Positions 1-64,000 of a stretch of 64,000 nt of DNA are shown piece after piece; the first letter of the stretch is position 1, and every line of letters starts with the position of its first letter. The position numbers and the translations under genes are program-made. This DNA comes from an uncultured Nitrososphaerales archaeon (lineage in GTDB: Archaea; Thermoproteota; Nitrososphaeria; Nitrososphaerales; Nitrososphaeraceae): positions 128,001-192,000 of the forward strand of contig CAVOHZ010000008.1 of the NCBI GenBank assembly GCA_963695855.1, given 5' to 3'. Below the pieces are notes generated by a model. The model searched no databases. It saw nothing but the letters and a program-made list of their open reading frames with translations, and was not told where the DNA came from.

Positions 1-331
1 ATACATACGCTCTATGCCAAGGCAAAAATCTTTGTGCTCCAACCTGAGGTCTTGGCATTTGTGGGTGTCCATGCATATTGTGATCCATGTTTGCATGATA
101 GGATGCAAGATTACCATATTCTCCAAGGTTTATTAAAATTTCTATTCCTTCTAAAAACAATTCTTTTTCTTCTCTTGCCATTTGAGATTGATTTTTTCTA
201 ACTAATGGTTCTGCAGTTAATCTTCTAATTTCTTCATCATCATGTGGTGTAAAAAAAAACATAGACAAATGTGAATGTCGATGCTGTGCTTCCATATTTT
301 TTGTTCTTAATGCAAAGTCAGGTATATTCAT
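1..331 (-). CDS. Tyrosinase-family (type-3 copper) protein, N-terminal part; runs off the window edge
   Basis: Manual translation from ATG 331: MNIPDF...PLVRKNQSQMAREEKELFLEGIEILINLGEYGNLASYHANMDHNMHGHPQMPRPQVGAQRFLPWHRAYV. VRKN start and FLPWHR CuA motif are typical of tyrosinases. Absent from the ORF track because there is no stop in the window. Confidence 0.85.
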   Translation of the reverse strand, partial: MNIPDFALRTKNMEAQHRHSHLSMFFFTPHDDEEIRRLTAEPLVRKNQSQMAREEKELFLEGIEILINLGEYGNLASYHANMDHNMHGHPQMPRPQVGAQRFLPWHRAYV

Positions 332-578
332 ATCTTTAATTTGCACACATATTTATTAAGATTATCGGTATTCGCATTTAATAAATTCGACAAATATTTT
401 CCTTATTAATAGATATTATATAATGATAATTGAATAAATTGAATATTTATTTTTACAGGACATATTATCACATATTATAATAACAGGATTGTAATTTTAG
501 AATACTTCTTTTAAAATCTTAATAATCGTATAATAGGATAATAATGTCTCATTACAATAAAAAAATTCTTAATATTGT

Positions 579-602
579 AATTTTTTCGGCGCCGAAAAAA
601 TT
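579..602. promoter_or_regulatory. Perfect 24-bp palindrome (operator candidate) in divergent intergenic region
   Basis: AATTTTTTCGGCGCCGAAAAAATT reads identically on both strands; lies between tyrosinase (-) and the 876 ORF (+). Confidence 0.45.
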
Positions 603-875
603 CTTAGAATTTGAAAAATATTTTAAGATGTAAGATATAACTTATATCATCATATTGTGATTTATCCATGTTTTTATATTAGTGTGATAATTTGGTATTT
701 GTATTACTTATTGTATTTGGTGGTTAAATTTAAATAAGATATATTTTAATTACATATATAAAAGAAATTTTTTATTAAATGAACATTGTTATTTTTATTT
801 AATTTTATTTGCTTTCAAATTTGATAATAAAAATTTTCACGATTTATTAAGAGCAATATATTTTTATATTATTAT

Positions 876-1799
876 TTGAAGAGTGTATTTATGACTAAAA
901 AATTTAATTATGGATACATAATAGGTATTGCAATTAGTGTATTGTTTTTACTAATAAGTACTAATGGTATAGCTGCACAAGATCAAACTAATACTACTAA
1001 TACTATCGCACGACAAAATCAAACTAATACTACTACTATAGCTGGAGGACTGAATCAATTTAATCCAGTTCCATTTAACCAGATACCATTAGTTGTAATA
1101 AATCATACAAATGGCCAATACAAATTTGGAGCCGATTTTTCTCTTGATTTTGGAGGTCTCCCAGTAATAGACCATGATATCAGTGCTACAGCTGTTCCTA
1201 ATATGCGATTAGATAAAGATGATACTAACTTAGCTCTTGAATTACAATGTGATCCTGACGACAGATGTGATGCAAGTTTAGCCCCTGATAATGTTAAAGT
1301 ATATTTAACATCTATTTCTATATCTGATAATAATATTGCAGAAAATTCTATCCCAACACTGGAACTTGGAAGTAATGATTGTGGTAATCTTTCTATAGAG
1401 GATTGTGCAAACTTTGATTTTACTATTCCTAGAAATATAGTTCTTCAAGAATATAAAATTGTAGTAGAGATGTCTTTTGATGAAGCAGAATGGATATTTA
1501 TAAATTCTGTTGAAATAGTAGATTCAACATCTATAGCAAACAACAATGTGGAAGTTAGATGTGGTGATCTTGTTATCGATCTCATAACATGGGATCTGCT
1601 AATAGGTGGAACAGATGAACCGACAAGGACAAATATTGAAGATATATTAGGTGATGAGAATGTATCACCTGCTTTAATAGATGATATAATTGATTCACAT
1701 CTTGAAAGACTATTAGTAGAGGCTAAAAATAAATGTAATAATCTTGATGAAAATGTAAAACGAGTACTTCAAGAAGTAGACTTTGAGTATCTTCCATAA
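876..1799 (+). CDS. Hypothetical secreted protein (acidic, Cys-containing)
   Basis: 307 aa ORF, N-terminal hydrophobic signal, QTNTT repeats; likely start ATG 891. Confidence 0.7.
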   Translation: MKSVFMTKKFNYGYIIGIAISVLFLLISTNGIAAQDQTNTTNTIARQNQTNTTTIAGGLNQFNPVPFNQIPLVVINHTNGQYKFGADFSLDFGGLPVIDHDISATAVPNMRLDKDDTNLALELQCDPDDRCDASLAPDNVKVYLTSISISDNNIAENSIPTLELGSNDCGNLSIEDCANFDFTIPRNIVLQEYKIVVEMSFDEAEWIFINSVEIVDSTSIANNNVEVRCGDLVIDLITWDLLIGGTDEPTRTNIEDILGDENVSPALIDDIIDSHLERLLVEAKNKCNNLDENVKRVLQEVDFEYLP

Positions 1800-1800
1800 T

Positions 1801-2131
1801 TCCTTTTTTTAATCCTCAATTTACTGACGAAAATGCTACGTGTATGATTATTGGGACCGATTCTTTTGTTATGCTTTTAGTTGAAAAATTTTTTAAAAAT
1901 TTTACCAATAAAGAGATTTGTGATGCTACACAAGATACTGAGGTAATATTGGCATTATCTGCAAAAAGCAGAGAACAAGTTGATAATATGATAACAAAGG
2001 TAATTGAAGCTGGAGGCAAAGAATATATGAAATCACAAGATTATGGCTGGATGTATCATCGTAGTTTTGAAGACATCAATGGACACATCTGGGAAATAGT
2101 TTACACGGATGAAAGTTCAATACCAAAATAG
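1801..2131 (+). pseudogene. VOC/glyoxalase family protein, 5'-truncated
   Basis: FNPQFTDENATCMII...LSAKSREQVD...GG...DYGWMYHRSFEDINGHIWE; the N-terminal ~25 aa are replaced by the preceding gene. Confidence 0.8.
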
Positions 2132-2268
2132 AAGTTACTAAGAATATTTTTAATTATTTACCTAAGTAATATTAAAATAAATAGAAAAGGTAAGTATTAG
2201 TTTCATAAGAGAATCAACCTTATCTAAAATATTGTTGTATGCAGTTGCTGTCTATAAGTTTCATAGTA

Positions 2269-2312
2269 GGACCATAATTTAGGTCACATTTGTTTCAAAT
2301 CCCACTGGCCCC
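2269..2312 (+). repeat. Recombination-site family, B-type left site (B1)
   Basis: GGACCATAATTTAGGTCACATTTGTTTCAAATCCCACTGGCCCC; similar to 21043, 31306, 35952, 44901. Confidence 0.85.
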
Positions 2313-2498
2313 ATACAGTATAAGGGGTCAGTTGAATTATTAAAGTTTTATTACAGTAGACAGAATGGTAATTGAAAGATATTATTACAATAACAGAAGT
2401 TTTACATTATAACATTTACATGAAATAGAATATTGTCAATTACAGATATAGAACAAAACAATCCAAATAAGACAAATTTCATTTGAAAAATGGATTCT

Positions 2499-2531
2499 GT
2501 AGGATTTGAACCCTTCAATAAAGTGGGACCA
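2499..2531 (-). repeat. Recombination-site family, A-type right site (A1)
   Basis: Reverse complement TGGTCCCACTTTATTGAAGGGTTCAAATCCTAC. Confidence 0.9.
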
Positions 2532-2559
2532 TCTAACGTATAATGTTGATATAAAAATT

Positions 2560-3355
2560 TAACAATAATTGTAGAAAATTACATAAGAAAAAAAACAGAA
2601 TACACATTGATAGAACATAAGACAAAGAAGAAAGCAATTAACACATATCAACCAATACAATGTGTTTTAGAAATTCACCGTCTATTACACAAATGGGGTT
2701 TCAAATCTAAAGTACCGCAAAAAAGGTTTGTAAATACTGCCTCAGCAAATGACAAAATGAAATTCAAAAAAGAGTAAAACAGATTCTAGCCAATTTAAAA
2801 TCAGACTGGTGGACTGTACTTGTACAGGATGAATCCATCTTTGTATATGATTATCTGATAAGAAGAAAGAAATGGATTTCTAAATGCAAACGTCCCAAAA
2901 TAACTGTAACAGGTTCCAGAAAAAGAACAATTGTATTTCGCTGTCTATTCTTTAGACGTAAACAACTATTCAAACAATATGATAAATTTAACAGCAAGAC
3001 GTTTGTTGATTATCTAAATAAAACAGGTACAGAAAGAAAGAAAGATTTGGTAAAATTGCAATTTTTGTTGATAGAGCAACACCACACTGTTCAAAGATAA
3101 CAAGAAAGAGAGTTTCTTGATGCGAATAAAGATACTATCAGATTAGAATATTTTCCTGTTGGATCTCCAGAATTTGATGCAGTAGAAGAATGTTGGAGAC
3201 AGGAGGGTAAGTATCATATACTTTCTACTTATTATTCTACATTTGATTTTCTAATAGATACAATTTAGTATTATTATAGGACTAGAGGATTTAATCTGGA
3301 TATTGTGAAATATCTGATGAGAATAATAGATTAGCGAGATTATGTTAGTCAGTAT
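2560..3355 (+). mobile_element. IS630-family transposase remnant (multiply frameshifted)
   Basis: Fragments read QDESIFVY, FVDRATPH, LEYFPVGSPEFDAVEECWRQ (IS630 DDE motifs); boundaries approximate. Confidence 0.7.
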
Positions 3356-3452
3356 AGTAAAGAAATTAATTCTTCTTGTAAATAATTGGAATGTTAGAAT
3401 AGTTTAAAATCCTTAGAGACCATATATTACCATTATCATGCAGGCCTAGAAA

Positions 3453-4949
3453 ATGAATGAAAATAATGGTTTCTCCAATTCCGATAATGGAACAGAATTA
3501 AAATGTTCATTGTGTAAAGAACCCCTGCGTAATGAAAAAGATTGGGAAATGACTAAAGAAGTAATAGATGGTTCTACATACTTTTTTCATACTCATAAAT
3601 GTTTTAACGTATACAAGAGATTGGAGGACTTTTATGGTAAAAATATTAAAAATTTTAATATTAAAAATTTTATTGGAAATACACAATTTGTTTTTGATAC
3701 TTTCTGGGATAAAGCCATTCCTACTTCAGATGAAATTCAAGAAATAAAAAAAAATAATAATGAATCCATTAAACCATCCCTCAAAGTAATTGAGAACCCT
3801 GAAGAAGCAATAAGAACTGCTATTAATCTTGTTCAATCTGCAGAGGATGAAGTATTACTACTTTTTTCTTCAGCAAACGGATTTTATAGGAGAATGGTAT
3901 TGGGAGATGGTTTTCTTACTTTACAAAGATTACAAGATATGACCAAAGGTAACATAAAATTAAGAATTCTAACACCTTTTGATAAAAAGATTGTTGATGC
4001 AGCTAGCAAATTAATGGCTAAAGGAGTACATATTAAGTATTTACCAGAAACACTGTATTTAACAGTCACATTTTTGATAGTGGACAGGAAATTCTCTATG
4101 ACAGCCGAACTAGCAAACGATTATACAGAAATTCCTGCTGAATCGCTAGGGCTCTCAACCTTCTCTAATAGTAAAGCAACAGTATTATACTATATTTCTA
4201 TGTTTGAGAACTTGTGGAAACAGTCAGACCTTTATGAAAAGGCGGAAAATCTCTATGAGAAATTAAAAAAAACAAACGAAATACAAATACAATTTATTAA
4301 AGAAACAGCACATGAGATTGGAAATCCAACCCAGTCTATTTTAGGCCTAGCAGAAGTTATACTTTCTAACAAAAACCTTGACGTTGGTCATATAGATGAT
4401 TTAATCAAAATAATTATAAAGAATGCAAAAAAAATTAAGTTACTTACAGATAATATATTAGAGGCTGCCCGTATTGAAAGTCACCTTTTATCTCTTGAGA
4501 TGGAAGAATTTGATCTTGTAGAGTTAGTAAAAGATTTACTAAAAGATCTGAATAACCAAATTCAAAATAAAAAGATTAGTTTAATTTTAAAATGCAAAGA
4601 AGATTCAATTTTGCTAGTTGCAGATAAATTGCGTTTAAACCAAGTTTTTTTAAACATTATCAATAATGCTGTAAATGTTTCACAAGCAGGAGAAATTATT
4701 GTATTTTTAGAAAGACAATACAAAAACACGGTATTGGTAAGAATAACAGATAAAGGGCCAGGAATTTCATCAAATATAAAGGATACACTCTTTACTAAAT
4801 TTGTAACAGGCTCAAAATCAGGATCTGGTCTAGGTCTCTACATTTGCAAAAATATTATAGAAAAACATGGTGGAAAAATATGGGCTGAGAATAATCAGAA
4901 CAAAGGAGCAAATTTTAATTTTATTATACCTATTACATCTAAGCAGTAA
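3453..4949 (+). CDS. Sensor histidine kinase (N-terminal TRASH/YHS-like CxxC...C, PLD/TrmB-like middle, HisKA + HATPase)
   Basis: H-box TAHEIGNP, N-box NIINNA, G1 DKGPGI, G2 GSGLGLYIC; CSLC...FHTHKC; FLIVDRK. Confidence 0.92.
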   Translation: MNENNGFSNSDNGTELKCSLCKEPLRNEKDWEMTKEVIDGSTYFFHTHKCFNVYKRLEDFYGKNIKNFNIKNFIGNTQFVFDTFWDKAIPTSDEIQEIKKNNNESIKPSLKVIENPEEAIRTAINLVQSAEDEVLLLFSSANGFYRRMVLGDGFLTLQRLQDMTKGNIKLRILTPFDKKIVDAASKLMAKGVHIKYLPETLYLTVTFLIVDRKFSMTAELANDYTEIPAESLGLSTFSNSKATVLYYISMFENLWKQSDLYEKAENLYEKLKKTNEIQIQFIKETAHEIGNPTQSILGLAEVILSNKNLDVGHIDDLIKIIIKNAKKIKLLTDNILEAARIESHLLSLEMEEFDLVELVKDLLKDLNNQIQNKKISLILKCKEDSILLVADKLRLNQVFLNIINNAVNVSQAGEIIVFLERQYKNTVLVRITDKGPGISSNIKDTLFTKFVTGSKSGSGLGLYICKNIIEKHGGKIWAENNQNKGANFNFIIPITSKQ

Positions 4950-6491
4950 AATATATTTCAAATGTTAAATAAGCATCTTTATTGCCTACCTGTCTGACTT
5001 ATTAGATGGATCTGGCATTAAGCGAACCGCTATTCTTTTCTTACAATCTTACCAAACATTATTTATCTATTATCGCAGATGGGTTTACGCTTACTTTGGA
5101 CCTTGCATAAATAGGCTATCCTACAAATTACGCCATCCTCCTAGTTGAAGTTGGAAGAAATCAGAAGACTACAAGTTTTCTCATGTTTTTGGAAAAATTC
5201 ATTGTCCACGTCCGGATTTGATTTTAGAAGATAAATCAATAAATATCAACAATGGCAAAAACTCGATTGTTCTAGAATTTAATAACACTGGTTTATACAA
5301 TTTAAATGTGAAAGCTGAACTATTAAAAAAGATCTTTCTAATGATGATGATAATTTATCAATTAATTTTAGTCAGGGAAATCAATTTAATCTATTAAACG
5401 GAAAAGGTGTACTTCCAATGGACATTATTGCTAATTCTAATAATAACCAAAAAAATCTTGTTATTCCCTTTATCTATCTTATAGTGTTATAGGTGAAAAT
5501 GATTTTATCGAATCTGGTCTTAATAATTCACTAACCACGAAAACATATACAATAAAATACTTTACTTGAATCTTAACCTTCTTAATGAAAGGAATCGGTT
5601 AATTAATTTTGATGAAATTCCCTCCGAATATATTGCAATATTTGTTGGAGCTGTATTCATCTACTATCTACCTATATTCTTCAACTGGATAATATACTAT
5701 AAATTTTATAAATACTTCTTACTAAACTATAAAAATGTAGGTGGAAAAAAACTAAAATCAAAAGATATTGTAAATTTATTATTTTATGTTAGAATTCAGT
5801 ATAAATTTTTCATAAGATTTTTTGCCAGTGTAATCTATCAAAACCTAATTTTACATAGACACCATTAATTAGACTAATGGCAAAAGATATTCCCAAGAAG
5901 AATACAAAACAATTTATTCATAGTATAGTTTGGTTTGCTGTTGTACTTCCTGTAATGGGAATATCAAATCCTATGTGGTTTTTGAATCCCTCATTTTCAC
6001 AAAAATTTGACAATAATAAAGAAATATTTTTAACTGCTCTGTGTAGACCAATTAGGAATATTAAAACATAAGGAACCAAATTAAACCCATCAAATTAAAT
6101 TTATTTGAAAAATTTTAATCTATCTAATCTATCTAAATTAAATGATAAATAAATTATGATAAATAAAAATGATAATTACAACCAATTTTATCATTACACG
6201 TTAGTAATAAATTTGATAATATAGCATATTCAATATATAATCTTCATTACAATTACGGGCTCTCTTAAGATAAGGATAAAGCCATAGATATTTTCTACTT
6301 ATCTATTATGTTCTGTGCTCATTTTTTCCAACTTTTTTCGATTTAATTTATGATTTCTCCTTAGCTTAACAGAACCCAAAATGTTAAAGAAGTTTAATTA
6401 CTAATAGCAAGAGCAAAAAACTCGAGTAATACAAACCTAAACAAAGAATTTTAAAAAACTTAACAGAGTCTAACTAATTGATAACAATCCT

Positions 6492-7721
6492 TTAGAAATT
6501 AAAATCGAATTTCAAAGGCTCAGTATATGCCAACTTTTCCAGGGTTTTTCTTTCACCTTGTTCTATTAATTTTTTTGTTGTTTTAGTTGAGAAATCTGCA
6601 TTCTGGAACATTGTAGGCGACTCTGATTCACTTCTTGTAATTCTTGTAACAGATTTTATTTCTGCACCATAGTTTTCAATTAGATTAGTATACTCTTCTT
6701 TTATTTTTTTTAATTCCTCTTCTTTTATTTTGGTTTTATCTGTATATTTTTCGAGTATATCATATAATTTTTCTACTAGGTTTATATGTCTAGTTATTAA
6801 CTTTGACAATTGTATATTGTACATATCTTTGTCGCAGAATAAAATCTCTTTATAACGATTAATGACTTCAACCATATTTGTGGGAAGACGATCTATCTGT
6901 TGGGGATAGTTCTCTACAATAAAAATATTTTTATCATTTCTTGGAGATACAAAAAGAACCTCTCTAATTGGTGTATTACTAAGTAGGCTTCCATCCCAAC
7001 CATATACATTGTCTTCTACCTTAACCCAAGGAAATCCATAAATTGGATAACCAGAACAAGCTAGGATATGTTTTGCCTTAATTTCTGTTAGAGTATTATC
7101 AAAAACAAGAGGTTTTCCAGTCATAACATTTACAGCAGTCATAATAAGTCGGTAAACATTTGGTTTTTCTTCTTGCGTGGCAGCTAGATTTAATTTTTTA
7201 TAATCAATATACTTTTCAAGTGTTTTTTCAAGCGGAGAATGATCATATATATAAGTCCAATTCTTTGGATCAAAATAACTACGCTCATCCGTTTTTCTTA
7301 TTAGACTAGAACTATTTCCCAATTGCCACCTAGGAACAAACATTTTTGGTACTCCAAAAATTGCAGCGTTTACAGAAGCTGACGCTATTTTTTTGACCAA
7401 ATATTCTTTATTATAAGAGTCCCACTCATACATCCATAAATCCGGAATAAGCTGTATATTACTTTCACTTACTTCAAGCCAAAAATCCTCTAAATCTTTT
7501 TCTGGTTGATCGCTTTTACTACCTGCAATGATGGCAGCATTTACAGCACCTATAGAAGTACCAGCAACTATATCTATTTTTATTTTTTGTTTTACTAGTG
7601 CCTTAAACACACCGCAGGCAAAAGATCCGAAAGAGCCACCTCCTTGCATAATAAGAACATTTTCTAAAGATCTTGTTCTTTTATGTCTTGGTGGGCTTGC
7701 TTCTTTTATTTCATAACTCAT
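6492..7721 (-). CDS. Patatin-like phospholipase
   Basis: QGGG glycine loop, GTSIG (GxSxG), DGS catalytic Asp, C-terminal ADFS...LIEQG. Confidence 0.92.
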   Translation of the reverse strand: MSYEIKEASPPRHKRTRSLENVLIMQGGGSFGSFACGVFKALVKQKIKIDIVAGTSIGAVNAAIIAGSKSDQPEKDLEDFWLEVSESNIQLIPDLWMYEWDSYNKEYLVKKIASASVNAAIFGVPKMFVPRWQLGNSSSLIRKTDERSYFDPKNWTYIYDHSPLEKTLEKYIDYKKLNLAATQEEKPNVYRLIMTAVNVMTGKPLVFDNTLTEIKAKHILACSGYPIYGFPWVKVEDNVYGWDGSLLSNTPIREVLFVSPRNDKNIFIVENYPQQIDRLPTNMVEVINRYKEILFCDKDMYNIQLSKLITRHINLVEKLYDILEKYTDKTKIKEEELKKIKEEYTNLIENYGAEIKSVTRITRSESESPTMFQNADFSTKTTKKLIEQGERKTLEKLAYTEPLKFDFNF

Positions 7722-7843
7722 TATATAATATCTTTAAATTCATTATTATTATTTTTTTCATAATTATTAAATTACATTTAAAATTATTTAATAATAAATT
7801 CCTGCTAATAACTTTATGTAAATATTGAGATCAATATCCATTA

Positions 7844-8188
7844 GTGAAATATGACTGGGGTGTAACGACGTATGATTGTATCCCAGATGCACAAGAATCA
7901 TGGGGACATGGGATAATAGAATATCGAAAATGGAAAGAAAATGAATTAGTTCTTGATGCTGGTTGCGGTTCTGGAAGATTAACCAAGATAGCATCATTTA
8001 AAGTTCCACAACGAAAACTTATTGCAGTAGATCTTGATTCAGCTATGATAAGACTTGAAAACTTAAAATCTTCTAATATTGAATTTATCAAAATGGATGT
8101 TTCTCAATTAGAACTTGGAGAAAAAGTAGATGTTATATTTTCAAATACCGTATTACATTGGATTCTAAATCATAAAAAAAGTCTTTGA
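7844..8188 (+). pseudogene. Class I SAM methyltransferase (Tam-like), truncated/frameshifted
   Basis: VLDAGCGSG, DVIFSNTVLHW; ends at an A-run shortly before an IS6 copy. Confidence 0.75.
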
Positions 8189-8334
8189 ACGCTTCTGGAA
8201 AATTCTAAAACTCCATTGGATTTTCAATCGTTATACAATTTCTTAAATTTATATTTGATTTAATAATATTATTTATCACTTTATAAATGGAGGTATTTCC
8301 TTATCATTTATTATTTTGATATATATTATTTTGA

Positions 8335-9053
8335 GGCTGTGTTAACTTAAGACTATTTCGCCTCCAATTTTGAATACAATATTGTTTCTGATTTTTGCAT
8401 TATACAGATAAACAAATAATTTGATCCAATTGTATACATGCTGTAGATCACAATTTTGTATATTATTACAAGGATAGTAATCATCAAAACATTCTGTTCT
8501 ATCCTTGAAATACTGTATTACTCTTTCTATAAAGCTCTTCTCTAAAGGTGAATGCAATCTAAGTTTCAGATTTAAAAAGTTGCATGCTTGTGGATACCAT
8601 GTACCACCACCATCTGTGTACACTGCGTGTTTTCCATATTTATCTATCAAAGAATGAATAAAATTCTCTGCTACAAACATGTTTCTCACTTCTGAAATGT
8701 AGATTCCAGGCGCAGATTTGTCAATTGGTTCAATACAGATCCCCAACCAAAAATGTTGATTACCAATCTGAATTATAGTTTCATCTATCATGAACGCTGA
8801 TACTCTTTTTCTCTTGTAAATCTGCAATGAACCAAACCGTTGAATCCAATCCCATACAGCAACATGACTTCTCTTTTGGTCCTTAAAAGGTTCCAATGCT
8901 TTGGATGTATTTCGCAGACTGAGGTCAAGAAAGTACAAATACAAAGAGTACATTACTATACATGTGGATGTTCTATTTCTGACAAATCTTAACAACATAT
9001 ATTGTCAGAATAGAACCTTCACAGCTATAACTCTTTCCTTAAGTTATCAGGAC
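8335..9053 (-). mobile_element. IS6-family element with transposase 8342-8998
   Basis: IDET, YTDGG, IER DDE motifs; ends GGCTGTGTTAA / TTATCAGGACC resemble IS6 TIRs; several homologues in the window. Confidence 0.85.
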
Positions 9054-9410
9054 CATTTAATCCTATTAGCATCATTTAGTGTATTTGTTCCTCATCACTC
9101 TCCTCCATCTCTATTAAACCCATTCCCAAACATCCAACGTAAGTCATATGAAATTGGACAGTGGATTAGTATTATTATTATAATTGTAATTCCAATCGCT
9201 GTATTAATTTCGATAATCCTAATAATAAAAAAGATCTAATATTCATGACTTATCTGTTTGTGATTCTAATATATTTAAATTAGCATCGGAAACTAATTTG
9301 TAGATGTTGAATGAAGTTACATTTAACAAATATAGAATGAATACTTTAAGAGATTACCTAACTATTATTTAATACTAAAAATAGGAAATAAATGATAGAA
9401 TTAATAAAAA

Positions 9411-9956
9411 CTAATATTCATCCTTATTATAATTAATAATACAATTTTTAGTTAATTTGTTACTAATTGAATAATAAGCCCATATTAAAATTGCTATAGA
9501 TAAGAGTCGAAGAGGTGTCTGATAATTTGATAGGAAAGTTAATGCAGTTATACCTATTCCACCCAATGTCGAAACAAGAAGTAGACCAATTGAAGAACAA
9601 CTAGCACAAACACTAGAAATTATGCTTATACTTGACCATGAAAAAATTGAAGTAAGATTTATTCTCAATTTTGAGTGTTTGAAAACATATACGTTCATAG
9701 TAATTATTATGCCTAGAAGAATAGCCGTTGTATTTGAAATAACAAAACTTACAATTGCATCATCTGGAAGATAAAATATTACTATTGGTGAAAAGAATAA
9801 CAATTGGTCAAATATATTAAAGAGAATCCAGAATACAGATGCTACTATTACCGCTACTAATACGTAAAACCATCTTGAAAAGACCATGTTGAAGGAAAGA
9901 ATGAGGGAATTCTGTCTATTAATTATTGATGATGGCTTTATCTTTTTATCTCTCAT
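9411..9956 (-). CDS. Integral membrane protein with CxxC, DsbA-associated
   Basis: 4-5 hydrophobic segments, CASC motif, 7 bp downstream of the DsbA gene. Confidence 0.75.
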   Translation of the reverse strand: MRDKKIKPSSIINRQNSLILSFNMVFSRWFYVLVAVIVASVFWILFNIFDQLLFFSPIVIFYLPDDAIVSFVISNTTAILLGIIITMNVYVFKHSKLRINLTSIFSWSSISIISSVCASCSSIGLLLVSTLGGIGITALTFLSNYQTPLRLLSIAILIWAYYSISNKLTKNCIINYNKDEY

Positions 9957-9963
9957 TTATATG

Positions 9964-10776
9964 TTAACTTCCCGCTAATTTCTTATTAATTATTACTTGA
10001 AGTGATGGGAAAGGATATGCTCCTACTAATACCTCTTTGTTGGTTCCATCACGATTTTCAATTATTAAAGTAGGTGTTCCCTGATAGCCTGATCCGAACG
10101 CAAAATTTGTATCACTTTCAATTAAAGATTTGTATTTTTGGGTGTCAAGACAAGAATTAAATTTTTGTTTATCTATTCTAGGTATTTCACTAGCAAATTT
10201 TTTCAAATTTTCAACACTAACCCAACCAGAATTTTCTTCACCTTGATTCAAGTAGAGTTTATTATAATAGTTCCAAAACTTTCCTTGATCATTTGCACAT
10301 TGAGAAGCAAGGGCAGCATTAAAGGAGTCAGAACCATGAGTCACAAAATGCTTAAACACAAAGTTTACTTTGCCTGTTTGAAAGTATTTTGTGTTAAGCA
10401 ATGGTTCAGTTTGTTTTGCAAATCTACCACAAAAATGACATTGAAAATCGCCAAATTCTACTATCGTAATAGGAGCAGACAGATTTCCATAAACTGGAGA
10501 GCCCATGCTTTTAACTGCTGATAGCGAAAGATCCCTGACTTGTGACTCGTTGATTACTTTTATATCTGAATGTGAGGAAGCAGGTGAAAAACCATTCTTC
10601 ATATTCATATTCTCTTCCATTGCATGTTCTTCTTCTTCTGTCTCGTGTCCAGTTTCAATACCGAATGCTAAAAAACTTGTCCATCTTTTTTCTAAATGAG
10701 GATAGTAGAAATAAACTAATGAAAATATCAGGATTGATGTAGTCACTATGTATAAGGTAAAAAATCTCATTATCAT
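9964..10776 (-). CDS. DsbA/thioredoxin-fold protein, membrane anchored
   Basis: APITIVEFGDFQCHFC, cis-Pro loop GTPT, GAYP. Confidence 0.92.
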   Translation of the reverse strand: MIMRFFTLYIVTTSILIFSLVYFYYPHLEKRWTSFLAFGIETGHETEEEEHAMEENMNMKNGFSPASSHSDIKVINESQVRDLSLSAVKSMGSPVYGNLSAPITIVEFGDFQCHFCGRFAKQTEPLLNTKYFQTGKVNFVFKHFVTHGSDSFNAALASQCANDQGKFWNYYNKLYLNQGEENSGWVSVENLKKFASEIPRIDKQKFNSCLDTQKYKSLIESDTNFAFGSGYQGTPTLIIENRDGTNKEVLVGAYPFPSLQVIINKKLAGS

Positions 10777-10890
10777 TAGTCATACTTAAATTTTAAAACT
10801 ATATTAATTCTTTATTAAATCAGTTATGATTGATCTTAACTTTGTTATGATTGCAGTTTTATATCTTGGTAGAATTATTATTCACATCAG

Positions 10891-11725
10891 ATGTCTAGTG
10901 AAAAAGAAAATTTTGAAAATTTTAATGATATTTATAATCCTCACCAGTCCTTGATACTTACTACTAGATTTGGTATTGCATCTGCAAAATTAGTTCATTC
11001 GGTTGAAAAGAATCTATATGTAGTTATGGCTATAATTGTCTCAATTACAGTCTTGTCAATACCTAATATTAGAGCATTTTGGATTTTTTTATTCAGAGGA
11101 TGTTGATTATCATGTTGATGTCATTCTCTCAATTATACTTGTATTAGTATTAGCACCATTGATTAGTTTGGTTATAAAATCAAGAAAAGCGATTGATAAG
11201 TGGAATGATATGTTTGAGAAAAATACTATAACTACGTCTATGAAAATCATAATGGCAAACAGAAGTAAAGAAGAAGCCTTGAAGGCAGTAGTATTATCAA
11301 TTGGACAAATAACTGAACCTTATAAGGAATACAAGGAATCAACTAAATCGGATTTAACAGAATTCCTAAATGTATCAGTTGACAAAAATACCATATTTGA
11401 TGTTGCTATGATTGCTGACAATCTTCCTTCTACAACTAGGCTTAAAAAGATCTTAGATGAATTTGGAATGATATTAATCAAAGTAATTGATGGAACTGTA
11501 GATAAAAAAACCGTCGAAAATCTTATAAAATCTTTAGGTTCATATGTATCTAATACAAGTTACAATATTGGATTAGTAATTTTAATTGGAGAAGAAATAT
11601 CAGAGGAAGCGCAACTATTTGTAAATCAAATTAACAATAATAAAAGAATCAAAATAGACCAAATCATCCTAATGAGTAAACCGTCTTTAAATCCACAAGA
11701 ACAATTTACAACTAATTTTACCTAA
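10891..11725 (+). pseudogene. Membrane protein, apparently split by a frameshift at a T-run near 11085-11090
   Basis: Overlapping ORFs 10891-11106 and 11036-11725 with consecutive TM segments. Confidence 0.5.
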
Positions 11726-11735
11726 TCTATTGGTA

Positions 11736-12083
11736 TTACTGATTATTATCGTCCAAATCTGAAATATTTCTTGCATATTCTAGATAATGTTTTATCCAAC
11801 TTGAATAAGCCTCTTTTCCTTTTTCAGTTATTTGGTAAAACGTTGAGGCTGAAGATATAGTCAATTTTTTTATATATCCATTACTTTCTAGCAGTGAAAT
11901 TATAAGATTTACTCTATCTGGTCTTTGTTTCTTTATAAGTGGAGTATTATTAATAATATTATATTTTGATACTGGTATATTGTAAGAATTTAGATATAGG
12001 TATTCTAAAATCGAGAGGCTTGTAAACTCTGATGAAAATCTCTTTTTCTTAAAGTGTATTCTATGTTTATCCTCTCTATTGAT
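11736..12083 (-). CDS. Winged-helix DNA-binding protein (no canonical start; possibly pseudogene)
   Basis: Manual translation ...SLSILEYLY...DRVNLIISLLESNGYIKK...STFYQITEKGKEAY; YQITEKG wing motif. Confidence 0.55.
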   Translation of the reverse strand: MNREDKHRIHFKKKRFSSEFTSLSILEYLYLNSYNIPVSKYNIINNTPLIKKQRPDRVNLIISLLESNGYIKKLTISSASTFYQITEKGKEAYSSWIKHYLEYARNISDLDDNNQ

Positions 12084-12547
12084 TCAATGAAACAATATCA
12101 CGAGTTACATATAGAATTTATTGTAATTATCTTGATTTTGTAAGATGGCTAACATATAAAATAAGATGCTATTTACAATCAAATTCAATTATAATAAACA
12201 TAATCCATACAAAACAAAAATTACATACAAAACAAAAATCTACAATCAAATGCTCTTCTCATTTTAAGAATGACCTCTAAGACTATTAGAATCTGTCAGG
12301 ATGGTAAAAAATTAACGATGAGGTAAGACTTATGTTAAAATTAATTTTTATTTATGGAAACTTTTCCAACAACAACATTTACTAAGAATACAACCCTGGC
12401 AACCATAAGGAGACGGACTAACCCTACAGTCATCGATATCACAAAAACAATCGGCACATTTCATACTAAATTATAAAATTTTTCTAGGATATAAAATTTA
12501 AGAATTATGATAAACCGAGAAAGTAGGAATCCAAATAATTTCCTATT

Positions 12548-12898
12548 TTATCTTGGGGCATAGAATATTATAATTGCTCCAAAAACTGCAACTAATGAAC
12601 CAATCATCTCATATCTATCCGGTCTTTTTTTATCTACAAGCATTCCCCATAGAATAGAAGAGATTATAAAAATTCCTCCATAGGCTGCATATACTCTTCC
12701 AAAATGGGCTGGTTGAAGTGTAGGAATTATACCATATACAAACAGAATAATACCACCAAGTAAACCTAATGCAATTGTTCTCTTCTGTCGTATCCACAAC
12801 CAAACTAAATATCCACCACCTATTTCCATCATGGCTGCCACAAAAAATAACAACCCTGAAACAATTGGATTTAGTGTTGTTATTTCTTCGATTGCCAT
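12548..12898 (-). CDS. ynfA: YnfA/UPF0060 small membrane protein (SMR-like)
   Basis: EIGGGYLVWLW, FGRVYAAYGGIFI, PDRY. Confidence 0.92.
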   Translation of the reverse strand: MAIEEITTLNPIVSGLLFFVAAMMEIGGGYLVWLWIRQKRTIALGLLGGIILFVYGIIPTLQPAHFGRVYAAYGGIFIISSILWGMLVDKKRPDRYEMIGSLVAVFGAIIIFYAPR

Positions 12899-13254
12899 AA
12901 TGTCTTTTCTTCCCCCTTACGAGGTATGTAATAAATTATGATAACACCAATCAGAGCAATAATAGTGCCTATAATATCATATCTATCAGGGGCAATTCCT
13001 TCAAAAGACCATCCCCATAATATAGACATTATAATGAAAATTCCTCCATAGGCTGCATAAATCCTATGAAAGTGGGATGGTTGAAAAGTAGGCACAATTC
13101 CATACAAAAATAAAACAAATCCTCCTAATGCTCCAAGCATCCAACTCATACCTTCCCTAAACCAAAGCCAAACTAGATAACCGCCTCCTATTTCAAAAAG
13201 ACCTGCAAGGAAAAAGAGAAATAAAGTTATTAAAATTTTATTAGAGTTAATCAT
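12880..13254 (-). CDS. ynfA: YnfA/UPF0060 small membrane protein, tandem paralogue
   Basis: EIGGGYLVWLW, RIYAAYGGIFI, PDRYD; overlaps its partner. Confidence 0.92.
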   Translation of the reverse strand: MINSNKILITLFLFFLAGLFEIGGGYLVWLWFREGMSWMLGALGGFVLFLYGIVPTFQPSHFHRIYAAYGGIFIIMSILWGWSFEGIAPDRYDIIGTIIALIGVIIIYYIPRKGEEKTLWQSKK

Positions 13255-13291
13255 CTTAATATTTGATTTTAAACTTTTTAGTTACTATTAA

Positions 13292-13594
13292 ATGAACTTG
13301 GGAAATTCAAAAATTTCAAATTTGCATATTGAACCTATAATATCTGTCAGAAAGAATGCAAGTGGTAAAACTAGAAAATGCAAATCTAGAAATGAACAGG
13401 TACATCTGATTCAAAATATTGGATATGAAAAATACAAACAACTAAAAAACACAGGACAAATATGGATTGCTGAAGTAGTCTTCTCATCATTAAAACGAGT
13501 ACTGGGAGAACATTTGATGTCAAAGAAATTCAGTAAGCAAAAAACAGAGACTGTTCTTAAAATAATGTTGTATAACAAGTTTATCTCATTATAA
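13292..13594 (+). mobile_element. IS5-family transposase C-terminal remnant
   Basis: GQIWIAEVVFSSLKRVLGE resembles GQRWMVESVFSSMKRMFGE of 25667-26563. Confidence 0.75.
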
Positions 13595-13853
13595 CACATT
13601 TTGTTTATGAATAGACTAATATTATTGTTGAATTAAACTACACACTAAATTAAAAGAAAAGATAGGTATTAAATATCTTAGATAAAATATCTTTTTCCAT
13701 GTGAAAAATCAAAAATTTTTCTGTATTTTTTATCATATTATGTAGAAATTAATAATTAGATATCAATAATTCGTGTGAACATTCGGAATATTCAAATAGT
13801 TTAAAACTCATAGGGATCATTATATTACCATAATCATGCAGGTCTAGAAAAAA

Positions 13854-15341
13854 ATGAATGAAAATATAGACTTCTCCAATTCCAACAAAGAAACTGAATT
13901 AAAATGTTCCTTGTATAAAGAACCACTGCTTACTGAAAAAAATGAGGAAATCATTCAAGTAATAGATGGTTCTCTATACTTTTTTCATACTCATAAATGT
14001 TTTAACGTGTACAAGGGATTGGATAACTTTTATGGTAAAAATATTAAAAATTTTATTGGAAATAAACAATTTGTTTTTGATTCTTTCTGGGATAAAGCCA
14101 TTCCTACTTCAGATGAAATTCAAGAAATAAAAAAAAATAATAATAAATCCAGTAAACCAAGTCTCAAAGTAATCAAGAACCCTAAAGAAGTAATAAGAAC
14201 TGCTATTAATCTTGTTCAATCTGCAGAGGATGAAGTATTACTACTTTTTTCTTCAGCAAACGGATTTTATAGGAGAATGGTATTGGGAGATGGTTTCCTT
14301 GCTTTGCAAAGATTACAAGACACTACCAAAGGTAATATAAAATTAAGAATTCTAACACCTTTTGATAAAAAGATTGTTGATGCAGTTAATAGATTAAAGA
14401 CTCAAGGAGTACATATTAGGTATTTACCAGAAGCACTCTATTTAACAGTCACATTTTTGATAGTAGACAGAAAATTCTCTATGACTGCTGAACTAGTAAA
14501 CGATTATACAGAAATTCCTGCTGAATCGCTAGGGCTCTCAACCTTCTCTAATAGTAAATCAACGGTATTATATTATATTTCTATGTTTGAGAACTTGTGG
14601 AAACAGTCAGACCTTTATAAAAAGGCGGAAAATCTTTATGAGCAATTAAAAAAAACAAATGAAACACAAATACAATTTATTAAAGAAACAGCACACGAGA
14701 TTCGAAATCCAATCCAGTCTATTTTAGGCCTCGCAGAAGTTATGCTTTCTAAGCAGAACCTTGATGTTGGTCATATAGAGGATTTAGTCAAAATAATTAT
14801 AAAGAATGCTAAAAAAATTAAATTTCTTACAGATAATATATTGGAGGCTGCACGTATTGACAGTCACCTTTTAACTCTTAATATGGAAGAATTTGATCTT
14901 GTGGAGTTAGTAGAAGATTTACTAAAAGATTTGAAAAACCAAATTCGAAATAAAAAGATTAGTTTAATTTTAAAATGCAAAGAAGATTCAATTTTGCTAG
15001 TTGCAGATAAATTGCGTTTAAATCAAGTTTTTTTAAACATTATCAATAATGCTATAAATGTGTCACAAAAAGGACAAATTATTGTATTTTTAGAAAGACA
15101 AAACAACAACACTGTATTGGTAAGAATAATAGATAAAGGCCCAGGCATTCCATCAAATATAAAGGATAAACTCTTTACTAAATTTGTAACAGGCTCAAAA
15201 TCAGGAACTGGCCTAGGTCTCTACATTTGTAAAAATATTATCGAAAAACATGGTGGAAAGATATGGGGGGAGAACAATAAGAACAAAGGTGCAAATTTTA
15301 ATCTTACGATACCTATGACAGCTCAGTTAAGTAAACAATAA
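13854..15341 (+). CDS. Sensor histidine kinase, close paralogue of 3453-4949
   Basis: Colinear, highly similar protein; TAHEIRNP H-box; similarity extends into both flanks. Confidence 0.92.
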   Translation: MNENIDFSNSNKETELKCSLYKEPLLTEKNEEIIQVIDGSLYFFHTHKCFNVYKGLDNFYGKNIKNFIGNKQFVFDSFWDKAIPTSDEIQEIKKNNNKSSKPSLKVIKNPKEVIRTAINLVQSAEDEVLLLFSSANGFYRRMVLGDGFLALQRLQDTTKGNIKLRILTPFDKKIVDAVNRLKTQGVHIRYLPEALYLTVTFLIVDRKFSMTAELVNDYTEIPAESLGLSTFSNSKSTVLYYISMFENLWKQSDLYKKAENLYEQLKKTNETQIQFIKETAHEIRNPIQSILGLAEVMLSKQNLDVGHIEDLVKIIIKNAKKIKFLTDNILEAARIDSHLLTLNMEEFDLVELVEDLLKDLKNQIRNKKISLILKCKEDSILLVADKLRLNQVFLNIINNAINVSQKGQIIVFLERQNNNTVLVRIIDKGPGIPSNIKDKLFTKFVTGSKSGTGLGLYICKNIIEKHGGKIWGENNKNKGANFNLTIPMTAQLSKQ

Positions 15342-16002
15342 AAGTTATTTCAAATACTGAATATGATCCTTATTGACTACCTGTCTGATCTATACTCTAT
15401 ACTCTTATAAGATGGATTTGGCGTACAGTCATTACTAGAGTCATAATGTATCTTTCAGATAGATAGATCCTAGATCTAATTGAAAGATGAAAAAATTAAA
15501 TTGGAAGATATTTGAACGTTCATTATTGGAAACTGCAATTTCTGCTATTCTTTTTCTTTCTTTTATGGTATTTCTTTTTTATTTTCTGTATATGGATTTT
15601 CGCCTAAATTGAAAACTGAATGATTCAGCAATGAAATAGAAAATTACATATATTATGGTATAAATGACGGTTACAATAATAACACTCAAAAAGATTTAGA
15701 AAAAAATATCAATATAGATAGAGTATATGTAACAAGTAATGGTACTCATCTTGAAATAAAATTATTATTTAATGATTTTTTAACCAAACTTAAAAATGTA
15801 TTATTAAATAATAGTACTGTTCCACAGAATCTTTTTATTAACATATTTATCGATTCAGATGATGATCAAACAACAAGTTCTTAGGTTATAATTATAGATA
15901 TTTGTTAACTCATAATATTGCAAATTCTTATAATGATAGGAATGATAATAAGTTAAATTCCATTACAAACTTTTCTCTATTGAAGAATGTAGATGCTATG
16001 CT

Positions 16003-16491
16003 TTAATCCAATTACTTCACATGCTTCATCATATCATGTATCACCATCAGTATAAACTGGATGTCTTCCATATTTTTCAACTAATGATCTAATGAACTTT
16101 TCAGCGACAAACAGGTTTCTCCCCTCTGAAATGTAGATTCCAAGCATAGAATTGTGTACAGGTGCTATACAAAACCATAACAAAAATGTTGACTACCAAT
16201 TTGAACAACAGTTTCATTTACTATGAATGCTGTAACTCTTTTCATCTTGTGAATGGGATACTCTGCAAACATTTGAATCCAATTCCAGATACGGTTATAG
16301 ATAGGAACGTAACCTATTTTACCATCCTTGAAGTAATGCTCTTGATTTATTACGTAAACAAACCAAGAAAATAAAGACAGAATACATAACAAGAATACTG
16401 GAAGTTCTATTTCTTTGAAATAATCTAGTTTTCATTAGATTAGAAATAAAATATTCACAGCTAAAGGTATATCACGAAGTTAACAGGTCCC
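16003..16491 (-). mobile_element. IS6-family remnant
   Basis: WNWIQ, VNETVVQIGSQHF, YTDGDT fragments; TIR-like TTAACAGGTCC near 16480-16490. Confidence 0.75.
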
Positions 16492-16508
16492 TACGATCAT
16501 TCAAAATA

Positions 16509-17027
16509 TTGAAAAATGAAGAAAGGACAAATTACAATAAGCTTAAAGAAGAGACAAGAAAAACAATAGATGGACAAAAAGTGAGCGAGTCTTTAGAACA
16601 AAATCAAAAGAATGCTGCTGCTTCTTTTGCATGGACTTGGAAAGGTTGGTTCCTCTTTATATTAGGTAAAGTTGAGGAAGCTAGAAAGTGTTATGACAAG
16701 TCTATAGAGTTAGATCCTGTGAATCTATATGGATGGAGTGGAAAATTATGGACTAATTTTATCCTTGGAAAAGTCGCCGATCTTATAGAAACTACTGAAA
16801 AAGTTACCGAAATAAATTCCGAGAATAAGTACGCATGGAACATAAAAGGTTGCACTAATTTTATCCTAGGAAAAGTCAATAAATCCTTAGATTGCTATGA
16901 GAAATATATCGAAATAGATAAGAGATATGGTCAATCTGTACCTCATGGAACACTTGAACCTGATATTCAGCATGGAACTTCATCTCCAGATACCATAATA
17001 GGAGGAGGTGGTAATGATATATTCTAG
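16509..17027 (+). CDS. TPR repeat protein
   Basis: Three AW..KG..LG...A..CY....E TPR units. Confidence 0.85.
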   Translation: MKNEERTNYNKLKEETRKTIDGQKVSESLEQNQKNAAASFAWTWKGWFLFILGKVEEARKCYDKSIELDPVNLYGWSGKLWTNFILGKVADLIETTEKVTEINSENKYAWNIKGCTNFILGKVNKSLDCYEKYIEIDKRYGQSVPHGTLEPDIQHGTSSPDTIIGGGGNDIF

Positions 17028-17736
17028 TTCTTTTGATAGTAATCGTCTAATTACAGTAGATACAATTACTGTAGATGATCATTCTCGTTTAACCATAACA
17101 AGGAAGCTAAAGAAAGTAGTACCTATAAAGCCTAAAGATACCATAACTGTATACCAGGATAGATATAACAAGGATTTAATCTTTGTAATACAACATCATG
17201 AATCAAATACAACAGATCGATTCATTATTAAAACTAAAAGCACCAGCAGTACTCATGCATTTCATAATACTAAGACAATAAAGAAAAATCAAGAAGAAGA
17301 AAGCATTTCCAATCAATATGTAAAGAAAAAGGACACTTTACATGATATCAATATTCTTATTGTCGATGATGATGAAGTAATATTAGAAACGTTTGAATTT
17401 TTCTTAAACTCTGAAGGTTATCAGAATGTTCAAATATTTTCAGACTCAAAAAAGGCCGTAAAGCGTTTTGTTCAATTGAAAAAAACAGACTATTATGAAT
17501 TGGCTATAATTGATATAAGAATGCCAGTTATAAATGGAATTCAGCTGTATCAAATTCTCACAATAATCAATCCTACTATGAAAGTGCTTTTCGTAACTGC
17601 TCTTGATGCAGTAGCTGAATTGAGAAGTCTATACAAAATCAAAAAAGAGGATATTATAGAAAAGCCTTGTGATGGTGATCAGTTTATCAAAAAAATAAAT
17701 GATACAGTTTTAAAAATATTTGAATCTAAAGAATAG
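17008..17736 (+). CDS. Response regulator (receiver domain) with AbrB-like N-terminus
   Basis: ILIVDDD, DIRMP phospho-Asp, FVTA, KP; N-terminal TVDDHSRLTI. Confidence 0.88.
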   Translation: MVMIYSSSFDSNRLITVDTITVDDHSRLTITRKLKKVVPIKPKDTITVYQDRYNKDLIFVIQHHESNTTDRFIIKTKSTSSTHAFHNTKTIKKNQEEESISNQYVKKKDTLHDINILIVDDDEVILETFEFFLNSEGYQNVQIFSDSKKAVKRFVQLKKTDYYELAIIDIRMPVINGIQLYQILTIINPTMKVLFVTALDAVAELRSLYKIKKEDIIEKPCDGDQFIKKINDTVLKIFESKE

Positions 17737-18162
17737 TTTAAGAAAGCATGCAGATAAGACAATATAGACAGTAGTAAATTCTCAAAAAGGCCATAGCCAA
17801 TATCTGGAACATTAAACAAGATAAGTCCCATTGAGAGAAAGTTTAGGAATTTGTGTTATCTTTTGTCGGTAGATTACTTACTTTTGAGAAAGGTAATAAA
17901 AAGTACATCATCAACAATATCATAATAAAAATATATATGAAAACTACCTTCTCCAACATCTTCAATTCATACAACACACGAAGATGATACACACCAAAAA
18001 AAATACTGAAGGTTTGGAAAATAATTGAAATAATATATTTCCACTGACAAAACATTCTGTTTCTTCAATAAGCAATGGGTATACTAATTTCTTAACTCTA
18101 AATGTTCTAAAGAGGGACGTAATATGATTTCTAAATATAGTTTCTAGTGCATTAAAAAATAT

Positions 18163-18183
18163 CTAAAACCACCCATTTATGGT
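18163..18183 (+). promoter_or_regulatory. Conserved 21-bp upstream motif (copy 1 of 3)
   Basis: CTAAAACCACCCATTTATGGT; exact reverse complements at 51665-51685 and 62038-62058. Confidence 0.6.
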
Positions 18184-18344
18184 ATGCTTTTTTAAAGTAT
18201 AATAGATTATAAGAAAACTTAATATGTTTATAACAAGAATGTTATAGATTTATTTGCAATTTTCTAAATTTTCTAAGAAATATTAAAAAGTATAAAAGAT
18301 TTTGATAGCAATAGTATATAATATAAAATAGGTGATTCCAAGTT

Positions 18345-19592
18345 ATGGTAACGAAATCTTCTAGTTTTCTCGTACTTTTTTTAACTACTTTAGGAATGAT
18401 TACTTCTATTATTCCAACAATAGACGCACAAAAAGTTATTCCTAACGACGTAAATCCAATGCAACTACCACAACAACTACCACAACAGCAACAGCAAGGA
18501 CAGCAATCCCAATTCCAATACAATACCCAAGACTTTCAAACATTCACTAAATACATGGATATGTACAATGAGTTATATCCTCCTCAACCACAACAACCAA
18601 CACCACAACAACAAGGCTCGAATTATTACGACTTTCTGACATTCATGCAATATTTACAATATTACGACAACCTGTATGGCCAGAAAGATTATATCATAAA
18701 GCATTATCATGATGACGATGATAATGATGATAATGATTACAAATACAAGTACAAATACAAATACAAGAACGAATATGAAAACTGGAAGAAGCACGATGGA
18801 CACGGAGATGGAAAAAAGAGTAATTACCCAAGTAAGCAATTTCATCCAATAACTAAAACTAAAGCTACAAATACAATCGAACAGGAATGTAAGCAAAATA
18901 CCGGTAAAATGAACAATGGAAAATGTGATATCAAAAATCCAGATGACCAGATAGAATTTGAACATGAACTAGCAGATGAAGGACTGTGGCCTGAATATAC
19001 TGTAGCACAACAAGCACAAAATTTTCTTAGTGAAGCAAATGTAGAGAAAAGTATTGGATTTCCTGGAGAATATGAACCGGGCTACAAAAAAACAGATGCA
19101 CAAAAAAGAGCTGAAGAAGCAGAATTTGTAGCAGAGCTGGAAGATGATTTACAAGATGCAAATACACCAGAACAAAAAGAAAAGATACAGAGTCAAATAA
19201 AGCAAGCTAAAGAAAAGTTTGGTCTAAATGATGATGAAACTGAAAAACAACCTGAACCAACAGAAGTTAATAATGTTAGCCCTCAAGTTGACCTTGTCCA
19301 ACAACAACAAGTACAAGAACAACAACCACAAATACACTATTCACAAGGTTCATACGAAGAGGAACTAAGTTCAGATGATACTGAAGGAAGTTCATATGAA
19401 GAGGAGGAAAGTGATGATAATAGTGAACCAAGTTCATATGAAGAGGAAGAGAGTTCAGATGAGGAAAGTGATGATAGTGGCGATGATGATAGTAGTGAGG
19501 AAAGTGATGATAGTAGTGACGATAGTGACGATGGAGGCGGAGACGACGGTGGAGACGACGGAGGCGGAGACGACGGCGGAGGAGAAGAATAA
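18345..19592 (+). CDS. Secreted low-complexity protein (Q/P-, YK- and D/E/S/G-rich)
   Basis: Signal peptide; 415 aa; acidic GGDD tail. Confidence 0.8.
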   Translation: MVTKSSSFLVLFLTTLGMITSIIPTIDAQKVIPNDVNPMQLPQQLPQQQQQGQQSQFQYNTQDFQTFTKYMDMYNELYPPQPQQPTPQQQGSNYYDFLTFMQYLQYYDNLYGQKDYIIKHYHDDDDNDDNDYKYKYKYKYKNEYENWKKHDGHGDGKKSNYPSKQFHPITKTKATNTIEQECKQNTGKMNNGKCDIKNPDDQIEFEHELADEGLWPEYTVAQQAQNFLSEANVEKSIGFPGEYEPGYKKTDAQKRAEEAEFVAELEDDLQDANTPEQKEKIQSQIKQAKEKFGLNDDETEKQPEPTEVNNVSPQVDLVQQQQVQEQQPQIHYSQGSYEEELSSDDTEGSSYEEEESDDNSEPSSYEEEESSDEESDDSGDDDSSEESDDSSDDSDDGGGDDGGDDGGGDDGGGEE

Positions 19593-20155
19593 GCTTCTTT
19601 TTTTTTATTTATTTATCATATCTAAAAGTCGTACCAAAGAACCCCTGATTTCTTGAATTTCTTGTAGTATTATATTTTCCCCCGCTATTCCGGCTAGGAT
19701 TTCTTAACGGATTGTTATTAGGATCATTTGCTTTTGCTTTATGTTCTGCTTTATTTATCTTGTTAACCCACATTTGATCTATTACGAGTAAATCAGCTAA
19801 ATGTTCGGGATATAATATTGTGTCTCTTTATTCATAGAAATAATGATATTGAAAAGGCATAATTCCATGTTGTTTGTTATACCACATATTCCAAGCTTCT
19901 ATTTCTTAGTGTGAAAGTTTCTCCCCCAAAGTCTTGGAATCATTTGACATTATCCACTCTTCGAGGGTTGTTGAAAATAAGCGATTCCATGCACAGCACG
20001 CATTAAACAAGCTACCAGAATGGAACGAGTACCCCAAATGTCTTGTTCCATTAAATCGGGATTTAAGAAAATTTTTCATTAGTTAATTGAACAGAATGTA
20101 TTAATTATTGGAAATATACAACTCTAGCAAATAAGGGTCTGTAATAACGGTAACT

Positions 20156-20746
20156 ATGAAAAAATCTCCAAAATGGGTGAGAGCAGCCCAAATCATACTT
20201 GGTGTTTTAGCTATCATACTTGCAATTGTTGCACTAACAAATTCAGGTCTAAAGATTTTGCTCATTTTAATAGCTATAGTTTTAGTTATTACAGGATTTG
20301 AAAAAACTATTACTGGATTGTTTATTGCTCATAACTTACGATTCTTCACCATAGGATTAGGAGTATTAACTATTATTCTAGCAGGATTGGCATTGACATA
20401 TCCTATAGCAGCTGCTAGAGTACTTCTATTAATTTTGGGATTTTCATTGATGGTAGATGGGTTTTCACGAATAGCTGATGGATTGACCAATAAATCTGAC
20501 AAGAGACTAGTTAGAGGATTTACTATCGCAGTAGGAATATTAGGCATCATAATTTCTGTTGGTATTAATATCATTCCTTTCTGGGGTAAATTATTTATTA
20601 GTAAATTAATAGCAATAGATTTGATAATTATAGGAATACAGATGATTACAACTGGAACTGTTAATGTAGAAGCCGGAAAAAAAAAGTTAAAGGAAAAGGT
20701 AAAAAAAATCTTTCAAAGACATGAACAGAGTGAAGAAAAGAAATAG
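20156..20746 (+). CDS. HdeD/DUF308 family membrane protein
   Basis: Six TM helices with repeated G-x-x-x-I-I-x-G pattern. Confidence 0.8.
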   Translation: MKKSPKWVRAAQIILGVLAIILAIVALTNSGLKILLILIAIVLVITGFEKTITGLFIAHNLRFFTIGLGVLTIILAGLALTYPIAAARVLLLILGFSLMVDGFSRIADGLTNKSDKRLVRGFTIAVGILGIIISVGINIIPFWGKLFISKLIAIDLIIIGIQMITTGTVNVEAGKKKLKEKVKKIFQRHEQSEEKK

Positions 20747-21042
20747 TACGTAAAAGGAAATTTCTTGTAAATTATTTTTAATAGTGTGGATGCTATAGAA
20801 TCTGGTCTTTTTATATATGAAGCAGGTTATAGATAAAATCGTTTTAATGACTCAAATCTTTTAGTATATTTAATTTCTCTATATAATGACTAGGCTCAAA
20901 GTCATTATGTTGTTGAGACTTACGAAATTATGTGTAAAATGATTATAAAAATACAAAAAAAATTTTTCTGAAATAAAGAATTGTAATTATGAAATAAATT
21001 TCAATTTTGTAAATGATTTTACAACAATATTAATATATCCTA

Positions 21043-21087
21043 GGGCCAAAATTTAGGTCAAATTTGTTTTACAAACCACTGCCCCCC
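21043..21087 (+). repeat. Recombination-site family, B-type left site (B2)
   Basis: GGGCCAAAATTTAGGTCAAATTTGTTTTACAAACCACTGCCCCCC, followed by the flank shared with 44081. Confidence 0.8.
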
Positions 21088-21289
21088 GTTGTGACAATAG
21101 TTCTAAAATTGGATTCATTTATAGATATTAAGAACAATTGATTTTTCTAATTGCAATCAAAATATCCCAGTCTAGAAATAAATAAAAACTTTTTTAGAAA
21201 CAGAAAGAATATGTAATCCTTATTTCATCATTCACTTCCATGATTGTCTTTTTGAGATTAATATTACAATTCTACTAATTAATTACAAC

Positions 21290-21595
21290 CTATTTACTAT
21301 CAACCGCCTCTATTATCATACCTATATTACTAACTATGTAATTTGATACATATGGCAGAGCTGCGTTGATGTCATTAGTTGAAAAACCTTGTTGCCTAGC
21401 AATACATCTGAAATTTGCTCTTATACCACCAATTACATATCCTATGTAAAAATCTGTATTACGCCTCACCAGTCTATCTTCTCCAATTCTTTCAAACGTG
21501 TCCTCAAGTTGGTCTCTGCCAGCTTTAAATTCTGCTATTGTAGCATTAAGTGCCTCAAAAGATAATATAAGCATTTGATTATCATTGAATGTCAT
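21290..21595 (-). CDS. Hypothetical protein
   Basis: 101 aa ORF with normal composition. Confidence 0.6.
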   Translation of the reverse strand: MTFNDNQMLILSFEALNATIAEFKAGRDQLEDTFERIGEDRLVRRNTDFYIGYVIGGIRANFRCIARQQGFSTNDINAALPYVSNYIVSNIGMIIEAVDSK

Positions 21596-21768
21596 ATTAA
21601 CTAACTTCAGTGAGAGAAGTTAATATTTTTCGTTTCAAAGCCATTGAATTTTAATTCTTCATTTTCCTTTTTAAATTACATCCTTCTAGATAAGCTTTCA
21701 AAATAATTGCCTATATACAAAATACTTCTTAAAATCTTAACAATAAAAAAAGAAAATTTGAGATATGA

Positions 21769-22374
21769 TTATTTGCTGCTTTTATTTTCTGGTATTGTTG
21801 TACCTGCAGTTGTCATTGACTGCCCTTGCAATTTCATTGGTTCAAAAACGATCCCAAATAATGGTTTGTCACCAAAATGATTTTGTAATTTTGACTGATC
21901 TAACATGATGTTAACAACTTCATGATTATCGACTTTTATTGTGATAGGAACTTCATTAACTGGACTATTTTTCATAGTAACTGTGACTGTTCCTTTGTAT
22001 ACTGGCATATTGGCTTCTTTAGTTGACTCCTTTAATACAAAGTTTGAAATCTCGTGCATATGTTTTTCTATACCATCAGGTTTCACCATATGTAATGTGG
22101 CATCGAACAAAGCTTTATTAGTTTCGCTAAATTGTGTACTGTTTATAACGTTGGTTTTAAAATGTCCTGATATTAACCATTCTGTTTTTCCAGCTTTATC
22201 TTGAACCATTCCAATAATTTGTCCATAACCGAGTCCTTTTTCGTTCATTCCTTTATTATATCCAATAGGATAGGCAAAGGTCATTTTATTTAGTGATGGC
22301 GCTGCGAATATTAAAATAAACGCTACTGCGACACTTGCATAGACTATCGTTGATTTGTAGGTTTTATTTAGCAT
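21769..22374 (-). CDS. Secreted hypothetical protein (Nitrososphaera-type beta-rich family)
   Basis: Signal peptide; MVKPDG..KHMH..., NHFGDKPLFG motif. Confidence 0.75.
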   Translation of the reverse strand: MLNKTYKSTIVYASVAVAFILIFAAPSLNKMTFAYPIGYNKGMNEKGLGYGQIIGMVQDKAGKTEWLISGHFKTNVINSTQFSETNKALFDATLHMVKPDGIEKHMHEISNFVLKESTKEANMPVYKGTVTVTMKNSPVNEVPITIKVDNHEVVNIMLDQSKLQNHFGDKPLFGIVFEPMKLQGQSMTTAGTTIPENKSSK

Positions 22375-22446
22375 TAATAGTATTGTGTCTTGATTGTTTA
22401 TATATATGAGTAAACCAAGTTAATATATATATATATCATCACAACA

Positions 22447-22665
22447 GCCTCTGTTAATTTAAGCAGCAAAAGCGATAGCTAAGAACATTCTGTTTATTAT
22501 ATGAAATCAAATTTGAAAAAAATAAAACATCTTCTTTTATTGTAATGTATTCTCTTTATCTATACATTCTTGGTTGTTTAAGTAATAAATACCTGTAAAG
22601 CATTGAGGCCATTTAAAGATCAGAATCGAAGTCATGTTGCTGTTTGGGAATGCATTCAATGAATT
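22447..22665 (+). mobile_element. IS6-family left-end fragment
   Basis: GCCTCTGTTAA TIR and MKSNLKK...VMYSLYLY start matching the 60880-60932 end. Confidence 0.7.
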
Positions 22666-23367
22666 CAAACTATTATTCTTCTATTGTGATAGTTATTACA
22701 CTTAAAACATGAACTACAAATATAAATTTTGATATTATGCATATAATAGCAGGAAAAAAGAATAGAAATATGTCTACACTTTCAAAAACTCTTACATTAC
22801 GAATTCCCCCCAATATAATTTAACATGCTTTAAAGAATACAAGATTAGAAATCCTTTTTTCTGAATTTTTCATAGACATAAAAAGAAAAATTATATCTGA
22901 TAAAATAAATAAGGAGATTAATTTTAGTACAATAACTGAAGGAAAACAGATTGAAATTATTGAAACATTCAAATTTAAAATATCTAATAATAACAGAACA
23001 ATTGTCGAATATAATACTGAAACAAAAAGTATAGAAGAAAACAATATAATATTAGAATCTATAGTACATACACATGTAGCTAATATTTTATATTCACTTT
23101 TGATGCTTGAGACAGGGTATATTAATGGCATATTAGAAAATAAGGAAAAAAATAAATAATTCAATATGAAAAAGGAAAAAGTGTAAAGATTGCAAACTTC
23201 AAGATTTTATGAGCAATATAATAGATTCATATCTGCTTGGTGCTATTAACTAAATGGTATTACATTTCAAATAACAATATTAAATATGTTACCAAATCAA
23301 TTAATAAATATTGGATACGGGACCACCTAATCACAAACGGGTTCAGTAATATTATTTAGCTAAATGT

Positions 23368-23403
23368 GTGGGATTTGAACCATTCTATAAAGTGGGACCA
23401 GTT
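23368..23403 (-). repeat. Recombination-site family, A-type right site (A2)
   Basis: Reverse complement AACTGGTCCCACTTTATAGAATGGTTCAAATCCCAC. Confidence 0.92.
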
Positions 23404-23637
23404 AATATTTTTTATTGCTTTGCTAATTTATTAGATTATCAATAATAAATCAGTTATATCATATTCTCAAGATTAATCTGTTCTGACATGTACCCAATCT
23501 AGTGCATCAGTTAAATAACTATCAAATAAGCAACATAACTGAACTCCTCTGCATCTAGTAATTTCACGAAATACTTAGGTCATTCAATCCAATGGTCCAT
23601 ATACAAATATTACATACTATGCAATTATTACTATTAA

Positions 23638-24825
23638 GTGGCTAATACAAAACAAATCTTAATTTTAGGAGCAGGTTTTGGAGGATTGACGTCAGCCAAC
23701 CTATTACGAAAGAGTCTTCAAAAGGAAGAATGTCAAATTACTGTCATTGACAAAAACCAGTATTTTATGATGGGCCTTGTGAACTTATGGGTACTAAATG
23801 GAACTAGAAGATTGGAGAATTCCCAAGTTGCTCTGAAAAAGCTAGAAGCTAAAGGAATTAAATTTTTGAATGATGAAATAATAAGGATAGATCCATCTGA
23901 AAATAGCGTTACTACTAAAACCAACCATAATAAATTACAATACGATTATTTGATAATAGCACTAGGTGCAGAACTTGCACCAGAACGAATCTATGGATTT
24001 GAGGATAATGGAAGTTGTTTTAACATATATGATGCTCAGCAAGTCCCAAGTCTGCGAGAAAAAATACTTTCTCTAACAAGTGGTCGTATAGTAATCTGTA
24101 TAGCGGATATTCCATATAAATGCCCGCCAGCACCTTATGAGGTGTCATTATTGATCAATGATATGTTGATTAAAAATGAAAGAAGAGATTCTATTGATTT
24201 GGATATATACGTACCAACACCAATTTCATTACCTGTAGCTGGAGCAAATATGAGTCAAGATGTTGTCAACTTGCTTAATGATAACCACATCAATTTCCAT
24301 CCTCTACATAAAATAAAAAAAGTATTAGATAAAAAAACAATAGAATTTGAAAATGGCAGTAAGACAAGCTATGACGTATTAGTACTAATTCCTCCTCATC
24401 AAGTTCCTCAAATCATCAAGAATTCTGATCTATCTGGAGACGGCGATCAACGTTGGATCAATGTTGACAAATTTACCCTTAGAACAAAATACAAGAATGT
24501 CTTTGCAATAGGCGACGTAACCGAGATTAGACTTGATAAAACCACAACCATTCCCAAAGCTGGAATATTTGCAGAGGGCGAAGCAAAGGTAGTCAGCCAG
24601 CAAATTATCAATGAAATTAAAAATAACAATAGCAATAAAGCACTTACAAAGTTTGATGGAAAAGGGTTTTGCTTTATGGAAATAGGAGATAAAAAAGCTG
24701 GATACATTTATGCAGACTTTTATAATGAAAGCGGTCCTACTACTAGGCTTGATTCACCGTCAGGCGAGTTCTATCAAAAGAAACTTGATTTTGAAAGAAG
24801 CAGATTAAACGAATGGTTGATGTGA
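23638..24825 (+). CDS. FAD-dependent oxidoreductase, sulfide:quinone oxidoreductase-like
   Basis: GAGFGG Rossmann, YDYLIIALGA, KCPPAPYE, VFAIGD, PKAG, GFC second Cys. Confidence 0.88.
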   Translation: MANTKQILILGAGFGGLTSANLLRKSLQKEECQITVIDKNQYFMMGLVNLWVLNGTRRLENSQVALKKLEAKGIKFLNDEIIRIDPSENSVTTKTNHNKLQYDYLIIALGAELAPERIYGFEDNGSCFNIYDAQQVPSLREKILSLTSGRIVICIADIPYKCPPAPYEVSLLINDMLIKNERRDSIDLDIYVPTPISLPVAGANMSQDVVNLLNDNHINFHPLHKIKKVLDKKTIEFENGSKTSYDVLVLIPPHQVPQIIKNSDLSGDGDQRWINVDKFTLRTKYKNVFAIGDVTEIRLDKTTTIPKAGIFAEGEAKVVSQQIINEIKNNNSNKALTKFDGKGFCFMEIGDKKAGYIYADFYNESGPTTRLDSPSGEFYQKKLDFERSRLNEWLM

Positions 24826-25143
24826 TAATAATATGACTTATTTAGTCCTAACACCTTCTTTTTTTAAGTTCCGCTATTTAATCAATAAATGCTTGCTTTT
24901 CAAAATTGGAAAGGAATAAAAATCCATTTAATATATAATATAATGTAAAAAAATTCTATTTTATATAACATAGGTATATTTAATATGTTACCTAGAATTA
25001 TTTACTTTGTAAATATTTGCATGAGTACATAAATGTTAACATGTTAAACCTGGGGCATACAACTGTGGATATAGCCAAGATATCAGATAAGGAGTAAGGT
25101 CACGTACAGACCACAAAACCGTAGAGAATAATATAGAATAACT

Positions 25144-26891
25144 GGCTGTGTTAATTTACGTTAATATCCACCTCCTTTAACCAAAAATAATTCTTATTAT
25201 TTGCTTTAGTATCATTATACATCGAAACAAAGAATTGTATCCAGTTATGTACATGAAATAGATTACATTCCTCTTTTTGCATACAAGGAGAGTAGTCATC
25301 AAAATTTTCTCTTCTGTCTTTCAAATACTGGTTGACTCTTTCCATCAAACTTTTCTGAAATGGTGAGTGTAGGTAGTGTTTTAATCCAATTACGTTACTT
25401 GCTTCATCATACCATGTACCACCATCTGTATACGCGGCATGTTTTCCATATTTTGATACAAGAGATCAGATCAAATAAATTTTTCAGCAATTATCATGTT
25501 TCTCTCCTCTGAGAGATAGATTCCAAGTATAGATTTATGAACAGGTTCAATACAAAACCATAACCAGAAGTGCTGGTTACCAATCTGAATAATAGTTTCA
25601 TCTATTGCCTTGTTGCACAACTTGTTCTTCTCAACACATTTAGCTAACCAATTCTAGTCATATTATGTGAACTGGAGAAATTACAACGAATCTCTTGTTA
25701 AACGTGGTGAGGTATTACTGGATTTTGATATTATAGATAACTGGAATACTGAACTAGAGAAGATGAATAAGGAAAAGGAAGGTAGGAAATTCGTATATCC
25801 AGATTCATTTGTCAAGTTATTGGGATACATGAGAGCATACTTTCACTTACCCTACAGACAAACTGAAGGAGTAGTAAGAGAACATGCTTCAAACACTTTG
25901 CCATCAATTCCAGATTATAGTAACATTAGCAGAAGAATAAATAGACTGGATATCAAGATTTCTGATGATATAACCAAATCTAACTTGCATGATGATAATT
26001 TTGTTATTGCAATTGATTCTACCGGTATAAAGGTATCTAAGAGGGGTGAATGGATTAGACACAAGTGGAATGTAAAAAGAGGATATCTAAAGATACATTT
26101 AGCAGTCGATATAAAAAAGAAGAGAATTCTATCATTAGATGTTACTAGTGAAGAAGTACATGATGTAAAAGTACTTCCAAAATTGGTTGATTATATAGCA
26201 ATAAAACAGAATAAGGTAATAGATACTGCTATCATGGATGGTTCCTATGATAGCAACAAGATCTTTCAGTTTCTATCATTTAAAGGCATACAACCAGCAA
26301 TAAAGGTAAGAAAGAATTCTAGATGCAGAAACAAGACCAATCATTACCTTAGAAACAAGATGGTGAAAATGCAGAAGAATGATTTGCAAGAATGGAAAGA
26401 TAGTGTACGCTATGGACAAAGATGGATGGTAGAATCTGTTTTTTCCTCTATGAAGAGAATGTTTGGTGAATATGTTACTGCTATCAGGTTAGAGAACATG
26501 ATAAGAGAGATAATGTTGAAAGCATCGTTGTATAACTGGTTTCAAAGTATAACTGTTACATAATTATCAATTATATAATAATGAGAACGATTGGTTAAAC
26601 GAGTTATGCAACAAACCATCCATCTATAATAAAAGCAGTTACTCTTTTTCTGTTATAGATTTGGCAGGATCCAAATCTCTGAATCCAATTCCAAACAGAA
26701 ACATAACTTCTCTTCTGATCTCTAAATATAGTTAGTGCCTTGGATGTTTTTCTTAAACTTAAACCAAGAAAGTATAGATAAAGATAATACATTACAATAA
26801 AAGAAGATGTTTTATTTCTATCAAATTTGATTTTCATAGTATATTTAGAACATTCTCAGCTATAGCTTTTACTGCTTATCTGAACAGAGCC
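25144..26891 (-). mobile_element. IS6-family element interrupted by an IS5-family element
   Basis: TIRs GGCTGTGTTAA (25144) and TGAACAGAGCC (26881-26891); transposase halves 26604-26837 and 25151-25605. Confidence 0.85.
25606..26618 (+). mobile_element. IS5-family (IS903/ISH1-like) element, intact transposase 25667-26563
   Basis: NWRNYNESLVKRG, IDSTG, DGSYD, RWMVESVFS; TIRs TGCCTTGTTGCACAACT / AGTTATGCAACAAACCA; 9-bp TSD TTCATCTAT/TCCATCTAT. Confidence 0.92.
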
Positions 26892-27107
26892 TGCCCATGA
26901 GATCGATTAATTAAATTCTTAGTATTGTAAAGATTTCAAATTTAGTGAATCATTAATTAATGATAATGTAGATTTGAAATATTTTGTACTCTATCAATAA
27001 TTGACCTGTTAATAGAAAATTTATAATTAAATTAGACTTTATTTTAAATATACACCTTAACATAATAGAAGACTTATTTACAATATTTCATCATCGAGTT
27101 AATGAAA

Positions 27108-27410
27108 TCAATTCTTAATTATTTTTATTTTCTTTACTCCAACAGTATCAACAATATAGTAATCATCAGCTATTTGAATAATATCTCCAAGATCTATTTT
27201 ATTATGAGATTTCTTTTCCCTGAGAGGTATTCCAAAAGGCTTATCCTCTTCTTTAAATTTAAGCCAAATTCTACCTGGGTTTAAGATATTTTTGAATTCT
27301 GATTCCCATACTAAATCATATACAGTAAAGAGTGCTTGGCTACTAATTCTATTATTTTTAATTATCATTTCGATTTCAGGTTCTTTAAAGAAATACACCT
27401 TTACCTTCAT
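27108..27410 (-). CDS. Small hypothetical protein
   Basis: 100 aa ORF, plausible composition (GDIIQI..DYYIVD). Confidence 0.55.
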   Translation of the reverse strand: MKVKVYFFKEPEIEMIIKNNRISSQALFTVYDLVWESEFKNILNPGRIWLKFKEEDKPFGIPLREKKSHNKIDLGDIIQIADDYYIVDTVGVKKIKIIKN

Positions 27411-27693
27411 AATTTATTTTTTTAGCTATTTTTTGTTATTTATTAATTATATGTTATTAACGGAACCTGACAATATGAAAATCTTCTAGTCTATGTCTTC
27501 ATGTGTGTTGTCTAGGTTCGAACTTATCGGTAGTGTAATATTTTATATAGTGGATCTTGTAAAATATTAATAATTAATTAATCTGACAAATGAATTTTAT
27601 AACAACTGTTTTAGCTAACTATAAGGTTGGACATATTCTCGAAAATTTTTAACCCAGAAAAATTAAAAGGATCTATTTTAAAGTAAAAAATGT

Positions 27694-27736
27694 AACTGGT
27701 CCCACTTTATAAAAGGGTTCAAATCCCACTGGCCCC
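27694..27736 (+). repeat. Recombination-site family, A-type left site (A3), immediately upstream of the recombinase
   Basis: AACTGGTCCCACTTTATAAAAGGGTTCAAATCCCACTGGCCCC. Confidence 0.93.
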
Positions 27737-27767
27737 ATTACAAACCTGTGTCTTCATTTAGACCCAT

Positions 27768-29065
27768 TTGCTATATATCATGCAAATAATGTCAATCCCT
27801 AATACATTCACAGAAATTATTTTAGAGGAAGGACACAAACAACTGACTCCCTATCTGATGTTCAAATATGCAATTAAAACAGAGATAACAAGAAAGTATT
27901 ATGAAAGAAGATTGAAAAAATTCTTTGACTTTATTGAATTTGAAATGATAGATAAAGACATTGAATACAGATCTAATAAATTTGTAGAAAAAGCAAAAGA
28001 TAATTCAAATTGGACATTAAGTCAGATAATTAGATTTTTACAATTTCAAAAAGAGAGAGTAGAAAAGAAAGAGATCACTGCTGGGACTCTAAAGAATTTT
28101 GTTAAGTCAATAAAGGTATTCTGTGAAATGTCTGATCTCTCAATTCCCTGGAAGAAAATTACAAGAGGGTTACCAAATGCAAGACAATCAGCAAACGATA
28201 GAGCTCCTACTATAGATGAGATACATAGACTGTTAGGATATCCCGATAGAAGAATAAAACCCATTGTCTACACAATGATATCATCTGGGATAAGGTTAGG
28301 AGCTTGGGATTATCTAAAATGGAAACATATTATTCCAATTAAGAATAAAGAAGGGGAGATAGTAGCAGCCAAGATAATTGTTTATGCTGGTGAAGTTGAT
28401 TAATATTATTGATTCATTACTGAAGAAGCTTATAACTCACTACTAGACTGGATAAAATCCAGAGAAGAATATGGTGAAAAGATTACTGGAGAATCTTGGT
28501 TGATGAGAGACATCTGGCAAACAACTAATGTAAACTACGGGGCTAAATGGGGATTAGCAACATATCCTAAAAAATTGAATAGTTATGCTATTAAGAGAAT
28601 ATTAGAGAGGGATTATGGTCAGAAGGCTTACGAAAAACACTTGAAAAAGGAGAAAAGAGACACGAATACAAAGCAGCTCATGGATTTAGAAAATTCTACA
28701 AAACTAGAACAGAACAAGTTATGCGTCCACTGAATGTAGAGATAACACTTGGTCACAATGTCGGACTTTCTGGGTCATATTACAAACCAACTGAGAAATT
28801 AATTTTAGAAGATTATCTTAAAGTAATAGATTTACTTACTTTAAATAATAATCAAAAAGTTCTAGAGAAAGAAATTAATAAGTTAAAAGAAAAGAGTCAA
28901 GATGATGAATATATTATAAAAGTCAAATTATGTGAGAAAGATGTACAAATTAAGGAACTTAAGAAAAGCGATAAAGTTAAAGAAGATGCATTAGCTCATG
29001 TATCGGATCAGTTGATGATATTAACTGAAAGAATTCAAGAGTTGGAGAGAAAACAATCAAAATAG
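27768..29065 (+). pseudogene. Tyrosine recombinase/integrase with C-terminal coiled coil; in-frame stops near 28401-28412 and a frameshift near 28610
   Basis: Catalytic motifs across fragments: SSGIRLGA (R), KAAHGFRKFYKT (HxxR), LGH, SYYKP (Y). Confidence 0.9.
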
Positions 29066-29087
29066 ATCAGGATTAAAAGTGGGTTGT

Positions 29088-29123
29088 GTGGGATTTGAAC
29101 CCTTCTATAAAGTGAGACCAGTT
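29088..29123 (-). repeat. Recombination-site family, A-type right site (A4), 22 bp after the recombinase stop
   Basis: Reverse complement AACTGGTCTCACTTTATAGAAGGGTTCAAATCCCAC; 34/36 identical to A3. Confidence 0.93.
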
Positions 29124-29475
29124 GATTTTTAAACACCCTTAAAACAAAGATTTGACGAAGACATATATTCGATCTTCACTATTAGAACAAGTAAAGTGAA
29201 ATACAAAATATACGTTTTTGTTTATTAACACATGTTGTACCCCAATGATAATGAATTATATCTCTACCATAATTTTCAAAGGATCTAATGAAATTTTCTA
29301 CTAAATAAAAAAAAAACATATTGTATAAATTAATTCTCAACAAGAAACGAAGATAGAATTACTATACCGTTTACAAGGACTAACAATCTCAAACACTATC
29401 CCAGATACAAAATGTTCTTGATTTACTATGCCTAGGATGCGCAAAAATTTTTCTACTTTATAATAAACACATAAA

Positions 29476-30252
29476 TTATTTTCGCATAGAAGAGAGGAAA
29501 TCGTTTTTTTCTTTAATAATCGGAAGATCCAATATTTCTTTAATAATCTCAATATGTTTATCAGGATTTTTATAAATCGAATTTAGTTTTTTATACAACA
29601 TGTTTGGATCAATTTTTATCCCACTCTTTCGTGATGCTCTCTTAAATGACCGATCAGAAATAACAATCCAATCATAATGGGTTGGAAGACTTGTTTTCGC
29701 TAAATTAGCGAATGATATTAACTTTGGTTTTTCCCTTAAATATTCCTGAATTTCAGCCTCCTTGACACCATAGTGAGAATAAAGTGATTCGTTTATCCGA
29801 GAAATTTTCTTATTAGTTGCATCAAGTTCTTCCCTTGCTTTTTTAATATAAGTAGGGATATCTTCTATGTTTAACTGATATTTCTTTTCAAATTGTAATA
29901 TTTTATTAATTTCAGTAAGAAACTTATCGTGCTCTATTACTAATCTAAAACTTTCTTTATCGGTAGATTCTAGAAAATTCTCAAAGAATGGACAAGTTAA
30001 ACTCAATTTATTTATTTTATTATATAGTCGAACTCCGGAAATTACATCAGAAAATCCTAAATTGTAACTCTTAAATTTTTTTGCAATCTCTCGTATGTAT
30101 GAAAAAATTTCATCATTTCTTGATGCCTCTGATGTTATTGTCGATATTGTTCCCACACTAACACCCAGCATCTTGCTAATTTCCGGGATTGAATATCCTT
30201 CCAAATATTTTCTAATACTATCAGATTTTATTACAGGAGGAATGGCCCGCAT
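29476..30252 (-). CDS. HTH DNA-binding / coiled-coil protein, mobile-element type
   Basis: N-terminal YLEGYSIPEISKMLGVSVGTISTI HTH. Confidence 0.75.
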   Translation of the reverse strand: MRAIPPVIKSDSIRKYLEGYSIPEISKMLGVSVGTISTITSEASRNDEIFSYIREIAKKFKSYNLGFSDVISGVRLYNKINKLSLTCPFFENFLESTDKESFRLVIEHDKFLTEINKILQFEKKYQLNIEDIPTYIKKAREELDATNKKISRINESLYSHYGVKEAEIQEYLREKPKLISFANLAKTSLPTHYDWIVISDRSFKRASRKSGIKIDPNMLYKKLNSIYKNPDKHIEIIKEILDLPIIKEKNDFLSSMRK

Positions 30253-30562
30253 TTAAAAGAGCTTAAAAAATTGGCTTAAAAGGTTTGCTCTATTTAGCTA
30301 ATTTTCTCATATTAGAGACTTCCCTTGTAGAATGCGATATAGATTCATTATCATTTATACCGTTACAAAAAATTTGACAAATATATGAAAAATCTATAAC
30401 AATTTAAACTTCTATTACTTCAAATTAATTGATTTGTCGGATAGTATTCTGAGTTAGATAATCGATTATGGTTAATTGTGAAGTTTCAATTATCTTCATT
30501 GAATATAAGTAAAATTCAATTACTCTATCTAGTATCACTCTAATATGAGCACAAAACGGGCC

Positions 30563-30683
30563 ATTTGAAAGCTATTTGAAAGGTATTTGAAAACAATTAG
30601 AAAACAATTTGAAAACAATTTGAAAACAATCTGAAAACAATCTGAATACCATTAAATAATGATTTGAAAGGTATTTGAAAGAA
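30563..30683. repeat. 11 x 11-bp degenerate tandem array (ATTTGAAAACA), iteron-like
   Basis: Units ATTTGAAAGCT, ATTTGAAAGGT, ATTTGAAAACA, ATTAGAAAACA... in exact 11-bp register. Confidence 0.85.
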
Positions 30684-30905
30684 TTTAACGGGTTTAAAAT
30701 TGAGTAGAATGAGCTCCCAGTATTATAAATAATGATAATCCATTCCGTTTTATCATTCTTAAATCAAATCAATCGATAAAATCTAATCATAAGTAATCAT
30801 CAAAAAAAAGATTCAGTTCTATCTTTTAAAATACTGCATTACCATTTAAATTAGACTCTTCTATTATTCTGTAGAAAGATAAAAGAATAACCTAATAGTT
30901 GTAAC

Positions 30906-31121
30906 TCATTCATCTTTTGAATCAAAAATTTTTTTTATTTCTTCATTTTGTTGTTTTACAATATGATCATCATCTTCCTCCTCAAATAAAAAAGGAAACG
31001 ATCTCCTCTCCTCTTGGGTTATAAATTTCTTAAATCTTCTTACTCGTTTTAAGTCTTCTAAATAATCACTTCTACAGATAGGATCTCCTGGATCTCGTAT
31101 ATGCATTTCACAGTACTCCAA
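30906..31121 (-). CDS. Small hypothetical protein, possibly truncated
   Basis: 71 aa charged ORF. Confidence 0.35.
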   Translation of the reverse strand: MEYCEMHIRDPGDPICRSDYLEDLKRVRRFKKFITQEERRSFPFLFEEEDDDHIVKQQNEEIKKIFDSKDE

Positions 31122-31124
31122 AAT

Positions 31125-31200
31125 CTGGAGTTATGGTAGATAGTAAAGATAATCTGTATTTGCCTGATACATATAATCAACGTACACAACAATTTAAGTT
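31125..31200 (+). pseudogene. Single NHL-repeat fragment
   Basis: Reads GVMVDSKDNLYLPDTYNQRTQQF. Confidence 0.5.
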
Positions 31201-31305
31201 ATCACAACATTGGCAATTCAAAATCTGAAAATGATATTGAATGAGTCAGAATAATAGCTAAAATGATATTTATAAAAACAAATTAATTTAATAAAATTTT
31301 ATTGT

Positions 31306-31350
31306 GGGTCCAAAATAAAGGACATATTCGTTTCACATCCCACTGGCCCC
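31306..31350 (+). repeat. Recombination-site family, B-type left site (B3)
   Basis: GGGTCCAAAATAAAGGACATATTCGTTTCACATCCCACTGGCCCC, then ATTGAACTCT shared with 44949. Confidence 0.8.
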
Positions 31351-31756
31351 ATTGAACTCTCAGTTCCAATTCTATATTTAATAGAATTCAAGAAGTAATA
31401 AAAATTAATAAATAATCAAATAATAAACAAAAAGGATAAAATCCCTAATTATTAAACAAAATAAATAGTTTATATAAAAAATAAGATATTATATTGAAAA
31501 AAATTCAGAATTACAATTTAGCTTTCATATGTAAAAAATGTATATTATTAGAATGCAATTTAAAATTTCTATCAATTGTCATTATATATCTTAAACAAAT
31601 GAAATCTAATAGATAAAACATATAGAATATATACACATTAAAAAGTAACATTTCTATTCAAATTTATCAATGAAGACAAACTTCACATTGATAAGAAATA
31701 TAGAGAAAAAGATCTTTAGTAAGAAAAAAAGTTTATTATGGAAAAAATATTTCTCA

Positions 31757-34423
31757 TTATTGTAGATTAAATGGATTCACCATGGAAGGTAGGCGAGAAA
31801 GTAGATCCTTAGGTATCATATCATTGGATGGTTGAGTCTTCTTAATTGGATTGAGTTCGGCAGTACTCACAACTTCTGGAGTAAATACCTGAATTCTGAA
31901 ATTGCCAGAGTCAACAATAAAAGGTTTACCATCATTGTCTACTGTTACGTGTTCTGGTTCTGCAAGTTGACCATCTGCTGAACCTTCTTTTTCTGAACCA
32001 AATTTTGTCAGATAATTACCTTCAGAATCCCATACCTGTACAACTGGTCTAATATTGTTATTTATGAGAAATACCCTACCTTCACTATCAACATCTAAGT
32101 GTTCTAAGAACATTAGCATTTCACCATCTCCTGAACCTTCTTTTCCCCATTTCTTTATGAATTTTCCATTTGGGTCGAACTTTTGTATATATGGCTGGAA
32201 GCCAGAACTGACGTAAACATTTCTATCTGGACCTACATCAATAGCGTGAGGATGGTCAAATTGACCATCTCCTGTACCTTTACTTCCCCATTGTAGTATA
32301 AAATTAAGGTTCTTGTCTAACTTTACAATTCTATTATTTCCGGTATCTGTGATATACAGATCGCCGTTTGTAAAGTCGAATGCCAAATCTTCAGGCATAA
32401 CAAAGTTCTTACCGTTTATACTTTTCAATTCGGTAATAAAGACTCCATCGTTGGTTAGTTTTTGAATTCTATTGTTCTCTCTATCAGAGACATATATGTT
32501 ATTGTTGCTATCATGGGCAATGCTATATGGAACGTTGAATTGTCCTGGACCTGAACCAGGACCACCAAATTTCGATAAGAACACACCTTCATGTGTGAAC
32601 TTTTGTATATCACTTCTAACTCTATCAGGTACAAAGACATTTCCAGAGGAGTCAAAAGAAACATCATGAGGGTCCTGAAACTGACCATTTCCGTTACCTT
32701 TTGTTCCAAATTTATAGGCAAATTTAAAGTTGAGTGGAGGTGGTGGTTGAGGACACCCTTCATCTATTAAAATGTCACCATCATTATCAATTCCGTCTCC
32801 ACATATCTCTGGAGTAGGTAGGTTATCAAAGGAGTTACTAAATACCAATCCGCTAGTTGCAAAGAAGTCATCATTCATCAAATTGGTAATCTCTGTGTTA
32901 TTAAGAGCTCTGTTCCAGACACCTACTTCATCAAGCTGACCTATGAAAAAGTCCTCTGTCAAAGACTGAGAGTTACCTGCTATTCTTAAGGGCTTATTTC
33001 CAGTATTATCAGGATTAGAGGTAGTACTTAGTGAACCTATCTGTACACCATCAACAAAGAGTCTAACAATATTGTTATTATTATCAAACGTGACGACACC
33101 ATGATGCCATTGGCCATCATTGTAGGTCTTTGTAGAAGTTACATATTTGTTGGAACCACCAGTGGTCTCAAATCCTCCCTGCAATGTTTCAGAAGGAGTA
33201 AACCATATTCCATAGTTTTGGTTCAAACCTGCACTTTCTGACCCAAGACCTCCTTTGTTCACCATAACTCCTTCATCATCCCAGCCGCCTGTTGTTTTGA
33301 ACCAAGTAGCAACTGTAAACGATGAAAGTCTAAGGTTGGAAGCATCAGGAACATCTAGTTTATTTGAACTAGTTGCAGTAAAGGATGGTGCATAATGGTA
33401 GCCAGTAGTAGTCTGACAATTTGGGTCTGCTACATCTTTTAATCCATCACGATCATCATCTAGTCCATTATCACATATCTCAGGTACAGATAGACAATCT
33501 AGATCTTCAGCATCTATCTTTCCATCACGATCATCATCAAGTCCATTATCGCATATCTCAAGTACAGATAGACAATCTAGATCTTCAGCATCTATCTTTC
33601 CATCACGATCATCATCAAGTCCATTATCGCATATCTCAAGTACAGATAGACAATCTAGATCTTCAGCATCTATCTTTCCATCACGATCATTATCTATATT
33701 GTCATTACATATTTCAGGGGTTGGAGTAACAAAAGAATTGCTGTATACCAATCCACTTGATGGAAATTGACCAGTATTCATCAAATTGGTAATCTCTGTG
33801 TTATTAAGAGCTCTGTTCCAGACACCTACTTCATCAAGCTGACCTATGAAAAAGTCCTCTGTCAAAGACTGAGAGTTACCTGCTATTCTTAAGGGCTTAT
33901 TTCCAGTATTATCAGGATTAGAGGTAGTACTTAGTGAACCTATCTGTACACCATCAACAAAGAATCTAACAATATTGTTATTATTATCAAACGTGACGAC
34001 ACCATGATGCCATTGGCCATCATTGTAGGTCTTTGTAGAAGTTACATATTTGTTGGAACCACCAGTGGTCTCAAATCCTCCCTGCAATGTTTCAGAAGGA
34101 GTAAACCATATTCCATAGTTTTGGTTCAAACCTGCACTTTCTGACCCAAGACCTCCTTTGTTCACCATAACTCCTTCATCATCCCAGCCGCCTGTTGTTT
34201 TGAACCAAGTAGCAACTGTAAACGATGAAAGTCTAAGGTTGGAAGCATCAGGAACATCTAGTTTATTTGAACTAGTTGCAGTAAAGGATGGTGCATAATT
34301 ATAAGTGGCCGCAAAAGCATAATTTTCATATGTAACAGTGAAAATCATAATAGAAAGCAACGTTAAAAGAAAAATACAACATAAAGAAATTATAAAATTC
34401 ATATTAAAAATTTTATTTATCAT
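31757..34423 (-). CDS. Secreted LamG-(Cys/Asp repeat)-LamG-NHL beta-propeller protein
   Basis: Signal peptide; two LamG domains (FTVATWFK, WHHGVVTFD, LDEVGVWNRAL); EICDNGLDDDRDG repeats; six NHL repeats. Confidence 0.92.
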   Translation of the reverse strand: MINKIFNMNFIISLCCIFLLTLLSIMIFTVTYENYAFAATYNYAPSFTATSSNKLDVPDASNLRLSSFTVATWFKTTGGWDDEGVMVNKGGLGSESAGLNQNYGIWFTPSETLQGGFETTGGSNKYVTSTKTYNDGQWHHGVVTFDNNNNIVRFFVDGVQIGSLSTTSNPDNTGNKPLRIAGNSQSLTEDFFIGQLDEVGVWNRALNNTEITNLMNTGQFPSSGLVYSNSFVTPTPEICNDNIDNDRDGKIDAEDLDCLSVLEICDNGLDDDRDGKIDAEDLDCLSVLEICDNGLDDDRDGKIDAEDLDCLSVPEICDNGLDDDRDGLKDVADPNCQTTTGYHYAPSFTATSSNKLDVPDASNLRLSSFTVATWFKTTGGWDDEGVMVNKGGLGSESAGLNQNYGIWFTPSETLQGGFETTGGSNKYVTSTKTYNDGQWHHGVVTFDNNNNIVRLFVDGVQIGSLSTTSNPDNTGNKPLRIAGNSQSLTEDFFIGQLDEVGVWNRALNNTEITNLMNDDFFATSGLVFSNSFDNLPTPEICGDGIDNDGDILIDEGCPQPPPPLNFKFAYKFGTKGNGNGQFQDPHDVSFDSSGNVFVPDRVRSDIQKFTHEGVFLSKFGGPGSGPGQFNVPYSIAHDSNNNIYVSDRENNRIQKLTNDGVFITELKSINGKNFVMPEDLAFDFTNGDLYITDTGNNRIVKLDKNLNFILQWGSKGTGDGQFDHPHAIDVGPDRNVYVSSGFQPYIQKFDPNGKFIKKWGKEGSGDGEMLMFLEHLDVDSEGRVFLINNNIRPVVQVWDSEGNYLTKFGSEKEGSADGQLAEPEHVTVDNDGKPFIVDSGNFRIQVFTPEVVSTAELNPIKKTQPSNDMIPKDLLSRLPSMVNPFNLQ

Positions 34424-35005
34424 TGTGTTTATTCACTTGTGCTTTTTGATGGCATTATCATCATCAGATTGAATAGTCTATTCTTAGAAGCTTTCATTTT
34501 ATTATAAAGACTGACAAGTAAAAATAGGATCAATAATTTTCTAAACCTGTAAACACAATAGAATACAATAAAAAACAACGTAGCAGATTGCTGTGACGTT
34601 GCATACATCATTGAGTAAAAATTAGGGAGTAATAAATTATTTGTACATGCATGCATATGCTTCTTATGACTATCAATTTCAAATTATTTTAAATACCTAA
34701 GCGTAATATGTTATGAAACATCCTCTTATTGTTTAATATACTAAAAATATTATTGTATAAGTTGATATAAAATCTATACAAAAAATCGATCTTACAATTC
34801 CAGACTGTTTTCCATTACTGTTTATAATTTTCAAATATATATATGAATTGAAATTAGTAGTATATACCTAATTGATAAACATATTTAATTCTACAAATTG
34901 AATATATATAATAATAAACATATTTAATTCTACAAATTGAATATATATAATATATTTAAGAATCTGTCAGAACCTAAATATATTTAAGTCAGATCTGAAT
35001 ATATA

Positions 35006-35503
35006 TTGAAGAACTTGAACATATCAATTGTTTTCGCTTCAGTATTCCTGACAATAAGTTTTCTTTTTTTAATAACTCTTTTCTCCCCACTAACTGCAAA
35101 TGCACAAAAGATAATTGGGAACTATGAAGATAATTTTAAATACTATGAGAAATTGAGTCTAGGCAATAAATACACGATACAGAAAACCTGTGGAGATTCA
35201 TTTTTGTCACAAAATAAAGGAGGACCATTATCCCAAGATATAGTCTCAGATCTCAACAGGTATTTATCTCAAAATCCCATAGCAATAGGTGATGAGCCCC
35301 TAACAAAAGTAAAAAATGTTGATGGATTATGTATACTTATTAACTTAGTAAAATCACAAGGTAATGAGGAAAGAATAGCTAATGCGGAACAAATAAGAAA
35401 TATCCTCAATGCCGCTTTACAAGAAAAACAGAATCAGCTTGTAACAAACGATCTAATCATCAATTTATTACAGTTAGGTCTAATTGAACCTTCTGATGAC
35501 TAA
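35006..35503 (+). CDS. Secreted hypothetical protein
   Basis: Signal peptide ending TANA; 165 aa. Confidence 0.65.
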   Translation: MKNLNISIVFASVFLTISFLFLITLFSPLTANAQKIIGNYEDNFKYYEKLSLGNKYTIQKTCGDSFLSQNKGGPLSQDIVSDLNRYLSQNPIAIGDEPLTKVKNVDGLCILINLVKSQGNEERIANAEQIRNILNAALQEKQNQLVTNDLIINLLQLGLIEPSDD

Positions 35504-35951
35504 ATTCTAGGATAATATTTTTTTATTTTTCTTTAAATTTGATTGATAATATCCAATGATTTAGATTAGTTTCAATGAATATTTTAGTTTCCTCCATAAA
35601 TATATCTATTAATATATTTTTTAGTAGAAAGGTAAAGAAAAGATTATTAATAATATATGATGTTACATAAAAGAAGGATATTATTTTGATATTAAAGATA
35701 ATATAAAGAAAAAGATTTGTGTAGCACTAGCAAAGAGATCTTTATGTAAATACAATACGAACTTTTTTATTAATAAAATTACATAGGAATTATTAAAAGA
35801 TATAAAATAAAAATAGGCAGTTTATTAAATATATCAGAAGAAACATTATATATTATAAATAATTACATATAATATTTTTTCAATAATAATACAAGCATCG
35901 TAAGGCAAATTTTAAAGCAATAATCACTTAAATCTCTAGGTATTCAAAAGT

Positions 35952-36018
35952 AATTGGTTTCACTTTATAGAATGGAACCGAAATTTAAGTCAAATTTGTT
36001 TCACATCCCACTGGCCCC
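35952..36018 (+). repeat. Recombination-site family, complete B-type site (B4) containing the A left arm and spacer
   Basis: AATTGGTTTCACTTTATAGAATGGAACCGAAATTTAAGTCAAATTTGTTTCACATCCCACTGGCCCC. Confidence 0.88.
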
Positions 36019-36127
36019 ATATAGCGTAAGGGGACAGTTAAAGTATAAGAAGATTATACCAGACAGAACAACAACAAACTATCTTTTATTTTCAATTTAC
36101 ATTTAAATAGATATATTCGTATGGTAG

Positions 36128-36164
36128 TCGAGTCCCACTCCCGGCGCTCAACTCGCGGAGTCTA
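36128..36164 (+). repeat. tRNA-3'-like att fragment, family 2, copy 1
   Basis: TCGAGTCCCACTCCCGGCGCTCAACTCGCGGAGTCTA; direct repeat of 39176-39216. Confidence 0.75.
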
Positions 36165-36412
36165 CTAAGATTATGTCATTTTCAAATATTTTAGTTGTAA
36201 GTATTATCAGATTCAATTTTTCTGCCATTCTTGGCATTTCAATATTCATTTAAAATAGTTTGCAACAGTCATATCTCTTCTTTTAATTAATTAATTAATC
36301 TATTACGCTAACGATATTCAATCAATAGAGGAGAGTTTGGTAAAGCAGTCAAGAAGGTATTAGCATTAGAATATTCGAATACAAATCTAACCACATATTT
36401 GTTTTTTATCTT

Positions 36413-36631
36413 TTATTTGATTTCAATAATTAATTCACATTTTACGTTCAACTTGGAATGATATTTTTCTATTGCTTCCTTGCTTGAAGCATCTAACATG
36501 TAATAACATAGGTCTGCATCTCGATTGAAGTAAGTGTTAATATTCCTAATCTCACCTCTTGTATGCGTTTTTACCAAACATTCTATCTGCGAGACTTTAT
36601 GGACATCAAGAAATACTGGCATATATCTCAC
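36413..36631 (-). CDS. DUF4242/SCO4226-like small protein
   Basis: MPVFLDVH...CYYMLDASSKEAIEKYH...CELIIEI. Confidence 0.7.
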   Translation of the reverse strand: MRYMPVFLDVHKVSQIECLVKTHTRGEIRNINTYFNRDADLCYYMLDASSKEAIEKYHSKLNVKCELIIEIK

Positions 36632-36723
36632 TAACTATAACTATGCAACAACTCTAATCAAGGTTAATGCTAGGTGATACAGGCAAGTAAAAGACATCGG
36701 AATGCAAAGTCTAATTCCACTAT

Positions 36724-37644
36724 TTATCCATAATTAACCTCTTCCTTTGGCGATATTTCGTGTAAACCCAGGTGTACTGCTTCTGGGTTCGAGTCCCACT
36801 CCCGGCGCGCGCCACATTCTATTTGAAATAGTCTGCCATTTAGAAATCTTGATACGGTTCTATTAAATTCCTCTACTTTCTCTACATGAGGATAATGACC
36901 ACACTCATCAAATATTACAAGTCTGGAATTGGGAGTTTTAAATTTTTCTGCATATCTTAGAGGCATTAGTTTATCATTTCTTCCCCAAATTATCAATGTA
37001 GGTGTATTAATATTTAGTCTATCAGCGAGCTGAGGATGATTTTTAAGTGATATTAAAGTAGACATGAAAGCAAACTTTGAATTACTCAGATTCATCCTCT
37101 TAATAAAATCTTGGATTGAATCTTCTGTAATCATACGCGGATCATACACCATCTCATAGTATGCTGTTGCCACATTATAGAACGTGGGATAGAGTGCAGC
37201 AGAAATATATTGGTTCAAAGCTGGTGTTATATGATTCATCATTCCAGCTGGCGATATTAAAACCAGTTTGTTTATATCTTTGGGAAATCTAATAGTATAT
37301 TCTAACGCTAAAAGTCCCCCAAACGAGGAACCCATAAGATGTAAATTATCAATCTCCATAATTTGAAGGACTCTTTGAATAAATTTTATAAAAAAATCCA
37401 TATTGTATTCTGCATGAGGTTTATCACTGTACCCAAAACCAATTATATCTGGTACTAATAGTCGATAAAATTTAGATAAAAATGGTATTATTTCTGACCA
37501 GCGGTCTAATGATCCTCCCAAGCCATGGAGCAGAAGCAGTGTTGATTTTTTTGGATTGCTATTCTTTTTACCGGTGTCTAGGTATCTAATTGAATAATCA
37601 TCAACTTTCATTGTCGCAATATCGCGGTCAATCAAACTATACAA
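36724..37644 (-). CDS. Alpha/beta-fold hydrolase
   Basis: LLHGLGG, PDIIGFGYSDKP, GSSFGG nucleophile, WGRND, CGHYPHVE. Confidence 0.92.
   Translation of the reverse strand: MYSLIDRDIATMKVDDYSIRYLDTGKKNSNPKKSTLLLLHGLGGSLDRWSEIIPFLSKFYRLLVPDIIGFGYSDKPHAEYNMDFFIKFIQRVLQIMEIDNLHLMGSSFGGLLALEYTIRFPKDINKLVLISPAGMMNHITPALNQYISAALYPTFYNVATAYYEMVYDPRMITEDSIQDFIKRMNLSNSKFAFMSTLISLKNHPQLADRLNINTPTLIIWGRNDKLMPLRYAEKFKTPNSRLVIFDECGHYPHVEKVEEFNRTVSRFLNGRLFQIECGARREWDSNPEAVHLGLHEISPKEEVNYG
36785..36808 (+). repeat. tRNA-3'-like fragment (T-loop + acceptor strand), family 2, copy 2
   Basis: GGGTTCGAGTCCCACTCCCGGCGC with no cognate 5' half upstream. Confidence 0.75.
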
Positions 37645-38585
37645 CTGATATCAGAACATCCTCCAATATTTTGTCCATTTGAATAAAATATAATTAAATT
37701 TGTAACATAATTACGAGAATTCAAATTTTTGGCCACTAGAAAAAGATATATACATAAAATAATATCTATCATATAATAGATCTTCACTTATAATATTTTG
37801 GCGACCTCTAGTATAAATGACTATAATTCAAAGATTTAGTGTTTCTTGCTCTATAAATCATAAATCTTCTTGATTGCTTCAAATAAAAACCAAATTCTCT
37901 GAAATAGTTGTAAAAATAATTTATCATTGTTTTGTATTTGAGTATACGTATTTTCATTTTTAATTTATAAAAATACTATTCTAAAAGAAGTAACAATCAC
38001 ATTTCACTTTTTCTATGATATTATCAGGTATGGATGTTTTTTTTAATACCTGTACTTGTTTCTATCCCAACTATCGCTGTTACACCCTGTTTAGTCCCTA
38101 TCTTTTCTGGACAGCTAAATTATCAATAATATTTTTAACTATAGTTTTTACCATTATCTTTGTAATGTAGCGAGAAAAGTGCCGAGGTTATCTCCAATAC
38201 GGGAAGAGGAATTATAGGATGAGTAGTAAGAAGAATTCTTACCGTTGTCGTCGTCTACTCCATAATTAGTTCTGTTCACAATAAATTTCATTAATTATAA
38301 ATCAACATGAGATAGAATATCTGTTGGACACAAATTTTAACCGATTGAGAAGAAGATGATGATGGCTAGGATGAAAATAGGGCTATATCATCTAGCTGTG
38401 TATCTATGAAGTACTAGAACAAAACTTTGTGTAACGGATACATATGTGTGAATGCTTAGTTTGGTAGCTAAATGAAGGATTTATTGTTATTCTTACTCTT
38501 GATTGATAAATTACATCTTATATTTATTTATTATATTTTTGACGAAATTATTATATATATTAGAGTTCCTTTATTTATATCAAAA

Positions 38586-39077
38586 ATGTCTGCAAGTGTA
38601 GGTAAACCTATTCCTCTTTTATCAGACATTGATAGAAAAATATTAAAGATTCTTCTTGTACCGAATGGAAATATACAATCCAACACGATAGCAAAAAATT
38701 TAGGAATTCCAATTACTACAGTTAGAAGGAGACGTAAGCGGTTAGAAAACGAATTTTTAAAAACATACCATGTCTTGGATATAGAGAAATTTGGATGGAG
38801 ACGTGTTGATTTCTTTATTTCAGTGAGAAATGGAAAGGTAAATACTGTCGCTAATAAGCTGATGGAAATAGATGAAGTAACATATGTAGGCAAAAGTATT
38901 GGAGAACATACAATTGATTTGAGAATAGAAACTATAGTTAAAGATAACATTGTACTTCTAGATCTGCTTGAAAAGATAAAAGGAATGGATGGAGTTGCTG
39001 ACGTGATATGGAGCGAGATTGTACATGTAATAGCTAGAAAAATATCCATTCCCTCTACAATTATTGACAAAATATAG
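38586..39077 (+). CDS. Lrp/AsnC family transcriptional regulator
   Basis: LSDIDRKILKIL...IAKNLGIPITTVRRRRKRLE HTH; RAM domain SIGEHTIDL; probable start ATG 38586. Confidence 0.9.
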   Translation: MSASVGKPIPLLSDIDRKILKILLVPNGNIQSNTIAKNLGIPITTVRRRRKRLENEFLKTYHVLDIEKFGWRRVDFFISVRNGKVNTVANKLMEIDEVTYVGKSIGEHTIDLRIETIVKDNIVLLDLLEKIKGMDGVADVIWSEIVHVIARKISIPSTIIDKI

Positions 39078-39175
39078 TAATAATAAAGATGGATTCCAGG
39101 TCACTAATTATCTTAAGATTTGGAAGTCTAATAATATTTTAATATTTGATAGTAGAACCCACATTTGATGAACAA

Positions 39176-39216
39176 GGGTTAGAATCCCACTCCCGGCGCT
39201 CAACTCGTGGAGTCTA
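39176..39216 (+). repeat. tRNA-3'-like att fragment, family 2, copy 3
   Basis: GGGTTAGAATCCCACTCCCGGCGCTCAACTCGTGGAGTCTA. Confidence 0.75.
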
Positions 39217-39369
39217 TCAATTACAAATATGAAGACAATTCAAAATTTATGAAGACAATTCAAAATTTTCAGCGATTTCTTATCTTAACAAATGTATATT
39301 TTGTTGTAGTGTAGAATTTGATTTTATTAAAGGCTTTATACTATTTTGGGAAAGTTGATTTTTTTTAAT

Positions 39370-41031
39370 CTAATTTTTATTGATTTTTTCTTTATTTAAT
39401 AACTTATTAAATGATGATATAATTTTTTTAAAATCGTCTTTGGTAGCATTAGATTTAGCAAATTCTACTAGATCAGTAATTTTCAAAGATTCTCTAATAT
39501 CATCAATAGGATAATAATTATGTTTTTGTAGTAATCTTATTAATTCTTCACTAGTTATTTCTCTTTTAAGACCTGCATCATGGCTCAAAAATAATCTAAT
39601 TGCTTTGCCGGCAGTTCCAAAAGCTTCCTTGTATTCTCCTTTATCATAATACTGTTGAGCTTGTGATATTAGTTTTTTTGATTCAATAATATGCTCAAAG
39701 GATTTTAATTTTGGAATTGGAGATGAATCATTAATAGTAAATGTTTTTTTCTTTTTTAAGAATTTTTTGATTACAAAATAAATAGATACAATAGATATGA
39801 TAGCCACAGCCAATAGTATGAACAAAGTTAGATTAGATGAGTTAGAACTGTTATCTTCTAATGTAACGCGCTTTATCTCATCATTTTCAAAATTTGCTGT
39901 GATTTTTGCATTATCGTGTTTTTGATTCTCATATTGAAGTATTATATTAGTTTCATTTTCATTATCTTGAAAATTGATATCATTTTGAGAATATCCTTCT
40001 GTGACTAACTGATTATGAAATTGTTGAAATAGCGTATTTTGTTTTAATTTTTCTAAAAGTTTTTCTTGTTGATCTTGTGTTTGTTGTTTGAGCTCAGTTA
40101 TTGTTCCGTTTTTCATATTTCCTTGTAATGTAGCCCATTTCCCATCTGTATTTTTGTATTTCATATCAAAACTGCCAGTATCATTAGACAAAGGTTTCAA
40201 AATACTGTTTGTAATGTTATAACCATTTTCTAAGAGTTTTTGGTGTCTATTTAGAAAATTATTATTAGATAATAATTGCTTTTCAAACTCTTTTTTTATT
40301 TGTTCTTGTTGTTGTACCTGTTTTTGTATTTGTTGTTTTAATGCATTGCTGTCTTGAGATAATTGGTTGTTTTGAAGACGTTGTTGCTGATTTTGTGATG
40401 GATTTTGTTGATTTCCAAGTAGTTCATTTAGTCTTTGTTCCATCTGTTGTTCTTGTTGAGAAAATAAATCTTGTTGATTTCCAAGTAGTTCATTTAGTCT
40501 TTGTTCCATCTGTTGTTCTTGTTGAGAAAATAAATCTTGTTTTTGAGATTGCGTGTTTGGTTGCTGAGATTGCGTGTTTGGTCGAGAAGAGCTTTGTATT
40601 TTATTTTGTTGATTATTTTTTTGAGAAGCATCAGATACAAAGTGAATTATTATAGGACCTAGAGAAACAGTTCGATCTCCATTTTCATTATAATTAAAAT
40701 TTAGATTCATGACTAAATTAGAAGGAGCATCAGAAGTACCTAAATTCAAGTAAATTTTTTGGTTTTCTTCATTTATTACAAGAGATTTTGCTTCTGTATT
40801 AGAATTTGAGAATTGAACATTTCCCTGGCTGATTTGCTGTGTTATAGTGTATTGTAACATGCCAGAAATCTGTTTTCCATAAGTGCTGTTTATTTCAATT
40901 GGAATTATAGCCTGTGCGCCAATCTTAAAATAATATTCAGTTTGTTCAGTTGAGAACAAAATATCCTGTGCATAAACAGCTTGAAGGGAAGCTAGAAAAA
41001 TAAATAGGGATAATAAAACAAATACTTTCAT
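39370..41031 (-). CDS. Q-rich single-pass membrane protein of the MoxR/Bat operon
   Basis: Signal peptide, 22-aa tandem duplication, TM helix, C-terminal DLVEFAK (BatD/DUF4381-like). Confidence 0.75.
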   Translation of the reverse strand: MKVFVLLSLFIFLASLQAVYAQDILFSTEQTEYYFKIGAQAIIPIEINSTYGKQISGMLQYTITQQISQGNVQFSNSNTEAKSLVINEENQKIYLNLGTSDAPSNLVMNLNFNYNENGDRTVSLGPIIIHFVSDASQKNNQQNKIQSSSRPNTQSQQPNTQSQKQDLFSQQEQQMEQRLNELLGNQQDLFSQQEQQMEQRLNELLGNQQNPSQNQQQRLQNNQLSQDSNALKQQIQKQVQQQEQIKKEFEKQLLSNNNFLNRHQKLLENGYNITNSILKPLSNDTGSFDMKYKNTDGKWATLQGNMKNGTITELKQQTQDQQEKLLEKLKQNTLFQQFHNQLVTEGYSQNDINFQDNENETNIILQYENQKHDNAKITANFENDEIKRVTLEDNSSNSSNLTLFILLAVAIISIVSIYFVIKKFLKKKKTFTINDSSPIPKLKSFEHIIESKKLISQAQQYYDKGEYKEAFGTAGKAIRLFLSHDAGLKREITSEELIRLLQKHNYYPIDDIRESLKITDLVEFAKSNATKDDFKKIISSFNKLLNKEKINKN

Positions 41032-41978
41032 TGTATTATTCTACCTCTACCATATCTCAAATAGATCTGTAAAAAGAAAATACCAAGTGCAAATACAAAA
41101 AACCAATCTTTAATGTTGGTTTCTTCTTTTTCTCGTTTTATATCAGTACTGATATTTTGATAAATCTCATTTAATGTCTTAATATCAACAGACTTGAAAT
41201 ATTTGCCACCTGTCTGCTCTGCAATAGATCTGAGTGTATCTTCGTCTAGTTCTGCATATTGCGGTCTACCAAAAAAATCATAACCAAGAAGAGTTTTTCC
41301 TCCTGAACCAAGACCAATTGTGTAAACTTGAATATTGTTTGATTTTGCAAAAGATACGGCTTCTGATGGAGAGATTACTCCTGCATTACTTACTCCATCG
41401 CTGAGTAAAATCACAACTTTTTTCTTATTTTGAATAGAGGTTGCCATATCAATTCCCAGACTTAATCCATCACCAATAGCCGTTTCACCGTTTGTTTGAG
41501 CAATATTAGAGAGTTTTTCTATAACCTTGTCCTTATTTGGACTCAAATATGCTGCAGTAGTTGCACCTGTCCCAAATATTACAATTCCAGCATTATCTTT
41601 AGGAGGTAATGACTCCACAAGAATTTTTGCAGAATTTTTTGCAGCCTCAAGCCTGTCAGGTTTATAATCTGTAGCTTGCATACTGCCTGAAACATCAATC
41701 ACAAGCACTACATTTACTCCTTCTTTACTTTGTTCCAGCGGTATGTGTGGATTAGCAAATCCTATAATCATCAATCCAATTGTTACCAAAGATAGATAAA
41801 ATAGCCATAAATCTCTCCGAGATTTTCTTTTATTTCCTATCGCAGATTTAATAAATTCTAAATTACTGAATTTTATCGCTTCCTTTCTCTTTTTAGATAT
41901 TATTTTATAATATAGAAAATACAATCCAGGAATAACAAGAAGCGCAATTAAAACAATCTGAGAATCGAATCCGGCCAA
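41028..41978 (-). CDS. VWA domain membrane protein (BatA-like)
   Basis: MIDAS DVSGSM, TAIGDG, LLSDG; N- and C-terminal TMs. Confidence 0.92.
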   Translation of the reverse strand: MAGFDSQIVLIALLVIPGLYFLYYKIISKKRKEAIKFSNLEFIKSAIGNKRKSRRDLWLFYLSLVTIGLMIIGFANPHIPLEQSKEGVNVVLVIDVSGSMQATDYKPDRLEAAKNSAKILVESLPPKDNAGIVIFGTGATTAAYLSPNKDKVIEKLSNIAQTNGETAIGDGLSLGIDMATSIQNKKKVVILLSDGVSNAGVISPSEAVSFAKSNNIQVYTIGLGSGGKTLLGYDFFGRPQYAELDEDTLRSIAEQTGGKYFKSVDIKTLNEIYQNISTDIKREKEETNIKDWFFVFALGIFFLQIYLRYGRGRIIQ

Positions 41979-41983
41979 AATTA

Positions 41984-42859
41984 TTATCTCCTAATTCTTT
42001 TTTTAAAGAATTTTCTTAAGGGGGTCTCGTAATTTTCATCAGATAAAATCTTTATAAAATCTACTTTCAATTTTATTAGATTTAAAATCAATTGTGACTC
42101 GTTATTTGATACAATCTCTGTATATTTTGTTTGAAATAGGGGATCAGATGTATCAACAAGAATCTGTTCTCCTGTTTCTTCATCTTCAAGCTGGATTAAT
42201 CCTATTTTTGGAATTTCTTGTTCACGTACATCAGAGATTTTTAATATAATAACATCATGCTTTTTCCTCAATATTTTTAATGGTTTTAGATAATCATTGG
42301 AATCAAAAAAATCCGAAAGTATAAACAAAATACAGCGTTTTTTTAGAATTTGTGAGACTTGAACTAGTGCTGTTTTCAAGTTAGTAGTCTTTGATTTTGG
42401 TTGGAAAGAAATGATTGAGCTTAGAATTTGTAGAACATGTTTTTTCCCCTTTCTTGCAGGAATAAATCTTTCAATTTTATCAGTAAATAAAAAAATACCA
42501 ATATTATCATTATTTCTCAGTGCTGCAAACATCAAGCTTGCTACAATTTCTAAAGCTTTTCTTTTTTTAGGAATTTTATTTCCAAAACTTCCAGAACCGG
42601 AGATATCTAAAAGAAAATATACTTGCAGATCTCGTTCTTCAACATATTCTTTAACGTAAGGTTGATTGTATCTAGCAGTAACATTCCAATCTATAGAACG
42701 TATATCGTCTCCTGACCTATATTCTCGAATTTCTGAAAACTCAATGCCTTGTCCTTTAAACGTGGAGTGATAATTTCCAGTTAGTAATTCATTCACTAAA
42801 TATTTTGTAGAAATTTCTAGTTTTTTGATTTGTTTTAGAATTTCTTGTGTTTGGTTCAT
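41984..42859 (-). CDS. DUF58 family protein
   Basis: GIEFSEIREYRSGDDIRSIDWNVTAR, DISGS, SDF. Confidence 0.93.
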   Translation of the reverse strand: MNQTQEILKQIKKLEISTKYLVNELLTGNYHSTFKGQGIEFSEIREYRSGDDIRSIDWNVTARYNQPYVKEYVEERDLQVYFLLDISGSGSFGNKIPKKRKALEIVASLMFAALRNNDNIGIFLFTDKIERFIPARKGKKHVLQILSSIISFQPKSKTTNLKTALVQVSQILKKRCILFILSDFFDSNDYLKPLKILRKKHDVIILKISDVREQEIPKIGLIQLEDEETGEQILVDTSDPLFQTKYTEIVSNNESQLILNLIKLKVDFIKILSDENYETPLRKFFKKRIRR

Positions 42860-42889
42860 TGGATCACTTTTAGATGATTATAACAACAC

Positions 42890-43891
42890 CTAAGGGAGAG
42901 GAATTTTCTCGAGAATAGTTTTAATTATTTGATCACTAGTAATGTATTCAGCTTCTGCCTCATAGGTAAGAATAATTCTATGTCGTAGTACATCATAGGC
43001 AATATCTTGAATATCTTGTGGAATTACATATCCCCTTCCATTAAGAATTGCATTGGATTTTGCACCCACCGTGAGCCAGAGAGAAGCCCGGGGTGATGCA
43101 CCATACTCTATCTTGTTGTCAATATCAAGATCATAATCTTCTGGATGTCTTGTCGCGTCAACAATCTGTGCAACATATTCACGAATTTTTTGATCGGTAT
43201 AAATTCGGTGATTGAATTTTTGAATTTCTATTAATTTATCAGCAGAGATTGTTTTTTGTATTTTAACATCAATGCCTTCTGTGAATCTATGAATAATTTT
43301 TGATTCTTCATCTTTTCGAGGATACGAAATCAATAGTTTAAACATGAATCGATCAATTTGTGCTTCAGGTAGTTTGTAGGTACCTTCTGATTCAATAGGA
43401 TTTTGGGTAGCCATAACAAAAAATGGTTCCTTAAGTGGAAACGTCTCGCCTTGTATGGTTACTTGTTTTTCTTGCATTGCTTCTAACAATGCTGATTGGA
43501 CTTTTGGAGGTGCTCTGTTTATTTCATCTGCTAAAACAAAATTAGAAAAGATTGGTCCTTTTACTGTCCTAAATGAGGTAGAATTATGATCGTAAATTTT
43601 GGTTCCAATGATATCTGCAGGCAATAAATCAGGAGTGAATTGTAATCTCACAAAATTGGAATCAATGCATTCTGATAATGTCTTAATCAATAAAGTTTTG
43701 GCAAGACCTGGAACTCCCTCTAATAATACATGACCCTTTGACATCAACGCCAATATTAATTTGACAATGATTTTATCTTGACCTACAATTACTTTACTGA
43801 TCTCATTGTGTACATTAGAAAGAAGTTGGCAATATTGTTCGGCTTTCCGGTTTAGCTCTTCAACTTCTGGATTCAACATATCAGTCATCAT
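42890..43891 (-). CDS. moxR: MoxR family AAA+ ATPase
   Basis: GVPGLAKT Walker A, QFTPDLLPAD, DEINRAPPKVQSALLEAMQE, ATQNPIE. Confidence 0.95.
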   Translation of the reverse strand: MMTDMLNPEVEELNRKAEQYCQLLSNVHNEISKVIVGQDKIIVKLILALMSKGHVLLEGVPGLAKTLLIKTLSECIDSNFVRLQFTPDLLPADIIGTKIYDHNSTSFRTVKGPIFSNFVLADEINRAPPKVQSALLEAMQEKQVTIQGETFPLKEPFFVMATQNPIESEGTYKLPEAQIDRFMFKLLISYPRKDEESKIIHRFTEGIDVKIQKTISADKLIEIQKFNHRIYTDQKIREYVAQIVDATRHPEDYDLDIDNKIEYGASPRASLWLTVGAKSNAILNGRGYVIPQDIQDIAYDVLRHRIILTYEAEAEYITSDQIIKTILEKIPLP

Positions 43892-43932
43892 ACTTCTTCA
43901 ACTTCTGGATTCAACATTTCAGTCATAATACT
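43857..43932. repeat. 38-bp tandem duplication spanning the moxR start
   Basis: TCTTCAACTTCTGGATTCAACATATCAGTCATCATACT x2 with 2 mismatches. Confidence 0.85.
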
Positions 43933-44037
43933 AAGAAAACTAGTATGTCAATTTTCATATAAATATTATTTAACAACGTTCTCTAATGAATTGGATTATA
44001 TAAAAATCAAGGTGTTTGTTATATTTTGTAAAAAAAT

Positions 44038-44080
44038 AACTGGTCCCACTTTATAGAAGGGTTCAAATCCCACTGGCCCC
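44038..44080 (+). repeat. Recombination-site family, A-type left site (A5), consensus copy
   Basis: AACTGGTCCCACTTTATAGAAGGGTTCAAATCCCACTGGCCCC. Confidence 0.93.
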
Positions 44081-44250
44081 GTTGTGATAATAGTTCTAAA
44101 ATTGGATTCACTAGAAAGAAAATAGGTGAATCAAAAAATAAAATGAAAATAGAACAGAGTTATGAAGAATCTAATGTATATTCATTATTTGAATATGATC
44201 AATTACTTTGCTTATGAATTATTAAATAATATCTTTATCTGATAAGTTTA

Positions 44251-44733
44251 GTGAAGGATAAGAATAACTTAGATAATAGAACTGCTTTAAATAAATATCA
44301 TCTTCCAGTACCAAAGAATTCCATTCAAAGAATTGATAGAAACACATCACCTGCTCATATAGGAAAGTTAAGAAATGCAATAGACTTTCTAGTTCCAGAA
44401 AATACCCCTGTATTAGCAGCAAGCGATGGAACAGTAACACTTGTTAATGATGACTCAATAATAGGTGGTCCAAGCGCTGCTTATTGGAACTTTTCTAATT
44501 TTATTTTAATTATGCATAAGAATAAAGAATGGTCAAGATATGATCATCTCAGATTTAATAGTTCTACTGTAAAAGAAGGACAAAAGGTTAAACAAGGACA
44601 GAAAATTGCGGAAGTAGGTATGACTGGTTATACATATATTCCGCATCTACATTTTCAAATCTCGATATTTGATGGTCCTAATATTTGGACAGATTTTGAC
44701 ACATTAATAGTTGAAGATTTTATAGATTCATAA
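44251..44733 (+). CDS. M23 family metallopeptidase
   Basis: H...AIDF, VLAASDGTV, YDHL, GMTG..YIPHLHF. Confidence 0.92.
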   Translation: MKDKNNLDNRTALNKYHLPVPKNSIQRIDRNTSPAHIGKLRNAIDFLVPENTPVLAASDGTVTLVNDDSIIGGPSAAYWNFSNFILIMHKNKEWSRYDHLRFNSSTVKEGQKVKQGQKIAEVGMTGYTYIPHLHFQISIFDGPNIWTDFDTLIVEDFIDS

Positions 44734-44900
44734 ATATTTAAGAAAAAAATACTTATATTTTTGAAAATGATTGAATATGAAAACGTGTTAGAGCTATTCT
44801 TTGATAAGGGTTATCGTTTAGATCTTTAATAAAAAATAAGTTACATAAATAAAGATTTTAGAATTAACGCATAAGATCCAAGATAGGTACAAAATTCTAG

Positions 44901-44948
44901 AATGAGACCAGAATCTGTGTTAAATTTGTTTTACAAACCACTGGCTCC
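44901..44948 (+). repeat. Recombination-site family, B-type left site (B5)
   Basis: AATGAGACCAGAATCTGTGTTAAATTTGTTTTACAAACCACTGGCTCC. Confidence 0.75.
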
Positions 44949-45120
44949 ATTGAACTCTGGGTTCTAATCCTATTTCTAGGAGAATTCATGAAACAGCAAT
45001 GTTACAAACTAGGAATTAATCTTTACTTTTTTTAATTATTTATTTATGAATCCATTAAGACAAAGAATTTTGAAATCCAATAATTATATTCAAAATAATT
45101 TTGTAACAACAAAGGATTCT

Positions 45121-45155
45121 GTAGGATTTGAACCCTTCTATAAAGTGAGACCAGT
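45121..45155 (-). repeat. Recombination-site family, A-type right site (A6)
   Basis: Reverse complement ACTGGTCTCACTTTATAGAAGGGTTCAAATCCTAC; inner flank GGATTCT shared with A1. Confidence 0.92.
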
Positions 45156-45544
45156 ACTTTTCATATTAACCTGATAGCTGCATCAACGAATGATCAGTCA
45201 TGGTCAATGGATAGAAACTCAACTAATAACGATATAAGAATACATTTCAAAAGATTGCATTTCAAAAAATTATTTCATTGAATTGAAAGAAGGAGAGAAC
45301 TTATCTTAGATTAACATATACGAAAATCGTCTATGATTTGTATTGATATGCAAATTCTGTTTTGTTTTTGAAGTAGTTATACTGCTTATTATTTATTGGT
45401 ATCAATATATTATTTGTAAAAATAATTTTATATTTTTTATCTGTTTCAATATTCTTAACCCAAGAAATTTTTATATCACCAAAATGATTTTGTCGCTAAA
45501 TTAAGGTACATTTTAAAAAAGAGTATTAAAATTGGTGTTTTCTA

Positions 45545-46131
45545 CTAACCACCTTGTTTACAATCATAGTTCGCTCTAAAGTGTGATTTTCCGCTATCTG
45601 TAACATAAATATAGCCTTTAGAGTCCATCGCGATGTCATGAGGAATTAGAAATTGGTCATCTTTACATCCAAGTGATCCCCACATAGTTAGGAAGTTACC
45701 ATTGCTGTCAAATTTTTGAACTCTAACATTTCGGGTATCCACTACATAGACATTGCCTTCTGAATCAACAACAATACCATGATTTTCGATAAATTGACTT
45801 TTACCTTTTCCTTCACTACCCCACATTTTTATAAATTTACCGTTGCTATCAAATACTGACACTCTGGAATTTTCTCTACCATCAGTAACATAAACATTAT
45901 CTTTAGAGTCTACTGTTATATCGTGTAGATGTACAAATTGACCTTTCTTTTTACCCTCTTTTCCCCACATGTCTATAAATTTACCATTGCTGTCAAATTT
46001 TTGTATTCTGGGAAGTGTTTGATCAGAAACATACACATTACCGCCTGAATCTACGGCTACACCCCAAGGCTTTTTAAATTGACCTTTCTTTTCACCTTCT
46101 TGTCCCCACATGTCTAAGTCAAGTGGCTTGG
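45545..46131 (-). pseudogene. NHL-repeat protein, 5'-truncated by IS630
   Basis: Four NHL repeats (P.GVAVDS.GNVYV.D); the apparent ATG lies in the IS end. Confidence 0.8.
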
Positions 46132-47279
46132 TTAATGTCATATCCTTTTAACTAACAGGTCTAAATTATTGAATAGGTAAAGCTTAAGGTATCCTGAATA
46201 TCATAATTCTATGTACCATGGTTCTACTACCAAACTCAACCTCACCACAGGACAGAAGAACAGTCTAAAGTCGTTGATGAAATATAGTACCGACAAGAAG
46301 CATTATCGCAGATTAATGGCAATACTTCAGAAGAGCAACGGTAGAACTTTTGCAGATATAGCAAGAAGGAACATGGTGTCAGTATCAGGTCAGTTCAAAG
46401 ATGGATATCGGCATATCTCCAGATAGGAACAAAAGGATTGGAGATAAGGAAACCAGGTGGTACAAAATTCCGTATAACAGATGAGGATAGAGAGACTATA
46501 CTTTCTGTACTTTTTAACGATCCCAATATTTTTGGTTACATCAGAAACACCTGGAGTCTGAGGTCACTGGCAAAGTGTCTTACAGAAGAACTTGACATTC
46601 CAATCAGTTTCAAACACCTTCAAAGGATACTGAAGGACATGGGTATCAGATGTAAGAGACCCAAGCTTGAACTTGAACATGGAGCTGATTATGAAGAGGG
46701 AAAGAAACAGATAAAGAACTACAAACAAGTAGCATCAGCTCTCAAAAAAAGAAAGTGATGTTGGTCTTTGAAGATGAAACTATAGTAACACAGAAGCCAT
46801 GTATAAGAAAGTCAATGAGTTTTGAAGGTGAACAACAAAAAATTAGGCATAACGGTAGTAGAAAGAAATTCTCAATGTACATATCCATGCTATGGCCTGA
46901 ACAGAATCTGTTGTATGATTTCTATGACAGATCAAATTCCACCAATGCTATAAACCATTTAGAGAATCTCAAGATACATGTAATGAAAAATAATGGTTGG
47001 AAAAGAATTGTACTGGTATGGGATAACGCTTCATTTCACCTAAGCAAGATGACAAAAAAATATATCAATGGACAGAAAAAAGACTGGCTCAGTATAATAC
47101 ACCTTCCAAAGAGGGCGCCATACCTTAATCCAAATGAGAGAAAAGTAAACCAGAAGATAAAATCAGATGTGTGTGCAAATAGATTCTATACCAATATAGA
47201 AGAACAAAAAGATGCAATATCAGAATATCTGGATAAGAGATTTGGAAGATGGTGTAACGACATTCATGATGACACTTGA
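46132..47279 (+). mobile_element. IS630-family element (HTH ORFs + DDE ORF)
   Basis: TWSLRSLA wHTH; FEDET, WDNASFH, PYLNPNE; slippery AAAAAAAG at 46744-46751; TIR-like TTAATGTCAT / ATGACACTTGA; extra frameshift near 46370. Confidence 0.88.
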
Positions 47280-47638
47280 CTTCCTTCGGCAGTTAGATCA
47301 TCAAATGCTATGATAAATTCAACTTGTGCTCCATAATGTCTCTGTAGTATTGCAATTCTTTCATTTTTGAATTGAATTACGCCATTTTTATCCCATTGCT
47401 TTTTGTATTCGGGAGTTCTTTCGAGAAGTTGTTTTGTATGTATGCTTTGCTCATTTTTTGCCTCTTTTATTTCCTCCTTGTTGGATTTTTCCGCTTCCTC
47501 AAAGCATGGTTTACAAAGTACATCATCTTCTGACATTCCACTAGGTCTTTGAATTCTTCTTACAAGAAAATCCTTATATGGAAATTTTAAACTGAATGTC
47601 CCTAACTCCTTTTTGCAAACATAACAAGCTTTTGTCAT
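47280..47638 (-). pseudogene. Zn-finger (CxxC...CxxC) hypothetical protein, 3'-truncated by IS630
   Basis: MTKACYVCKK...LCKPCF; reading frame ends inside the IS end. Confidence 0.6.
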
Positions 47639-47801
47639 TATCAAAAATAAATCATGCCAATAATTAAGATTTTTGAGTAAAATGATCCGCTTATTCCGTA
47701 ATATATGAAAAGAACTTTTCAATAGATATTCAAAATTATTTTTCTACATGTAAAGATTCCTGTATTTATTGTTGAAAATTATATTATAATAATTAATTCT
47801 A

Positions 47802-48854
47802 TTACGTTATATTTAATATTGAGGATAGCCAATCAACTTTGGTATGTCTTTCTAACAAACTTTTTGAATTTTGAACTATTTTTGTAGTATCAGGATCTTT
47901 TTTTATCAAGTCTACCAACTCATCAGAATTATCAACAGCAAAACAATTATAACCCTCTTTAAAGTCACAATAATCTTTTTTATAATATCTATATACATTT
48001 TCAATCCATTTTCTATGTAAAATTAATGCACATCCATCATGTATTGCTTCTAAGAATGTATATTGGGTACCACCACCATCATATCTTATTACCGATAAAT
48101 CTACTACAAATTTGTATTTTGAGAGAAGTTTTGAAATTGTAAAAAATGATTTTTTAAATTTACCATGGTAACTATTCTTGAAATCTGGATTATTTTTACC
48201 AAATGTTAAATAAACATATTTTGGTGTAATACAGCCATATATGTCGATAAATTTTTTATCTAGTTTTTTATTCGCATTAATTAGAATATCAATATTTTTT
48301 CCGTAACCGATTCTTGAGATTGATACTGCACCATTTTTATCTAGATTTGATTGCTTAAATGTAGGATATGGATAAAAAGGATGATAGATGAATGTAGAGT
48401 GTAGATCATATCTTAGTTTTAGATAATCTTGCATGGTTTTTCTAATAGTTATCAAATTCCATTTTTTTAAATATGGAATCATACGATTGGATATATCTCT
48501 TGGATCATGGATGACCAAGAATTTATTTTTTTTGCTAGATGTTTTCTCTTCTAGTTCAGAAATTACTTGGAAAAAATTATCTTTAATAACAGTTATTAAA
48601 AGATCCTTCTTTTCTAGTAAATGATCTAAAGTAATATTCTTATATTTAATATCGTAACCAAAATCACGCAGTTTTTTCTCATTTTTTAGAGAGAAATGTA
48701 AAATTGGTTCATTCATTTTATCAAGTCCCATCTTATAAAATAGATGTGCAGTAAAAGTAGTAACCCCTCCATAGAAATATTTATGAAGATATAACAAATC
48801 TATGCTTTCAAGAGTATTTTCAATTACACCATCATCATAATGAATTCTTTGCAT
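47802..48854 (-). CDS. GT-B fold glycosyltransferase-like protein
   Basis: YGGVTTFTAHL, IHDP, SISRIGYGKNI, DGGGTQYTFLEAI. Confidence 0.75.
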   Translation of the reverse strand: MQRIHYDDGVIENTLESIDLLYLHKYFYGGVTTFTAHLFYKMGLDKMNEPILHFSLKNEKKLRDFGYDIKYKNITLDHLLEKKDLLITVIKDNFFQVISELEEKTSSKKNKFLVIHDPRDISNRMIPYLKKWNLITIRKTMQDYLKLRYDLHSTFIYHPFYPYPTFKQSNLDKNGAVSISRIGYGKNIDILINANKKLDKKFIDIYGCITPKYVYLTFGKNNPDFKNSYHGKFKKSFFTISKLLSKYKFVVDLSVIRYDGGGTQYTFLEAIHDGCALILHRKWIENVYRYYKKDYCDFKEGYNCFAVDNSDELVDLIKKDPDTTKIVQNSKSLLERHTKVDWLSSILNIT

Positions 48855-49047
48855 TAAGATTCACCTTGGAGAAATACAATAAAAATAATTATACTAAAAA
48901 TATTATTAAATATATCTCAAAAACAATAAGCAAAAACAATAATCTTTAATGCTCTGATGATTGAAATTAGGTGTTTTAGTGATGTACTATAACAAAAAAT
49001 ATTCATCGTTATTTTGTATTTGCTTGTTATATTTAAGACATGTATAT

Positions 49048-49114
49048 GAACCCGAATACATAACGGGCCCGTCGGGAGTAATACCGATAGCGGTGCAAAA
49101 ATAAGAGTCTAATG
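49048..49114. repeat. GC-rich ~67-bp dispersed repeat, copy 1
   Basis: GAACCCGA...GGCCCGTCGGGAGTAATACCGATAGCGGTGCAAAAATAAGAGTCTAATG; direct copy at 58959-59025. Confidence 0.85.
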
Positions 49115-49272
49115 CTATAGTAAAAAGAGAGAATATTTAAGATTTCCTTTCTAACTTATGAAATATATTATTTACCTATAAAGAAAACTTTGTTTTATCG
49201 TAACGTTAACAAACTGAAAAAAAGGAGTTAAGACCTCACCTCAATTATGATACGAATTTAAAAAATTTAATT

Positions 49273-49707
49273 TCATGTCAATTCTTCTTCCTTTTCCCTT
49301 TCAGCTTTTTCCCTTTCCTTCTGGGCCTTTTGTATCTCCTTTTCAGCTTCCCTTCTAGCTTTTTCCCTTTCCTTCTGGGCCTTTTGTATCTCCTTTTCAG
49401 CTTTTTCCATCTCCTTTTCCTCTTTTTCCCTTTGCTTTATCTGTCTCTTTTCCATCTCCTCCTTCAACTTCTGTTCTCTAAAATACTCCTCCGCCTGCAT
49501 CTTTAACATCTTCTTTTCTTTTGTTGGTCTTGATCTATGTGCCAGATACATAATGACAAATCCAAAGATTGTTACTAACAAACCAATTATAGGAATACCG
49601 CCCAAAAAAAGCAAGGGCTGAGCTAATGCCGCAATAATTAATCCAAGTCCTGTTAATAGGATTATGAAACCAAAAAGATATCCAAATACTTGTGATGCTC
49701 TACCCAT
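49273..49707 (-). CDS. Two-TM membrane protein with charged coiled-coil repeats
   Basis: AEKEIQKAQKEREKA repeated. Confidence 0.7.
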   Translation of the reverse strand: MGRASQVFGYLFGFIILLTGLGLIIAALAQPLLFLGGIPIIGLLVTIFGFVIMYLAHRSRPTKEKKMLKMQAEEYFREQKLKEEMEKRQIKQREKEEKEMEKAEKEIQKAQKEREKARREAEKEIQKAQKEREKAEREKEEELT

Positions 49708-49856
49708 TTATTTACTCAATTGCCTTGATTTTATATTTATTGATAGCCGTACATATTAGCGATCTTTCCTTTCCAAGATTCATAGCAGTATGTACAGCAT
49801 ATTTTTCTAAATACGGTGTACATTCTGACAGAAATGAATTCAAGCTCTAACATCCC

Positions 49857-50309
49857 TCAATTGAATATGCTTGATAATAAGTTAATTACTCCATTGCCTG
49901 ACGAACTTCCACTACCACCACATCCTACTTGGGATCTCAACATAAGAAGTTCTGGATGACCCATAATAATCGCTAATGTGCCTCCACCTAGACACAACAA
50001 AACACGTTCCCCTTCACTTGTTAACTCATTATTATCATCAACTAACTCATTACAAGGTTCGGATACTAAGAAATCTGGTGCCATTTCACAAAGTTTCATC
50101 CAATTTATGCCGTTATTTGAGTTGTAGTCATCATTGTAATCGCCATATGCTAAAGGAATAGTAAATAGACCTATACCTTTCATGTGTTGTTCTGTTGCTG
50201 CGTCCAATTCAGTAGAGATTGTAGATAGAACAACAACAATCATTAACATCGCCATGGCAAAAATTGTTGTTGTTGATATAAATTTAGATTTCTCTGTATT
50301 AATTCTCAT
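49857..50309 (-). CDS. Secreted Cys-containing hypothetical protein
   Basis: Signal peptide; INW..LC...EPC..LV..NELTSEGERVLLCLGGG. Confidence 0.7.
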   Translation of the reverse strand: MRINTEKSKFISTTTIFAMAMLMIVVVLSTISTELDAATEQHMKGIGLFTIPLAYGDYNDDYNSNNGINWMKLCEMAPDFLVSEPCNELVDDNNELTSEGERVLLCLGGGTLAIIMGHPELLMLRSQVGCGGSGSSSGNGVINLLSSIFN

Positions 50310-50400
50310 ATACAGATTTAAGCTGAGCTTTTGTAGTTATATATTAATCTTAACAAGATTTTACAAATTCTTTAAAATTTGTTAAAAATATTATATAATT

Positions 50401-51581
50401 GAGAGTGGGTCATAATTCAATTAACAAATTTTATGATGCTAACAATAGTAGGATGTTTTCAGTCATTATGTTCCTAGCATGTATTTGATTGCTCTTGGAT
50501 TATCTTTTCTAGTTTTACAGTTATAATACACAAGTATCTGATAGAGCAGTACTGATAGTAGTACTACTGAAGAAGCCTTGGCATATCCTCTCACAGGTAA
50601 TGGATCTATTCTAAAGACAGATTTGATATGTTCTATCAATGGTTCAATTGATATACTTCTGAGAGAATAGATAGTCTGTCCAACTTCAGATTCATAAAAT
50701 TCTATCAGTTTTATTCTGTCAGAGGGTGTATTTCTATATCTCTTTACTGGACACACTAGTTGAAATCCCATATCTGTACTAAGATCGTACAGTTCATGAT
50801 CATCGTATCCAGGATCTGCAGACATGTATAATGTTCTTTTAATCATTGTAAACGGAAGACTTGCTGTCAATATACTGTACATCTGATTGTCTGGTATGTT
50901 GGCAGTTGTAAAGTCTGCTGCCAAAGGTACAATAATAGAACCACCGGTACTTGATATCAAATGTAATTTGTATCCAAATATCCAGCCCTTTGTATGGCTA
51001 ATTCCCCACATTGCATCTGTATCGATACCGGAACGAGGTACTACTTTCTTCTTTATAGAGGATTTGTGCCATACATGACCTTTAGCCTTTACAAGAGTAC
51101 TGTCTGCTGAAAGAATAGATGGATCGATTATTTTATCATGCACAAAAAGTTTACCCATTGTAGTAATTCTGTTTTTGATATCATTAGATATCGCAGCAAG
51201 ACGTCTATCAAATGTTCGTCTGCTAGGTATTCTGGATAGTCCACATTCCCTCATTACCTTTTTGTTATATGATAGGTCCATTGCAAGGTATTCGTGTAAT
51301 GCTCTGTTAGAATCCAATCTAAACCATATACGTACTATAAAGCATCTCAAAATAACAGTAGGTGAATAGACATATGGTCTACCACGTCCTCCTCCTCCTC
51401 CTCCTCTACTGTTATGTGGCCAATGAATCAAACCAATCAAATACAAAATACTAATTAGAATAGATGTTGATCTTTTTTGCTGTGCTAGTTTGTTGGTTTG
51501 GATGATTGTTACACCAAAACATCATATACCAATAAACTAGCTTTATTTGTTATGAAAATAAAATAATTATGACCCAGCCTC
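50401..51581 (-). mobile_element. Complete IS (DDE_Tnp_1-type; IS4/IS5/IS982-like) with transposase 50466-51446
   Basis: ADSTL, FGYKLHL, ADPGYD, R..IE motifs; 17-bp TIRs GAGAGTGGGTCATAATT / AATTATGACCCAGCCTC; 8-bp TSD ATATAATT; empty allele near 61958-61965. Confidence 0.92.
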
Positions 51582-52089
51582 ATATAATTACAAATGCATT
51601 TTTAATATTATTATTACAGATAATTGTTAATTTTGTTTTAATTAATAGGTATTTTAAAATGTACACCATAAATGGGTGGTTTTAGAATTATTTTAATATC
51701 GTAGCAACTAGAAAGTATCTAAGGTATAGTAAAGGTGTTTTCAGTGGTTGTTATGACATTGTTGATGAATTTCTTATTGCATTTTAAAGTATGTCTATCT
51801 ACAATAACTTCAATTTCTAAAACTTCTGTTAAATTAAATTTAATACCTATAGAGGGAATTCCAATGATTATTAGGCTAATTCAGCCTATTATTCAAACCA
51901 TATTATTTAGGACATTTATTTATGTTATCGCTCCATATATTGTTGAAGAAAAAAGATAATCAAAGTATAATCTTATACAATCAATGAAAAAGATTCAATA
52001 GAATTATTTCATATTTAACCATCTTTTCCTTTACACAAGTAATTTCTTATTATAAAAAGTTAATTACTTGTTGATGGATAATTTATAAT

Positions 52090-52365
52090 ATGGTAAACAA
52101 ATTTATGTTTATTTATGGCCGCACATCTTATCTAATTCTTTTCACAATGTCTATTCTTCTTGCTGGTACTTCTCTAGGTATAGGTTTTGCAGACGATGAT
52201 GACGACAATGATCTTTCATCTTATGACGTAGCAGTATTGTGTGATGCAACAGAGGATTATGAGGCTCACAAGAAACAGTGTGACAAGTTATACGATGAAC
52301 TAAGAGATGAAGGAAAGAAAGTAGATTATGATGCAAAAGATCACGATGACGATGACGATGACTAA
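52090..52365 (+). CDS. Small secreted acidic protein
   Basis: Signal peptide, poly-Asp tracts, two Cys. Confidence 0.65.
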   Translation: MVNKFMFIYGRTSYLILFTMSILLAGTSLGIGFADDDDDNDLSSYDVAVLCDATEDYEAHKKQCDKLYDELRDEGKKVDYDAKDHDDDDDD

Positions 52366-52909
52366 AAAAACTCATCCCCTATTTTATTATGATATCCTAA
52401 ATGAATCTCTTTTTTAATAAATTAATATAATTTTTTTCTAAATTTGTTAGTCTTAATCAAGAGTTAATATTTTCGGATATCAAACTTTCGCTATTTCTCT
52501 GTAGGCAGTCAATTTTTTTCTGATAGTCAGGTACAATTTGTTTCAAAAAACTCCAAAAATGATGAGAATGTCCCTGAATTTACTATGTAGTAGAACACTA
52601 CTACGTGCAAGACTCTACTCCCAGATAAGCCTACTACTTTTATAAAGTAATGAAATTTTTTATAACTATACTCTCATTCTATATGTAGACATGTTATATC
52701 ATTGGAACTATAAACTTGAAGATGATGAATTAACTTACAGTATAAATACAAATGACAAACTGTTTAACGCACTTGTAGATTTATCGATGCAGGAATGGGA
52801 AGATGCTTTGGGCGGCGTGATATCATTTAAGAAGGTGGATAATCAACCGTTCAATTTATAAATTATTAAATTAAATTATAATTATTTCATTAATCAAACC
52901 CATTTACTC

Positions 52910-53236
52910 TTAGTATTTAGTCATGTCTTCGATCAATTTTATATCTTTTTCATCTACACCTTCAAGGCATTTAAAATCTGAAACTTCTAAGTCTAATTCT
53001 TTTTGTAGGTTTTGTATTCTATTAGCGTATTTGATTTCATTATCAAATTCACCTTTATTATGAGCAATAGAATAACCTACCCAGCATTTATGTAGAGCGC
53101 CCCATGTTTGACTGTCATAATATAATGATTCTAAAATTTTATGATATCTGCTCCCTTCCCTATAATATCTACCAGGATTAAATCCATGTTTATAAAGAAA
53201 TGCAGGATAATATCTTCTATATTTATGTGAACGCAT
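52910..53236 (-). CDS. Hypothetical protein
   Basis: 108 aa; WGALHKCWVGY...YANRIQNLQKELDL. Confidence 0.6.
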   Translation of the reverse strand: MRSHKYRRYYPAFLYKHGFNPGRYYREGSRYHKILESLYYDSQTWGALHKCWVGYSIAHNKGEFDNEIKYANRIQNLQKELDLEVSDFKCLEGVDEKDIKLIEDMTKY

Positions 53237-53893
53237 ACTAATAATATTTTATCTTCTAAACTATTTATAATTTAAAATCAAGGAGCTTGGATGAAAAAAA
53301 TATTTAATTCTAAATCTATTATATTTCTTTCAATATTTACAACATTTTAGAAATTTGAAGACAGAAGTGGTAATATACTTCCTCATGACATTTCAAGATT
53401 TATAAATGTTCCCTACCTAATTTAATAGCTTCATTAAAGAGAACTTATTTTCCTTTTAATACTTCCTAATAGTCATGTAATTAATCAGATTATTATAATA
53501 TTTATCTTCATATATGGTTATTAATATACAATATTTGAAAAATGAATTTAGTATAATGCTATACCAAAACCAAATTGAAACTAAGAGATGAGAGTTAATT
53601 TTGAGGCTTATTCTTTTTCTTCACAAAAGTAAGGATATTCATCTCTAAAATTATTCCTGCTTTCACATTCACCTTCACAACTTATTTGGTTGAAGATTTA
53701 TCATTATCTAAATTTACTTTCACCATCTTTAACAAGTTTACAACCTTTATTATCAGATAATCCCTAATGACCATCTTATTATTTCTATATTTATCAATAT
53801 CATCAAAGTATTTGTCTGCTTTATCTTCATTATCATCAGCAAAATCATACACATGAGTCTCCCAGCTTGCACGGTTATTTGCACATGATTCAT

Positions 53894-54115
53894 TTATTTT
53901 TCATGTTTTTCTATTTCATAACTGTCTTCCGCATACGCTACGTCATCTTTATATTCATCTCTCAGATTTTCATTTTCAAGTTTACAGTTACAGTCCTCCC
54001 ATTCTCCATGATAATAAGAACAAATCTCTTCCTTGTTGTCTTCAATGTCGGGATAAATATATGCAGGGATTATTAATGACATTATTGCAACAAATAGGGA
54101 TGATCCACCTATCAT
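53894..54115 (-). CDS. Small acidic Cys-containing secreted peptide, possibly a fragment
   Basis: Hydrophobic N-terminus; C..GEW..C.C. Confidence 0.4.
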   Translation of the reverse strand: MIGGSSLFVAIMSLIIPAYIYPDIEDNKEEICSYYHGEWEDCNCKLENENLRDEYKDDVAYAEDSYEIEKHEK

Positions 54116-54186
54116 TCATGATAGCTGATGTTTTTCCATAAACTATAACATATTATATTTTTTTATAAAGTAATTTTTACAACATT

Positions 54187-54384
54187 TTAGAAATTTGATA
54201 TCCCTACAAATGGTTGAAACATTATAATGTAGATCTCGGGCAGGGCAATCTCTGTTTCTGTTTTGGATTGTGCCCATAACTTAGTAACTTGACGTCTTCG
54301 TTCTTCAATAACGAATTTTGATTTGCTATTGTTGTTAGTATCATAATCATAATTAAAACTTGAATTTTGCAGATCTATGGTCAA
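54187..54384 (-). pseudogene. HTH protein fragment (mobile-element type)
   Basis: IEERRRQVTKLWAQSKTETEIA, then frame loss. Confidence 0.45.
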
Positions 54385-54896
54385 ATTTTGCTTTTATATA
54401 TGATGTTTAAACTTTTATATTTTTTCTAAAGTTAAGTATATAGAACGAAATCAATCAAGTAATATTATGAGATGCAAATGCAAGAAGATTGTAAATAATA
54501 TAATAGTTATCAACTATTATAATTATCGGGTTACTAATTAGTTTATTAGACCTAATATTTTTTATCATTTATAGATTCTGTGAAATTGTTACACAATATT
54601 TATTATATCATTTAATAAGAGAATAATCCTTTTATAATTATCTTATAATTATCTTATAAAATATAATTCTGTGGGTTATTTGTCGAATAGATATTTTTAC
54701 CTACTTTTAATGATATTACTATACGATAGTAATTTATTTTTGATATATAAAAATAAAATAGATGAATTCCCTAGTTAATAGAACGTAATAATTTACAAGT
54801 AAATAACTATATTATTAAATTAATAATTAGATTCTTCTATTAAATTAGCTAGTGATCATTAGCACCCCAAATAAAGAATATATGAATCTATAAACT

Positions 54897-55931
54897 ATGA
54901 ACAAATTATTATTGTTCTCAACGGCTCTTATGATGAGTCTAGTATTTGGATCCGGTTTTGGTATTGCTGGACAATCTATCTTTGCTCAAAACTATGGATA
55001 CGATGATGACTACTCAGACGGAATGAGTCAACCAGATTATAGATCTGACTATAGTTATAGCAAATACCCAAAAAATGATAAAAAATATGAAAGTCAAAAA
55101 GGTAAATTTGAAGGGTTCTATGTAGCTTCTCCAGAATTCTGTATGGAAGATGACAGAAAGGACAAACAAGATTACAATGATTACAATGATTATAAAGCAA
55201 AAATATTTCCTAAATCTGGAATCCTAACAGTAAAATGGTGGCAATGGATCTTGGATATACCTAGTGAAATTAGTCCGTAGCTTGACGAAACTGGAGAAAA
55301 CTGTAATGTAGATCAACGAGGACCTGTTTGGTTCTTAGTAGGAACACCTGGTAATACTGATCAACCTCCTCCGATTACTGGTTCTACAGAACGAGATTGT
55401 ACCATATCAGAAGGAAAAAAGATATTGTTTCCAGCATTTAATACATTCTGTTCAGAATTAAACGATGCAGACGCAATAAAAGATGCATTAGGTATTCCAC
55501 GAGATCAACCTATTCCTCCATCACAATTAGAAGAAGGGTTAGGCCTATGTGCTAAAAATATTGTTGATTTAGCTACCATACATGTGGCTTCTATAGATGG
55601 TAAAGCAATAACTAATTGGGAAGATTTAAGGGTATTGAGTCCGATATTTACAATTACTTTTATAGAAGATAACGCTTTTGGTGTAACAGATTTTATTGGT
55701 ATCCCACAAAAGGCTGTTTCTGATGGATACTGGGTCTTAGTTAAGGGACTTAAGCCAGGAGAACATACCATAGTATTTAAAGGAGGGATTCGAGACTTCT
55801 TTGAAACACAAACAACATACCATATAACAATAGAACCATCGAACAACAACGATCATAATTATTATGACAACAACTATGGAAGTTATAATAATAATGGTTA
55901 TAATAATAACTATAACTATTATTATTATTAA
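54897..55931 (+). pseudogene. Secreted WWQW-motif protein interrupted by one in-frame TAG (55278-55280)
   Basis: KWWQWILDIPSEISP*LDETGENCNVDQRGPVWFL continues in frame into the 55425 ORF (SDGYWVLVKGLKPGEHTI). Confidence 0.8.
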
Positions 55932-56051
55932 TCCATTTCCATATTTTTTACTAACGCTATATTTAGATCCTTCTTTTGAAATAGTTATCATCAAAATATC
56001 TTATTTAGGACTTTTTAGTAACATGAGTATTAATAGTTGGTAATTATTATT

Positions 56052-56340
56052 GACTGTGTTGATTTAACCAAATAGTTTTAGCGATGAATGTCCTATCCTT
56101 AATCTAACATGCAAATTAGATTTGAAAGAAGTAGAACATCCAAAGTTATAGTAATATATTCTCTTTATCTATATTTTCTTGGTTTGAGTTTAAGAAATAC
56201 TTCCAAGGCATTAGTGATATTGAGATAAAAAAAATCATGGCACTGTATGGAACTGGATTCAAAGATTTGGTTCCTGCTGTCAGATCTATAAAAGAAAAAG
56301 GGTGCCTTGCCTTCATAATAGATAAAACTGTTATTCATTA
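56052..56340 (+). mobile_element. IS6-family fragment
   Basis: GACTGTGTTGA end; MQIRFERSRT...[26 protein letters not shown]. Confidence 0.75.
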
Positions 56341-57074
56341 TAGTTACAAAATTATACAATGAATTTTTTTTGTCTTGGTTCATTAACGTCTGGAAAGTAT
56401 CTATGGAAAAGTGACTATATTTTAAATAGAATGAAATAGATCCGATGTTTAAAAGGAAGTATTATTGAAATTGAATAAAGTGCATTTACAATAAAAAAGT
56501 AAATGAATCTATTGTAGAGCAACCAATATCTTCATTTAGATATTTCCAGATATTCTTTTTTGGTTCTTGTTGGAGATGTTGTAAGTCCCTACTACTAGTT
56601 GATCCATTATTTGTAAGATCAAAAAACTAATGTCAAGATATATTTGAACTAATGGATATGATAATAAGATATTCATGAAAAATATTTGTAATCCACTACT
56701 GCAGTAATATAAGGAGAGTTAAGCTTTGCCTTAGTAGTAGTAGTATCATTATCACTCTCACTTTTGAAACTGAAAGCTAATCTTTTTTTAGTATTTCCTG
56801 ATTGTTTGATATTGTATTTTTTTATTAATTTTTTTAAATAATCATCATATTCTCTAAGGTTGCGATAAATTGTTTTTAAATTATTTAAATTGCAAGATGA
56901 ACGAATAAAATTAAATCTCTCTTTCTTAAATTGTATCCTTAATATTTTTCGTAGGACGCCATAAAAAGTAATTTGTTTATATTGGATTTTAAAATATACT
57001 TAAAATTATATAGAGAATAGTTAAGCTATTAGTAACTAATTCTATATCACATATTTTTATGACAAGTTCTAAAG

Positions 57075-57256
57075 ATTAGAGAAAAAAACTATTATTGGAT
57101 ATTAGAGAAAAAAACTATTATTGGATATTAGAGAAAAAAACTATTATTGGATATTAGAGAAAAAAACTATTATTGGATATTAGAGAAAAAAACTATTATT
57201 GGATATTAGAGAAAAAAACTATTATTGGATATTAGAGAAAAAAACTATTATTGGAT
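57075..57256. repeat. Perfect tandem repeat, 7 x 26 bp (ATTAGAGAAAAAAACTATTATTGGAT)
   Basis: Seven identical contiguous units with no spacers, ending 42 bp before ATG 57299. Confidence 0.95.
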
Positions 57257-57298
57257 ATTACATAACCAATAAAAACTAAAAGATTATACAATTATCAC

Positions 57299-58195
57299 AT
57301 GTCTATAGCTTATACTACAATTACTACTATAATTGTAATAAGTATATTTTCCATAGTAGACTACTATGATTCCTACAATTTTTTAGTAACATTATCAACA
57401 GTATCTGCAGAGAAAGTTTTAGATGATAATGGCGTAATAAAGTACATTTACCCTGGATTTCAGCGTAGTGTGTACAATCCATTGACCTTATCTAGTGGGG
57501 GTTTATCATATTTAACAGAATACGAAAAGACTGGAGATATGGAAGCCGGCGAATTTTTTATTAATACTGCCAACTGGCTTGTTGATAATGCAAAATATAA
57601 AGAAGGAGGAAGATACTCTATTTGGGAATATGATTTTACATGGCCGTGGTATGGAGGAATACCCCCTCCGTACTATTCTGCCTATGCACAAGCAACAGGA
57701 ATGGTTGTTTTGGTTCATGCTTATGATTTCACTGGTAATGAAATTTACTTACGTGAAGCACACAAGGCATTTCAGGCACTCCTTGTTGATTATGATGATG
57801 GTGGTGTAACGACTATAGAAGATGATAATGGCGATTCAATCTTTCTTCATCTATTGGCTAAACCTGGCTTTCCAAAGACATATGTTTTAAATGGTCATAC
57901 AGGTTCATTATTACGTATATGGCAATATTATGAGCTAACTAATGATCCTCAAGCAAAGTCAATATTTGATAAAGGGATAAATTACCTAAAACAGAATTTA
58001 TGGATGTATGATACTGGATTCTGGTCGCTTTATGATCTGACACTTATTAATCAGTCGGAAAACCTTGCTTGGGATGTATATCATAAACAAATTATAGGTC
58101 AGCTAAAAAAGCTGTATGATATTAGCGGCGAACCGATACTAAAAGAATATGCAGATAGATTTAATAAATATCTTAATCCACCATTAAGTCTATAA
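57299..58195 (+). CDS. D-glucuronyl C5-epimerase C-terminal domain family protein
   Basis: YSAYAQA, GGV, YVLNGH, YDTGFWSLYDL, YH...QL motifs; N-terminal anchor. Confidence 0.85.
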   Translation: MSIAYTTITTIIVISIFSIVDYYDSYNFLVTLSTVSAEKVLDDNGVIKYIYPGFQRSVYNPLTLSSGGLSYLTEYEKTGDMEAGEFFINTANWLVDNAKYKEGGRYSIWEYDFTWPWYGGIPPPYYSAYAQATGMVVLVHAYDFTGNEIYLREAHKAFQALLVDYDDGGVTTIEDDNGDSIFLHLLAKPGFPKTYVLNGHTGSLLRIWQYYELTNDPQAKSIFDKGINYLKQNLWMYDTGFWSLYDLTLINQSENLAWDVYHKQIIGQLKKLYDISGEPILKEYADRFNKYLNPPLSL

Positions 58196-58958
58196 TAACT
58201 AATATTAGGTCATATATCTAAAGAGATAGTTTATTATGATATTTAGATTGAACTTTTTAGTTCAATTATATATCTATATAGAACAATCATACTTTTTCGA
58301 TTAGAGCTTGTATATTTTCAGGAAATTCAAATGAAATTCTATTATTTTGTGCTACTCCCTATCAAAAAGAAGTTTTTCCAATGAAGCATTTAATGTACTG
58401 ACTTTAGTTTTCTCTCGATATATCTAATGTATCACCGTTATGAATAGACACAAGGATTCTCTTTAATACACCTTGTAGTATTGGAACTTCTACTACCTTC
58501 TAATCTCCATTATCTACTTCAATCATCATTAACAGTAGCAGTATTCATATATGCATTTGGATTGCTATCGATAAATCTTAATGGTAAGCTAAGAGACATG
58601 CGTCACCACTAAAGCCATCATCAGATAGTCCATAATCATTATCATTATAATTACCATTTTGAGTATCTACTCATTTGCTGTTTGTGTATTCATTATACTG
58701 ACATTTTTAATATATCGTTGTAGCGTTTTCTGTTCTGTTTTTTCATTCTTATCAGTTAACTCTATTCCGTCCCTCCTTCCTAATCTAAGAATAAAAACCT
58801 GTTCTATGTTATTAGTTTATTGTATTTCTTACGATTTATACATTAGCAATATGAAAATTTGTTATTAGTATCGTTTCAATAGATAAATCATAATGGTTGA
58901 TTCGAGTAATTCATAAAAAGAGTCAGAGAGATGATAAATCTCTAAAAGTAAAGTAGGC

Positions 58959-59025
58959 GAACCCGAGAAAAGTACTGGCCCGTCGGGAGTAATACCTATA
59001 GCGGTGCAAAAATAAGAGTCTAATG
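58959..59025. repeat. GC-rich ~67-bp dispersed repeat, copy 2
   Basis: GAACCCGA...GGCCCGTCGGGAGTAATACCTATAGCGGTGCAAAAATAAGAGTCTAATG. Confidence 0.85.
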
Positions 59026-59145
59026 TTAAGGTATCATTAATAATAGTCAAGATTTATTTTTTAATTATTATATTACATTTTTTTAAAATTACTTGAGAGT
59101 TTCTTGAAAGATAAAAAAAGAAAGAAAGTTAATGTCTCAATAACA

Positions 59146-59262
59146 ATGGAACATCATAGAAAAGTAAAAAATGGTATTGAATTTCTTTTATCTCATTTTG
59201 CCGGAAGGCACAGATTATTTCCTAGCAGATGTCTACATTAGCAAGTAATGGTAGACAATTAA
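59146..59262 (+). pseudogene. N-terminal fragment resembling thaumarchaeal mobile-element primase-polymerases
   Basis: KVKNGIEFLLSHF...LFP / MSTLASNGRQ with a frameshift; recognised from memory, not by search. Confidence 0.35.
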
Positions 59263-59382
59263 GGTTTTCTTTATTCTTAAATAGGTAGCGCTATAGCATG
59301 TTTGTTTACGTATTATTGAGATATACTTCTATAGAAAGACTGTATATTTTTATCAAACAAGATTTGTTTATTATTAATAGTA

Positions 59383-59745
59383 ATGCGAGATATACAAGCT
59401 AATGAAGTTGCATGGTATTTACGTGATCATTTTTTCAGGCAGTTTAATCAAGGCAGAGAGCATTTCAAAAAAGAGTCACTTGCAGACGAAATGATTAGTT
59501 TGTATTTAAGATATAGGAATTCTAATTTGCAGGATATGAATGATATGATAACTGCCGTAGTTGAAAATCTAATTTCCCGTCAAGTAATAAAAAAGACCGA
59601 GAATAATTCATTGGAATTGGCAAGCAGATTTTCTCGTTTACAGTGCTCTAAATGTTTTTACATTTCCTATCTAAATAGTAATGAACCTAGAAATTGCTTG
59701 AGATGTTTATCAAGTGAATTGCATGATTTCCCAAAGAAAAGGTAG
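59383..59745 (+). CDS. Hypothetical protein, wHTH-like with C-terminal Zn ribbon
   Basis: CSKC...CLRC. Confidence 0.7.
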   Translation: MRDIQANEVAWYLRDHFFRQFNQGREHFKKESLADEMISLYLRYRNSNLQDMNDMITAVVENLISRQVIKKTENNSLELASRFSRLQCSKCFYISYLNSNEPRNCLRCLSSELHDFPKKR

Positions 59746-59942
59746 TTGTTAAATTTTTCCCTTGATTGAACATATTTTCATTGGATTATATTCTTTTTTG
59801 GTTGACTCAATTTTCATTTATTTAGATAACCTCTATGTACCCATAAAATTATCTTATTTTAATAATTAACATGCAATTATTATAAGTTAGTAATGCATGG
59901 TCCTGACTAAATGAAAATCTTTATTGGATACCAATTTCTTTT

Positions 59943-60070
59943 GTATACAGGCTAGGTTCAAAGTTAACGTACTCCGTATGAGAGTGAGGTCCTGACTGAA
60001 CCAATATACGAGCGGCTATAATACTGCCTCATAAAGAAGGCGAATGGATGTTTGCCGCCTGTAAGCCGAA
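59943..60070 (+). ncRNA. Candidate structured RNA: two stems, each with a large internal loop
   Basis: GGTTCA/TGAACC enclosing ACTC/GAGT; CGGCT/AGCCG enclosing GGCGAAT/GTTTGCC; GC-rich island in AT-rich intergenic DNA. Confidence 0.4.
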
Positions 60071-60216
60071 ATAAAAAAGAATGAAAAAAATAAAAATGAA
60101 TGGAAAGTGACATGTATAGCATATACTATTTTCGATAATTTTTAATATGATGAATTATAATAGAATATTACGGTTAACAGGAACATAAGGATGACCTGAT
60201 ACAGATGAAGATTTTC

Positions 60217-60934
60217 ATGGATGTTAACTTAAGACTATTTTACCTCCAATTTTGAATACAATATTGTTTCATATTTTTGCATTATACAGATAAACAAATA
60301 ATCTTATCCAATTGTATACATGCTGTAGACCACATTTTATACTAATCTCGGTACAGGGATAGTAATCATCAAAACATTCTGTTCTATCCTTGAAATACTG
60401 CATCACTCTTTCTATCAATCTTTTCTGAAATGGTGAATGCAAATAGTGTTTTAATCCCAATACATTGCAGGCCTCTGGATACCATGTACCACTATCCGAA
60501 TATACGGTATGTTTTACATATTGGGATACAAGCGATCTAATGAATTTTTCAGCAACAAGCATGTTTCTCTCTTCTGATATATAGATTCCAAGCACGGAAC
60601 TGTGGACCGGTTCAATACAAAACCATAGCCAGAAATGCTGGTTACCAATCTGAATAACTGTTTCATCAATAATAAAAGTAGATGCTCGTTTCCTTTTGTA
60701 AATTTGAGATGAACCAAACCTTTGTATCCAATTCCATACAGACACGTAAGTTCTTTTCCTATCTTTAAAGAGTATTAACGCTTTAGATGTATTTCTTAGA
60801 CTGAGACCAAGAAAATACAGATACAAAGAATACATTACTATAAAATGGAGTGTCTTATTTCTTTCAAATTTGATTTTCATATTATAAATAGAATGTTCTT
60901 AGCTATAGCTTTTACTGCTTAAATTAACACAGGC
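60217..60934 (-). mobile_element. IS6-family element with transposase 60269-60880
   Basis: IDET, YSDSG, IER; end TTAACACAGGCC; closely similar to 8335-9053. Confidence 0.87.
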
Positions 60935-61173
60935 CATTACAGTAATAATATCGCTAGAGTAATAGATTAGTCAATTATTTATTTTAAAAAAAGAAAAACA
61001 AGCTTGTCAATTGGTATGTCGGCTTATTCAACTTGATTGTCTACTACGAAGTACCTGAAGGTAAAAAGAACGAAGTTAAGACAATCTTTGAATTATTTAT
61101 TAAATGGAAAAAACAAATAACAGCATAAAAAACGAGTTCTTCATATACTATGAAGACTAATATAGAGTAAATA

Positions 61174-61446
61174 ATGACGACAGAATTCAGTTATCATTAT
61201 TTGCCATATTGTGTTGCTGTTTTCTTTCTTTTTTACTCTATGTTTTTATTGTTAGTCCACGGGGAATTTGAACAAGAAGAAGACTATTCAAGCATGGATA
61301 TATATGGAAACATATTTTACAACAATATTGAGGACGAAATCTTGGACACTGAACAACCCGTTCCAATGAATACCACAGAACTGATAGAAATAGGAAAGAA
61401 TCTTACAATTATCCACAACCCTTCTACTGGAAAATATTTTCAATAA
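61174..61446 (+). CDS. Small membrane-anchored hypothetical protein
   Basis: One TM plus acidic tail. Confidence 0.5.
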   Translation: MTTEFSYHYLPYCVAVFFLFYSMFLLLVHGEFEQEEDYSSMDIYGNIFYNNIEDEILDTEQPVPMNTTELIEIGKNLTIIHNPSTGKYFQ

Positions 61447-61835
61447 AGACAATTGATTTTATTTATAGTGTGGCTAGAAAGATTGGAGGGTTTGAAGCGT
61501 TGAACTTTTGTGATATCCAGATATGGCCGCAGATGTTATACTGAAAGGCGTCTACCTTGATTATTGTCATGTTAGTAGTATTCACTCAAACGTTTACCGC
61601 AATAAGTACATTTTAAAAGTCTACCGTAATTTGTAGCGTAAGACAACTCTCGCATGTTTCCTTTATTGCATTTTTTACAGCTCATTCTTTTTAATCCCGT
61701 CCTTGTTGTTCTTCTTGTTGTTCTCGTTCGTTGTTATCCTCTTCTTCTGTTTCATCTTTATCTTCTTGTTGAATTGATACAACTGGAATAGGGCCTTTGT
61801 CTTCTGCTGGATTGTCCACTGGTTTTTGTTGTTGC

Positions 61836-62203
61836 TGTTGATATAAATTTAGATTTTTTTGTATTAAGTCTCATATACAGATTTAAGCTGAGCTTTTGTA
61901 GTTATATATTAATCTTAACAAGATTTTACAAATTCTTTAAAATTTGTTAAAAATATTATATAATTACAAATGCATTTTTATTATTATTACAAGTAATTGT
62001 TAATTTTGTTTTAATTAATAGGTGTTTTAAAATGTACACCATAAATGGGTGGTTTTAGAATTATTTTAATATCGTAACAACTAGAAAGTATCTAAGGTAT
62101 AGTAATGGTGTTTTCTGTGGTTGTTATGACATTGTTGACGTATTTCTTATTGCCTTTTAAGAAGTATGTCTATCTACAATAACTTCAATTTCTAAAACTT
62201 CTA
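61836..62203. repeat. Uninterrupted copy of the segment split by the IS at 50401-51581
   Basis: Matches ~50270-50400 plus 51582-51826. Confidence 0.9.
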
Positions 62204-62285
62204 TGATTTGTCTTTTGTCCTATCTATAGAAACGAAAAGTAAACAGTCAATAGTATGAATCTTAATATCCCTAGTATTCTAAATA

Positions 62286-62711
62286 ATGACTATGTCTACT
62301 AATACAAACAAAATTACAAACACAGTAAGTAAATTTCAAGATGAAACCAGCAAGATATATGAAAATAATATTGAAATACAAAAAAATATAATCTCTTCCT
62401 ATCAGTCAGTATATGGTCAGGTTCTTGAAAATCTATCCAAGTCATATAGGAATAATTGCAAGATTCCAGAAGAAGCTGCTGAAGCATACAATTCAATCAG
62501 CAAAAATGTAGTGGATAATATCACTAACAGAACAAATTTTATAAATGAAATGACAATAGGAAATATAGATAAATTTAGTAGAAATATTGAATTTGCGCAA
62601 AGATATTTCAACGATACGGCTCAAAATTATTTCAACTATCAAAATTATTTCAACTATCAAAATTATTTCAACTACATAAAAGAGTTAGAAAGGTCTTATG
62701 ATAACAAATAA
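62286..62711 (+). CDS. Helical N/Q-rich hypothetical protein (phasin-like family) with 18-bp tandem repeat
   Basis: IEIQKNIISSYQS; QNYFNY x3. Confidence 0.65.
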   Translation: MTMSTNTNKITNTVSKFQDETSKIYENNIEIQKNIISSYQSVYGQVLENLSKSYRNNCKIPEEAAEAYNSISKNVVDNITNRTNFINEMTIGNIDKFSRNIEFAQRYFNDTAQNYFNYQNYFNYQNYFNYIKELERSYDNK

Positions 62712-62716
62712 GAAAT

Positions 62717-63290
62717 TTATTTTTCCACTATAATTGGATTATAATCTGTAATCCATAAATATTTTGAATTAAGAACGTATCCCAAAATTATCCTCCTAGA
62801 TACAGTAATGCTACTTGCTAATTTTACAAGACCCAGATAGTTCTCATCCTTCTTTCCATATCTTGTAAATAATTTTCTGAATCTGTTATGCCAAGAATTT
62901 GTTCTCTCAACTACCCATCTTCTTGCAGGATGTTTTCTACAAAATATCTTTTCTTCTCTTCTGTGTCGCATATGGGAAATATATCCTCTGTTGATAATTT
63001 CTTGTTCTATTTCTTTGGAATGATATGCTTTGGCAAGGCACAGGTTCTGTTTCTGTTTATGCTTTGGTTTGAATAATGATGGTCTCTTGATAACCATACT
63101 GTCAACTGTTTCAATTGCAACAGTGATATCATGAGTATTTGCAGATGTTAGAATAGCGGATAGTGGAAAACCTTCTTTATCTGTTAGAATATGTCTTTTG
63201 GTTCCTAATTTACTCCTATCTGTAATATTATGACCAGTCATCGCCCCCCCTAAAGGAGATTTTACTGATATGCTCTCAAGTGGTTGCCAG
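62717..63290 (-). mobile_element. IS5-family (IS427/IS1031-like) transposase C-terminal remnant
   Basis: KLGTKRHILTD, ANTHD, RWVVERTNSW; second catalytic Asp appears mutated (LAKAY). Confidence 0.82.
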
Positions 63291-63384
63291 TTCCATTTTA
63301 TTCCTCTCGTGTTATCGTATATTTTTAGTAATCTGGTCCATAATTTGTCAAATAATCCTCATTGTCTCCATTGGAGTTCATCCA

Positions 63385-63540
63385 CCACATAGAATAATTC
63401 TAAAGAATTTAAAAAATCGATGGGGAAGTATCACTAAAGAAGATACTATCAACCTGAATAGAAATATAATAAAAGCTCATCATGACATTATTGATAATAT
63501 TATTATTCATGAATTGTGTCATCTAAAAAATTCAAGGATC
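63385..63540 (+). pseudogene. M48/YgjP-like metallopeptidase fragment
   Basis: RWGS...INLN...IIIHELCHL. Confidence 0.65.
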
Positions 63541-64000
63541 TTGAATGTGTACATATTCTTCGAACTAAATAGTATTATACTAGACCTTGTATGATTATCT
63601 AATGAAACGATGTTTTTGGGCTCAAAAGCAAGATATGGGTCCTTGGGTAGAAGTTGGCATTCTATGAGCTATCACTTTGATAAACAGAAAAGTATCTTAA
63701 ATAAATTATTAAACCTGAAATTTATTTTTTTGTCGTTTTTTACATCAAAAAAACTCGTTAATTCTTTTGATAGTTGGTCACCAAATATACGTAAAATCTC
63801 GAATTCAACATGAGTTAGCTTTTAGCAATATTAAATTTATTTATTGTATTCCAAATCGTAACATTAAATGGTTCGATGTCTGAGTTGATGATAATTTAAA
63901 ACAAGAAAAGACAGATAAAAAGTTTGGAGCTTACGACGTTAGTATATTTCCCTACAAGTGTCCCAAGCTTAAAGGACTTGCCAAAAATTAGGATCTTGAT

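Follow-up and report, generated by a model that had tools for sequence, protein, structure and literature searches.

Recombination-like sites in a Nitrososphaeraceae archaeon are copies of a tRNA 3′ end and probably mark integrated elements stacked at a tRNA hotspot

A 64,000-nucleotide stretch of an uncultured Nitrososphaerales genome (hereafter, the window) carries eleven dispersed, uniformly polarised recombination-like sites. A sequence-only reading had tied these sites to a tyrosine recombinase and proposed that its autonomous and non-autonomous modules accumulate here as an archaeal cassette system. We asked what the sites are, where their sequence comes from and how they came to be arrayed in one direction.

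Polarised sites that share the 3′ end of a tRNA-like gene

All eleven sites are present in the window. The six A sites are copies, with 0–3 mismatches, of a 36-mer at 2499 (−), 23368 (−), 27694 (+), 29088 (−), 44038 (+) and 45121 (−); 100 dinucleotide-preserving shuffles yielded no match. Across 61 distinct copies from several genomes this 36-mer is an island of conservation, with a mean commonest-base share of 0.93 inside and of 0.52 and 0.51 in the 20-nt flanks, and the outer flanks are A-rich. The five B sites were all recovered by a profile built from genome-wide copies (E = 1.5e-13 at 2269, 7.6e-12 at 21043, 4e-13 at 31306, 7.2e-14 at 35974 and 1e-5 at 44906), whereas the consensus first proposed for them captured only two (2269 and 35975) within three mismatches. 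The fourth B site had been placed at 35952, a start that takes in a weak A-arm remnant ahead of it (C8:163953–163975; C8 coordinates equal window position + 128000).

Every + site carries TTCA(A/C)ATCCCACTGGCCCCA. The tailed form TTCA(A/C)ATCCCACTGGCCCC occurs five times in the window at 0–1 mismatch, on the + strand only; as had been described, the tails at 21043 (CCACTGCCCCC) and 44901 (CCACTGGCTCC) are degenerate and the four − sites lack TGGCCCC. Three of these − sites have a degenerate 7-mer at the tail position (AGAATCC at 2499 and 45121, ACAACCC at 29088), and at 23368 a conserved 165-nt body takes the place of the tail. The inverted pairs span 1430, 2361, 266 and 256 bp, in agreement with the sizes given before, and the sites are intergenic, none of the eleven overlapping an ORF of at least 80 aa. 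The motif CTGGYCCCA, shared by the outer end of A, the tail and, as its complement, the start of B, is found 61 times in this genome (G000), where base composition predicts 6. A TTTATA motif can be read inside A. Neither A nor its inverted counterpart A′ showed a significant fold, and a search of the window against Rfam matched no family.

The core of these sites is the final segment, from T-loop to discriminator, of a tRNA-like gene. That gene (G000:C8:91508–91603) is located 36.4 kb upstream of the window and shares the strand of the + sites. The core comprises T-loop (TTCA(A/C)AT), 3′ T-stem (CCCAC), 3′ acceptor strand (TGGCCCC) and discriminator (A), and GTGGGTTCAAATCCCACTGGCCCCA closes the cloverleaf called by ARAGORN. 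What the sequence-only reading had missed is that the sites copy the 3′ end of a tRNA (its last ~23 bases) and are ordinary att cores. The anchor gene itself has an 8-nt anticodon loop in the ARAGORN fold and falls below the Rfam tRNA threshold; weak genome-wide matches to the A profile coincide with the T-arms of ordinary tRNA genes.

From the tRNA-like gene to window position 44038, the last tail-bearing site of the island, 12 of 12 tail-bearing cores lie on the + strand, upholding the proposal of one-way, site-specific rather than random accumulation. All five tail-less A sites between C8:91.5 and 173.2 kb are on the − strand. Smaller clusters are uniform too (C3:348.8–371 kb, 3/3 on +; C3:449.9–452 kb, 3/3 on −), and these other clusters start with an A arm, not a tRNA gene. 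Synteny breaks at the sites had been suggested as a check: in four of five relatives homology breaks off right at the 3′ end of the tRNA (query base 3604). On the upstream side of this gene, 3.6 kb are 95% identical in G014 and 92% in G019, and the downstream sequence differs among G000, G014, G017 and G019. No far end of the island was identified, where a last core would adjoin the flank that originally lay downstream of the tRNA.

Beyond this genome, 21 of the 24 further genomes of the genus had the A pattern, against none of 16 genomes from 16 other families of the order, and the reversed pattern, as a control, matched in no genome. Integrase homologues (E ≤ 1e-20) were found in 16 of 25 genomes. 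The sites together with the integrase family are genus-wide, and some genomes (e.g., G001, G002, G005, G008 and G021) have A sites and no integrase match at that threshold.

Integrases and re-assortment at the core

The proposed tie to a tyrosine recombinase was borne out by conserved residues, a PDB profile search and fold matches. R171, H299, R302 and Y332 are invariant in 16 intact homologues and H324 is kept in at least 90%; the best PDB profile matches were archaeal XerA structures (5hxy, E = 5.5e-7; 4a8e, 6.5e-5). An AlphaFold2 model (pLDDT 78.8) gave 52 Foldseek matches at E ≤ 1e-3, those listed all being tyrosine recombinases (XerA, Cre, IntI4, XerH, lambda Int and Tn1549 Int). The integrase is a divergent tyrosine recombinase.

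Its copy in the window (type 1; 27768–29065, +) is a pseudogene with two in-frame stops and one frameshift, which had been overlooked. It is preceded by A arm, core and tail (27694–27736, +) leading into class i, the type 1 lead-in, and followed, 22 nt past the stop codon, by an A′ site (29088–29123, −; inverted A arm and core with the degenerate tail). The anchor gene, too, is followed by this class i sequence and the remnant of an integrase, as at window position 27737. Among the close relatives of the pseudogene in G000, to which the intactness check was confined, all copies are broken. Intact integrases, 426–438 aa in length, do adjoin sites in relatives, where they lie directly 3′ of real tRNA genes: homologues start 40–60 nt past genes with Rfam tRNA scores of 69.4 (L036) and 40 bits (L051), and five further tRNA–integrase loci were judged by eye. 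Around two intact integrases in relatives, no second site was found within 8.4 and 20 kb.

Left and right of the core, sequences re-assort freely. Three interchangeable left arms—tRNA body, A arm and B arm—join the same core, and five interchangeable classes follow it, of which i and iv lead to integrase genes or remnants and v to a decayed gene of unverified identity. In G000, the tailed A arm precedes classes i, ii, iii, iv and v at 1, 2, 1, 1 and 1 sites, the B arm precedes classes ii, iii, iv and v at 2, 5, 5 and 2 sites, and a tRNA-type T-stem precedes class i at 2. Paralogous copies have from >90 to 980 nt in common on their left side and part immediately downstream of CCCCAT(T). With more than one integrase type on the same core (classes i and iv), the modules are not those of a single recombinase, as had been supposed.

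The remaining sites illustrate this variety. At 2269–2312 (+), B arm, core and tail (GGACCATAATTTAGGTCACATTTGT-TTCAAAT-CCCAC-TGGCCCC) precede class iii and the body of an integrase-less ~266-bp module (2313–2498, +), closed by A′ with its degenerate tail (2499–2534, −). The last ~55 nt of that body resemble the final codons and 3′ flank of an integrase (local alignment with the intact L081 integrase: score 36, reached by 0 of 300 shuffles; the score against the window's own pseudogene was reached by 16 of 300). The B arm, core and degenerate tail at 21043–21086 (+) run into ~35 nt of class iv, the integrase type 2 lead-in, and then into unrelated DNA. The B arm, core and tail at 31306–31350 (+), followed by class ii, terminate, on its right, a non-coding repeat of ~1 kb (30376–31353; 94% identical to C8:383743–382785). 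At 35953–36018 (+), an A-arm remnant is fused to B arm, core and tail ahead of class iii, and a 9-bp inverted repeat is made up of the tail and the first bases of class iii. A arm, core and tail at 44038–44080 (+) are followed by the class iv lead-in with a truncated integrase type 2 start, beyond which lies a Peptidase_M23 cargo gene (160 aa; 44251–44733, +). A degenerate B arm with core and tail (ACCACTGGCTCC; 44906–44948, +) opens a class ii module of ~256 bp, and the A′ site that closes it (45121–45156, −) is the island's last recognisable site.

Tandem accretion at a tRNA hotspot and competing readings

We consider it probable, though well short of certain, that the A and B sites are att sites of genus-specific, tRNA-targeting tyrosine integrases whose elements became stacked at a tRNA hotspot, together with integrase-less remnants. 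Integration would be conservative recombination within the ~23-nt identity block, with a crossover that most likely falls in the interval from T-loop base 5 to the base that follows the discriminator. This would place the integrase gene immediately 3′ of the core, at attL, and carry the arm supplied by the element (24 nt for A, 26 nt for B), together with the regenerated core, to the far, attR side. Since every regenerated core offers a fresh target, elements would stack head to tail downstream of the tRNA in a single orientation. The ~82 kb between the tRNA and window position 45156 would thus hold a stack of at least ten units, whose integrases, of at least two verified types on the same core, would since have decayed. 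We infer the order of integration events, and regard the A and B arms as putative integrase-binding sequences. The ~250-bp 'empty' modules would be leftovers of integration modules that lost their integrase; such an origin by deletion is shown for one class iii module and is presumed for the others. The region is best read as an accumulation of integrated elements, now decayed, that belong to a known general type and show some local twists.

Several observations speak against this explanation: other clusters start with an A arm, the island's far end did not come to light, close integrase copies in G000 are broken, two intact integrases in relatives have no second site nearby, the anchor gene falls short of the Rfam tRNA threshold, and the genes on either side of the A site at 23368 adjoin each other in G017 with no such site. 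Campbell-type integration predicts direct repeats only, not the inverted A′ that lies 22–35 nt past the integrase stop in the window, at C8:119.3 kb and at L081, L083 and L016. Units spanning core and A′, up to the outer edge of the latter, have sharp boundaries common to at least four unrelated contexts (L028 versus L043, 1002–2430; L028 versus the window), many ~230–265-bp copies in other genomes end at the identical base, and the core-to-A′ span looks like a self-contained unit. A transposon reading draws on A′ and these sharply bounded units: A with tail, integrase and A′ would form a tyrosine-recombinase transposon with 36–43-bp terminal inverted repeats that mimic a tRNA 3′ half. Its integrase would cut at or near both outer ends, as in Tn916/Tn1549, the circle would insert into A/T-rich or tRNA-like DNA, the ~250-bp modules would be non-autonomous (MITE-like) derivatives, and arrays would arise from the target-like sequence in each copy. 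Inverted 36-mers do enclose the integrase (27694/29123) and small modules (C3:348814–349067; L020), the ends are sharp on both sides in several contexts, the degenerate 7-nt tail on tail-less ends extends the inverted repeat to ~43 bp, and the spread of the short copies through many genomes of the genus, the A-rich outer flanks, the CTGGYCCCA excess and the Tn1549 integrase among the fold matches fit as well. However, when a B arm or, as in G000 and G019, an actual tRNA stands on the left, the left 'repeat' is missing and the unit is otherwise unchanged; re-assortment of left arms takes place at the core and not the outer end; and neither abutted A′/A junctions nor target duplications were seen. 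Of the four type 1 integrases that are intact or nearly so, two have no clear A′. Integrase homologues sited at other tRNAs show no inverted version of their att in 11 of 12 other-family loci, L051 having a 14-nt T-arm-like inverted match, and the sole clear inverted att match among 16 loci in all (16 nt) is L028's own A′. We regard the transposon reading as unlikely.

A smaller chance still attaches to an integron-like platform, in which A sites with their ~165-nt X body would play the part of attC, closing single-gene units on their 3′ side, the A′ after the integrase would be a docking site, and A × A recombination would shuttle small gene units. One part of the case is the A 36-mer at 23368–23403, which with its X body (23200–23403, −) forms an A-bearing intergenic repeat abutting a sulfide:quinone-reductase-like gene unit (395-aa cargo gene with Pyr_redox_2/FCSD_central, sulfide:quinone oxidoreductase-like; 23638–24825, +). 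In five of eight loci from seven genomes, this unit starts at the outer end of an A site, at a constant base (..CCAGTT|AATATTTTTT) and in three differing upstream contexts; the G016 unit opens on that base as well, with no A site. Direct A repeats in relatives, spaced at 1.2–3.3 kb, enclose one or two genes, and in the five intervals covered (L014, L015, L016 second, L017 and L024; ORFs of at least 90 aa) all genes are antisense to A, further such intervals lying at L018, L019 and L023 and, with no ORF of that size, at L016; in L016, three directly repeated A sites also come after an integrase remnant. Yet in G017 the upstream gene still adjoins the reductase gene with no A site. X body plus A forms no attC-like hairpin (z = +1.19; 176 of 200 shuffles fold as well or better), no intact integrase was seen beside an array, and the window has no run of direct A sites. 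The G017 arrangement also undoes the '2.36 kb cargo block' as a discrete module. Because the genes flanking the A site at 23368 are adjacent in the site-less G017, this comparison of sequences makes at least some of the A-bearing repeats small insertions between genes rather than ends of elements.

Very improbable, finally, are passive, tRNA-derived dispersed repeats (REP- or SINE-like) of regulatory or structural role, spread by a route left unspecified and linked to the integrase by shared tRNA-end ancestry only: intergenic placement of every site, 93% conservation of the 36-mer between species but not of its flanks, the TTTATA motif and the genomes with A sites and no integrase match would suit them, but three of the five post-tail classes run into genes (i and iv, integrases or remnants; v, the decayed gene of unverified identity), local polarity and anchoring at tRNA 3′ ends are what recombination predicts, the window has no Rfam match, and A and A′ lack a significant fold.

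Comparison with known systems

Tn916/Tn1549-type transposons, whose integrase is among the fold matches (6en0), resemble the window units in their imperfect terminal inverted repeats and in inserting without a long homologous core. They differ in that the window units exchange their left end at a core identical to a tRNA, an actual tRNA being one form of that end; coupling sequences and joined-end circles were not seen here. Integrons and pdif modules likewise combine a tyrosine recombinase, short border sites, uniform polarity and inverted pairs around some modules. Unlike them, the window has no hairpin-forming attC-like fold and no evident attI/Pc arrangement, its sites are tRNA-end copies rather than Xer/dif-like and its recombinase is element-borne; the pdif analogy drawn earlier was based on inverted pairs only, and a Xer-type 11-6-11 site is not evident.

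Closer parallels come from integrated elements. The sequence-only reading knew of no comparable thaumarchaeal system, but tRNA-targeted integration and re-use of one site into arrays are already part of a survey's account of Thaumarchaeota, in which tRNA genes are the main targets (39 integrations, 57%) and array formation through such re-use is noted for tyrosine recombinases (PMC6563490). As in those elements and with type II (lambda-paradigm) archaeal integrases, the integrase gene here stays intact upon integration (PMC6563490, PMC8371274). The survey's account of arrays describes tandem pairs, against a stack of a dozen units here (PMC6563490), and the words 'MITE' and 'Nitrosocosmicus' each occur zero times in PMC6563490. 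The window family has HxxR (H299, R302), where the classification at hand gives YxxR for the pNOB8 type and KxxR for the SSV1 type (PMC8371274). Streptococcal ICE/IME–CIME accretion, as outlined in PMC5704250, is alike in insertion at the 3′ end of a target gene, in decay to integrase-less elements that keep their att sites and in the entry of newcomers at a regenerated att; the window system is archaeal and has no visible conjugation or mobilisation genes.

The same architecture at another small-RNA gene is reported for the ssrA islands of Dehalococcoides (PMC3146451). By that account, several islands follow one another in tandem in the 100 kb downstream of the gene, each bounded by a direct repeat of its 3′ end, with an insertion point inferred within the T-loop and an integration module adjoining attL; an extra conserved motif just upstream of the repeats, unmatched in the gene, invites comparison with the A and B arms, and many islands without an integration module are read as cis-mobilizable remnants (PMC3146451). 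The islands differ in using a serine recombinase and a tmRNA target (PMC3146451), as opposed to the tyrosine recombinase of the window and its tRNA-like target gene; the window's units are often tiny (0.25–4 kb), carry an inverted arm and core after the integrase and reside in an ammonia-oxidising archaeon.

Modular, putative recombination sites and their tRNA-like anchor gene

The window spans positions 128001–192000 of contig C8. The source genome (3.55 Mb in 11 contigs, ~31% G+C) contains an archaeal amoA, identifying the host as an ammonia-oxidising archaeon. All sites previously proposed in the window were recovered: the six A sites match the 36-mer of the sequence-only reading at 0–3 mismatches (0 matches in 100 shuffles), and the five B sites, which carry a second arm type, were retrieved with a profile. 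The tail that the sequence-only reading had ascribed to + strand sites was found as TTCA(A/C)ATCCCACTGGCCCC at 0–1 mismatch in five of them, and the sites are indeed intergenic, as none overlaps an ORF of at least 80 aa. A genome-wide scan for the tail core returned 37 matches at ≤3 mismatches, and weak A-profile matches elsewhere in the genome were T-arms of ordinary tRNA genes.

The sites read as tRNA ends: GGGTTCAAATCCC is a tRNA T-arm, and CCCAC-TGGCCCC-A corresponds to the 3′ T-stem, the 3′ acceptor strand and the discriminator. A cloverleaf with the matching 3′ end (GTGGGTTCAAATCCCACTGGCCCCA) lies 36.4 kb upstream of the window on the + strand of the same contig (C8:91508–91603), and the att core is identical to the 3′ end of this gene over 23–25 nt. 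Directly 3′ of it follow the sequence that stands behind the tail at window 27737 and then an integrase remnant. This anchor gene lies outside the window; inside the window, neither ARAGORN nor Rfam detected an RNA gene. ARAGORN folds the anchor into a tRNA whose variable arm is long and whose anticodon loop has 8 nt, and its match to the Rfam tRNA model stays below threshold; for these two reasons we term it tRNA-like. The gene and its flank are conserved across the genus despite missing the Rfam threshold, and the 8-nt loop, compared with that at the relatives' loci L078, L079, and L080, reads UUCAACUU in the source genome and in the relatives G014 and G019, and UUUGAUUU in a third relative, G017. 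Three identities are conceivable for the anchor: an unusual but functional tRNA, a tRNA carrying a small intron that escaped recognition, or a pseudo-tRNA retained for docking. A partial copy at C6:~177450–177552 comprises ~40 nt of the 3′ half, beginning in the variable arm, and runs into the start of a class i sequence (see below); no cloverleaf was found there, and it is probably the stranded att site of an old integration.

Each site is modular. Left of the core stands the tRNA body, a 24-nt A arm (AACTGGTCCCACTTTATAGAAGGG), or a 26-nt B arm (GGGACCAAAATTTAGGTCAAATTTGT), and right of CCCCA stands one of five sequence classes. Class i leads into the integrase of the window (type 1, a pseudogene), class iv into a second integrase (type 2; 59–60% identical), and class v, which stands after the tail at C8:124.5 and 126.8 kb and elsewhere, into a decayed gene; a 145-aa piece of this gene matched no Pfam family, and no intact copy was present at locus L003. 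Classes ii and iii lead into ~180-bp non-coding bodies, each closed by an inverted A site (A′). In the source genome, the A arm is joined to classes i, ii, iii, iv, and v at 1, 2, 1, 1, and 1 sites, the B arm to classes ii, iii, iv, and v at 2, 5, 5, and 2 sites, and the tRNA T-stem to class i at two sites. Paralogous copies share their left side over 90 to >900 nt and diverge right after CCCCAT(T); for module copies in other genomes, the match starts at the T-loop regardless of the preceding arm. Such free re-assortment of arms and classes at a short shared core is a signature of site-specific recombination. The A arm is mostly coupled to TTCAAAT and the B arm mostly to TTCACAT, with four exceptions, a pairing which suggests that most exchanges took place right of T-loop base 5.

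Polarity follows the anchor. Labelling all cores by arm and class across the island (C8:91.5–173.2 kb) revealed 12 tail-bearing cores, all on +, four more cores that have an arm but whose tail is lost or altered, likewise all on +, and five tail-less A sites, all on −. The 11/11 sites that agree with the orientation of the tRNA would do so with a probability of 2^−11 under random orientation. Two smaller clusters are also uniform (C3:348.8–371 kb, 3/3 on +; C3:449.9–452 kb, 3/3 on −). Genome-wide, both orientations occur. As in tandem accretion islands with cis-mobilizable remnants, 3′-end repeats share one polarity, some units lack an integrase, and content varies between relatives from the tRNA 3′ end. 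Direct core repeats bound a 1.06-kb element (C8:383843–382788) and the stack as a whole; units ending in A′ are not bounded in this way.

Further repeats accompany the cores. The motif CTGGYCCCA has 61 copies in the source genome as opposed to six expected from base composition, and it is found again where A ends on the outside, within the tail, and at the distal end of the X body (a conserved stretch of ~165 nt, see below), with its complement at the start of B. Together with the first bases of class iii, the tail forms a 9-bp inverted repeat with an 11-nt spacer, ACTGGCCCC-N11-GGGG(T/A)CAGT, at window 2300–2332 and 36003–36040 (z −2.6 to −2.7; 2/200 shuffles fold as well). The same inverted repeat occurs at the real tRNA 3′ end in G014 and G019 (L079, L080). 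Speculatively, CTGGYCCCA and the tail inverted repeat may be a core-type binding motif of the integrase; the repeat formed by tail and class iii may represent a pair of core-type binding sites, or else a signal for processing or termination.

The recombinase family and its distribution in relatives

The type 1 integrase of the window (27768–29065) is a pseudogene with two in-frame stops and one frameshift, and the other close integrase copies of the source genome—a comparison confined to close copies—are broken or truncated, too. Intact homologues of 406–486 aa exist in relatives. Sixteen of these share R171, H299, R302, and Y332 without exception, and at least 90% have H324; the catalytic motifs are also legible in the translation of the window pseudogene. 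Pfam and PHROGs searches with the window fragments and the closest intact homologue gave no significant family, with PF00589 unmatched in the latter and sub-threshold in two other homologues (24.9 and 21.7 bits; cut-off, 27.1), and phmmer of a single sequence against PDB returned noise only. Recognition of the family took a profile built from an alignment and a search by fold. The profile of the homologues matched archaeal XerA in PDB (5hxy, E = 5.5e-7; 4a8e, 6.5e-5). An AlphaFold2 model (mean pLDDT 78.8) produced 52 Foldseek matches at E ≤ 1e-3; all those listed are tyrosine recombinases, including XerA, Cre, IntI4, XerH, lambda Int, and Tn1549 Int. The integrase thus belongs to the tyrosine recombinase superfamily. 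By motif, it does not match the pNOB8 type: the R...YxxR...Y motif given for that type in PMC8371274 is absent, and the family has HGFR(K) (H299, R302) instead. The model further predicts a long, coiled-coil-like, K/E-rich C-terminal helix past the catalytic tyrosine (residues 356–425, ~70 residues); the matched solved recombinases are mostly shorter (268–353 residues).

In relatives, homologues start 40–60 nt after real tRNA genes of several kinds, and an intact integrase adjoins a tRNA 3′ end at L036 and L051 (Rfam tRNAs) as well as at L045, L047, L032, L033, and L055. This layout of tRNA, then integrase, is the classical attL–int arrangement; after the anchor tRNA of the source genome, only integrase remnants are found. 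A search of 8–20 kb beside two intact integrases revealed no second site. Upstream of an intact integrase in G010 (L043/L081, contig C226, ~1270–1312), an inverted T-arm-like copy stands in front of the core, which turns this left junction into a small palindrome, GTGGGATACGAACC-GA-GGATTCCAATCCCAC.

Comparison of the anchor locus supports the notion that synteny breaks at these sites. The 3.6 kb upstream of the anchor gene are 95% identical in G014 and 92% in G019, and homology stops at the last base of the tRNA in four of five relatives. What follows differs: class i plus the integrase remnant in the source genome, a complete class iii module ending in A′ in G019, only the first ~85–110 nt of class iii in G014, and ~25 nt of class iii in G017. 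At the far side of the island (window 45160–52000), comparison with the five relatives mostly matched multi-copy elements. Searches for empty sites with four module loci of the source genome (L057 and L058 across the genus; L059 and L061 in five relatives) yielded no unambiguous pair of a filled and an empty site, as the flanks are repeats or non-syntenic. Logan contigs from soil and sediment metagenomes cover parts of the stretch (best share of words, 0.61). Contigs from four metagenomes compared with window 21000–37000 are short and break at repeats, and the few joints contained in one contig (23257→29085; 27881→35964) have sides of 26–30 letters and are not counted as evidence.

The A pattern is found in 21 of the 24 other genomes of the genus; 16 genomes representing 16 other families of the order yielded no copy, and neither did a reversed-pattern control. 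Copy numbers range from 1 to 42 per genome, the top value coming from G010, which is probably a mixture of two strains, so that its 42 A sites would not be the load of one genome. The G010 assembly measures 6.3 Mb, and its loci L089 and L095 are one locus on two contigs with 98.9% identity. Of 25 genomes of the genus, 16 contain integrase homologues (E ≤ 1e-20), and some A-bearing genomes have no such match; given that many assemblies are incomplete and the genomes mutually related, we draw no statistical claim from these counts.

Proposed accretion at the tRNA end and its rivals

As the most likely mechanism, we propose that elements recombine within the ~23 nt of identity that close the tRNA-like gene on its 3′ side. 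Integration would restore the gene and leave the element's own arm plus a fresh core at the far end, and the next element could use either that fresh core or the core of the tRNA itself, repeatedly. The outcome would be a polar head-to-tail stack whose junctions consist of the previous element's arm, the core, and the lead-in of the next element. Integrases would then decay, and deletions would leave integrase-less remnants. When the integrase 3′ end was compared with the modules, ~55 nt next to A′ in the window's class iii module aligned with an intact integrase gene over its final codons and the adjoining 3′ sequence (0/300 shuffles reached the score), which supports a deletion origin for this one module. 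For a class ii module the same comparison gave no support (55–71/300 shuffles), and for the G019 module it was borderline (7/300).

Three features fall outside what accretion explains: the inverted A′, the X-body repeats, and the recurring CTGGYCCCA. A′ lies 22–35 nt after the type 1 stop codon and consists of an inverted A arm and core, the tail being replaced by a degenerate 7-mer. It follows the integrase in the window, at C8:119.3 kb, and at L081, L083, and L016; of four type 1 genes that are intact or nearly so, two have no clear A′. From core to A′, the unit retains sharply defined ends across unrelated contexts. The X body replaces the tail in 20 of 65 A sites of the source genome and the loci sampled (one place counted twice), and in relatives, A sites with an X body stand in direct order on either side of units of one or two genes. 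The window's sulfide:quinone-reductase-like unit recurs at eight loci in seven genomes; at five of the eight, its first base is the very one that follows an A site, in three different upstream contexts. In G017, the same upstream gene adjoins this unit with no A site between them, and the site in the window thus behaves as a small intergenic insertion.

These features keep two rivals to accretion alive. One, a transposon-like unit with 36–43-bp inverted ends and miniature derivatives, we regard as unlikely. The other, in which small units would be exchanged at A sites in the manner of an integron or shufflon, appears quite improbable. Relatives carry short arrays (L014–L017 and L024, that of L016 beside an integrase remnant), the window has no such array, and the synteny of G017 runs across a site.

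A composite scheme, which we likewise rate as quite doubtful, would combine integration at a tRNA end with cassette exchange in a two-tier platform. Integrase modules bracketed by inverted tRNA mimics would settle at the tRNA end, and single-gene units would dock at A sites; for this second tier, the 36-bp A just after the integrase and the A-bearing ~200-bp repeats would let units enter, leave, flip, and move from one element to another. Such a scheme would amount to integron- or shufflon-like cassette exchange built from tRNA-end mimics, with the reductase-like gene as an example. Among the literature listings and passages searched, no description of such exchange in archaea was found.

Further candidates were rejected. 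Inverted att sites after the integrase are not a general layout, as the sole clear inverted match among 16 loci (16 nt) was L028's own A′; at 12 loci of other tRNA specificities, an inverted match was found in L051 only (14 nt, T-arm-like). An attC-like hairpin is dismissed because the candidate sequences fold no better than shuffles (X body plus A, z +1.19; A and A′, +0.37 and +0.35). A DDE-transposase IS or MITE is dismissed because A pairs lack a target duplication and the integrase is the sole protein seen inside left-A...right-A′ units; the DDE_Tnp_1 gene of the window (25667–26560) lies between outward-facing A sites and is part of a separate IS.

Cargo and comparison with known systems

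The accessory genes of the 82-kb hotspot encode a histidine kinase, the sulfide:quinone-reductase-like protein, a MoxR–DUF58–VWA operon, an M23 peptidase, and a LamG/NHL protein. The operon (window 39370–43891, − strand) comprises a MoxR-type AAA ATPase (AAA_3), DUF58, VWA/BatA, and a 553-aa protein without a Pfam family. The LamG/NHL protein has 888 aa, with Laminin_G_3 and NHL repeats (window 31757–34423, − strand); a similar NHL-repeat gene follows a truncated integrase beside a tRNA-Val at C10:908 kb. Directly before the DDE_Tnp_1 IS lies a ~460-bp repeat (window 25144–25606) with >50 copies in the genome at 66–91% identity, and both this repeat and the IS interrupt the reductase-like unit.

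A tRNA-anchored hotspot of 82 kb in a soil ammonia oxidiser bears on how these slow-growing archaea acquire niche genes. An exotic-looking repeat family has become testable, with its 23-nt core, two arm types, and intact 426–438-aa integrases in relatives. To our knowledge, genetic tools are lacking in Nitrososphaeria; should A′ and the small A-bearing repeats prove active, they would provide a compact natural toolkit for site-specific insertion in these organisms.

A search of literature listings, abstracts, and selected passages returned no description of this integrase and site family. Tandems of ICEs, IMEs, and CIMEs follow the accretion scheme proposed here, as described in PMC5704250. 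The ssrA islands of Dehalococcoides offer a striking parallel (PMC3146451): they, too, have an extra conserved motif before each repeat and an insertion point in the T-loop, but their integrase is of the serine recombinase type. In Thaumarchaeota, tyrosine recombinases have been noted to target tRNAs and to form arrays (PMC6563490). In pdif (Xer) modules, inverted 28-bp XerC/D–XerD/C dif-like sites are served by the host Xer, whereas here the sites are copies of a tRNA end and the recombinase is element-encoded. At its core, our finding is a system of a known kind, seen here in a host lineage that is new for it; unusual are the dense stack, the tRNA-mimic inverted repeats around the integrase, and the A-bearing miniature repeats across the genus.
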